Both the position numbers and the translations under genes were made by a program. Shown piece by piece: positions 1 to 29,027 of a stretch of 29,027 nt of DNA. The notes below the pieces were generated by a model. It had not been told where the DNA came from. It did not search any database and worked only from the letters and a program-made list of their open reading frames with translations. Each line of letters begins with the position of its first letter. Position 1 is the first letter of the stretch. The stretch is from the NCBI GenBank assembly GCA_041622975.1, contig JBFJXU010000001.1, positions 1-29,027 of the forward strand. The letters are read 5' to 3'. Origin of the DNA: Thermoplasmatota archaeon. GTDB lineage: Archaea; Thermoplasmatota; E2; JACPAO01; JAHFTW01.

Positions 1-315
1 ATGGAAATGGACCTCATGGCCAATGAGGACCGCCACCGAGATGCCCTCCACCAACGACTGCAGGCAAACCACACCATCTACCATGACTGGTGCAAGGCAA
101 CCGGGATCGACGACCAAGCCGTCGGCCTCACAGCATTCCCCAACATGGGGACCGACACGGCTGTACTTGCCCGGGAAGCCCTGGAAGCAGGCATCCTCAT
201 CCTAGCAGGCGAGCACTTTGGCATCCGCGGACACATCCGCGTGGGCTTAGGTGGCGACTCTGCAGCCCTCTCCAATGGCCTGGCGGCGCTCGGCCAATTA
301 CTTGTCCAGGCGTAA
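1..315 (+). CDS. PLP-dependent aminotransferase class I/II, C-terminal part (gene probably starts before the window)
   Basis: C-terminal pattern GILILAGEHFG..GHIRVGLG matches the 'GV.v.PG..F....iRl' small-domain motif with the conserved Arg; N-terminal half is absent. Confidence 0.7.
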   Translation: MEMDLMANEDRHRDALHQRLQANHTIYHDWCKATGIDDQAVGLTAFPNMGTDTAVLAREALEAGILILAGEHFGIRGHIRVGLGGDSAALSNGLAALGQLLVQA

Positions 316-331
316 TGCAGTATCTGGAGGC

Positions 332-514
332 CTACGCGTCACGGAGTTCGTGTAGGTTGCGCACCACTTCCGTGAGCAAGTGATGGGCCTGCTCCGTGTG
401 GCGGATCTTCTCCGCCATGTCCCGTTCGTCCTTTGCCCACTCCAACAGCGTAGCCAGGTTGCCCAGGTTCTCATCGATGGACAGTTTGAGGGCATCTTCG
501 TAGAGTTTGGTCAT
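332..514 (-). CDS. Small helical hypothetical protein (60 aa, MTKLYEDALK...)
   Basis: SD GGAGGT at 521-526, 6 nt before ATG 514; ATGA overlap with the stop of the upstream gene; amphipathic helical sequence. Confidence 0.75.
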   Translation of the reverse strand: MTKLYEDALKLSIDENLGNLATLLEWAKDERDMAEKIRHTEQAHHLLTEVVRNLHELRDA

Positions 515-1173
515 TTGCACACCTCCTGGAGGGCCAGGTCCATGCGTTCGTCATCGGTGAAGTTCATGCCATCGGCAAGAGGAACCGTCTCGGGGCGGTG
601 CCAGCCATGATGCATGACCGAGGCCACGTCTGCGGAGTGCTTGGCCTCGCCTTCATGGTTGCGTTGCATAGGAATGCCATCATTGACGAGGCCCACCAGG
701 TGACCAATCCCGTGTAAGATGGCCCCGGGCGCCACGTCGTCGAGGGAGCGATTCTGCGCCGCAGCCGCCAGCGCAATGCTTGGCCCCGACACCGCTGCCA
801 GGCCCGGCGTCACGACGTAGATGGTTTCCTCACGCCCCGGGATGGGCTCATCTAGCCACCAGACGGTCAGCGACGTGGTGGAAATGCCCTGCCGGTTGCG
901 GTGGCGGTCTGCATCCAAATCGTCCCCGTCAAGCGGCGTCACAATCCACTGAACGGACCGATTGAGGAGACGGCTGGTCTCGGCCGCAACGACGGTCCAA
1001 ATCTCATCCGAGGGGGCATCTTCACCCGGCATCACCTGGAACCGGAGCACCAATCGATCGTAAGTCAAGGCCGCGCACGCCACTTGCCGGGTGGTGGTGG
1101 CATCCGCTAGCACCGTGCCCAGGCAACCAGGCAAGAGGAGGATGGTAGCAGCGGCGAAGGCCAATGCGCGCAA
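511..1173 (-). CDS. Zincin-like (metalloprotease-fold) lipoprotein with degenerate HExxH
   Basis: Signal peptide with lipobox LPGC; HGIGHLVGLVN...H..SVM resembles HExxHxxGL plus a Met-turn; TTG start. Confidence 0.65.
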   Translation of the reverse strand: MRALAFAAATILLLPGCLGTVLADATTTRQVACAALTYDRLVLRFQVMPGEDAPSDEIWTVVAAETSRLLNRSVQWIVTPLDGDDLDADRHRNRQGISTTSLTVWWLDEPIPGREETIYVVTPGLAAVSGPSIALAAAAQNRSLDDVAPGAILHGIGHLVGLVNDGIPMQRNHEGEAKHSADVASVMHHGWHRPETVPLADGMNFTDDERMDLALQEVCK

Positions 1174-1199
1174 ACGGGCGCGACGGGATTCGAACCCGC
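1174..1199 (-). repeat. 26-bp exact direct repeat of the tRNA-Arg 3' end (partner 1274-1299)
   Basis: acgggcgcgacgggattcgaacccgc occurs at 1174-1199 and 1274-1299, exactly 100 bp apart; it covers the T arm, acceptor 3' strand, discriminator and 1 extra nt. Confidence 0.97.
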
Positions 1200-1253
1200 A
1201 GTACCCAGGGCGGCTGGCACCCTGGGGCAGACGGGCCGTCCCCGCCTACGCCC
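1175..1253 (-). ncRNA. Putative tRNA-like (mimic) structure
   Basis: Minus strand folds by hand into a 6-bp acceptor (GGGCGT/GCGCCC), an 8-bp bulged D-like arm, a 6-7-bp anticodon-like arm (CCAGGG/CCCTGG), a 5-nt variable region and an intact T arm. Confidence 0.5.
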
Positions 1254-1274
1254 TCCGGCTGCTGGCGCAGCCTA

Positions 1275-1349
1275 CGGGCGCGACGGGATTCGAACCCGCG
1301 ACGACTGGCTTAGGAGGCCAGAGCCTTATCCAGGCTAGACTACGCGCCC
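1275..1349 (-). tRNA. tRNA-Arg(CCT), 75 nt, no intron, CCA not encoded
   Basis: GGGCGCG acceptor, GTCT/AGGC D stem, CTGGC-CTCCTAA-GCCAG anticodon arm, GCGGG-TTCGAAT-CCCGT T arm, discriminator G. Confidence 0.97.
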
Positions 1350-1423
1350 GAGCGGGCCACTTGAGGGGGGTTCTTGGCCGTGCCGGCCGCCGCCGTTTTC
1401 CAAGGGCATGCCATGGCCGACTC

Positions 1424-3028
1424 GTGGACGCGCGTGTTGTGGGCTGGCTGGTTTTGCTAGCATGCCTGGCAGCCCCACCGGCGGCGGGGCAAGCCATTAT
1501 TGGAGTCGTTCCTGACTTGGACGACGGCGATGGCTGGGGCGTATGCTGCGACCTGGCAGGGTGGACCGTCACGGACGAGGAAACGACGTGGACCGTTCCT
1601 GCTGGCAGCGGGGCGGCGTGGGCCACCGGCAATTCATCCCAATGGCTCGCCCACGGGGGTCCGCCAGCAACTCACATCCCCGGCCTGCGGTTGAACAACC
1701 AAGGTGAAGCACTACGCCTAGTCAATCCAGCCGGCGAAGTGGTTCATGAGGTGGATTGGGCCGGTGCCGGGGCAGGCGGCTTTGCGCGCCTTTGGGTCCC
1801 CGGCGAAGTTGAACGCGTGCGGTGGCTCGGGCAATCGGACCTCGATCAACCCACGTGGCACATCGAAGGGGCAACGTTGTACCGGTCCCCCGACAATGCA
1901 TTCGAGGTCTTGACGGAACTGCTCAGGGCCGCGCAGGAACGTGTGGTGCTGCATGTGTATGGCCTACGCAGTCTTGCCTTGGGCGACGCCTTGGTTGCGG
2001 CCGCGGACCGTGTACCAGTCGCCGTACTAGTGGATGAGTCGCCCGTTGGAATGGACCGTTTGCAGCGTCACCAAACCGCATACAACTTGCAGCGCCTTGT
2101 GGACGCCGGCGCTGAGGTGGTGACTGCCGGAGACCGCTACCGCCACCACCACCTCAAGGTACTCGTAGTGGACGACAGGGTCGCCATCCAGTCAGAGAAT
2201 TGGGTAGAATCTGGCGTGCCCGAAGTGCCGACCACGGGCAACCGGGGTTGGGGGATTGTCCTCCCGCACCGGCCCGCCGCCGACTGGTTTGCCGCCTGGA
2301 TGGCCGAGGACCGCGCTGCATGGGACGCCGATTCGTTTGATTTGGCGTCCTTTGACCCCGGTTATGAGCCGCCAGCACGGTTTCCGCCCCGCACGGGCAC
2401 GTACCGCCCTGGGTCGGTGGAGCACATCATCGGACCGATGGAAGTTACGCCATTTGTAGCCCCAGACCACACCGTGAGTCCTGAACTCTATCAATTGGTA
2501 GCCGAGAGCGGACGCGCATGGGCTCAGCAGTTACAGATGCGCGAGCACGCCACGAATCGGCTCGGCTTGGACCTGGCCGACCCCTTTCTCTTGGCGTTCA
2601 CAGACGGTGCCCACGCACGTGATATCCGAGTCCATTTAGCGGCGCCATTCGGCCCTGATGATGAACGCAATCAGCAAGTGGTTCGGGCCATCCAGGCCGC
2701 CGGCGGTAATGCGCGGCTATGGGACCATCCAGACCTCGGCATCCTGCACAACAAGGCCGTCGTCCTGGATGATGGACTCATCTTGGGCAGCCTGAACGGC
2801 AACCATGCCAGTCGCTCGGAGAACCGCGAGGTGGGCCTCTACGTTCACTCCCAGGCTGCGGCCCAAACAGCGAGTCAGTGGTTTCTATCTGATTGGCAGC
2901 CAAGTCGGGACTGGGGCGCCATCGCTGATGACTTGGAAGCAATACCCGGGCCAGGCTTCCTGGCCGTCGCGGCTACCGCTATCTTTGCTATGCTAGTCAG
3001 ATGCAGGGAAGGCGCAGGGCGCCATTGA
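1424..3028 (+). CDS. Secreted phospholipase D-superfamily protein with a lamin-tail-like N-domain and PGF-CTERM-like anchor
   Basis: Two HKD motifs (HLKVLVVD, HNKAVVLD..GSLN); signal peptide after GTG 1424 (AT-rich box at 1396-1403); C-terminal IPGPGF + TM + basic residues. The ORF-track extension back to 1091 runs over the tRNA and is spurious. Confidence 0.85.
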   Translation: MDARVVGWLVLLACLAAPPAAGQAIIGVVPDLDDGDGWGVCCDLAGWTVTDEETTWTVPAGSGAAWATGNSSQWLAHGGPPATHIPGLRLNNQGEALRLVNPAGEVVHEVDWAGAGAGGFARLWVPGEVERVRWLGQSDLDQPTWHIEGATLYRSPDNAFEVLTELLRAAQERVVLHVYGLRSLALGDALVAAADRVPVAVLVDESPVGMDRLQRHQTAYNLQRLVDAGAEVVTAGDRYRHHHLKVLVVDDRVAIQSENWVESGVPEVPTTGNRGWGIVLPHRPAADWFAAWMAEDRAAWDADSFDLASFDPGYEPPARFPPRTGTYRPGSVEHIIGPMEVTPFVAPDHTVSPELYQLVAESGRAWAQQLQMREHATNRLGLDLADPFLLAFTDGAHARDIRVHLAAPFGPDDERNQQVVRAIQAAGGNARLWDHPDLGILHNKAVVLDDGLILGSLNGNHASRSENREVGLYVHSQAAAQTASQWFLSDWQPSRDWGAIADDLEAIPGPGFLAVAATAIFAMLVRCREGAGRH

Positions 3029-5693
3029 CATGCGTGCACGACTCAGCCACGGCATCTACGTGGATGCGCTCGAACATGAGGGGCTTGTCCTGGAAGTCCA
3101 CGTACATCTGCAGTTGGTCTTCAGCGTGGGCCGGGAACAGTGGTGTGCGCGGCCAGCCTTCGCCTTCGCCCAAGACCTGCGCCATCTGGACGGAATTCAT
3201 GTGGCCGGAGTTGCCGGGCGGGAGAACGTTGCGGCTGGCGGCCAAGGGGTCCGTGTCCATGAGGCCCCAGTCATAGAACGCCTGGAAACTAGGCCGGTTG
3301 GTCATGGGAATCTCGTAGGACGGCAGCGCGCCCAGGGCACTGAACTTGCTGATGTGGTTGGGGCGACCCTGCCAGTCTTCGGCCGCTAGGACGTCCGCCA
3401 TGGCTGCATTTGCTTGGTCTTGGCAACTCTCCACACCGGGCGTGGTGACGTCGTCGCACCAGGCGTGCCCGGTACCACCGGCCATGGCGTCGGCAAGTAC
3501 GCTGTGCTTGTTGCCCTCGGTGCCGTGGTCGGCGGCGTGGCCATCACTGTGGGCTAGGGGGCTCCAACTCAGGGACCTGGCGCCTGCGCCCAATTCATCG
3601 GCGTAGACTCGTTCCTGCATGGCGTCGCGCCACGCCTCGAAGAGGCCCATGCCATCAGGCATGGTGGTGGCGAACTTGCCGCCCCAGATGGGGACCCCGT
3701 TGTTGTCTGCGGCGTAGCCGCCATAGAAGAATCCAGTGTCCTTCCATTCAGCCAAGGCCGCTAGCGCCGCGGCCTCCTGGGCATCTAGCATGCCATCTGG
3801 GCCGTAGATGGCGGCCTTCATGATGGCATAGAATTCATCCCCGTATGGGTCGCTGGTGCTGGCTTGGAAGTGAATGTCACGCATGTCGGCGACCGTGAGG
3901 CCCGCCGGGCTCTTCTCGTCGATGCGTTCGAGAAGCAATTCCTCCATGAGTTCGGCGCGCTGCATGTTGCCCCATTTCTCCATGTTGTCACCGGTTGGGA
4001 ATCCCTTGGCCGGGTTGTTGTTCCAATTGACGGTGTACCCCTTGGGGGAGTCAATCATGTGGGGCAAATCGCTCCCGGTGAGCACTTGGGCCGGGTCTGT
4101 GTGGTCCCAGGTGTAGGAGGAGTCCCATCCGGGTGTTGGTAAGCGGCTGTCGAGGCGGGCGTCGCGCCTGGGTTGGACGCCAACGTGCAGGTAACCGATG
4201 CTGCCTTCCGCGCCGTCCTCGGCGATGTTGAAGTTGAAACTGAAGCGGAAGGTCTCCAGGAGATCTTGGATATCTGCAATGGAACGGGTTTGCCCAATCT
4301 GCAGCCACAGGATACCACTTCGTGCTTCATCACCACGGTAGGCGCGCTGGCTGGCAAACGCGTACTGGCCGTCGTCGCTGCGTGCCAGGACTGGTCCATG
4401 CACCGTGCGGCAGACGCGTTGCTCCACGATATCCACGTCCGGCGCACGGCCATCGGCCACCACGGCGAAGTCGGAGATTGCTGGCTTGACGTAGTGGGTC
4501 TCCGTGCGGCAGTCCATGTCCACGACTTCGCCATCCAGGTAGTATTGCTCGCCATTACCGGGGACGAGCCGTTCAACGACCATGTCCACTTGGTCGGAAC
4601 TGCCGCTTGTCACGGTCCAACTGTGCGTCGGGCCCCGGCCGATGATGACGCCGGGGGCACCAGCAACACCCATGCCGGTGGCTTCGAAGCCAGCGCCGTG
4701 CAGGGCCACTTCGTACGGAATCATGGGGGCAAAGTAGGCCATCTGCGGACCACCGTAGAGGATGTTCTCCCCATTGGCAGCAAACCGCTTGTCGATGACT
4801 TGGGCATTGGAGCCGAATTTGAGGGGGAAGCCCGCTGCAACAAGGGTCTCTTGGAGCCCCATGAAGTCATCCAGGCCCGTTGCTTGACTGGCTGCCATCG
4901 CCTCCTGTTGGGCAGGGTCCAGGGCGGACGGTTCGCTAAGGTCGTGGAATGACATGACTTGCGTGTAGTCCCATTTGTCAATGCCGTGGCCAGGGTTGAG
5001 GTCCACGGCGGCAATGGTAGTGTAAGTGGAGTCGCGCTGGCCGGGGACGAAGTCCTCGAACGCAGCGGCGCCTTGCTCGTCGCCCAGGAGCCCCTGCAGT
5101 TGGGCCAATAGAGCGGCATTGCGATGCTCAGCGCCGCCAGAGCCACGGCCGAAGATATCCAAGAGGTACTCGGCGATGGCGATTGTGTCACTCACGAGCC
5201 AGTCACGGGGCAGGACGCCGAAGGCGGCGTATTCACCCGGCAGTTTGCTGGGGTCAGTTCGGGTTTCCTCAATCCATGCGTTTACGCCGTCGGCGAACGC
5301 GTTGAATCCTTCCAGCCACATGGCGCCGTCAAGGCCGCCGTTTTCAGGCGTCATGGCACCAATTCGCTCAATGGTGGCTTGGCGTTCCTCTTCCGTGTAA
5401 AGTTCGCGGCGGGTTGCCAAGTCCATGTCGAGGCTGCCGTAGCCACCTGTGAGGCTGGCTAATTCGCCTTTGCCCACGTGGCGCAGGATTTCCATCTGTA
5501 CAAGGCGGTCTTGGGCTTGCGCGTAGCCGTTTGCCCAGAAGAGGCTGTACAGGTCGTCGGCCCAAATATGAGGGACTCCGTAGTCATCGCGGACGATGAT
5601 GGCGTCTGGGCTCGCGTCAACCATGTCGGCCGCGCCGGACAGGCCAGCGGGCACCAAGACGAACAGACTCAACAGTAATGGAACAGGTTTCAC
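2997..5693 (-). CDS. Penicillin acylase (Ntn-hydrolase) family protein, secreted
   Basis: IVRDDYGVPHIWA, GYAQAQDRL.QME..R...G.LA, autocleavage site G/SNA with N-terminal Ser, NWNN motif; signal peptide from GTG 5693. Confidence 0.93.
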   Translation of the reverse strand: MKPVPLLLSLFVLVPAGLSGAADMVDASPDAIIVRDDYGVPHIWADDLYSLFWANGYAQAQDRLVQMEILRHVGKGELASLTGGYGSLDMDLATRRELYTEEERQATIERIGAMTPENGGLDGAMWLEGFNAFADGVNAWIEETRTDPSKLPGEYAAFGVLPRDWLVSDTIAIAEYLLDIFGRGSGGAEHRNAALLAQLQGLLGDEQGAAAFEDFVPGQRDSTYTTIAAVDLNPGHGIDKWDYTQVMSFHDLSEPSALDPAQQEAMAASQATGLDDFMGLQETLVAAGFPLKFGSNAQVIDKRFAANGENILYGGPQMAYFAPMIPYEVALHGAGFEATGMGVAGAPGVIIGRGPTHSWTVTSGSSDQVDMVVERLVPGNGEQYYLDGEVVDMDCRTETHYVKPAISDFAVVADGRAPDVDIVEQRVCRTVHGPVLARSDDGQYAFASQRAYRGDEARSGILWLQIGQTRSIADIQDLLETFRFSFNFNIAEDGAEGSIGYLHVGVQPRRDARLDSRLPTPGWDSSYTWDHTDPAQVLTGSDLPHMIDSPKGYTVNWNNNPAKGFPTGDNMEKWGNMQRAELMEELLLERIDEKSPAGLTVADMRDIHFQASTSDPYGDEFYAIMKAAIYGPDGMLDAQEAAALAALAEWKDTGFFYGGYAADNNGVPIWGGKFATTMPDGMGLFEAWRDAMQERVYADELGAGARSLSWSPLAHSDGHAADHGTEGNKHSVLADAMAGGTGHAWCDDVTTPGVESCQDQANAAMADVLAAEDWQGRPNHISKFSALGALPSYEIPMTNRPSFQAFYDWGLMDTDPLAASRNVLPPGNSGHMNSVQMAQVLGEGEGWPRTPLFPAHAEDQLQMYVDFQDKPLMFERIHVDAVAESCTHVNGALRLPCI

Positions 5694-5816
5694 TTCTACA
5701 CACCCGAGGAGGCGACGGGGCGCGCCCCTTTTGGACCCTTGGGCGCGGGAATACCCCCTCCGCCCGGTGCCCATGCACATACCCTTTTTGATGAGGTGAC
5801 ACTCAACCTATACCTG

Positions 5817-6791
5817 ATGTTGGAGCCGATTTCCTGGGCCGCGTTGGCGGTCATCTTCGCGGCACTGGCCGCCGCCATCACCCGGCGTTTCCTTGCAGTC
5901 GGCTCATTGGTCATTGCAAACCTTGCCATCTTTGCCATGACGGCCCTCGGGCCGCGGATGCTTTCGCCCACGCAGCCCGGCGTGGTGCGCCCCGTCATCC
6001 ATGAGCAACTGGGCTTGCACGCCGACCAATTGGTGGCCGGCGAGCCCATGGCTTTCCTGAACCTGCTGACCAGCATGTTCGTACACGCTGACTTCTTCCA
6101 TTTCCTGGTCAACATGATTATCCTGTTGGCCTTCGCGTTGCCCTTCGAGGAGCGCATTGGCGCCCGCAAGTTCCTAGCCGTGTACGTCCTGTCCGGCCTA
6201 GTCGGCGCTGGCGTCCAAGTGGCCTTCGTTGCCGGCGCCCCCATCCTGATGATGGGCGCAAGTGCAGCTGTCTTCGGTGTCATCGGGGCCTTCGCCACCG
6301 CGTTCCCGCGCCAAGTCATCGCCATTCCCCTGCCCCTGCCCATCATGATTCTGGTTCGCATGCGCGTCGTGACCGGCGCGCTCATCTTTGGTGCCCTGCA
6401 AATCGTGATGATTACCTTTGCCGGGGCCAACAGCAACACCGCCTTTGAGGCCCACCTTGGTGGCCTCGGGGCAGGGCTGCTCCTCGGCCTCGCCGTGCGC
6501 GGCCCCACGGGGCAGGCGGCCAACAAAACCGTCGAAGTGGATTTCTCGGCGTTGGATGCCTTTGCAGCCGATGAGGGAACCAAGCACGCCTTGGAAGAGT
6601 TGCAGCGCAACCGGGACCTGCCCGACCTATGGGCCGCTTGGATGGAGCGCTTCTTCCGCACCGCCGAGTGCCCTCAGTGCCATGCCACTGTGATGCCTGA
6701 ACGTACCGGCCACGTTGTGTGCAGCCACGGCCACCGGTTCGACATCCGCATGGGGCACAAACTCACCCCGCCGCGGGCTGGCCACGTGTGA
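5817..6791 (+). CDS. Rhomboid intramembrane serine protease with C-terminal Zn-ribbon-like domain
   Basis: SMFVH...HF..NM, catalytic GASAA and AHLGG motifs; C-terminal CPQC...CSHGH; start inferred from a T-rich box at 5785-5791. Confidence 0.9.
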   Translation: MLEPISWAALAVIFAALAAAITRRFLAVGSLVIANLAIFAMTALGPRMLSPTQPGVVRPVIHEQLGLHADQLVAGEPMAFLNLLTSMFVHADFFHFLVNMIILLAFALPFEERIGARKFLAVYVLSGLVGAGVQVAFVAGAPILMMGASAAVFGVIGAFATAFPRQVIAIPLPLPIMILVRMRVVTGALIFGALQIVMITFAGANSNTAFEAHLGGLGAGLLLGLAVRGPTGQAANKTVEVDFSALDAFAADEGTKHALEELQRNRDLPDLWAAWMERFFRTAECPQCHATVMPERTGHVVCSHGHRFDIRMGHKLTPPRAGHV

Positions 6792-6816
6792 GTCCGGAGG
6801 CAGGCCAATTGGCAGG

Positions 6817-7947
6817 CTAGACGGAGCCGCTGCGGTCGTAGATGCTGACCAGGCGAACCTCGCCGGTCACCTCAATGCCGCCAGGTATGCCAGATGGCGG
6901 CAAGGGCGTACTCCGCAACGTCCAATTGCCTGCCTGATAGGGAACTTCGGTGAGGACGTCCACGGTGGCGTTGCCCGTGTCCCCTATGTCGACGGTTACG
7001 ACGGCCTCGTCGTTCGGGTCGAGCAATTCGATGCGGTGGACGCCATTGCCCCCCGTTTGCTCGGCCGTGATGGCAACGCCTAGGGTGTCGTAGGGGCCAT
7101 CATTGCCATCTTGGATGTCGAAGGATTCGGTGACAATTTCAACGGAATTGATGGGGAACACCTTGTCCTTCTGGCCACGCAAGAAGAACGCTTCACCTTG
7201 GTAGCCCGTGTCAATTTCTTCGAGGGTCATTTCCACGGTCGTCTCGGGCGTGGTGACGGATAGGTCCGTGAACCACTGCGCATGGAGGGAGTACGCGATG
7301 CCGAGCGACGCGTCGGGGGCCGTTCCGGTGATGCGCCAGCCAGGCATGGTGGTGCCGGCCGCGTAGTCATCCAGGGGACCACCCACAATCGGCAAGGCGG
7401 CCTCCTTGGCACTCATGGCCCAGTCGGTGGCGAAGAAGCGTGTTTTCCAGGTGAGGCCATCACAGAGCGGGAAGTGGAACATGTCCGCGTGGTCGCCCGA
7501 CTCGTGCGGGCTGTAGAGGGCTTGATGCACGCGTCCGATCATGGGGTTGGTCGAGTAGAGTGCGTGGCGCAACGCTTCCTCTCGAGTCGGCGTGCCCACC
7601 ATGTAGTGCTGGCCATTGTCCTGTGAATCGTAGTAGACCAGGCGGGTGGTGCCAAGGTCTTCTCCGTCAATGATTACGCGGTACAACCAGGACTGGCCGA
7701 ACACCCACGGCCTGCCTTCGAGGTCCGGGGCGTGCTCCCGTTCGGCGCCACGAGCCACGCAGGGATGGTTCGGGTCTTCGAACTCCTCAATCGTGGGCAG
7801 CGGCGGCGTGGAAGTGTTGTTACCAGGCGGTGGCTGGACCGGGTCGGGTGGCCCGTCGTCGCCGCTGCCACCGTCACCGCCGCCGAAGCAGCCTGCTAAG
7901 GCTGTGACGAGTACCAGCCACGTGGCCATGAGGGTCGTCTTGTGCAC
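6817..7947 (-). CDS. Hypothetical lipoprotein
   Basis: Lipobox LAGC followed by a Gly/Asp/Pro-rich linker and beta-rich domains; start GTG 7947 (alternative ATG 7929). Confidence 0.8.
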   Translation of the reverse strand: MHKTTLMATWLVLVTALAGCFGGGDGGSGDDGPPDPVQPPPGNNTSTPPLPTIEEFEDPNHPCVARGAEREHAPDLEGRPWVFGQSWLYRVIIDGEDLGTTRLVYYDSQDNGQHYMVGTPTREEALRHALYSTNPMIGRVHQALYSPHESGDHADMFHFPLCDGLTWKTRFFATDWAMSAKEAALPIVGGPLDDYAAGTTMPGWRITGTAPDASLGIAYSLHAQWFTDLSVTTPETTVEMTLEEIDTGYQGEAFFLRGQKDKVFPINSVEIVTESFDIQDGNDGPYDTLGVAITAEQTGGNGVHRIELLDPNDEAVVTVDIGDTGNATVDVLTEVPYQAGNWTLRSTPLPPSGIPGGIEVTGEVRLVSIYDRSGSV

Positions 7948-8022
7948 GGCGTTCACGACGCCCAACCCGCACCATAATGGTTCTGTGAACAGCACAAAGC
8001 CGACGTCGGGGGCCCCGCAGCC

Positions 8023-8028
8023 TTTCAA
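8023..8028 (+). promoter_or_regulatory. TATA-like box for the gamma-CA gene (leaderless)
   Basis: TTTCAA at -29..-24 of ATG 8052; the same spacing recurs at other genes. Confidence 0.55.
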
Positions 8029-8051
8029 GGAGCCCCCAACTCCCCCGCACC

Positions 8052-8597
8052 ATGACGGAAGCAAAGGCCGGTGGCGACACCGCAGTGCATCCAACCATCC
8101 ACCCCACGGCCGTGCTGGCTCCCGGCGCGCAAGTGATCGGCGATGTGACCGTCGAAGCAGACTGCTTCATTGGTCCCAATGCGGTGCTGCGTGGCGACAT
8201 TGAGCCCATCGTTGTGCGTCGCGGCGCCAACGTCCAGGACTGCGTCGTGGTGCACACCCACCACGGGACCCCCGTGGAGATTGGCTCGGACGTTTCCATC
8301 GGCCACGGCGCCATTGTCCACGGGGCCACCATCGAGCCATCTGCCCTCATCGGCATGAATGCCGTGGTACTTGATGGCGCCGTGGTCGGTGAAGCCGCCG
8401 TCGTGGGTGCGCTGGCTCTTGTCCCGGCAGGATTCAAGGTGCCGCCAGCCAGCCTCGCCGTGGGAGCCCCGTGTAAGATCATCAAGGAGAACGACGACCG
8501 CATGCGCCAAATGGCGACCCAGAACGGGAAACGATACCATCAATACCGCGACGACCACTCGAAGGGCCGTTGGGGGTCCGTGACCGGCCCGACTTGA
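8052..8597 (+). CDS. Gamma-class carbonic anhydrase family protein (YrdA/PaaY/CaiE-like)
   Basis: Hexapeptide repeats; LRGD..I.V...ANVQD..VVH and IGHGAIVHG metal ligands. Confidence 0.93.
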   Translation: MTEAKAGGDTAVHPTIHPTAVLAPGAQVIGDVTVEADCFIGPNAVLRGDIEPIVVRRGANVQDCVVVHTHHGTPVEIGSDVSIGHGAIVHGATIEPSALIGMNAVVLDGAVVGEAAVVGALALVPAGFKVPPASLAVGAPCKIIKENDDRMRQMATQNGKRYHQYRDDHSKGRWGSVTGPT

Positions 8598-8600
8598 CGG

Positions 8601-9251
8601 ATGCAACGCTACGTCCCTATCGGCGCCAGCCGACTCCATTTCATCCCAGTCGTACAACATGACCCGTTGAGCGTGGAAGCCATCACGCGGTCGCTCCAGC
8701 ACCTCCAACCACACGTGGTTGAACTTGGGATGACCATTGACGCATGGGACGATATTCTGGACGACCCCGGCCACCTCGACGAGTACGAGGCACTGGTTTA
8801 CGACCTGCTCCTCCACCGTTGGCGAACGGAGCCCAACGCCGTGTGGCGTTCCACCATGGACTGGGCCAGCAAGGAAGCAGTCAGCATACGTCCCGCCCTC
8901 AGCCTCCCCAGCCGACCCTACCCCCGCGGCCGCAAGGGTGTCAAGGGCTTGACACGCATGATCAAACGGGAGGGGTTCGAAGCCCCGACGCCCCGCCACG
9001 CACTGCACAAACTGCACTCCCTCTACATTGCACGGCTGCCCAAACTCCGTGAAGTCTTTTGGAAGACCCACCAGGAAATGGGACATCACTTGGCAAGGCG
9101 CTACGCCAACAGCAACCGGCGCGTTGCCGTGCTCATCCCCATTCCCTACGACAACGTGGTGGGGGATCTCATTACCCGACAAGCCAACGCCCAAGGCGGC
9201 GCAACACCGCGCCGTCAGGCCCACCAAGGCCCAGGTCAATGGCCCCAGTGA
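8601..9251 (+). CDS. Hypothetical protein, possibly a divergent TraB/GumN-like fold
   Basis: N-terminus LHFIPVVQHDPLSVEAI...LQPHVVELG echoes the TraB 'lvGtaH....S...v......PdvVavEl' pattern; starts 3 nt after the gamma-CA stop. Confidence 0.6.
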   Translation: MQRYVPIGASRLHFIPVVQHDPLSVEAITRSLQHLQPHVVELGMTIDAWDDILDDPGHLDEYEALVYDLLLHRWRTEPNAVWRSTMDWASKEAVSIRPALSLPSRPYPRGRKGVKGLTRMIKREGFEAPTPRHALHKLHSLYIARLPKLREVFWKTHQEMGHHLARRYANSNRRVAVLIPIPYDNVVGDLITRQANAQGGATPRRQAHQGPGQWPQ

Positions 9252-9338
9252 CGGACAGGAAATTGCCCGTGCAACGCCATCGGCCACCGGCGCGGTTCGA
9301 CTGACAACAGCCAAGACCTCTGGCGCCCCGTCCCCAGT

Positions 9339-10136
9339 ATGCGCTGGTGGCGCAATGACGCGCTCATCGCAGTCTTGGCAATCCTCAGCGTTGCCGTAGT
9401 CTACTGGTACGACATCACCGAGCCGACCGGCATGCTTCGCACGGTCATTCTGGTTGCCGACGCCATTCTCATTGTATGGTTCGTGGCCGACTGGGGCCTC
9501 GACGTCAAAGAAGCGCGGCGGCCCAAGGCCCACTTCATTCGCACGTGGTGGCACTTGCTCGGCATGGTTCCCCTGGTTTTCGCATCCCTGGGTTTCCTCC
9601 GACTCATCCGTCTCGTGCGCGTGTTCACCGCGCTGGACCAATTGCCCGCTGTACGTCGCCGCGTGGACCGACTTACCTCCAATTTCAAGGGAAGCGACCT
9701 GAAGCCGTTGGTCTTCGCCTCTGCCATCATTACGTTCGGCGGCGCCGTGCTGGTGTGGCTTGCTGAGCGTGGCGAGAACCCGCGCTTCGAGGAATTCAAC
9801 GAAGCAATCTGGTGGGCCGTTGTAACCGTCACGACCGTTGGGTACGGGGACATTACTCCCATCACACGGATTGGCCGGTCCATTGCCGTGGTACTCATGG
9901 TGACGGGCATCGGCACCATTGGGGTACTCGCAAGTCAGGTATCAGCGGCCATTATTCGCGGTGAAGACGAGGAAGAAGCCCACCGCGCAACCGGCCCCAA
10001 CGGAGCGCCGCCGACGCTGGCATCGCAGTTAGCAACCCTCAGTGACCTGCACCGGGACGGCCAGATTACGGACGACGAATACCACGATGCCAAGTCACAA
10101 ACCCTCGCCAATGGCAATTCCTCGTCCACGAAGTAG
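9339..10136 (+). CDS. Potassium channel (6TM, Kch/MVP-like) with C-terminal SHOCT domain
   Basis: Selectivity filter TVTTVGYGD; Arg-rich S4 FLRLIRLVRVF; C-terminal L..L..L...G.IT.DEY..AK. Confidence 0.9.
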   Translation: MRWWRNDALIAVLAILSVAVVYWYDITEPTGMLRTVILVADAILIVWFVADWGLDVKEARRPKAHFIRTWWHLLGMVPLVFASLGFLRLIRLVRVFTALDQLPAVRRRVDRLTSNFKGSDLKPLVFASAIITFGGAVLVWLAERGENPRFEEFNEAIWWAVVTVTTVGYGDITPITRIGRSIAVVLMVTGIGTIGVLASQVSAAIIRGEDEEEAHRATGPNGAPPTLASQLATLSDLHRDGQITDDEYHDAKSQTLANGNSSSTK

Positions 10137-10165
10137 TTTCAAGGGAAGCGCATGTGCCCGCCACC

Positions 10166-11458
10166 GTGGTCGCCATCGCCCCCCTGCGTGCCCTGCGTTA
10201 TGACCCTGACAATGTGGACATGCAGCGAGTCACGAGCCCTCCGTACGACGTCATCAGCAAGGCTGAGCGGGATGGCTTCCTTGCCGAGGACGAACGCAAC
10301 ATCATCGCGGTCATTCTAGGCCCGGGCCACGACGGCGACCAAGAGCCACCAAAGGAGCCCAACCGCTACACCCGTGCCCGCGACCACTTGGCGGCGTGGC
10401 AAACTGACGGCGCCATGGTGCGCGAAGGCGCGCCCGCCTTGTACTACTACGAAATCCAACACGACCGGGGTACCATGCAGGGCTTCTTCGCCCGGCTGCG
10501 CGTCGATGTCGACTACCAGTCCGTGAAGCGCCACGAGAAGACCCTCGCCAAGCCCAAGGCCGACCGCCTCCACCTACTCACAACCACTGATTGCGACACG
10601 GAACCAATCCAAGTGCTGTACCGTGATGAACGAGGCTGGGTGGATGAAGTGCTGCAGTCCAATGCCCTCGAATTGGTGGCGGACATCACCGATGAACAGG
10701 GGATGCGTCACCGAGTGTGGCGCATCGACCGGGGGGAAGCCATAGCCGAAGTGGTTGCCCAACTCGCGGACCGCGACGTGGTCATCGCCGATGGCCACCA
10801 CCGCTACCAGACCAGCGTTCACCGCTACCAGCAGACCGGCCGCGACGAAGACGGCAGCATCCTCGCCGTGTTTGTTAGGGACACGCATCCCGGCATCACA
10901 ATCGATCCAACACACCGGCTCATCTACGACATCACGCCGGGCGCCTGCGATTGGGACAGCCAAGAGATTCCGTTCACAGACCCTGACGACATCGTGGCCA
11001 GCCTCGACGCCGATGCCTGCGCCCTCGTCACCAAGGAATTGCTTGACCGTGGCGTGGTGCGGCGGCTGACGTACACTGGCCCGGCCGCCACGGATAGACT
11101 CAGCGGCCTGTCGGTGACCCGCGTGCATGACCACCTGTTCCCACAATGGGGCCTTACGTACGACAACCTCGAGGACCATGTCACGTACACGCGGGACAAC
11201 GCCGATGCTTTCGACGCCGTAGCACAAGGCCGAGCCCATGCCGCCGTCCTCGTGGCACCGGTTCCCGTGGATTCCGTCCTCGACGTCGCCCAGGACGGCC
11301 ACGTCATGCCCCAGAAATCCACGTACTTCATTCCCAAGATGCGCAGCGGCCTGATTCTCAGTCCCCGGGACGAGCCATTGCCCCGCACCGAGGAAGAGGA
11401 AATGGCGGCCGTGGGCGCCGGGAAACCCGACTTCCAAGGCGCCCCGCTCGGACAGTAG
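10166..11458 (+). CDS. DUF1015 family protein
   Basis: I.PLRALRY, SPPYDVIS, V.RHEKT, IADGHHRY, MPQKSTYF.PK motifs; GTG 10166 preferred over 10154 because TTTCAA lies at -29. Confidence 0.88.
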   Translation: MVAIAPLRALRYDPDNVDMQRVTSPPYDVISKAERDGFLAEDERNIIAVILGPGHDGDQEPPKEPNRYTRARDHLAAWQTDGAMVREGAPALYYYEIQHDRGTMQGFFARLRVDVDYQSVKRHEKTLAKPKADRLHLLTTTDCDTEPIQVLYRDERGWVDEVLQSNALELVADITDEQGMRHRVWRIDRGEAIAEVVAQLADRDVVIADGHHRYQTSVHRYQQTGRDEDGSILAVFVRDTHPGITIDPTHRLIYDITPGACDWDSQEIPFTDPDDIVASLDADACALVTKELLDRGVVRRLTYTGPAATDRLSGLSVTRVHDHLFPQWGLTYDNLEDHVTYTRDNADAFDAVAQGRAHAAVLVAPVPVDSVLDVAQDGHVMPQKSTYFIPKMRSGLILSPRDEPLPRTEEEEMAAVGAGKPDFQGAPLGQ

Positions 11459-11489
11459 GGTTCAACCCTGCAAACCTGTTGGAGGTCGT

Positions 11490-11885
11490 GTGCCCCGTCC
11501 GTTCTTTTACGGCTCCTACATGGACCCCGATGTCCTTGCCAAGTATGGCGCCACGCCGGGCGCTATCACGGCGGCGCACCTCGATGACTGGGAATTGGGC
11601 TTCACGCCTCACGCCAACATCCATGAAGCCCCGGGCCGCCGCGTGCACGGATTCCTCGTCGAGGTAAGCGAGGACGACCTGGCGCGCCTGTACGGGCCAA
11701 GTGGCTTCGTCACCGACTACGAGCCCGTTGCCGTCACCGCAGAAACCCTCGACGGGCCGGTGCCGACATCCACGTTCGTTGCTCCTTGGACCCCACAGAG
11801 TCCCGACCCCAATTACTTGGCCTCATTCCTGGCCATTTGCGGCCGCCTCGGACTTCCGGCCGCCTACGTGGAGAGCATTGCATGA
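11490..11885 (+). CDS. Gamma-glutamylcyclotransferase family protein
   Basis: N-terminal FFYGSYMD motif, V.G.L.EV segment, YL..I...G..LG.P..Y tail. Confidence 0.82.
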   Translation: MPRPFFYGSYMDPDVLAKYGATPGAITAAHLDDWELGFTPHANIHEAPGRRVHGFLVEVSEDDLARLYGPSGFVTDYEPVAVTAETLDGPVPTSTFVAPWTPQSPDPNYLASFLAICGRLGLPAAYVESIA

Positions 11886-12334
11886 AACAAGTCGCCGTGC
11901 AGGACCGACCGCGCCATCGGCGCAACCTGGAGGTTCTCTTTGTCCGCGATATCCACCCACTGAGCCCCGCCCAGGTGCGGGTCTGGGATGGCCAGGCAGA
12001 AGTGACCGCCGACAGCGACGTGCTCGATGACCCCGCCGACCCGGCTGCGGAAACGGCTCGTCAAGCCCTGGAGTCAGCGTGCTTCAACGCAGCGCAATCC
12101 ATCAGCCTGCACCTGTGGGGACCCGTCGAAGCCGCGTTCCGCTTGCGACCCCATCTGCCGACTCGGGTGCGTGCCGTTGGGAGGGTCCAGGGCGAAGGCC
12201 CCGAAGGATCCGTTTTGTGCCGGGGCCTTCTGTTGGACGAAGATGGCCGACGCGTCGGTGTTTGCAACATGACGTTCCGGCCCGTTCCCGAAGGTAAGCC
12301 CGAGATCAGGCAAGCAGCACTGGCACATCACTGA
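11882..12334 (+). CDS. Hotdog-fold (thioesterase-like) hypothetical protein
   Basis: ATGA-coupled to the GGCT gene (start ATG 11882); long helix followed by alternating beta strands ending 'LLDEDGRRVGVCNMTF'. Confidence 0.6.
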   Translation: MKQVAVQDRPRHRRNLEVLFVRDIHPLSPAQVRVWDGQAEVTADSDVLDDPADPAAETARQALESACFNAAQSISLHLWGPVEAAFRLRPHLPTRVRAVGRVQGEGPEGSVLCRGLLLDEDGRRVGVCNMTFRPVPEGKPEIRQAALAHH

Positions 12335-12689
12335 CGGCCTTCTTGCCCAGAATCACCTGGACAAGTTCGTCAATGGGAACGCCCTTGGTGATGTAGGCGT
12401 CGGCCCCGGCGGCCGCCGTTTGCGCGGAGGCAGACTGGGGCGGCAATGCTGACAGAACCACGATGCGCGTCTTGGGCAGCAGGGTCCGAATGCGCGGCAG
12501 TGCTTCCAAGCCGTCCATGACGGGCATGCATAAGTCCAGCACGACCACGTCAGGCGGGTCGGCCATGTGAATCAGTGCCCTCATGGGGTCCGCTGCTTCC
12601 GCGATGTCAGTGATGCCAGCATCACGTAGGCATTCAGCCACCATGCGGCGGTATCCGGGCGAGTCGTCAATGAGTAGTATTCGCGTCAT
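12306..12689 (-). CDS. Stand-alone response regulator receiver (CheY-like)
   Basis: ILLIDD, phosphoacceptor DLCMP.MDG, LS and YITK motifs; SD AGGAG upstream. Confidence 0.92.
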   Translation of the reverse strand: MTRILLIDDSPGYRRMVAECLRDAGITDIAEAADPMRALIHMADPPDVVVLDLCMPVMDGLEALPRIRTLLPKTRIVVLSALPPQSASAQTAAAGADAYITKGVPIDELVQVILGKKAVSDVPVLLA

Positions 12690-13168
12690 GGTCGTCTCCT
12701 GAGGGCTCCAGGCAGGGGGGTGCCCTGGCCCATCTGGCGGCGCGCTGATTCCAGCACGCCCGCCAAGAGGGAAACCGTGCGAGGCGCTTCGCCTCGTTCG
12801 GCTGCAATCTTGGCTTCCGCGATGGCCTGCAGAAGGTCATCCCGTTCGCGGTCGGGGCCCCATTGTTCTTTGTGAGCAAGAAACAGCGCCAAAGCCATGA
12901 GGCCCGTGGCGCCAGGGAGCAGTGACAGGTCAGCAGCGCCAGCGACCCCTGCTAGGAGGCCGCCGACGAGCGCCAGTACGATTGGTCGGAGGCCCGCGCG
13001 CACCGGCTCCTTGGGGGAGAAGGCACCTGAACCGTGGGCCACGAGCCATGCAATGGCGGGGGCGGCCACGATGCCAGTCCAATCGACCATACAGCGCAAC
13101 AATTCGAAACCCATGTAGCATAGCGTTGCAAGATTCGCGGCAGCATCTAAAGTGAGCCGCCGGTCCAC
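12686..13168 (-). CDS. Hypothetical membrane protein (3-4 TM)
   Basis: Hydrophobic segments then a helical tail; ATGA overlap with the receiver gene. Confidence 0.7.
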   Translation of the reverse strand: MDRRLTLDAAANLATLCYMGFELLRCMVDWTGIVAAPAIAWLVAHGSGAFSPKEPVRAGLRPIVLALVGGLLAGVAGAADLSLLPGATGLMALALFLAHKEQWGPDRERDDLLQAIAEAKIAAERGEAPRTVSLLAGVLESARRQMGQGTPLPGALRRRP

Positions 13169-13173
13169 GCAAC

Positions 13174-13647
13174 GTGGACGCCGTACCCATGTCCCAGTCG
13201 GCTAGCACGTTAAGCCGGCTGGTCCAACCCGACGAGGCCAACGTATACGGCAACGTACACGGAGGCGCCATCCTGAAGTATATCGATGAAGCCGCCGCCG
13301 TCGCCGCGTGGCGTCACTGCCGCAAGCCCAAGGTTGTCACGGCCAGTTTTGAAAGGATGAGTTTCCGACAACCCGTGTTCGTCGGCGATATCCTGCATGT
13401 GCATGCCACCGTCCGCCACACGGGGCGAACCAGCATGATCGTGGGCGTGCGCGTGGAAGCAGAAGACCCCCCCACGGGTGAGACCAGGCATGTGGGATCC
13501 GCGCACGTGACGTTCGTGGCCTTGGACAAGAATAGCCAACCGACGCCCGTGCCGGGGGTTCGCGCCGAGACGCCGGCCGAGGAAGAAAAGATGGCCCGTG
13601 CCAGGCACGTGCACGAGACCATCAAGGCTGCCTTAGCCGACGATTAG
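13174..13647 (+). CDS. Acyl-CoA thioesterase (YciA-like hotdog fold)
   Basis: N.YGNVHGG.ILKYIDEAA, VTAS...F..PV.VGD, G.TSM.V.V.V motifs. Confidence 0.92.
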   Translation: MDAVPMSQSASTLSRLVQPDEANVYGNVHGGAILKYIDEAAAVAAWRHCRKPKVVTASFERMSFRQPVFVGDILHVHATVRHTGRTSMIVGVRVEAEDPPTGETRHVGSAHVTFVALDKNSQPTPVPGVRAETPAEEEKMARARHVHETIKAALADD

Positions 13648-13654
13648 GGACGCT

Positions 13655-13789
13655 TCAAACTTCGACGCCGCCGGTCAGGTACTGGCGATGGAAGCGCTGC
13701 AACTCGGCGGTCAGTCCAAGGTAACTCGACTGCAGGGTCATGTGCACTTCCTGGTCTTCCAGGCTTCCGACAACAAGATCGTAGGGCAT
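13655..13789 (-). CDS. Small protein, 44 aa (MPYDLVVGSLEDQEVHMTLQSSYLGLTAELQRFHRQYLTGGVEV), absent from the ORF track
   Basis: SD GGAGG at 13796-13800, 6 nt before ATG; fills an otherwise empty gap and ends 7 nt from the convergent thioesterase stop. Confidence 0.65.
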   Translation of the reverse strand: MPYDLVVGSLEDQEVHMTLQSSYLGLTAELQRFHRQYLTGGVEV

Positions 13790-13988
13790 GTGTTTCCTCC
13801 CAACATCAACTTGGCTTTACAGCCCCAAAGGTAAGCGCAGAGAAACCGCGTGACGGGGGCTTGCATGCCGCCAGGGATGCGGACCTCCGCTGCGGCCTAG
13901 CCCATCCGCTATCTTGGCGACAGAAAAAACGGCCACGCAACCAAGTCCGCCCCCAACCCTCAAACCGGGAGCCTCTCTGGCGCGCGCC

Positions 13989-15392
13989 ATGAGTGAAGGC
14001 ACCTTCGAATCCATGACCGGCCCCCAGACCCGGACGGAGGCGGACAGCATGGGCGAAATGGAAGTCCCCATTGATGCAAAGTGGCGCGCCAGCACCCAAC
14101 GCGCCATCCTCAATTTCCCCGTGAGTGGCTTGACCATGAGCGACGAGTTTGTGCAGTCGCTCGGCTTGGTCAAGTGGGCTTGTGCCATGGCCAACAAGGA
14201 CCTGGGCACGCTCGACGCCGACATGGCCGATGCCATCGCCGAGGCCGCCTACGCCATCTACCAAGGTGATCACGGCGACCAATTCCCCGTTGATGTCTTC
14301 CAGACGGGTAGCGGCACGTCCAGCAACATGAACGCCAACGAAGTCATTGCAACCCTCGCAACCGGCATTCTCGGCAAAGACGTCCACCCCAACGACCACG
14401 TCAACCTGGGCCAATCATCCAACGACATCATCCCAACGACGATGCACGTGGCCGCCGCCATCCAAATGGAGCACATCCTCGTTGATTCGCTTGGCTACTT
14501 GCACGAATGCCTGACGCAGAAAGCAAGCCAATTCGATGACGTGGTCAAGATCGGCCGCACCCACCTCATGGACGCCGTGCCCATCCGACTTGGCCAAGAA
14601 TTCAGTGGGTACGCCCGCCAAGTCGAATTGGCCATGGACCGCGTCAAGGCCGCCGTCCCCGGCCTGCTGGAATTGGCCCAAGGTGGCACCGCTGTCGGCA
14701 CGGGCCTCAATGCCCACCCCGAGTTCGGAAGCAAAGTCGCCGAGTACCTGAGCCAGGCCAGTGGCCTCGCGTTCCGCGAGGCAGACAATCACTTCGAAGC
14801 CCAAGGGTCCCGCGACGCCTACGTCTTCGCCGCGGGCACCTTGGACACGGTCGCAGCCAGCCTGATGAAAATCGCCAACGACGTCCGCCTCATGGGCAGC
14901 GGGCCCGACTGCGGCCTCGGAGAACTACAACTCCCCGCAATCCAACCTGGCTCAAGCATTATGCCTGGCAAAGTGAACCCCGTCATCTGCGAAGCGGTCG
15001 TGCAGGTAGGCGCCCATGTCACTGGCAATAATCAAGCGGTGCGCGTCGGCGGCCAATGGGGCCAACTGGACCTCAACGTCATGCTCCCCATGATGGCCCA
15101 CAACCTCCTCGAATCGATTCGCCTACTGGGCAATGTCAGCCGCGTCTTCGTGGACAAATGTCTGGGAGATCTGGATGCCAACAAGGAAGTGGCCGAAGGC
15201 TACGTGGAGCGCAGCATCAGCATGGCGACCGCCCTCAATCCGCTCATTGGATACGACAAGGCGGCGAAGATCGCCAAGGAGTCGTTCAAGACCAAGCGGA
15301 CGGTGCGGGAATTGGCCTACGAAATGTCCGGCCTGAGCAAAGAAGAAGTGGATGCGGCACTCGAGCCCAGGAAGCAGACTGAACAGTTGTAG
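13989..15392 (+). CDS. fumC: Fumarate hydratase class II
   Basis: R.E.DSMG, QTGSGTSSNMNANE, HPND.VN.GQSSND, KIGRTHLMDA.P, signature GSSIMPGKVNP. Confidence 0.9.
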   Translation: MSEGTFESMTGPQTRTEADSMGEMEVPIDAKWRASTQRAILNFPVSGLTMSDEFVQSLGLVKWACAMANKDLGTLDADMADAIAEAAYAIYQGDHGDQFPVDVFQTGSGTSSNMNANEVIATLATGILGKDVHPNDHVNLGQSSNDIIPTTMHVAAAIQMEHILVDSLGYLHECLTQKASQFDDVVKIGRTHLMDAVPIRLGQEFSGYARQVELAMDRVKAAVPGLLELAQGGTAVGTGLNAHPEFGSKVAEYLSQASGLAFREADNHFEAQGSRDAYVFAAGTLDTVAASLMKIANDVRLMGSGPDCGLGELQLPAIQPGSSIMPGKVNPVICEAVVQVGAHVTGNNQAVRVGGQWGQLDLNVMLPMMAHNLLESIRLLGNVSRVFVDKCLGDLDANKEVAEGYVERSISMATALNPLIGYDKAAKIAKESFKTKRTVRELAYEMSGLSKEEVDAALEPRKQTEQL

Positions 15393-15500
15393 GGCACCAT
15401 CTTGCCAGCGAGGGCATCGGTCGTTGCGGACCGTACCCAGCGCGACTGCGCCTTATTCCCATAGCCAACTTTCTTTGCGCAGGATTGTCATTGGGGGCGC

Positions 15501-15911
15501 ATGCGCAACGCCATGCTTGCAATTGGGCTCGCATGCCTCGTCACGACAACCGTAGTCGTTTCGGCGTCTGGCTCTGCTGCCCATCATGTCAGCGTCGGCC
15601 TCGAAAAACGGTCCCATGATTGCACATCGGCCGCGCCGCCCAACGACAACACTAGCATCTTCGTGAGTTCCGAGCCTGGCTTACTCCTGCCGCCTTCAAT
15701 TCGCATGGCTCGCGATTGTGATGGAAGCAACGAAACCGTAGGCGGATACATAATCCAGTCAGACAATCATGACGGGGATTGCCGCACATTGATTTCGCTG
15801 GCGTGGAGGTGGCTACCCATCTGTATACGGGGAGAACTGCACCAAGCCATGTGGTCTGCCCTCGATTTAGTACCAGACTTCAAGCACGAGGTTCGCCCAA
15901 GCCATGACTAA
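15501..15911 (+). CDS. Orphan ORF with a signal-peptide-like N-terminus
   Basis: Fills the gap between fumC and the CocE gene; hydrophobic N-terminus; atypical codons (ATA, TTA, CTA, GTA). Confidence 0.4.
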   Translation: MRNAMLAIGLACLVTTTVVVSASGSAAHHVSVGLEKRSHDCTSAAPPNDNTSIFVSSEPGLLLPPSIRMARDCDGSNETVGGYIIQSDNHDGDCRTLISLAWRWLPICIRGELHQAMWSALDLVPDFKHEVRPSHD

Positions 15912-15974
15912 GGCCAGGCTCAAGGAGTGTCCTCACGCCTGAAAGTCCAATAGCACGAGCAACGTGGCGCACTC

Positions 15975-17675
15975 ATGCGCTTCTTGATCGCCGCTCCCCT
16001 CCTCGTCGCCGTCCTCTCCGGCTGCGTCTCATCCGACCCCGTGCCCGTGGCCGAGCCGACGCCGTGGCAGGAACTACTTTCTGAGCCAATCTTCGACGCG
16101 GTCACGTCCTCCGTTCACTACATCGAAGCCGAGGATGGCACCCAGTTGAGCCTCACCGTTTACCTGCCCGTCGGCCTTGATGAACCGGCCCCTACCCTGC
16201 TTCAACTAACCCCTTACCAACCCTTGAACTTCAACAGCCCCGCAACGGGCACGTTTGCAGGCCGCGCCTGGGAAGATTTCGTCCTGCGCGGCGCCGTCTA
16301 CGTGGAAGCCGATGCCCGCGGCACCAATGGCTCCGAGGGGTGCCTAGACTTCGGTGGCTCCGCCGACCGCAGCGACGCCCGCGTGTTCACCGAATGGATT
16401 CGCGCACAGGACTGGTCCAACGGCGTCATTGTATCCGACGGCGTCAGCCACCCCGGCATGGGCAGCGTCGTTGCCCACGTCGCCGACCCCCAATTGACAG
16501 CCTCCTTGGCGCACGCGCCCGTGGTTTCCTACTACCAAGACGAATGGCTCCAGGGCGCCAAGTTCGAGGACCAACTCAACGGACCCCTCTACCAAGCCAT
16601 CGAACTAGCCCCGGCTTTGACAGGTGACCCCGAATCCGTAGCCGCCCAAGCAGCGCCTTGCACCGGGGCCACCACCCTCGACTACAGCCAACCCGAAGGC
16701 CGCTTCAACGACCTCTGGCAGGACCGCGACCTGAGCCTCGCCGTCAGGGAGTTAGACGCCGCACCCGAGGCGCCAATCCTCCTCACCCACGGCTTCGTCG
16801 ACATCAACGTCCACCCCGACCACAGCCAACTGCACTACGACGCACTCAAGGACCTCGGCACCGACGCCTGGGGCATCTTCGGCTGGTGGTACCACGGCTG
16901 GCCCGACATGGAAGGCCACCCAGCTGAAACGTTCCAGGACTGGCGCCACCGCTGGCTCGACGCCACACTATTTGGTACCGACAACGGCCTATGGGACGAG
17001 CCCAAGATCCTCGTGGAAGACTCCACGGGCACATGGCACAAGAGCAACAACTGGCCCATCGACGGCTCCGAGACAGTCACGCTGTACCCCGACGCCGACA
17101 ACCTCGTTGCCAGCGCCAGCGCCGCCGGTGAAGTAGCCTACCTCGACAATGCCGAGACCCGCCGCAACGACTGGGTAGGCAGCGTCGCGTTCAGCACGGA
17201 ACCCCTGGATGCGCCCCGCCTCGTCAACGGCGCCCCCACATTGACCCTCCACGCAACCAGCACAGCCACCCAGACCAAGTGGGTCGCATACCTCTTCGAT
17301 GAGGCACCCGACGGTAGCCGCACGCGCATAACACACGGCTACGCCGACAGCCACATCCGGGCGCCCCAAATCGACGAATGGGTAGACATCACGCCTGGCC
17401 AAGCAGACACGTGGACCATCCCCCTACAGCCCACCGCAGTTGTGGTCGAAGAAGGCCACCGACTGGTCCTGATGATTACCAGCCAGGACTCGCGCCGCGC
17501 TGGATTCGCCACCACGGACCCGTGCATGGAAGATTTCCGCGGCGGCTGCTACAACCCCAGCGGCATCCTACCCGCCGGCAGCGCAGGCACCGCCGTGAAC
17601 ACCATCGTCACGGGCCCCGACGCAACGCGCGTTGAACTGGCGTGGGTGGACCCCGCCATCACCGTGAAGGCTTAG
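15975..17675 (+). CDS. CocE/NonD (Xaa-Pro dipeptidyl-peptidase-like) hydrolase, lipoprotein
   Basis: Lipobox LSGC; TPY; D.RG...SEG; nucleophile elbow GVSHPG; HG..D.NV; C-terminal beta-sandwich with W.A.L.D and RIT.G. Confidence 0.88.
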   Translation: MRFLIAAPLLVAVLSGCVSSDPVPVAEPTPWQELLSEPIFDAVTSSVHYIEAEDGTQLSLTVYLPVGLDEPAPTLLQLTPYQPLNFNSPATGTFAGRAWEDFVLRGAVYVEADARGTNGSEGCLDFGGSADRSDARVFTEWIRAQDWSNGVIVSDGVSHPGMGSVVAHVADPQLTASLAHAPVVSYYQDEWLQGAKFEDQLNGPLYQAIELAPALTGDPESVAAQAAPCTGATTLDYSQPEGRFNDLWQDRDLSLAVRELDAAPEAPILLTHGFVDINVHPDHSQLHYDALKDLGTDAWGIFGWWYHGWPDMEGHPAETFQDWRHRWLDATLFGTDNGLWDEPKILVEDSTGTWHKSNNWPIDGSETVTLYPDADNLVASASAAGEVAYLDNAETRRNDWVGSVAFSTEPLDAPRLVNGAPTLTLHATSTATQTKWVAYLFDEAPDGSRTRITHGYADSHIRAPQIDEWVDITPGQADTWTIPLQPTAVVVEEGHRLVLMITSQDSRRAGFATTDPCMEDFRGGCYNPSGILPAGSAGTAVNTIVTGPDATRVELAWVDPAITVKA

Positions 17676-18250
17676 GCGACGCGGACGTGGAGCCGCGCCT
17701 CTCCTGCGCGCGCCTCTACTTCGTCCCCGGCGGCCAAGGGCCCCACGCCTTCCGGCGTGCCGGTCAGGATGATGTCGCCGGGGCGGAGCGTCGTCCACGT
17801 GGCGGCATCATGCAGCAGTTGCGCGACGCTCCAGGTCATGTCGCCGGTGTTCCCTTGCTGCCGGACGCGGCCATTGACTGCCAAGGACAGATCGAGGTGG
17901 TCGAGGTTCACGCCGGTCACGGGCAACCATGAGCCAAGTGGCAGGAACGTGTCGAAGCCCTTGGCCTTCGTCCAGGGCTGACCCGCTTTCTTGGCTGCGG
18001 ATTGCAGGTCGCGGGCGGTCACGTCGATGGCGACCGTGTAGGCCTCAGGCTCTCCGCCAGGACCCAGGCGAATTGCCAATTCCACTTCATGGTCCACGCG
18101 GCCGACGCCCGAGGGGAGTCGAATCGTGCCGCCGTCTGAAATGATACTTGATTCCGGTTTGAGAAACCAAAGCGGCTGGGTCGGCGTGGTACTCCCTAAT
18201 TCCTTGGCGTGGGCCGCGTAGTTCTTGCCGATGCAGTAAACGGTGGTCAA
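17672..18250 (-). CDS. Fumarylacetoacetate hydrolase family protein
   Basis: CIGKNYA.H, FLKP.S, DHEVELA, DVTARD.Q, W..AKGFDTF.P, PGD.ILTGTPEGVG; TTG start overlaps the upstream stop. Confidence 0.93.
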   Translation of the reverse strand: MTTVYCIGKNYAAHAKELGSTTPTQPLWFLKPESSIISDGGTIRLPSGVGRVDHEVELAIRLGPGGEPEAYTVAIDVTARDLQSAAKKAGQPWTKAKGFDTFLPLGSWLPVTGVNLDHLDLSLAVNGRVRQQGNTGDMTWSVAQLLHDAATWTTLRPGDIILTGTPEGVGPLAAGDEVEARAGEARLHVRVA

Positions 18251-18831
18251 GCCGGCGCCTCCACACCCAACCTCGGCGCAAGTGTTTCCCGCCAGAAGAC
18301 TGGCATCAGTTCGCTCAGGGCCTCATACAAGTCGCAGAAGGCTTTGGTCTCCTGGACCACGTAGGATTCGATGGTCCGGTAGTCGCGCCGCTTGATGGCT
18401 TCGATTACCACGTCGCCACTGCCGATCTTGGCGCTGAAATTCTCTAACTTTGCACCCTTGAACCGGCCATCGTTCATGAAGACGGCGAGGTCTTTGAGGT
18501 CGAGGCGGGGCTTGTTGATGATGGTTTCATACCGGGCACTGGCGCGCAGCAATCCATATTGCTTGGCTTTGGCAAACAGCCACTTCATCTCAAAGTCCAA
18601 GTTGAAGCCGACGGGGATGAAGTGCCATGCACCTGGCCCCGGAGCAAAGAAGTCACTCTCGGTGAGGAAGTCCCGGACGATGGCCTTCTCGCCGCCGTCC
18701 ATCCAGGCACGGTGGATCTTCGTGGTACCCATGGCTCGCCCGGCCTCCAGGCGGTGGGTTTGGATGGTGAGCAGTTCATCCTGGTAAGGGTCGAGGCCGG
18801 TGGTCTCGATGTCCAGGTAGTACAGGGGCAC
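18247..18831 (-). CDS. RNase H-like / DEDD 3'-5' exonuclease domain protein
   Basis: ExoI YLDIETTGL; ExoII-like GFNLDFE; IDL-like RLDLK; ExoIII-like SYVVQE. Confidence 0.8.
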   Translation of the reverse strand: MPLYYLDIETTGLDPYQDELLTIQTHRLEAGRAMGTTKIHRAWMDGGEKAIVRDFLTESDFFAPGPGAWHFIPVGFNLDFEMKWLFAKAKQYGLLRASARYETIINKPRLDLKDLAVFMNDGRFKGAKLENFSAKIGSGDVVIEAIKRRDYRTIESYVVQETKAFCDLYEALSELMPVFWRETLAPRLGVEAPA

Positions 18832-18885
18832 ATCAACGCCATCGGCGGAGGGGGTTTCAGGGCTTGCTGACTTAGGAGTCCCACC

Positions 18886-19353
18886 ATGCTAAGGCTCAAG
18901 TCCGCCAGCCACGGTAGGTGGTTGATGCCCGAGAGCCGGATGAAGAACCGCGACGTGGACGTAGTGGTGGCCGACGCGGCCATTGGCAAGCAAATGACAA
19001 TCGCTGCCATGAACGTAGACCAGATTGTGGTACCACCGGATGGCCTCCTGCGACTGAAGGCCCGCTACCACTTGGAGGAGCAGAGCCCAGACCGGGAATC
19101 ATACCGCTTCCGCTTGGATGCGAAACTGGCAGACCATGAAGCCACGGCGATTGCCAACCACGACGACACATGGGGCTTCCCCGACAAGAAATTCGGCGTG
19201 TGTCAGATTGTGTTTAGCGACTTGCCCCCCGGCGACCATGAACTCCGGTTTGAGTATCGTGCCGAGTATGGCATTGGGGCATGGGACAGTTCCAATGAGT
19301 CCATCGAAACGGTGGAGCTGGAACGGACCATCAAGGTCTTCGTCCAGGAGTAG
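18886..19353 (+). CDS. Hypothetical protein, beta-rich
   Basis: 155-aa ORF with genome-typical codons and GGAG upstream; alternative start ATG 18925. Confidence 0.65.
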   Translation: MLRLKSASHGRWLMPESRMKNRDVDVVVADAAIGKQMTIAAMNVDQIVVPPDGLLRLKARYHLEEQSPDRESYRFRLDAKLADHEATAIANHDDTWGFPDKKFGVCQIVFSDLPPGDHELRFEYRAEYGIGAWDSSNESIETVELERTIKVFVQE

Positions 19354-19385
19354 GCGACGAACCAGCGACCCTTGACGGGGATTGT

Positions 19386-19805
19386 CTACTGGACGGAAAC
19401 GACTTCGATGTCGAAGACTAGGGTCTTGCCAGCGAGGAAGTGGTTGAAGTCCAGGCGAACCGTCTCCTCGAGGACTTCCATGACGGTAGCTTCGAATTGG
19501 CGGCCGTCTTCCGTTTCGAGGCCAAGGCGCATGCCGGGTTCTACGTCGCCGTCCAGTTTGTCTTTGGGGATTTCCTGGATGAGTTCATCGCGGGCGGGGC
19601 CGTAGGCGTCCTCCGGGGCAATGGTGGCAGTGGCTTTGTCACCCACTTCTTGGCCGCGCACAGCGTTGTCAAAGCCGGGGATTACTTCGCCGCGGCCGAC
19701 GGTAAATTGGAGGGGTTCACGGCCTTCGCTGGAGTCGAAGACTTCGCCGCTTTCGAGGCGACCCGTGTAATGGACGCTCACTTGGTCGCCGTCTTGGATA
19801 GGCAT
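19386..19805 (-). CDS. slyD: FKBP-type peptidyl-prolyl isomerase (SlyD-like, no His-rich tail)
   Basis: V.VHYTGRL..GEVFDSS, G...VIPGF, PEDAYG, DFNH.LAGKTL.F.IEV. Confidence 0.93.
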   Translation of the reverse strand: MPIQDGDQVSVHYTGRLESGEVFDSSEGREPLQFTVGRGEVIPGFDNAVRGQEVGDKATATIAPEDAYGPARDELIQEIPKDKLDGDVEPGMRLGLETEDGRQFEATVMEVLEETVRLDFNHFLAGKTLVFDIEVVSVQ

Positions 19806-19828
19806 GGGTGGTCCAGGGAGGGTGCCTA

Positions 19829-19834
19829 TTGAAA
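19829..19834 (-). promoter_or_regulatory. TATA-like box for slyD (leaderless)
   Basis: TTTCAA at -29..-24 of ATG 19805. Confidence 0.55.
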
Positions 19835-19859
19835 GGTGCTTTGGCCCAGGCGGGCGGCA

Positions 19860-20636
19860 CTACCCCTGGATGCTCCACCCCTCCGGCGCGGGGCCATTGT
19901 GGAAGTGGGTTACGAAAACCTGGAACGACTTCTGCGTTTCAGCAACGGGGAAGGCTGAAGGCTCGATTTCTAGGTCAAAAGCACCGGCCACCACATCTTC
20001 AAATTCCACGCGAAGCGGGTTGAGGGCGGACCCGCGTTCATTCATGCCCTCGTCACTGGTCAACCAGTAACGGAATGAGTTGCTCTGGCCTTCTGGCGCT
20101 TGGTCCATGAAGGCCTCAATGATGAGGGAGTCAGCATCTTCGTCTATGTCGAATTGAAATTGGCAGGCGGGGCAGAAGAAGGCGCCAAAGATCACGTCTC
20201 CCGTCATGTCAGCAAACCCTTCGAACTTGAAGGTTTCAAACCAAGGCTCGGGCGGCGGTACTGGCGTAAGCACAAACTTGACGCGCGCGGTTTCGCCACC
20301 GACCACATCGATGACTGCGTCGGCCCCCCGGTACCCCGTTGCGTTGGCAACGACGCGGTAGGGCCCCGACCAGAGACTTGCAAACGCAAATGCACCGTCC
20401 CGGTCGCTTCGCACATTGATGTCAAGACCCGGAATCCGGACTGATGCATTCGAGACGGGGCGAAGGTCCTCACTCAAGACAAAGCCAGCAATGCCACCCT
20501 TCTGTTCCTGGCGGCCGGTGGCGGCGTCTTGAGCCTCATCAACAGCCTCCGGTGTCGAATTGATGACGAGTTCATCGGGTTGGTTGTCGGTGCAGCCCGC
20601 TAACAAGAAAATGACGAGAAACGCCACCCAGCGCAT
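19860..20636 (-). CDS. Lipoprotein with carboxypeptidase-regulatory-like (prealbumin-like) domain
   Basis: Lipobox LAGC; I.G.V..EDLRPV.NA.V....SD.DG.F.F..L..G.Y.V...ATGY pattern. Confidence 0.82.
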   Translation of the reverse strand: MRWVAFLVIFLLAGCTDNQPDELVINSTPEAVDEAQDAATGRQEQKGGIAGFVLSEDLRPVSNASVRIPGLDINVRSDRDGAFAFASLWSGPYRVVANATGYRGADAVIDVVGGETARVKFVLTPVPPPEPWFETFKFEGFADMTGDVIFGAFFCPACQFQFDIDEDADSLIIEAFMDQAPEGQSNSFRYWLTSDEGMNERGSALNPLRVEFEDVVAGAFDLEIEPSAFPVAETQKSFQVFVTHFHNGPAPEGWSIQG

Positions 20637-20872
20637 GGAATGTTCGAGGCGGCATCCGCGTTAAAGGAGTATAGTCAGGTTGTGCAAGCGCCACATCTGC
20701 ATCGGAAGTCCGGGACACTGTATCATGGGTGGCCGGAGGCACCGGGGACGAACACGCGGTTCACGAAGCGGAAGGATTGGAGACTGCGGGGGCGCGCGTT
20801 GCTTCACCTCGACGCCGACACGACGGGGGCAGGTGTGGGTAATGCTAAACCGAATCTTGCTCTGAGCCGAGT

Positions 20873-21928
20873 ATGCAGTGGAAACCCACGGTAGCCGTCG
20901 TTTGCCTTATGATGGCAGCCATCGGAGTTGGTGCGGATGAGGACCACGAATCTGGTCGGTTCGATTGGTCTGACGACGGATTTGAGTACGAGATTTCTTA
21001 CGAGTCCGAGAGCAACGGCACTGAGACCGAGGAAGAATTCGAAGTGGAGTGGGACGCCGAAGACGCTGAACTGACCATCCAGATGGAGTCAGAGCAAGAA
21101 ACGGAAGACCGTGAAACGGAACAGGAGGAAAGCCTCGACATCGAGTTCTACTTCCTGGTCGAGTACAACGACACCGACGGTGACGGCGCATTCGTCCCCG
21201 GCAACGATACGGCCTACGGTTTCTGGGCCATCGGCGACGATCGCTGCGACGACGATTGCGACGACGAGGATGGCGAAGAGGCTCAGTCCACGTCCCCGTA
21301 CGGCGATTACCGCGGCGCCATGAACTGGCGCTCCATCAACCCGGGCAGCGACTACTCGACTCACACCGACGAGAATGGTACCATGCACCGTGTCGAGGTC
21401 CGGGCAGACTTTGGTCCCCAGGACGCACCGTCTGTGTTCGGCTTCAATTTCAAGATCTACGAGTACAACGCTGAGGCAGATGGCAGCAACGTTGCGCGTA
21501 CGCAGGTCAAGTTCGACATCGTCATGGAATTGGATGGGTCAGCGTACGCCCACGAGGGCTCCCAGATGTCAGTCGTCCACGTGGTGGAATCCGAATTCGA
21601 GTTGGAAGACGAGTTCGATGACGACGTGGAGGAGGGCACGCCGGCTGATGAGGAGGACTCGGTGGCAAGCGGCGCAGGCGGACGCATGGAATACCGCTGG
21701 CGCAACAACGCCACTGTGGATGACCGGGACACGCCCGTCGGTAGCCATGTTTCCGAAACGGAGACCGAGTCCAGCGACGACGAGGACGCCGACGAAGAAG
21801 AACAGACACGCCTCATCACGTTCTCCTACGAGCGCGGCTCGAGCATCCTGCATGACCCCATCGCGGGTTCCCGTGGCGCCCCCTCGCTCTTGGAACAGGC
21901 CTTGGATCTACTTGCAGCACTGTTGTAA
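20873..21928 (+). CDS. Highly acidic secreted protein
   Basis: Signal peptide; very Asp/Glu-rich; DTDGDG Ca2+-loop-like motif; C-terminal ILHDP.G. Confidence 0.8.
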   Translation: MQWKPTVAVVCLMMAAIGVGADEDHESGRFDWSDDGFEYEISYESESNGTETEEEFEVEWDAEDAELTIQMESEQETEDRETEQEESLDIEFYFLVEYNDTDGDGAFVPGNDTAYGFWAIGDDRCDDDCDDEDGEEAQSTSPYGDYRGAMNWRSINPGSDYSTHTDENGTMHRVEVRADFGPQDAPSVFGFNFKIYEYNAEADGSNVARTQVKFDIVMELDGSAYAHEGSQMSVVHVVESEFELEDEFDDDVEEGTPADEEDSVASGAGGRMEYRWRNNATVDDRDTPVGSHVSETETESSDDEDADEEEQTRLITFSYERGSSILHDPIAGSRGAPSLLEQALDLLAALL

Positions 21929-22082
21929 TCGCCCGCTTGCCTAGTGGCTGATTTCCTTCTTCCCTCTACCCTGTTTTGACGCGGACGGCGGGGGCGATTG
22001 CAGTGCTCACGCTGGCCCCCTAGCATCCCCGCCGTGGTGGGAGACATTCACACGATAGTTGCGTGATGCCGACTAGCAGGGC

Positions 22083-22985
22083 TCACGCCGCTACGGGGGT
22101 GGCAGATTCCCGGATTGGTGCCGTACGTGCCCACATCCATGCCAGGGCACCACCAGTGGCAAACATGACGAGGGAGTAGAACGCCGGGCTCAAGGCAGCG
22201 GTGGCAGAGTCGAGTTGCGTGGTGGCAAGGACGATGCCGAAGGTGCCGTTTTGGAAGCCCACTTCGATGACGATGCTGCGTCGCCGGGCGCCGTCGGTCA
22301 GCCGACCAAGCAACCAACCGGTGCCCATGGCGGCCAAGTTGAGGGCCAATGCGGCGGGAACGGTGAGTGCGGCCTTTTCCCAGAAACCGTCCCGGTTCTG
22401 GAAGATGGCGGCTGCCACGAGGAGCGCTAGGAAGACCACGCCACCCAGGCGGAACGGTTTGTCAGCCGCCAGGGCGAAGCCAGGCCAGCGGCGGGCAACG
22501 AGGATACCCACCAAGACTGGGATGGCGATGACGACCAAAGCAAGCCCGGCAACGTCGGCGAAGGTCACGTTGATGGCGACGGCGTCGCCGTACAGAAGGT
22601 CCGTAGCGCCAAAGAGGACCAGGGGTGTGATGAGTACGGCACTGATGCTGGTCACAGCCGTGAGGACAATACTGAGCGCAGTCTCGCCGCGGCACAGGTG
22701 CGCCAGAAGGTTGCTTGTTGCTCCGCCGGGAAGGGCACCAAGGAGCAAGAACCCAATGGCGATCTCTCGGTCCATGCCAGTAGGGTGGAACAGGACCACC
22801 ACGCCGATGGCCAGGAGCGGCAGGGCTACCAGTTGGCCGAGTAGGCCCAACGCCAAGGCCTTGGGTTTGACGGTAACGTCCTTGAATGCCCTGGCAGGGG
22901 TCGCTAGGCCCATTCCGAACATCAGGACGGCCAGAATTAGGGGCAGCAAGACGTCGGTCACGACGCTGGTTTCGAGTTCCGCCAT
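22083..22985 (-). CDS. Bile acid:sodium symporter (BASS/ASBT) family transporter
   Basis: MFGMGL, Q...P, PGG..SN, G...LS..LT..TS, E.GFQNG motifs; start ATG 22985. Confidence 0.92.
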   Translation of the reverse strand: MAELETSVVTDVLLPLILAVLMFGMGLATPARAFKDVTVKPKALALGLLGQLVALPLLAIGVVVLFHPTGMDREIAIGFLLLGALPGGATSNLLAHLCRGETALSIVLTAVTSISAVLITPLVLFGATDLLYGDAVAINVTFADVAGLALVVIAIPVLVGILVARRWPGFALAADKPFRLGGVVFLALLVAAAIFQNRDGFWEKAALTVPAALALNLAAMGTGWLLGRLTDGARRRSIVIEVGFQNGTFGIVLATTQLDSATAALSPAFYSLVMFATGGALAWMWARTAPIRESATPVAA

Positions 22986-23063
22986 AACGGGCGATGGGGG
23001 CGGGCTTTGAAAACTGGATGCTGGCGGCAAGGCCATGGGCACAGGTGCCCCTTGGGTGGTGGC

Positions 23064-23069
23064 TTAAGT
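23064..23069 (+). promoter_or_regulatory. TATA-like box for the ABC operon
   Basis: TTAAGT at -29..-24 of GTG 23093. Confidence 0.55.
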
Positions 23070-23092
23070 GGGCCGCCACAGCAAGTTGTCAC

Positions 23093-23926
23093 GTGTTACG
23101 AGCCCGGGCGCTGTCCAAGCACTACGGTGACGTGATTGCCTTGTCAGACGTGGACCTCCATATCCCTGCGGGATTCATCCTTGGGTTGGTTGGCAACAAC
23201 GGCGCCGGCAAGACGACGGCAATCAAGGCGTGCGCGGGCCTGCTTGAGCCCACGTCGGGGTCCGTTCGAGTCGGCGGCGAAGATCCCACGCATGCCCCGG
23301 TTCGGCAAAAGATTGGCTTCCTGCCGGAGGACAGCCCTGTTTACGATGACCTGTCGCCCCGCGCATACCTGCGCTATTTTGGACGACTCTACGGGGTGAA
23401 GAGTGACACGGAGGCCTTGTTGGACCGCTTGCGGCTCGACGAGCCCTTCCGCGATCGGCCATTAGGGCAGTTATCGAAGGGCAGCAGACGCAAGACGAGC
23501 CTCGCGCGATGCTTGCTACATGACCCAGACCTCATCATTCTAGACGAACCAGCAAGCGGCCTTGACCCGGCAACCCGGAGAGCCGTGGATGACCTACTGT
23601 TGGAACTGCGCGCGGAGGGCAAGGCCATCCTGCTCTCGGCGCACGACTTGGATGAGGTAGAGCGCTTGAGTGACCACATCGTGGTCCTTCACGAGGGTCG
23701 CATCGCCACCGAAGGCGACACGGCGACCCTCCGCGCCAAGGCAGGCCCCACAACGTACATTGTGCGCGCCGAGGGACCGTTTGCCGGGAGCCACCCAGAC
23801 GGCACCGACCACGTGGCAGAAGTCAGTGATTGGCCCAGCGTTGAGGCTTTACTCTCCACGCTTGAAGTCCAGGTTCTTGACGTGACGGCTCGACCCCCAC
23901 GATTGGCGGACGTGTTGGCCGCATGA
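23093..23926 (+). CDS. ABC transporter ATP-binding protein
   Basis: Walker A GNNGAGKTT, signature LSKG, Walker B LIILDEP, H-loop SAH; GTG 23093 with TTAAGT at -29. Confidence 0.95.
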   Translation: MLRARALSKHYGDVIALSDVDLHIPAGFILGLVGNNGAGKTTAIKACAGLLEPTSGSVRVGGEDPTHAPVRQKIGFLPEDSPVYDDLSPRAYLRYFGRLYGVKSDTEALLDRLRLDEPFRDRPLGQLSKGSRRKTSLARCLLHDPDLIILDEPASGLDPATRRAVDDLLLELRAEGKAILLSAHDLDEVERLSDHIVVLHEGRIATEGDTATLRAKAGPTTYIVRAEGPFAGSHPDGTDHVAEVSDWPSVEALLSTLEVQVLDVTARPPRLADVLAA

Positions 23927-25536
23927 GGCGGGCTTGGGCTTTGGCTGCCGCCGAGGCCCGACGCGCAGCCGTACGCATTGACCGCCGCGTAATTGCCGGA
24001 GTTCTCGTGGTGGCCGGCTTGTTGGCCACCGTCGCTACTGTTACGCCGCTCACGCCGCCGTCTCCGGAGGACGGGCTATACCTAGTGCGCGATGAGGGTA
24101 GCCCCCTGCGGGACGCTGTTGCCGCATCGGAGCGCTTTCGGTTCACCGAGGAGAACGCCCACGTAGTCATCAACGGCGACGAGGTGCGCTACGACCCAAA
24201 CAACGCGGCAAGCCGGGAAGCCGCGGCCGTACTGGAAGTGGCGGTGCGCCATTGGCTGGACCAAGAATTGCGCGGCGAGGCCGACCAAGCCGCGGCATTC
24301 CCATTGGAGGTGCGCCTAGTGCAAGCCGCCCGAGCGCCAGCCTTACCAGATGGCGGCCCCGGCTCGGGGGAAGGCAAAGTTGACCCGAACCCAGGCGCCG
24401 GCGACGTTGATGTAGCCGATGACGTGGACCCCCAAGGTGTTGTACGCCCCGTTGCCCCGGACCGACTCGAGCCACCGTTCCCGGTGCAGAGTCTGCTGCT
24501 CACGTTTGCTTACCTCATCCCAGCAAGCCTCGTGACGCAATTGCACGCAGGCAATCTGCACAGTGAGCGCCAAGGTCGTGCTACCGTAATTCTGGCCGGG
24601 CCGGTCACACCAGCCGCTTTCCTCGTGGGTAAGGTCCTGCCGTGGAGCATTCTGCTCGGATTGCTGGCAATCTTGGTCACGTGGGTCATTGGTGCCGGAT
24701 TGTGGGCCCTTGCCGGCGCTGCGGTCGCCATGTTTTTCCTGCTTGCCATGGCCACATGGCTGGCACTCATTGCCCGCACCACCCGCGAATTGACGCTCCT
24801 GCAAGTAGCAGGGAGCACCTTGCTCAATGTATTCCTGTTCCTGCCGCCCCTCTTCCCCGGCTTGGATGCGGTGGCATTCCTAAGCCCAATTCACTTGGTG
24901 GCCTTGGATTTGCAAGGGGCTTCAGTGCCCCTGGGTGGGGCGCTGTACGCTACGGTGCCCATGTTACTTGCCACCGTCAGCCTAGCCGCCCTTTCCACGG
25001 GGCTGGCCCGAGACGAAGTGCTCACCACCGCGCAACCACCCGTGCCCCAAACCATTCAGGCCCTAGAAGCCGTGACGCGCCGACCCTGGCAATTGTTCCT
25101 CGCTGCAGTGCTGACCATACCGTTTGTGCTGGCCACGGAAGCAACGGCGGTCGCCATGGGTGCCGTGTTCTTCTTGTCGGCCCCCGCCCTCATCCTGGTG
25201 GTCGTTGCCGTGGTTGAAGAGACGGCCAAAGGGCTCCCCATTTGGGCGCGTCGCGGTGACGGCGGCATCCTAGTCGGAACGGGGTTTTTCGTCGGCGAGA
25301 AGGCCGCGCTGCTCTTGACGCTGGTAGGATTCTCTGCGTTGCCGTTCGGCGGCGAAGTTCTGCTGCTCCTTGGCATCGGTGCGGGCTTGCTGTTATTCCT
25401 ACCACTCGCACTTCACGCAGGCACGGCATGGGTGCAAGGATTCAGCACGAAGCGCGGCCACGCACGCCTTGGCTGGGTGCTCGCCGTGGTCATCCACCTC
25501 GCCTACGATTTGGCAATCCTGGAGGTCCTGTTGTGA
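23923..25536 (+). CDS. ABC-2 type permease fused to a C-terminal PrsW-family intramembrane metalloprotease domain
   Basis: Permease core (SE......L.GP....FL.GK); C-terminal EETAK, GTGFFVGE, LH and HLAYD PrsW motifs; ATGA overlap with the ATPase. Confidence 0.8.
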   Translation: MRRAWALAAAEARRAAVRIDRRVIAGVLVVAGLLATVATVTPLTPPSPEDGLYLVRDEGSPLRDAVAASERFRFTEENAHVVINGDEVRYDPNNAASREAAAVLEVAVRHWLDQELRGEADQAAAFPLEVRLVQAARAPALPDGGPGSGEGKVDPNPGAGDVDVADDVDPQGVVRPVAPDRLEPPFPVQSLLLTFAYLIPASLVTQLHAGNLHSERQGRATVILAGPVTPAAFLVGKVLPWSILLGLLAILVTWVIGAGLWALAGAAVAMFFLLAMATWLALIARTTRELTLLQVAGSTLLNVFLFLPPLFPGLDAVAFLSPIHLVALDLQGASVPLGGALYATVPMLLATVSLAALSTGLARDEVLTTAQPPVPQTIQALEAVTRRPWQLFLAAVLTIPFVLATEATAVAMGAVFFLSAPALILVVVAVVEETAKGLPIWARRGDGGILVGTGFFVGEKAALLLTLVGFSALPFGGEVLLLLGIGAGLLLFLPLALHAGTAWVQGFSTKRGHARLGWVLAVVIHLAYDLAILEVLL

Positions 25537-26579
25537 TGCGCCACATCATCCTCAAAGAACTCCGGGACATGACGCGCGAAAAGACCATTGTCACGGCATT
25601 CCTCGTGCAGGCTTTGCTCGCGGGGTTCAGCGCCCTTCTCCTGACCGGCCTTACGGCCCTCCATAGCCCCGAAGCAGTAGACCAGGTGCCGCCCGCCGAG
25701 GTCGCCTTCGTCGGGGCCACGGACGGTTCCCGCGGCTTCGGCACATACCTTGACGGCACCGGCAACCTGGACATCGCCACCATGACCGCCACGGATGCCC
25801 TGACCGCGTTCCGCGAGGGTCGTGTGGACATGGTAGTCCAGGAAGCCCAAGTGGACGGCCGACAGCGCGTCAACATCATCCTGCCCGCAGGAGATATCCG
25901 AGCGACCTTGTGGACGACCCAGGCCAAAGAATTGCTCCTCGAATACGAACAAGACCTCCGCGTGGAACGCCAAGGCCGACTCGCGCAGCAAATTACGTAC
26001 GTGGAAACGGGGCAGGAGATCGAGACGCATGGTTTCGTCTACGGCACACTACTACCAATCCTCACGATTGCCCCCGTATTCCTAGGCGGCGCCATCGCCG
26101 GTGACGCTATCGGCCAGGAAGCGCGTAGCCGTACGCTGCTGCTGCTGCGGGCAGCGCCCATTACCGCTCATAGACTGGTAGCCGCCAAGTTGACTGTGCC
26201 CCTCCTCCTCGTGCCCGTGCAAGTGGGCCTTTGGCTGGGCCTCATGGCGCTCAACGGCTTCCCATCCCAGAACGCCCACTGGATTCTTCTCTACGCCACC
26301 GCCATGGGCGCCGTCATCGCCGCCGTGAGCACCCTCACGGCCAGCCTCCTCCCAGGCGAAGCGGCCAGTCAAGCAGTCACCACGCTAGGTGCACTCGTCC
26401 TTGCAGCCGTGAGCCTCATTGGCCCGCGCGACCCACTCAACACGATCGCGTTGCTAGCCACGGGTGTACCTGACCACTTGGCTTGGTGGACGCTCGGCGC
26501 CACGGTGACCCTGGCAATTTCAGCGTTCCTTGCAGCAGGTTTCGTAACCACGCGGCGGCTGCTCAACGACCAAGTATAA
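25536..26579 (+). CDS. ABC-2 type permease
   Basis: I.KELRD..RE, GDAI.QE...RTL.LL.AAP......AK motifs; SD GGAGGT; overlaps the upstream stop. Confidence 0.85.
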   Translation: MRHIILKELRDMTREKTIVTAFLVQALLAGFSALLLTGLTALHSPEAVDQVPPAEVAFVGATDGSRGFGTYLDGTGNLDIATMTATDALTAFREGRVDMVVQEAQVDGRQRVNIILPAGDIRATLWTTQAKELLLEYEQDLRVERQGRLAQQITYVETGQEIETHGFVYGTLLPILTIAPVFLGGAIAGDAIGQEARSRTLLLLRAAPITAHRLVAAKLTVPLLLVPVQVGLWLGLMALNGFPSQNAHWILLYATAMGAVIAAVSTLTASLLPGEAASQAVTTLGALVLAAVSLIGPRDPLNTIALLATGVPDHLAWWTLGATVTLAISAFLAAGFVTTRRLLNDQV

Positions 26580-26641
26580 CCAAGTTAAGCAGTAACTGCC
26601 GGCACCATTTGTTTCTTACAGTCTGGTGTATTGCACCCCGC

Positions 26642-26884
26642 ATGGAGGCCTTGTTCCTCGTTGATGCAGCACCCGGGTTCGAGAACAGCGTACAAAGCGC
26701 TCTCGAAGGCAAGGTCAAGAACATCGTCCGCGCCAAGATCCGCAATAATGATTTCATTGTCGCCATGGAATTACCCGATGAATCGGCCGTAGAGGATGCT
26801 CTAAGGCACGATCTGTGGGTGAGTGGCGTCAAAGGAGTGGAACGCGTCGAGCCGGCCCCGGAAATCTTGGCCCACCTGTCCTGA
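26642..26884 (+). CDS. Stand-alone Lrp/AsnC ligand-binding (RAM)-like domain protein
   Basis: 80 aa with a beta-alpha-beta-beta-alpha-beta pattern (ALFLV...DFIV.ME.PD...V....GVKGVE); no HTH. Confidence 0.55.
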   Translation: MEALFLVDAAPGFENSVQSALEGKVKNIVRAKIRNNDFIVAMELPDESAVEDALRHDLWVSGVKGVERVEPAPEILAHLS

Positions 26885-26922
26885 AACCCTTTGTCCAGGA
26901 CCGGCCCGACGGTCGGTCAAGG

Positions 26923-27138
26923 TCAGGCGTGGAACAACAGGTGTAGGCCGAATCGGAGGGCAGCCTGATTGACCAGGTCTTCCTCACTGCGCACCCCGGC
27001 TAGAATGGCCGACGCCTTACCCTGCTGCCAGTGAAGGCTCCACAGGCCTTCCGTCTGGGCGACGCGAACGTCGCCGGCAGTGTTCATCCATGCACCCTGT
27101 CGGATGCGGCTCATGGGTTCGACGCGATGCTTCAACAT
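26923..27138 (-). CDS. Small hypothetical protein (71 aa, MLKHRVEP...)
   Basis: ATG 27138 with a TTAAA box about 30 nt upstream; the ORF-track extension to 27330 overlaps trkH and is unlikely. Confidence 0.55.
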   Translation of the reverse strand: MLKHRVEPMSRIRQGAWMNTAGDVRVAQTEGLWSLHWQQGKASAILAGVRSEEDLVNQAALRFGLHLLFHA

Positions 27139-27283
27139 CAAGTAGACAGCCGCTGGAAGGGGGTTTAAGGATTGATGGTCAACCGTTGTCTGCAACAGGA
27201 GTGAACAAGGCGGATTGAATGCGATTCTCGCCTTATTCGCCTGACCGCAACCAATGAATAGGGCCGCAGCCCAGCGGGATTCG

Positions 27284-28804
27284 ATGCTCCACCCGCGGCG
27301 CGTCGTGGGAGCCATCGGCTCCATCCTCACCTTGTACAGCGCGGCGTTCCTGCTGCCCGCCGTAGTAGCAGTCGCCTACGACGCGCGTGAGACAAACATC
27401 GGGGCCGTGCAGGTTCCGTTGAATGCGCTCATCTTCCTTCTGTGCGCCCTCTTGACATTCATGTTAGGCGCTGTACTGCGCCTATCTGCAGCCAACACCA
27501 ACCCCGAAAACATGGCCGACCGAGAGGCGTACCTCACCGTCGGCATTGGATGGATTGCATTGTGCCTCGTCACAGCAGTCCCATACGTCCTGACAGGCAC
27601 ACTCACCTCACCGGTTGACGCGTTCTTTGAATCCATGAGTGGATTGACTACCACGGGCGCAACCGTGATCGGCGGGCCCTTGGAGGACGTCAGTCCATCC
27701 GTCCACATGTGGCGAGCCTTCACCCAATACATCGGAGGAATGGGCATCATTGTCTTGTCCGTGGCAATCCTAGCCAAGTTGAGTCAGGGAGGCATGCAGA
27801 TGCTACAAGCAGAGGTACCCGGCCCCACCATGAGCCGAGTCGCTCCCCGCGTGGCCCAAACGGCGCGCATCATGTGGGGCGTTTACCTTGCCTTATCCGC
27901 CGTCCTGTTCGCGATCCTCACCGGGATTCTGGCCTTCCGCCACGGCATGAACGTCCCGACCGCAGCGTATGAAGGGCTCCTCCATACATTCACGACCCTT
28001 TCCACGGGTGGTTTCAGCAACCACACCGCTAGCATCGCCTACTTCGATGACCCCCTTATCGAGGGCATCATCATAGGCTTCATCCTGCTAGCCGGGACAA
28101 ATTTCTCACTACTCCTTCTCGCGTCCCACGGAGAATGGAGAACGCTCCTCCGCGACGGCGAATGGCGCCTCTACATGACCAACTTCGTGTTGGTTTCGGG
28201 CGTCATGGCCATCATCCTGACACGGGCCGGCATGGAAGCCATGCAAGCCATCCGTGACGGTGCATTCGTCGTTGCATCCATGATGACGAGTACGGGATTC
28301 GGCACGGCCGACTTCGACCAATGGCCGGACGTGGCACGACTCATCATCGTTTTTGCCATGGTCGCAGGGGGAATGGCAGGCTCCACCGCCGGGGGGCTCA
28401 AGATGGTCCGTGTCCTCTTGTTGTGGAAAATTGTCAGGCGCGAATTCGTACGCATCCGACACCCCCAAGCCATCGTCCCCTTGCGCATTGGCGGCCGCAC
28501 TGTACCCTCCCGCACCATCATGGCCACTGTGGCGTTGTTCTTCTCCTACGTCGCCCTCTGGCTCCTTGGCACCGTCCTGCTCGAGATTGTGGACCCCGCA
28601 TTCGCACGCGTGGAGGATGCCGCCTCGGCGAGCCTGAGCGCTTTGTCCAACGTAGGCCCCGGTCTTGGCGTCGTTGGCCCGACCCAATCCTACGCGGGCT
28701 TGACCATGGCGAGCAAAGTGGTCCTTAGCGCCGAGATGTGGTTCGGCCGACTGGAAATCTTCACCGCCCTGCTCATCTTCCTGCCCGAAACCTGGCGCCA
28801 TTAG
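27284..28804 (+). CDS. trkH: Trk potassium uptake permease TrkH
   Basis: Pore loops FESMSGLTTTGA, STGGFS, STGFG, SNVGPGLG; C-terminal GRLEI; start ATG 27284 (alternative 27254). Confidence 0.93.
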   Translation: MLHPRRVVGAIGSILTLYSAAFLLPAVVAVAYDARETNIGAVQVPLNALIFLLCALLTFMLGAVLRLSAANTNPENMADREAYLTVGIGWIALCLVTAVPYVLTGTLTSPVDAFFESMSGLTTTGATVIGGPLEDVSPSVHMWRAFTQYIGGMGIIVLSVAILAKLSQGGMQMLQAEVPGPTMSRVAPRVAQTARIMWGVYLALSAVLFAILTGILAFRHGMNVPTAAYEGLLHTFTTLSTGGFSNHTASIAYFDDPLIEGIIIGFILLAGTNFSLLLLASHGEWRTLLRDGEWRLYMTNFVLVSGVMAIILTRAGMEAMQAIRDGAFVVASMMTSTGFGTADFDQWPDVARLIIVFAMVAGGMAGSTAGGLKMVRVLLLWKIVRREFVRIRHPQAIVPLRIGGRTVPSRTIMATVALFFSYVALWLLGTVLLEIVDPAFARVEDAASASLSALSNVGPGLGVVGPTQSYAGLTMASKVVLSAEMWFGRLEIFTALLIFLPETWRH

Positions 28805-28847
28805 GGGGAGGATCTCCCTCACTGAACCCCTCGCACGGCTCGCGCTT

Positions 28848-28867
28848 CAGTGCTCCTGGCGGGATTT
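28848..28867 (-). repeat. 20-bp (19/20) direct repeat of the tRNA-Glu 3' end (partner 28976-28995)
   Basis: cagtgctcctgGcgggattt versus cagtgctcctgCcgggattt, 128 bp apart, including 3 nt beyond the discriminator. Confidence 0.9.
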
Positions 28868-28873
28868 TCGAGC

Positions 28874-28976
28874 GTCGTCGCACAGCGACGACCGAGGGGA
28901 GCAGGTCCACAGGACCTGCGACAGAACCCGGGACGGGTTCAAATCCGCCGTAGCGGCGCGTGGCGGTACGCCACGC
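28874..28976. repeat. Cluster of five perfect inverted repeats with 3-nt loops
   Basis: gtcgtcgc-aca-gcgacgac; gcaggtcc-aca-ggacctgc; gaacccg-gga-cgggttc; cgccg-tag-cggcg; gcgtggcg-gta-cgccacgc. Confidence 0.95.
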
Positions 28977-28978
28977 AG

Positions 28979-29027
28979 TGCTCCTGCCGGGATTTGAACC
29001 CGGGTCGCAGGAGTGAGAGTCCTGAAT
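28979..29027 (-). tRNA. tRNA-Glu(CTC), 3' portion (5' end lies beyond the window), CCA not encoded
   Basis: CAGGA-CTCTCAC-TCCTG anticodon arm, CCGGG-TTCAAAT-CCCGG T arm, CAGGAGC-A acceptor end. Confidence 0.92.

Follow-up and report, generated by a model that had tools for sequence, protein, structure and literature searches.

The window analyzed here is the whole of one contig (C1; 29,027 bp) from a Thermoplasmatota MAG (G000; 2.04 Mb in 303 contigs, 86% complete). On its minus strand, a tRNA-Arg(CCU) gene without an encoded CCA is followed by a G+C-rich insert (termed the cassette herein), by an exact copy of the 3' end of the tRNA, and then by the TTG start codon of a gene predicted to encode a lipoprotein (Table 1). 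The junction reads ...GCGGGTTCGAATCCCGTCGCGCCC-G(1175)-T(1174)-TTG(1173-1171)-CGC-GCA..., exactly as in a first-pass annotation of this DNA, which had described a tRNA mimic ending in CGCGCCC-G(1175), then T(1174), then TTG(1173). The direct repeat (1274-1299 and 1174-1199) covers 26 nt with no mismatch at an offset of exactly 100 nt, and the 2.04-Mb assembly contains no third copy.

Table 1. Features of the region around the tRNA-Arg(CCU) and lipoprotein genes in the window
Feature	Positions	Strand	Basis or remark
Small downstream ORF (60-62 aa, helical)	332..520	-	ATG 514-512 overlaps lipoprotein stop codon TGA 513-511 as ATGA
220-aa lipoprotein gene	511..1173	-	Codon-position G+C, HMMER homologues, alignment
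GTG of automatic gene call P0001 (200 aa)	1111..1113	-	Rejected as start; invariant lipobox lost
Alternative in-frame TTG (codon 4)	1162..1164	-	Copied T-loop TTCGAAT at -30..-24 from TTG 1164-1162
TTG start codon	1171..1173	-	1 nt past the discriminator copy
26-nt exact copy of tRNA-Arg 3' end	1174..1199	-	T arm, acceptor 3' strand, discriminator copy 1175, T 1174
79-nt "mimic"	1175..1253	-	GGGCGU (1253-1248) can pair with GCGCCC; T arm intact
74-nt G+C-rich cassette between tRNA and duplicated end	1200..1273	-	Hairpin GGCTGC-GCCA-GCAGCC (1272-1257) and stem CCAGGG...CCCTGG
tRNA-Arg(CCU) gene	1275..1349	-	Rfam RF00005, 58.6 bits; ARAGORN 1274-1350; discriminator G at 1275
TTTTCC/GGAAAA element	1396..1401	.	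Only A/T-rich element upstream of tRNA-Arg

The lipoprotein gene is predicted to start at TTG 1173

The ORF at 511 to 1173 has G+C fractions of 0.68, 0.475, and 0.75 at the three codon positions, compared with 0.67, 0.47, and 0.73 in the long ORFs of the genome, and codon usage scores best in its own frame. An exhaustive HMMER search returned 47 homologues of about 225 to 250 aa, and the family occurs in all 38 genomes of the order. A Pfam search of the protein gave no match, a word-indexed protein search found no homologue and only the gene's own automatic call (P0001), and a single-protein search of metagenome contigs found no relative. Judging by composition and by the HMMER homologues, we consider the ORF to be a real gene.

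Most homologues start with MR or VR about 14 residues before a Cys, continue with a hydrophobic stretch, and reach an SGC; in 20 aligned homologues, the lipobox residues G16 and C17 are invariant. The signal peptide of the window protein, MRALAFAAATILLLPGC, fits this pattern from residue 1, with its lipobox Cys17 at 1125-1123, and displays the basic n-region, hydrophobic h-region, and [LVI][ASTVIP][GAS]C lipobox of a predicted lipoprotein precursor. TTG 1173 is the first ATG, GTG, or TTG downstream of an in-frame TAG, none being found between the two. Because the homologues share the "MR...SGC" lipobox N terminus, which GTG 1113 cuts off, we assign the true start to TTG 1173. The automatic call was rejected, as it begins 20 codons too late and would delete both signal peptide and lipobox. 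As a side observation, gene callers may systematically misplace the starts of tRNA-abutted genes that open with TTG or GTG in MAGs of this lineage.

The mature part of the protein contains a conserved zincin-like motif, H154-x3-H158...E174, that lacks the catalytic Glu. Assignment as a zincin metallopeptidase was rejected, as the motif reads H-G-I-G-H, not HExxH, and the position of the Glu varies among homologues. Zincin_1 matched only 2 of 20 members (E of 0.002, below the cut-off), and the best PDB match was 1oz9 (E of 0.039). We describe the product as an uncharacterized lipoprotein of metal-binding type. The small ORF at 332 to 520 probably follows the lipoprotein gene on one transcript, and the two genes look translationally coupled.

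Promoter and ribosome-binding signals at the locus

Upstream of ORF starts genome-wide, A+T content peaks at -28..-25 (0.50 versus a background of 0.38), with an A-rich shoulder at -35..-33 and a weak G or Shine-Dalgarno (SD)-like signal at -11..-8, a profile as expected if a sizeable share of the mRNAs were leaderless and had a TATA box at about -27. Upstream of TTG 1173, positions -29..-24 read ACTGCG and -15..-3 read TCCCGTCGCGCCC, and no purine-rich SD was seen. The absence of an SD and of a TATA-like -29..-24 that the first-pass annotation had noted here was borne out, and its contrast with "many genes here" holds roughly, as a contrast with the genome-wide peak. The interval between the tRNA and the TTG is about 77% G+C; between 1273 and 1174, we found no A/T-rich hexamer apart from the copied T-loop and no run of four or more T residues.

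The TTTTCC element is located about 48 nt before the 5' end of the tRNA and at -28..-23 from the GTG (1424) of a divergent PLD-like gene, and it may be a candidate bidirectional TATA element shared by that gene and tRNA-Arg. The N terminus of the PLD-like protein (PLDc_2), MDARVVGWLVLLAC, is also lipobox-like.

The mimic reads as a displaced tRNA end

The T arm and acceptor 3' strand of the mimic are identical to those of the real tRNA, and the mimic could form an acceptor helix of 6 bp. The minimum free energy (MFE) structure is rod-like, at -53.1 versus -47.5 kcal/mol for the tRNA-like fold (a gap of 5.6 kcal/mol), and the best Rfam match is the tRNA-Sec model, with 18 bits and an E value of 1.1. 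Finding 6 of 7 acceptor complements in a cassette of such composition is at chance level (shuffle p of about 0.9), and the idea of a selected acceptor stem was rejected on this ground.

Relatives provide a history for this arrangement. Same-strand synteny of tRNA-Arg(CCU) and the lipoprotein gene is order-wide. In G010, the real tRNA-Arg(CCU) ends in ...CATGCCC-G and is followed by TC and then GTG, yielding MSRLHWTAILAVAALANSGC after a gap of 2 nt; this orthologue, too, has a TTG at codon 4. The gap amounts to 43 nt in G012 and to 56 nt in G027 and G030 of a sister family, where CCAAAAAC and a TTTTGA/ATTTCA element at -40..-25 look like the lipoprotein gene's own leaderless-type promoter. In other genomes of the order, 260 to 1,290 nt separate the two genes, in some cases with hairpin-plus-T-run terminators directly after the tRNA (G011 and G020).

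Because the unsplit junction is seen in G010, we read the mimic as the displaced original 3' end of tRNA-Arg, split off by the 74-nt cassette together with the 26-nt duplication. The window junction resembles the G010 state as altered by an insertion in which the tRNA was rebuilt upstream and its original 3' end was left on the gene. A purpose-built tRNA-like element is not borne out by a displaced tRNA end with acceptor pairing at chance level and a more stable rod fold. We regard the mimic as a doubtful tRNase Z substrate, going by these predicted folds; cleavage at 1175/1174 stays putative because the cloverleaf is weak, and we rate such a cut as possible while leaning slightly against it. 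An integrase-made attL/attR duplication at tRNA-Arg was also considered and rejected: the repeat is present, with only 74 noncoding nucleotides between its copies.

Cassettes and tRNA-end duplications in the lineage

Partial duplications of tRNA ends are common in this lineage, 75 to 200 nt from the tRNA. In the window's genome, they involve the 3' end of Arg-CCU, the 5' ends of Leu-CAA, Ala-CGC, and Thr-UGU, and a tRNA-Glu at the other end of contig C1. About 9 of 32 tRNAs carry them in G005 (L100, L103, L105, L108, L110, L113, L116, L120, and L125) and one in G010 (L094), the cassettes of these two genomes measuring about 75 to 200 nt and the duplications of tRNA 5' or 3' ends 15 to 36 nt. 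Cassettes are hairpin-rich, often with an inverted copy of the tRNA end, and several in G005 and G010 combine an inverted tRNA 3' end with a shared AGCGAAGCG-like motif just past the tRNA.

Several further arrangements in the window's genome were observed. Exact 25- to 29-nt copies of the tRNA 5' end lie 99 to 104 nt upstream of tRNA-Leu(CAA) on C105, tRNA-Ala(CGC) on C194, and tRNA-Thr(TGT) on C226; each is followed by a hairpin-rich insert of 53 to 66 nt and a diverged copy of the anticodon arm, to which the C226 example adds the 3' acceptor strand. These copies are pseudo-tRNAs in the leader of the tRNA. Past tRNA-Gly(TCC) on C178 (L047:915-1049) are two tandem 74-nt units, of which 61 nt are 98% identical, each with a palindrome; a CRISPR array was ruled out at this site, the repeats being just these two tandem units. 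With introns allowed, ARAGORN places another tRNA-Arg(CCT), interrupted by an 87-nt intron, at C101:3024-3183; its 3' end is unlike that of the window tRNA-Arg. This call may be a false positive; the intron-allowing run was dropped, as it produced many false giant-intron tRNAs.

Other genes abut tRNAs in the same family

The lipoprotein gene is one of several with a start codon close behind a tRNA, of which kptA provides the strongest case. In 24 of 26 loci of the family, the ATG of kptA lies 2 to 5 nt past the discriminator of tRNA-Cys(GCA); the locus in G001 fits as well on manual reading, and that in G045 has a gap of 28 nt. Because the spacing is held so tightly across the whole family, we take it to be under selection. 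In the sister families, no tRNA was found within 1.5 kb upstream of kptA in three f2 genomes, and the only one seen in G028 (f3) is a tRNA-Cys on the opposite strand, at a distance of about 1.25 kb.

A gene for an alpha/beta hydrolase abuts tRNA-Arg(UCU) in G000, G002, G004, G010 (twice), G018, and G043, which represent five genera, with consistent N termini. The junction in G004 also reads G-T-TTG, and on contig C164 of G000, the hydrolase ATG follows tRNA-Arg(UCU) after 6 nt. Elsewhere in G000, a 70-aa membrane ORF starts 5 nt past tRNA-His, and on contig C20, the junction tRNA-Arg(CCG)-G-C-TTG opens a conserved 81-aa gene that was found in 27 of 38 genomes and whose synteny with tRNA-Arg(CCG) is conserved. 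In G010, 6 of the 28 tRNAs examined (Lys, two Arg-UCU, Gly-CCC, Cys, and Arg-CCU) have a start codon 2 to 5 nt past the discriminator. As a separate observation in that genome, at L075 and L076, two tRNA-Arg(TCT) genes are each followed within 2 to 4 nt by one of two paralogous alpha/beta-hydrolase genes, which could be a duplicated tRNA-gene module or a strain mixture in the MAG. Pfam searches placed 5 of 7 abutted ORFs of G010 and G005 above or near threshold (hydrolase, Tpt1/KptA, LigT, and SAMP2-like); we consider the abutted ORFs to be real genes on these matches.

The tRNA-Gln/LigT pair occurs in several states. In G047, the real tRNA abuts the gene; in G005, a 32-nt duplicated tRNA-Gln end does so, and ARAGORN calls the resulting mimic a 94-nt tRNA. 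In G018, a decayed tRNA-Gln duplicate, its T arm degenerated, abuts an intact LigT gene, and in G043 and G010, LigT has a TATA-like element of its own. That all these states are visible supports the view that cassette insertion splits a formerly abutted pair.

How often such starts would arise by chance was gauged from neighboring distance bins and from the antisense side of the same tRNAs, random positions being unusable as they fall mostly inside genes. For the 95 tRNAs of G000, G005, and G010, the first coding-like start lies at most 7 nt past the discriminator in 11 to 12 cases, with the next values at 13, 22, 22, and 27, and the antisense side of these 95 tRNAs shows no short-distance spike. 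With an edge effect allowed for, about 12 abutted starts were observed versus about 4 expected. Because this excess is modest, it is the conserved pairs that carry the weight of the argument. Few tRNAs have an abutted gene in G007 (1 of 34) or G026 (0 to 1 of 32). The coding filter is G+C based and not valid on the A+T-rich G039, and the pattern as described here covers genomes of the order.

In the abutted genes, the T-loop lies 19 to 23 nt from the start codon, closer than the genome's -28..-25 rule, and gaps of 1 to 6 nt put a TATA box at -27 into the G+C-rich region of the variable loop and T stem, where there is none. Since such spacing leaves these genes no space for separate promoters, cotranscription with the tRNA and release by 3' processing would be their best reading.

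A model for tRNA-dependent expression and its rivals

The lipoprotein gene has a start codon 1 nt past a co-directional copy of a tRNA end, shows no promoter, SD, or terminator of its own between tRNA and gene, and shares an arrangement that is conserved in relatives. We propose that the tRNA-abutted genes of this Thermoplasmatota family would have neither a promoter nor a ribosome-binding site of their own and would be transcribed from the promoter of the preceding tRNA gene. A tRNase Z cut past the discriminator of the CCA-less tRNA would then produce an mRNA with a pyrimidine-rich leader of 1 to 6 nt, to be translated as a leaderless message, which at the lipoprotein gene would mean leaderless-type initiation at TTG. 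Maturation of tRNAs without an encoded CCA requires a tRNase Z cut past the discriminator, and an RNase Z gene is present in the genome (contig C288; 303.5 bits, above the NCBIfam cut-off). In the window, the original tRNA-Arg(CCU)/gene junction would have been split by the 74-nt hairpin cassette, and the final 26 nt of the tRNA would thereby have been duplicated; a rebuilt tRNA would now stand 100 nt upstream, and the gene would still touch the displaced original 3' end.

This model as a whole, a class of tRNA-abutted genes that are cotranscribed with tRNAs and processed to near-leaderless mRNAs, with the junction here split by a cassette, is the reading that we favor as fairly probable; cotranscription of the lipoprotein gene with tRNA-Arg, taken by itself, is likely. 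It preserves part of the tRNA-punctuated expression put forward in the first-pass annotation: the start codon, the missing SD, TATA box, and T-run, the RNase Z gene, and the recurrence of such junctions in the family (G010, kptA, and the hydrolase) all agree with it, and the mimic as a dedicated element was given up. As an architecture of this lineage, the mechanism has good support from the comparison of genomes. Against the mechanism stands G018, where the T arm of the mimic has decayed and LigT is nevertheless intact, which suggests that cleavage at the mimic may not be needed. It also counts against the mechanism that, in systems that have been studied, leaderless mRNAs are poorly initiated at TTG. 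Because the duplication may be of recent date, an intact ORF is no proof of expression. It is somewhat unlikely, in our estimate, that displaced tRNA ends and cassettes in general are working tRNase Z signals, such that the family would run a punctuation system like that of mitochondria, in which real tRNAs and mimics alike would set the 5' ends of leaderless mRNAs, and the 75- to 110-nt cassettes would be a distinct type of small mobile or templated insertion, tolerated for keeping the processing site.

The main rival account of the window takes the 1-nt spacing as history rather than function. The gene would be cotranscribed with tRNA-Arg, tRNase Z would cut only at 1275/1274, and the mRNA would carry a strongly folded leader of 100 nt; TTG 1173, at the foot of the hairpin, would be used by SD-independent internal initiation, or the gene would now be poorly expressed. 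The rod-like MFE structure (-53.1 versus -47.5 kcal/mol for the tRNA-like one), the acceptor pairing that does not exceed chance, and the decayed G018 mimic still preceding an intact LigT are all in line with it, and the unsplit G010 state explains the spacing by descent. Against it, the mimic shares its T arm and acceptor 3' strand with a working tRNA and could close an acceptor helix of 6 bp. In three separate cases of a mimic plus a gene, the start has stayed 1 to 5 nt from the copied discriminator, and it is hard to picture initiation without an SD where a hairpin of about -50 kcal/mol closes. We judge this account rather unlikely. Alternatively, the copied tRNA end might itself hold the promoter, with the T-loop TTCGAAT serving as the TATA box of a primary leaderless mRNA that begins at TTG 1164-1162 and encodes MAFAAATILLLPGC... 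The T-loop is at -30..-24 from that TTG, matching the A/T peak of the genome at -28..-25, the TTG at codon 4 recurs in G010, and tRNA-Val on C241 has a TTCAAAT element at a distance of about 35 nt on its upstream side. Nevertheless, the same T-loop occurs in every tRNA gene, and the kptA, hydrolase, tRNA-Lys, and tRNA-Gly cases have their ATG 2 to 6 nt past the discriminator and no in-frame start near +10, so that a T-loop promoter would start transcription past their start codons. The basic residue at position 2 or 3 that homologues keep would be lost from a protein starting at TTG 1164, and a Leu at position 4 is ordinary in a signal peptide, which leaves the T-loop promoter improbable.

That the junction is a coincidence, with the true start at GTG 1113 or the ORF no gene at all and the TTG next to the repeat by chance, is suggested by the automatic call P0001 and by the word-indexed search, which gave no homologue. 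It is contradicted by the 47 HMMER homologues with their invariant lipobox G16/C17 and N termini that align from residue 1 or 2, by codon-position G+C typical of the genome's genes, and by the G010 orthologue, which abuts a real tRNA, and we regard it as highly improbable.

Significance and comparison with known systems

If the proposed cotranscription and processing do take place, tRNA 3' processing would be a routine source of leaderless mRNAs in free-living archaea and not in organelles alone, and expression of kptA, LigT, the hydrolase, and the lipoprotein would be coupled to the transcription of tRNAs. Start codons missed by gene callers, as with the call here that is 20 codons short, would then be accounted for as well. 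The tRNA-Cys/kptA junction, held at 2 to 5 nt family-wide, would be a clean, testable case, and the split junctions (the window, G005, and G018) would be natural experiments on the requirements of tRNase Z. In a literature search for archaeal leaderless mRNAs made by tRNase Z, or for start codons at a tRNase Z site, we found no direct precedent; PMC3848588 and PMC4681348 were considered and set aside, as neither describes leaderless mRNAs made by tRNase Z. Among the leaderless transcripts of haloarchaea, short leaders of under 10 nt are common (PMC4574771).

In form, the window resembles the attL/attR sites of tyrosine-integrase elements, with an exact 26-nt repeat of a tRNA 3' end downstream of an intact tRNA and a displaced copy that keeps its flank. 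It differs from them in having 74 nt between the copies and no integrase, and in that cassettes of 75 to 110 nt with 15- to 36-nt duplications recur at many tRNAs of the family, at both 5' and 3' ends. Known tRNA-like substrates of tRNase Z include the t-elements of plant mitochondria and, in Haloferax, a tRNA-like structure that precedes 5S rRNA. As in these, an acceptor and T-arm module stands beside the RNA end to be made; in contrast to them, the tRNA-like fold of the window mimic is not that of lowest energy, its 5' acceptor strand is at chance level, and it derives from a duplicated tRNA end rather than being a dedicated element.

The tRNA punctuation of mitochondria, reportedly set out by Ojala, Montoya, and Attardi in 1981, is similar in that protein genes lie directly behind same-strand tRNAs, without an SD, and in that excision by RNase P and RNase Z would leave an mRNA whose 5' end coincides with the start codon or adjoins it. 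In contrast to mitochondria, the archaeon is free-living, with about 2 Mb of DNA and normal promoters, and only a minority of its tRNAs (1 to about 6 per genome) would be used in this way; what touches the lipoprotein gene here is a fragment displaced from a tRNA rather than a whole one. Leaderless mitochondrial mRNAs are mentioned, with references, in PMC4633059 (its references 23 to 25). In Thermococcus kodakarensis, a tRNA-Lys lies inside the 159-nt 5' UTR of TK0306, and release by RNase Z has been proposed for a tRNA-Arg/snoRNA cotranscript (PMC4247193). There, and presumably here, a single transcript carries a tRNA together with an RNA downstream of it, with RNase Z as the enzyme proposed to separate them; in T. 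kodakarensis, however, the start codon is not at the cleavage site, whereas here the start is held 1 to 6 nt from the discriminator across genera.

Follow-up and report, generated by a model that had tools for sequence, protein, structure and literature searches.

Partial tRNA copies are usually read as the footprints of kilobase-scale mobile elements. In archaea, such copies have been attributed to integrations of 9 to 23 kb, in which attachment-site duplication by a tyrosine integrase leaves a direct repeat of the tRNA 3' end beginning at about the T-loop, an intact tRNA, and a displaced end downstream (PMC9897764). The tRNA genes described here show the same arrangement in a miniature, highly recurrent form in abundant marine archaea. 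They differ in involving 65 to 130 bp rather than kilobases, in having neither integrase nor cargo, in the variable length of the repeat, in filler that carries inverted copies of the same tRNA, and in the existence of a mirror-image 5' version. Escherichia coli offers a second parallel: the tyrT trailer contains 178-bp repeats, all of which open with the final 19 nt of tRNA-Tyr. Here too, tandem trailer units include the tRNA 3' end, with unequal recombination or slippage as the probable origin. However, tyrT is one locus in one bacterium, whereas the present repeats affect many tRNAs of a whole archaeal order, with shorter, hairpin-rich units and with inverted and 5' counterparts.

Several other systems are similar in part. 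In yeast, fold-back at breaks makes short templated inverted duplications, and the short inverted copies adjacent to the break and the two-piece inverted insertions resemble the tRNA-Glu locus described below (bioRxiv 10.1101/2024.03.07.583931). Those insertions are mostly 5 to 34 bp, induced, and eukaryotic, while ours are 65 to 130 bp, have become fixed in genomes, and concentrate at tRNA ends. In CTX phage, a folded single-strand attP is formed from two inverted dif-like sites approximately 90 nt apart; in our case, inverted and direct copies of the target lie 50 to 60 nt apart, a hairpin could form that would rebuild the target duplex, and tandem arrays occur at the target, but no phage genome lies between the copies and the target varies by locus. 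Hoelzle et al. are said to have reported in 2012 that tRNA-like elements are processed by RNase P/tRNase Z in Haloferax. Such elements, including those of the mascRNA type, share with the predicted folds an acceptor/T-like helix by the transcript end and possibly a leaderless mRNA or small RNA as a product, although the mimic predicted in our window falls below every tRNA model threshold and folds as an extended hairpin rather than a cloverleaf. Finally, MITEs, REP/BIME sequences, and casposon or CRISPR repeats are likewise small palindromic intergenic units, sometimes in arrays and, in the Cas1 case, with long target duplications. Here, neither Cas1 nor Y1/RAYT was found in the order, the target duplication is not fixed, the inverted "ends" come from the target, and the genome under study has no multicopy family. 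Within the families and literature that we searched, no description of order-wide tRNA-end duplication with hairpin cassettes was found, and among these the phenomenon is previously undescribed.

The window, which is the whole stretch of DNA analyzed (29,027 nt), comes from a marine Thermoplasmatota archaeon (G000; assembly of 2.04 Mb in 303 contigs, 86% complete). It was compared with a sister species (G001), other relatives (labeled with further G numbers), and a sister genus (g5). We refer to the second copy of a tRNA gene end as the echo and to the filler between tRNA and echo as the cassette. The features of the two loci are as follows.

511..1173, minus strand: lipoprotein-like ORF with a TTG start 1 nt past the echo (ORF list)
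1174..1199, minus strand: 3' echo (T2) of tRNA-Arg, an exact copy of 1274-1299
1200..1273, minus strand: Arg cassette, 74 nt (MFE fold; single copy in the genome; bridged by Logan contigs), comprising a linker hairpin (1257-1272), a segment with complementarity to the echo (approximately 1240-1253), and a 7-bp hairpin at the end (1204-1226)
1274..1299, minus strand: repeat copy T1, covering the T-arm, 3' acceptor strand, and discriminator plus 1 nt, within the working tRNA (exact 26-nt match)
1275..1349, minus strand: tRNA-Arg(CCT), intact, without encoded CCA (ARAGORN; Rfam RF00005, 58.6 bits)
27254..28804, plus strand: TrkH-family cation transporter gene, convergent with tRNA-Glu, given as context (Pfam PF02386, E 2e-65)
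28848..28867, minus strand: 3' echo (T2) of tRNA-Glu (19/20 repeat, period 128)
28868..28975, minus strand: Glu cassette, 108 nt (fold; top hairpin cluster of the genome; single copy)
28976..28995, minus strand: repeat copy T1 of tRNA-Glu, from the 3' part of the T-loop to 3 nt beyond the discriminator (19/20 match to 28848-28867)
28979..29027, minus strand: tRNA-Glu(CTC), 3' two-thirds, truncated by the contig end (Rfam RF00005, 33.5 bits, model positions 23-71)

The original prediction had reported an exact 26-bp repeat (period 100) at tRNA-Arg and a 19/20 repeat (period 128) at tRNA-Glu, with palindromes in between, no sequence common to the two cassettes, and no integrase in the window. 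Both repeats were reproduced, the former as 26/26 nt between 1174-1199 and 1274-1299. The intervening palindromes are strongly hairpin forming, with z scores of -3.9 for the Arg trailer (-65.2 kcal/mol) and -4.5 for the Glu trailer. Each G000 cassette matches only itself; the Arg and Glu cassettes have no sequence in common with one another or with the rest of the genome. The absence of an integrase extends from the window to the whole 86%-complete G000 assembly, in which PF00589 has no match, and no distant echo of a tRNA end was found in G000.

The Arg echo is probably the displaced original end of the tRNA. In the MFE fold, 13 bp of the cassette pair with the acceptor and T-stem 3' strand of the echo; this stem is part of an extended hairpin that lacks a T-loop and is not a cloverleaf. 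When cassette plus echo were compared with tRNA and tRNA-like families (Rfam clan CL00001), the best match, to tRNA-Sec over positions 1176-1253, scored 18 bits (E 0.42), well short of the threshold of 47, and this assignment was rejected. The downstream ORF (511..1173) encodes, as read from its translation, a signal peptide with a lipobox-like LPGC motif and is 35% identical to an ORF of G010 (E 1e-29), with aligned N termini.

At the other locus, the truncated tRNA was assigned to Glu because its anticodon loop reads CTC. The Glu cassette folds into a run of five perfect hairpins, each with a 3-nt loop and directly adjoining the next; nowhere else in the 2.04-Mb assembly are perfect short-loop hairpins so densely clustered. 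The cassette includes an inverted copy of the T-arm of its own tRNA (28934-28946), and BLAST returned an inverted self-match across 28934-29002. No co-oriented gene follows the Glu echo.

The polarity of the event can be read at two loci by comparison with relatives. The ORF that starts 1 nt past the Arg echo in G000 has a counterpart in G010 that starts 2 nt past tRNA-Arg(CCT) itself. Similarly, an alpha/beta-hydrolase ORF starts 2 nt past the echo in G003 and 5 nt past tRNA-Arg(TCT) in G018. Because the echo joins the downstream gene just as the tRNA end does in cassette-free relatives, the cassette is an insertion that separates the tRNA body from its original end. Turnover is also evident. 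At tRNA-Glu(CTC), the sister species has a 29-nt echo with a period of 97 and a cassette unrelated to that of G000; further cassette versions occur in G002, G010, and G011, and none in G009, G013, G015, and G006. Orthologous sites in relatives were either empty or occupied by another small cassette, never by an island.

A genome-wide feature had been proposed from the two tRNAs of the window. Recurrence in G000 and throughout the order bears this out, but only 3 of the ~38 G000 tRNAs have a 3' echo downstream, and the genome-wide form is broader than 3' echoes: three 5' echoes lie upstream of tRNAs, and three more tRNAs have tandem repeats in the trailer that begin just past the tRNA. (TRF is blind to these trailer repeats because their copy number is below 1.8.) For comparison, a direct repeat with a score of at least 16 and a period of 30 to 200 was present in 0.7% of 1,500 random 300-nt G000 windows. 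The copies are strictly sided; among 171 tRNAs from five genomes, we counted 16 3' echoes downstream, 8 5' echoes upstream, and 0 copies on the wrong side. Relatives within the order have 1 to 13 echoes per 32 to 44 tRNAs, often as tandem arrays, and the share of tRNA genes with a copy of the outward-facing end ~100 bp away ranges from 3% to 30% per genome across the order. A class-level outgroup had no echoes.

Periods cluster at 64 to 130 bp. The echoes vary in length (11 to 37 nt), in where they start (-32 to -11), and in how far they continue beyond the tRNA (1 to 37 nt). Tandem units that include the tRNA 3' end are present as one extra copy each in the window and as arrays of 2 to 3 units in G021, G005, G024, and G002; G007 contains intact tandem tRNA genes with a 105-bp period. 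Nested partial copies of differing lengths were found behind tRNA-Phe in G005 and tRNA-Gly in G018. Families with unrelated sequences show the same order of parts (linker hairpin, inverted copy, inner hairpins, echo). A strong inverted copy is present in only about one-third of the modules. What the inverted segments have in common is complementarity to their respective host tRNAs, not a sequence; stems of 13 to 17 bp between cassette and echo were found in relatives. In the 52- to 65-nt inserts of the upstream 5' copies, a BHB intron was considered and rejected, as no motif restores the tRNA junction; the best BHB-like geometry lay 4 nt off the required junction, by a script not validated on a known intron.

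The sister genus g5 contains a conserved element. A covariance model (R1) describes a 64-nt two-hairpin core with 5 to 21 copies per genome. Across three genomes, 30/53 R1 hits were located within 500 nt downstream of a tRNA on the same strand, and R1 followed 21/140 tRNAs of many identities, with filler 90 to 97% identical between different tRNAs and species. Pairing is well conserved (97% of cells paired versus 69% in shuffles), with compensatory change at 14/16 pairs, an invariant strand-specific tandem G.A/G.A motif, and 18 G.U versus 5 A.C. The presence or absence of R1 at the same tRNA varies among species. One pair of R1 copies is at the 3' end of an acyl-CoA dehydrogenase gene, where the last codons are duplicated and an inverted copy of coding sequence is present. 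The window cassettes were rejected as R1 members, as neither G000 nor G001 has an R1 match (E <= 0.01). A search with a g5 sequence pattern allowing 3 mismatches found nothing, Rfam at a permissive threshold assigned neither the window cassette nor the g5 module to a family, and JGI metagenome contigs had no match to an exact 22-nt cassette word and hence yielded neither population variants nor empty sites.

We also searched for enzymes that could move such units. Tyrosine recombinases are encoded in 22/30 relatives, some adjoining tRNA-Arg genes; a search for att-matched distal repeats around the tRNA-adjacent integrases of G018, G036, G030, G003, and G005 revealed no island clearly delimited by a shared repeat. 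Cas1 (PF01867) was not found in G000 or in 24/24 order genomes searched and is present only in three class-level outgroups, and none of 24 order genomes had a match to the Y1 HUH transposase (PF01797). Mechanisms based on Cas1 or casposons, IS200/IS605, or REP-RAYT were rejected because these enzymes were not found in the order. A MITE or other transposon-derived miniature element was also rejected for the window, where each G000 cassette is single copy and belongs to no multicopy family, and where echoes of 11 to 37 nt with a variable start and an inverted segment derived from the host tRNA do not correspond to a target-site duplication of fixed length or to terminal inverted repeats belonging to the element. 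An integrase-made island was rejected as well; the direct repeats are present (26/26 and 19/20), but the inserts are only 74 and 108 nt, without integrase or cargo.

As the best reading of these data, we tentatively favor that tRNA ends repeatedly undergo duplicative insertion through fold-back or template-switch repair; local repair or template switching was absent from the options of the original prediction and best fits the window's own cassettes. In this scheme, a stretch of 65 to 130 bp is inserted between the tRNA body and the original end, and the tRNA 3' end is thereby duplicated in the DNA; the working tRNA retains the fresh end copy, and the old end, now the echo, stays with the downstream DNA. 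Such events recur independently at tRNA gene ends across this marine Thermoplasmatota order. The data show the duplication, its insertion polarity, sidedness, recurrence, and turnover, the uniqueness of the G000 cassettes, and, within the assemblies searched, the lack of a recombinase in G000; the fold-back or template-switch mechanism is inferred. The window cassettes would most likely have been made when a break at the tRNA end was repaired or when replication switched templates there. Copying by a folded-back nascent strand would yield inverted tRNA pieces and perfect triloop hairpins, and a switch back would yield the direct copy. Several observations are consistent with this reading. Inverted copies of the neighboring tRNA together with five triloop hairpins are the footprint expected from fold-back synthesis. 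The variability in echo length, start, and overshoot, along with repeats that start after the tRNA, fits poorly with the fixed stagger of a transposase. The copying of 3' ends only downstream and of 5' ends only upstream may arise because only products with one intact tRNA survive, and the intact tandem tRNAs of G007 show that duplication on this length scale occurs there. The single-copy, mutually unrelated cassettes of G000 and the failure to find an integrase in G000, or Cas1 or a Y1 transposase in the 24 order genomes, also favor it. The hairpin formed by inverted copy and echo may resemble the acceptor/T helix recognized by RNase P and tRNase Z and could have a secondary use at the RNA level. 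Against repair, the narrow periods and the recurring layout could equally mean a designed element or structural selection, and the conservation, covariation, G.A motif, and G.U excess over A.C of the g5 element suggest something that spreads or is under selection, not random filler. The exact identity of echo and tRNA end beside diverged inverted copies needs recent origin or gene conversion, and a recombinase may have been missed because the assembly is fragmented and 86% complete.

A possible but doubtful alternative is that miniature nonautonomous elements target gene 3' ends, mostly those of tRNAs, and are mobilized in trans. The most plausible agent would be a tyrosine recombinase whose substrate is a single strand folded such that inverted copy and echo rebuild the target duplex, as in the folded attP of CTX phage; the window cassettes would then be old, diverged members. 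For such elements, raised in the original prediction, the sister genus provides good evidence, with a multicopy R1 behind many tRNA identities, species differences in occupancy, and the copy pair at the acyl-CoA dehydrogenase gene, and the common tandem arrays and the recombinases of relatives are in keeping with mobility. In G000 itself, the unique cassettes and the lack of R1 argue otherwise. Each copy also bears the end of its own host gene, such that every move would need a new target copy, echo length is not fixed, and no att-matched island with an integrase was found. A circle of 100 bp is, moreover, a poor recombination substrate. We regard as unlikely a third reading, in which the modules are functional and tRNA-like: the stem of cassette and echo would imitate stacked acceptor/T stems, RNase P and tRNase Z would cut at the ends of the hairpin and thereby free the tRNA upstream, a small structured RNA, and a leaderless mRNA downstream, and selection would hold the identity of the echo. 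The predicted cassette-echo stems in the window and in relatives, ORF starts 1 to 2 nt past the echo discriminator at two independent loci where the tRNA abuts the same ORFs in relatives, and the covariation, G.A/G.A motif, and G.U bias of R1 are all compatible with processing. Yet sister species have unrelated cassettes at a given tRNA, many relatives have none there, most modules lack a strong inverted copy, and the G.U excess in outer stems (15 versus 6) is not significant under symmetric scoring (p 0.08). Echoes that run 1 to 37 nt beyond the discriminator point instead to DNA copying, the Glu echo precedes no co-oriented gene, and the mimic fails tRNA models.

A further, more novel claim is one that we view as rather doubtful. 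Under this claim, an undescribed class of target-copying hairpin modules of 65 to 130 nt would settle at gene 3' ends, nearly always those of tRNAs; inverted and direct copies of the gene end would let the transcript or single strand fold as an acceptor/T-helix mimic; and the modules would multiply in tandem and, in at least one genus, have spread from locus to locus as a conserved two-hairpin core, without a recognizable transposase. They would serve as RNA processing or insulating modules or as folded single-strand recombination sites, with the window cassettes as independent or degenerate members. Island-deletion scars, another earlier suggestion, are improbable. On that account, integrase action duplicated the tRNA 3' end, and nearly all of a kilobase-scale element was subsequently lost by deletion. 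Echoes do extend from the T-loop or its vicinity to the end of the tRNA, which is the identity block classically associated with tRNA-targeting integrases, and nested copies of varied length exist behind tRNA-Phe and tRNA-Gly. Scars would not be expected to cluster at 64 to 130 bp rather than spread widely, however, and no island was seen at orthologous sites, nor a distant echo or integrase in G000; the inverted local-tRNA copies, the 5' echoes, and the trailer repeats that exclude the tRNA also misfit. An artefact of assembly or binning, a concern attached to the original prediction, is the least credible explanation and very nearly negligible. The MAG is fragmented into 303 contigs, several of which end inside repeats (C1, C98, and C274), but two Logan contigs, X3/17 (1063-1242) and X1/3 (1218-1391), bridge the two Arg junctions independently of the MAG with zero differences. 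The 26-nt repeat is below usual assembly k-mers, and the same architecture is present in well-assembled relatives of 10 to 30 contigs. For the Glu cassette, the support is from k-mers only (0.47 of 17 sampled words, run X3).

If the preferred reading of repair at fragile tRNA ends is right, these loci would constitute a natural archaeal record of fold-back and template-switch mutagenesis, from which new structured RNAs would also arise. Should they be mobile or functional modules, they would instead represent a new kind of element that copies the end of its target and a concrete case in which the production of leaderless mRNAs through punctuation by tRNase Z or RNase P could be tested.

Such repeats also have a practical consequence, as they break assemblies at tRNA genes and can yield spurious pseudo-tRNA calls in metagenome-assembled genomes. 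In G000, contig C1 ends within tRNA-Glu, and C98 and C274 likewise end within repeats of this kind.

Both tRNA genes of the window are followed by a second copy of their own 3' end (a 3' echo), separated from the tRNA by a hairpin-rich filler (the cassette), as the original prediction had stated.

1275-1349, minus strand: tRNA-Arg(CCT)
1274-1299, minus strand: repeat copy in tRNA-Arg, the last 26 nt (T-arm, 3' acceptor strand, discriminator, and one further base)
1174-1199, minus strand: tRNA-Arg 3' echo, an exact match to 1274-1299
28979-29027, minus strand: tRNA-Glu(CTC), cut by the contig end
28976-28995, minus strand: repeat copy in tRNA-Glu, 20 nt from the T-loop to 3 nt beyond the discriminator
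28848-28867, minus strand: tRNA-Glu 3' echo, one mismatch to 28976-28995

Both intervals proved unusually structured upon folding, and no other cluster of perfect short-loop hairpins in the genome (G000; marine metagenomes, 2.04 Mb, 303 contigs, 62% GC; the window is contig C1) is as dense as that of the Glu interval. This genome is archaeal; it has a tRNA-splicing endonuclease of 312 aa and an RNase P RNA of the archaeal type. An assembly artefact is unlikely. Logan contigs from two runs cover the Arg echo/cassette junction (1063-1242) and the cassette/tRNA junction (1218-1391) with zero differences; thus, the Arg arrangement was not made by MAG assembly. For the Glu cassette, k-mer support is partial only.

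The echoes had also been proposed to be a genome-wide feature. In a scan of 37 ARAGORN tRNAs plus the truncated Glu, repeats were indeed found beyond the two window tRNAs, but they are limited to a minority of tRNAs. A third 3' echo, at a contig end, follows tRNA-Asn (last 11 nt plus 14 nt of trailer; period, i.e., distance between copies, 65). Leu-CAA, Ala-CGC, and Thr-TGT carry a copy of their 5' part (a 5' echo) ~125 to 133 bp upstream of the tRNA. Each such copy comprises 3 to 6 leader bases and tRNA positions 1 to 26, exact, followed by a 52- to 65-nt hairpin-rich insert at the 26/27 junction and a diverged anticodon arm. Tandem trailer repeats with a 71- to 74-bp unit begin 3 to 9 nt past Glu-TTC, Ser-CGA, and Gly-TCC.

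Repeat loci on other contigs of G000 (5'-echo loci extracted as L015-L017)
C105:4511-4643: 5' echo, tRNA-Leu(CAA)
C194:1229-1354: 5' echo, tRNA-Ala(CGC)
C226:2486-2609: 5' echo, tRNA-Thr(TGT)
C98:1-130: trailer tandem repeats, tRNA-Glu(TTC)
C139:808-918: trailer tandem repeats, tRNA-Ser(CGA)
C178:2397-2556: trailer tandem repeats, tRNA-Gly(TCC)

Direct repeats of equal strength were present in 5/35 trailers versus 0.7% of random 300-nt windows, and leader repeats of that strength occurred at 3 of 36 tRNA loci. The scan found no partial tRNA copies far from their own tRNA. At the Thr locus, the T-arm is precisely deleted, with the 3' acceptor strand kept. A GCGAGC/AGCGAAG-like motif recurs in the three trailer repeats and in relatives' linkers. 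Contigs of G000 break inside tRNAs or trailer repeats (C1:29027, C98:1, C274:1606, C144:5190-5239, and C170:4353-4376), so unit copy numbers are lower bounds; pieces of one trailer reappear at other contig ends. A 94-nt ARAGORN "tRNA-Val(AAC)" (C115:1555-1648) has no convincing intron geometry and looks like a false positive.

Five genomes were compared at a single 14-nt threshold, with flanks holding real neighboring tRNAs excluded.

Echoes in five genomes
G005 (same family, sister genus g5, 10 contigs): 44 tRNAs, nine 3' echoes downstream, four 5' echoes upstream
G026 (another family of the order): 32 tRNAs, five 3' echoes downstream, zero 5' echoes upstream
G007 (same family): 34 tRNAs, one 3' echo downstream, one 5' echo upstream
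G000 (window genome): 31 tRNAs, one 3' echo downstream (plus two at contig ends), three 5' echoes upstream
G039 (class-level outgroup): 30 tRNAs, zero 3' echoes downstream, zero 5' echoes upstream

Wrong-side copies (5' part downstream or 3' part upstream) numbered 0 among the 171 tRNAs; the feature is lineage-wide and strictly sided. Periods range from 64 to 147 bp and are mostly 97 to 120. The 5'-echo layout of G000 is also seen at tRNA-Met in G005. G007 has intact tandem tRNA genes (Gly-GCC x2, 105-bp period, C4:142563-142738; Asp x3, ~190 to 200 bp, C2:252292-252753). In a class-level relative (G034:C107:7412-7528), a tRNA-Arg match in two halves ~40 nt apart is probably an intron-containing tRNA.

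The genes abutting these loci reveal the polarity of the event. Downstream of the window Arg echo, an open reading frame (ORF) starts with TTG 1 nt past the echo; the G010 orthologue (35% identity, E 1e-29, N-termini aligned) starts 2 nt past tRNA-Arg(CCT) itself, with no cassette. Likewise, an alpha/beta-hydrolase ORF starts 5 nt past tRNA-Arg(TCT) in G018 and G043 and, in G003, 2 nt past a 23-nt echo behind a 75-nt cassette. Because the ORF abuts the echo where a cassette is present and the tRNA where it is absent, in two independent cases, the echo marks the ancestral tRNA-end/ORF junction. By these comparisons, the cassette is an insertion with quick turnover. Species of a single genus differ at tRNA-Arg(TCT), with two units, one, or zero, and tRNA-Arg(CCT) has two or three echo units in G021 and G013. 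In G001, a sister species, tRNA-Glu(CTC) is followed by a 29-nt echo (period 97) with filler unrelated to that of the window; further versions occur in G002, G010, and G011 and none in four other genera. Co-transcription, with leaderless mRNAs generated by tRNase Z, is suggested as a regular feature of the lineage. Start codons lie 1 to 5 nt past the tRNA or echo discriminator in several genomes (window 1171-1175; L011:1575-1580; L124:1493-1501; L034:4277-4282).

Many modules share an order. Read in the tRNA sense, the tRNA end is followed by a ~20-nt linker, frequently a small hairpin carrying a GCGAGC-like motif, and by an inverted copy of the 3' strand of the acceptor and T stems; then come the inner hairpins (one or two) and, last, the direct echo. 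The predicted pairing of inverted copy and echo spans 13 to 17 bp across modules (13 bp in the window Arg cassette). In the Glu cassette, the T-arm recurs in inverted form, as do other parts of the tRNA; a strong inverted copy is present in only about a third of modules.

In g5, a 64-nt element made up of two inner hairpins is conserved (90 to 97% identity across different tRNAs and species), and a covariance model, R1, was built from it. In an alignment of 36 hits fitted to the model, which favors the structure, 97.2% of cells were paired versus 68.7% when shuffled and 33 to 44% with partners slid, and 14/16 pairs had compensatory changes. A tandem G.A/G.A motif shows no variation, and G.U is more frequent than A.C (18 versus 5). 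Most g5 genomes have 5 to 21 copies and the family's other genera few; model searches found none in G000, in G001, or outside the order. In three genomes, 30/53 hits follow a tRNA on the same strand at a distance of ≤500 nt. Loci of g5 with the element in tRNA trailers include L139-L168, L115:1635-1811, and L134:2146-2478. With no matching Rfam family, R1 is a candidate new structured RNA. An acyl-CoA dehydrogenase gene carries an orphan pair at its 3' end (L138:5950-6450, contig C7 of G014, minus strand). Its last 11 codons, stop codon, and a linker recur there with a period of 123 bp, and in each unit 13 nt of coding sequence are also present in inverted form. The C-terminus encoded by the most distal copy is a different one.

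The absence of an integrase, previously noted for the window, extends to the searched G000 assembly, which yielded no PF00589 recombinase. Such recombinases occur in 22/30 relatives, some beside tRNA-Arg genes, and no islands bounded by matching repeats were found near them; scars of large islands are unlikely. Neither Cas1 nor Y1 transposases were found in 24 searched genomes of the order. These data demonstrate the duplication, its polarity, its sidedness, and its recurrence. As the origin of the window cassettes, we favor recurrent repair of breaks, or template switching during replication, at the ends of tRNA genes, a mechanism we infer from several properties: neither the length of the echo nor its start point nor its overshoot is constant; the tRNA is left out of some repeats; each locus has filler of its own; and this filler contains inverted segments of the adjacent tRNA together with perfect triloop hairpins, a pattern that fold-back synthesis would be expected to leave and for which yeast offers a precedent (10.1101/2024.03.07.583931). 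Selection would keep one intact tRNA, plus the old junction where a gene abuts, which would explain the sidedness.

Two other readings are compatible with a repair origin. A family of miniature elements copying their target's end is still a live alternative, with good support from g5 but none from G000, where the cassettes are single-copy and mutually unrelated, in line with the lack of common sequence first reported for the window pair. The other live alternative is a putative tRNA-like processing module that RNase P and tRNase Z would recognize. It is suggested by the predicted inverted-copy/echo helix, by where the ORF lies, and by the RNA-like pattern of conservation in R1, but the excess of G.U in the outer stems falls short of significance (p 0.08).

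Among the closest known systems are the E. coli tyrT trailer repeats, the tRNA-like elements in Haloferax, and the folded attP of CTX phage. The att duplications that integrases make at tRNAs, described previously (PMC9897764), are similarly close. None of these combines the ~100-bp scale, order-wide high frequency, occurrence in both a 3' and a 5' form, inverted copies derived from the target, and lack of a recombinase seen with echo modules. Literature searches on archaeal tRNA fragments and repeats, Poseidoniales, and their viruses yielded no description of echo modules; that they constitute a new class of element seems rather doubtful. Elsewhere in the window, of the ABC exporter with a PrsW-like fusion predicted at 23093-26579, the part borne out is an ABC-2 permease domain at 25428-26579.

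Follow-up and report, generated by a model that had tools for sequence, protein, structure and literature searches.

In an uncultured marine Thermoplasmatota archaeon, we found a short non-coding insert, occupied by a run of perfect triloop hairpins, between the tRNA-Glu(CTC) gene and a displaced duplicate of its 3' end. As far as its sequence can tell, the locus is most likely a tRNA att-site footprint with unusual, palindrome-only content. The insert itself is most likely a non-coding scar rather than a proven signal, and any function would be putative at most. Our window, by which we mean the whole stretch of DNA that was analysed, is one entire contig of 29,027 nt. It belongs to a metagenome-assembled genome (MAG; G000) of 303 contigs and 2.04 Mb that is 86% complete. 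The contig end falls inside tRNA-Glu(CTC), so that 49 nt at the 3' side match the tRNA model and the 5' remainder is not covered by the contig; these 49 nt share 98% identity with the complete tRNA-Glu(CTC) genes of relatives. The trkH gene is convergent with tRNA-Glu(CTC), and its stop codon is placed 44 nt ahead of the tRNA-end duplicate. The main features are as follows.

27254 to 28804, forward strand: TrkH-family cation transporter gene (open reading frame; Pfam TrkH, E 2.3e-65).
28848 to 28867, reverse strand: displaced tRNA-Glu 3'-end copy, attR-like (19/20 versus 28976-28995).
28865 to 28868, forward strand: TTTT run at the junction of duplicate and insert (from the sequence).
28868 to 28975, unstranded: non-coding insert (cassette) of 108 nt between the tRNA-end copies (from the sequence).
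28979 to 29027, reverse strand: tRNA-Glu(CTC), 3' 49 nt only (Rfam RF00005, 33.5 bits, model positions 23-71).

The duplicate comprises the T-loop AAAT, the 3' strands of the T-stem and the acceptor, the discriminator, and three trailer bases (CTG). Position 28859 is C in contigs of two sequencing runs (X1 and X3), which makes the duplicate identical to the tRNA end (20/20). The 29-kb contig holds no further copy of this tRNA-Glu core elsewhere, and the coding potential of the insert amounts to short overlapping open reading frames that are unsupported. The TTTT at 28865-28868 is the sole T4 run within the intergenic region; it is possible that it serves as an archaeal stop signal for trkH.

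The initial annotation had described five back-to-back perfect triloop hairpins with stems of 8, 8, 7, 5, and 8 bp within 103 bp. All five are present at 28874-28976, each with a 3-nt loop, and we list them here with a further hairpin, hp0.

28806 to 28818, unstranded: hp0, a sixth perfect triloop hairpin, 5-bp stem, loop GAT, right after the TrkH stop codon.
28874 to 28892, unstranded: hp1, 8-bp stem, loop ACA (-8.6 kcal/mol with DNA parameters).
28901 to 28919, unstranded: hp2, 8-bp stem, loop ACA.
28924 to 28940, unstranded: hp3, 7-bp stem, loop GGA.
28946 to 28958, unstranded: hp4, 5-bp stem, loop TAG (4 bp in the predicted fold).
28958 to 28976, unstranded: hp5, 8-bp stem, loop GTA.

The back-to-back arrangement needs some qualification, since G28958 is common to hp4 and hp5 and the two cannot form at full length simultaneously. 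The one loop that had been left unnamed is TAG, and hp0 is not part of the cassette but of the old chromosomal flank. The 36 pairs in hp1-hp5 are Watson-Crick without exception, G-T pairs being absent, and no similarity in sequence links the five stems. The stem of hp1 can be extended (TCG/CGA) across a 3-nt bulge, and hp5 starts 2 nt past the tRNA discriminator.

The comparisons with shuffled sequence and with the rest of the genome, which had been proposed together with the hairpins, both bore out the cluster. Perfect palindromes cover 86 of 109 nt, versus 9.3 +/- 10.1 nt in dinucleotide shuffles (0/500), and the fold z scores are -6.0 (DNA) and -5.3 (RNA, minus strand). Across the 2.04-Mb MAG there are 260 perfect triloop hairpins with stems of at least 7 bp. 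This locus is the only place in a MAG-wide scan where at least three of them stand within 60-nt gaps of each other; the only other clustering is a single pair of hairpins in the 74-nt tandem repeat that follows tRNA-Gly(TCC). By simple arithmetic from the MAG density (~0.013 hairpins per 103 nt), the four observed would have a chance of roughly 1e-9 per 103-nt window. The hairpin cluster is a real, statistically exceptional, single-locus feature. The preference for triloops is weak as a family signature (9/32 in the MAG minus this locus versus a 19% background, p=0.14; 9/27 in relatives, p=0.055).

The structural properties that had been attributed to the hairpins fared less well. Unusual stability of GNA-type triloops had been invoked, and two of the five loops are G-N-A, whereas the two ACA loops are unable to form the sheared G-A pair. 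We rejected the class of N4 promoter-type GNA mini-hairpins, for which only GGA and GTA qualify and no stem or context is shared. The proposed analogies with N4 promoters and with DGR target sites come down to a common loop length, as the stems share nothing. A cruciform had also been suggested; for its extrusion, arms of 5-8 bp are short, which speaks against it.

Read support for the locus consists of Logan contigs only (per-run k=31 assemblies) at a depth of 3-5x and from one study; all runs containing the stretch are marine metagenomes of that study, with no RNA run among them. The contig of run X1 covers 28734-28929 with one difference, that of run X3 covers 28814-28959 with four differences, and that of run X4 covers 28952-29027 and beyond with none. 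Where validation at read level had been asked for, the support is thus at the level of contigs: those of three libraries reproduce the pieces, none spans the whole locus, and contiguity over 28929-28976 comes from overlapping contigs together with the MAG. We note that the X3 contig leaves the window sequence exactly at 28814, in the middle of hp0, and continues leftward with 26 differing, palindrome-containing bases. Possibly, this divergence represents strain variation at the locus.

That the hairpins are fold-back chimeras of library preparation or assembly near a contig end appears extremely improbable. The position of the feature (50-160 nt from the contig end), the depth of 3-5x, the lack of a contig spanning everything, and the origin of all runs in one study that is probably the source of the MAG would fit such an artefact. 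However, pieces of the locus recur with 0-4 differences in separate per-run assemblies of three libraries, which argues against an assembler artefact; the 19-nt palindromes are below the assembly word length (k=31), and recurrence is unexpected for random chimeras.

The repeat itself has the form of an attL/attR pair, in which a segment from the T-loop to the 3' end of the tRNA occurs twice in the same orientation, and integrases of related genomes use this core as well. In three relatives (G004, G038, and G040), tRNA-Glu(CTC) has a convergent tyrosine-integrase gene at its 3' end, as have tRNA-Arg(CCT) in G036 and tRNA-Arg(TCG) in G031. The distance between integrase and tRNA in these five relatives is 40-130 nt (about 130 nt in G038). 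The integrase of G004 (L092; G004:C200 109-1192) matches Pfam Phage_integrase with an E value of 5.8e-34 and has a SAM-like N-domain. The tRNA-adjoining tyrosine recombinases (L092, L085, L089, L087, and L086) are 323-350 aa long and combine a SAM-like N-domain with the catalytic domain. The SAM-like N-domain is also typical of XerA, and some of these recombinases could be chromosomal (XerA) and not genes of mobile elements.

Further traces of the same core were found in relatives. On G038:C71, a 17-nt duplicate of the tRNA-Glu 3' end stands alone, without a tRNA and bounded at the same point of the T-loop, and the intact tRNA-Glu(CTC) of G038, with its integrase, is on a different contig. In G025, a segment of 640 nt separates tRNA-Glu from a 22-nt repeat, and an integrase lies another 1 kb away. 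In addition, a loose contig end in run X3 is the integrase-tRNA spacer of G004, which indicates that such integrase elements live in the same samples. Because the segment from the T-loop to the 3' end that is repeated in our window is the core duplicated beside integrases in relatives, the 20-nt repeat is best read as an attL/attR-type footprint. The tRNA-integration setting that the initial annotation had envisaged is therefore upheld by related archaea, where the same core is duplicated and an integrase stands beside the intact tRNA. These observations agree with the rule that gene fragments of tRNAs generally derive from integration (PMC9897764).

Against a footprint stands the content of the repeat interval, which includes no integrase or other gene: 108 non-coding nt lie between the copies. 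The sequence on the other side of the tRNA falls outside the contig. We found no match to Phage_integrase (PF00589) in the 86%-complete MAG, from which a XerA candidate is also absent; the missing gene of this family is probably on missing contigs. The same MAG yielded no Y1 transposase (PF01797), Cas1 (PF01867), or TnpB. An integrase footprint alone also predicts neither palindromes nor inverted copies of the target, and both occur inside the insert, where three stretches match the tRNA.

28915 to 28922, forward strand: anticodon-stem 3' strand and variable region of the tRNA, copied in inverted orientation (8/8).
28924 to 28932: direct copy of a T-arm segment, which includes the left arm of hp3 (from sequence comparison).
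28934 to 28946, forward strand: inverted copy of the tRNA T arm (13/13).

The inverted copies of the variable region and the T arm keep the order that they have in the tRNA. The local alignment of the inverted T arm outscores 1000 of 1000 shuffles, and words of at least 9 nt common to insert and flanks cover 22 nt, versus 1.8 nt in shuffles (1/500). The right arm of hp2 continues into the inverted variable-region copy. The left and right arms of hp3 are direct and inverted copies of one T-arm segment, which makes hp3 an exact direct/inverted junction. Pieces of the tRNA thus alternate in orientation (direct at 28848-67, inverted at 28915-46, and direct from 28976 onward). The direct-inverted-direct order with junctions at short inverted repeats, as in template switching or inverted triplication, is therefore present, with copies that are short (8-20 nt). 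Moreover, hp5 sits in the middle of an imperfect palindrome of 69 nt (28934-29002; 76% in the self-inverse match, E 2e-6), of which the real T arm of the tRNA is a part. The acceptor part of the inverted tRNA copy is not recognisable, and for hp1, hp4, and hp5 no template was detectable in the MAG.

A stretch followed by three bases and its exact reverse complement, in two cases with use of tRNA arms, is a signature of template switching, and this origin of the palindromes is plausible. Template switching creates perfect stems in a single event (PMC8794818), and direct-inverted-direct copies or inverted triplications arise at short interrupted inverted repeats (PMC4689423). The perfect stems without G-T pairs, the 20/20 repeat, and the absence of the insert from a congener fit a young event. 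No flank-derived sequence was found in the cassettes at other tRNAs, so a general role of template switching is unsupported.

The same copies could be explained without any recombinase. If a repair polymerase or the replication fork changed strands at the short inverted repeats of the tRNA (T arm, anticodon arm, and trailer hairpin), the 3' region of the tRNA would be triplicated on a small scale in direct, inverted, and direct orientation, with palindromes at the junctions, and would be trimmed later. Such a replicative rearrangement would account for the three tRNA-derived copies in alternating orientation, the 69-nt imperfect palindrome centred on hp5, and hp3 as a junction of direct and inverted T arms, and the known inverted triplications are likewise bounded by short interrupted inverted repeats (PMC4689423). 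However, it does not predict that the repeat boundary coincides with the att core beside the integrases of relatives. The unrecognisable acceptor part of the inverted copy and the other tRNA-end duplicates in the MAG, which lack inverted tRNA pieces, also count against it, and we consider this course of events unlikely.

The insert has no homologue in the 40 relatives searched, same genus included, and the flanks in these genomes were too diverged to be compared for an empty site; neither an ancestral state nor an empty-site allele was recovered. Blastn detected no second copy of the insert or of any stem in the MAG, with the exception of the hp2 stem. Its 8-mer arms recur once, as part of a hairpin of 10 bp that lies in the tRNA-Thr(CGT) trailer (MAG contig C71, 4335-4358), for which we estimate a chance expectation of ~0.05 genome-wide. 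Rfam returned tRNA only at E <= 10, with no match to RtT (RF00391) or other families. Among JGI metagenome contigs, the pattern of flank plus repeat gave 0 matches and the pattern of repeat to repeat gave one, on an unrelated AT-rich contig (L076). On L076 (Ga0066639_10109975, 790-950), a tRNA-Glu-like 3' end is repeated 125 nt downstream around a non-hairpin insert, and ARAGORN found no complete tRNA there. In viral contigs, the hp5 19-mer matched four sites within coding DNA of unrelated viruses, which we attribute to chance, and hp1 and hp2 had no match.

Despite this uniqueness in sequence, the layout recurs: an intact tRNA is followed by a GC-rich structured insert of 75-130 nt and then by a copy of the tRNA 3' end. 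It was found at tRNA-Glu(CTC) in G001, G002, G010, and G023 (and in degenerate form, with an inverted copy, in G011), at tRNA-Arg(CCT) in G013 and G021, and at tRNA-Asn in MAG contig C274. We found no sequence similarity among the inserts of different tRNAs. The narrow size range of the inserts (about 75-130 nt) is odd for random remnants of deletion. One further example lies in our window.

1274 to 1350, reverse strand: tRNA-Arg(CCT), followed by a GC-rich insert of about 74-75 nt and then by the tRNA-end copy.
1175 to 1200, reverse strand: exact 26-nt copy of the tRNA-Arg(CCT) T arm and acceptor 3' strand.

This insert is not conserved among the 40 relatives. The duplicate at 1175-1200 pairs with the start of its insert better than shuffles do (p=0.0125), in a tRNA-like fold. 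Mirror forms on the 5' side were detected upstream of three tRNAs in the MAG, where the leader and tRNA positions 1-26 are followed by a hairpin insert of 51-67 nt, tRNA positions ~25-45, and the intact gene.

Contig C194, 1155 to 1400: mirror form at tRNA-Ala(CGC).
Contig C105, 4428 to 4650: mirror form at tRNA-Leu(CAA).
Contig C226, 2480 to 2681: mirror form at tRNA-Thr(TGT).

These observations bear on whether the insert is a structured RNA trailer under selection, which would shield or define the 3' end of the pre-tRNA, insulate its transcription from the convergent trkH, or be released as an RtT-like small RNA with a tRNA-like 3' end. Trailers in the family are indeed structured: over the 100 nt downstream of tRNAs, z averages -1.5 and lies below -2 in 28-29% of cases, versus 3% of random windows. 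Hairpins start 0-5 nt past the discriminator at several tRNAs, and tandem hairpin modules trail tRNAs in C98, C178, L062, L064, and L069, some of them ending in a tRNA 3'-end copy. In C178 (2412-2556), modules with a 74-nt unit stand directly behind tRNA-Gly(TCC) and include a degenerate stretch resembling the T arm and acceptor of a tRNA. Modules with a unit of ~80 nt stand directly behind tRNA-Glu(TTC) in C98 (1-130). In the tRNA-Arg(CCT) trailer of G021:C182 (L069), the last ~13 tRNA nt occur three times at an 84-nt period, each time after two conserved hairpins. The tRNA-Arg(CCT) trailers of two congeners (L062 in G020 and L064 in G011) have the same order of hairpins. When the two were compared by eye, one stem carries a paired change from G-C to A-T, and in another the apex is replaced in both arms and still pairs perfectly.

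The trailer that had been proposed at our locus fits this family trend, but the insert is conserved in 0 of 40 relatives, and this absence, same genus included, leaves selection for structure unsupported. A T run follows none of hp1-hp5, and archaeal termination relies on oligo-T, not on hairpins. The lack of G-U pairs and the strict strand symmetry also favour an origin at the DNA level over long selection at the RNA level. Taken together, a selected trailer seems quite unlikely to us.

Another possibility is that the insert is a tiny non-autonomous mobile cassette, which would leave the chromosome as a small circle, possibly of single-stranded DNA, with a folded att-like site and be served by a tRNA-specific recombinase in trans. 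The layout of core, 108 nt, and core, the inverted copy of the core region within the insert, and the characteristic insert size across genomes would suit such a cassette. Cognate integrases occur in related archaea of the same samples. Pairing between duplicate and antisense sequence exceeds chance at two other tRNAs, L017 (p=0.0025) and the tRNA-Arg of our window (combined p=0.003). In contrast, the duplex between duplicate and insert at the tRNA-Glu(CTC) locus is no better than shuffles (p=0.70), despite a predicted cloverleaf or closing-stem fold. No sequence is common to any two inserts, the MAG has no second copy, and neither an empty site, a circle junction, nor a recombinase in the MAG was found, so that we regard the cassette as very doubtful. 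In a broader version, the ~100-nt hairpin inserts between duplicated tRNA ends, among which ours is the most extreme, would be archaeal mini-cassettes of a class of their own, integrative but without genes. These would be moved in trans by the tRNA-Glu/Arg integrases, with the hairpins and the inverted target copy as the recombination site; we give this version little credence.

The explanation that we prefer, at close to even confidence, is an integrase-type footprint around a 108-nt cassette whose palindromes come from fold-back or template-switch copying and which is now a plain tRNA trailer. We infer the following order of events. Tyrosine-integrase-type recombination in the T-loop of tRNA-Glu(CTC) would have provided the new 3' end and left the old one 128 nt downstream. 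The palindromes would be young inverted micro-duplications, each a stretch of 5-8 nt that recurs after three bases as its reverse complement, and fold-back or template-switch DNA synthesis would have written them. In hp2 and hp3 this copying would have built on the inverted variable region and T arm of the tRNA, which would result in a miniature direct-inverted-direct arrangement. The cassette would presently be transcribed as a structured 3' trailer of the tRNA and be cut off by RNase Z, and it would need no sequence-specific function.

Genes for tRNAs are the main landing sites of mobile DNA in archaea. Described footprints are kilobase-sized, whereas here and at several other tRNAs of the family only ~100 nt of hairpins lie between the regenerated and the displaced ends. 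If the inserts are scars, they would record serial fold-back copying that produces perfect palindromes in one step, partly from the arms of the tRNA itself, a process with, to our knowledge, few records in archaea. If the inserts are instead processed RNAs or cassettes, they would represent an undescribed kind of small tRNA-linked element, and folded cassettes would be an archaeal counterpart of the folded-DNA substrates of the integron attC and CTX type. Either way, partial copies and tRNA mimics can mislead tRNA annotation, and the inserts mark integration hot spots in uncultured marine Thermoplasmatota.

Several known element types were considered and rejected. A MITE or IS-derived element is not indicated, as the insert is single-copy, its ends (TCGAGC... 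and ...CGCCACG) do not form inverted repeats, and the length of the direct repeats varies from 17 to 57 nt among loci. Casposon or Cas1-type integration would be expected to leave a repeat of about 14-15 bp, compared with 20 nt here, and we found no PF01867 match and no terminal inverted repeats. An intrinsic terminator was dismissed since none of hp1-hp5 is followed by at least four T on either strand, and the only T4 precedes hp1. Like REP/BIME and REPIN sequences, the hairpins are GC-rich extragenic palindromes clustered after a gene. Those sequences form multi-copy consensus families with RAYT, whereas our stems are unrelated, confined to a single locus, and without a Y1 transposase; with no second copy in the MAG and no PF01797 match, membership was rejected.

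RtT (RF00391) comprises structured non-coding units behind E. coli tyrT tRNA genes that end in a copy of the tRNA 3' end, and its function is poorly understood. The layout of a structured trailer unit with a tRNA 3'-end copy is alike, and related archaea have a tandem array (L069, three copies). Our locus differs in having one unit only, in belonging to another domain of life, and in showing no sequence or Rfam match, so that membership in RF00391 was rejected (no match even at E <= 10). Integron attC and CTX phage attP(+) are folded single-stranded recombination sites. They resemble our locus in a hairpin-rich segment of ~60-140 nt, flanking core repeats, and an internal inverted copy of the core, but we found no evidence of an integron integrase or Xer, conserved R/L boxes are absent, and at this locus the closing duplex does not exceed chance.

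We know of no description, in the literature that we searched, of five template-switch-like events in 103 nt behind an archaeal tRNA. As in our window, described attL/attR duplications at tRNAs consist of a direct repeat of the tRNA 3' segment from the T-loop; they leave an intact tRNA (PMC9897764), of which our contig covers the 3' 49 nt. They enclose elements of roughly 9-23 kb or more (PMC9897764), whereas here the repeats enclose 108 non-coding nt with no integrase and with a palindrome run that includes inverted pieces of the target. The described template-switch mutations and ODIRA-type triplications differ in their setting, as they concern eukaryotic RNA genes, kilobase-scale amplicons, and bacterial quasipalindromes. 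They share with our locus the same signature of a stretch, a short loop, and the reverse complement of that stretch, and the same direct-inverted-direct order (PMC8794818; PMC4689423).
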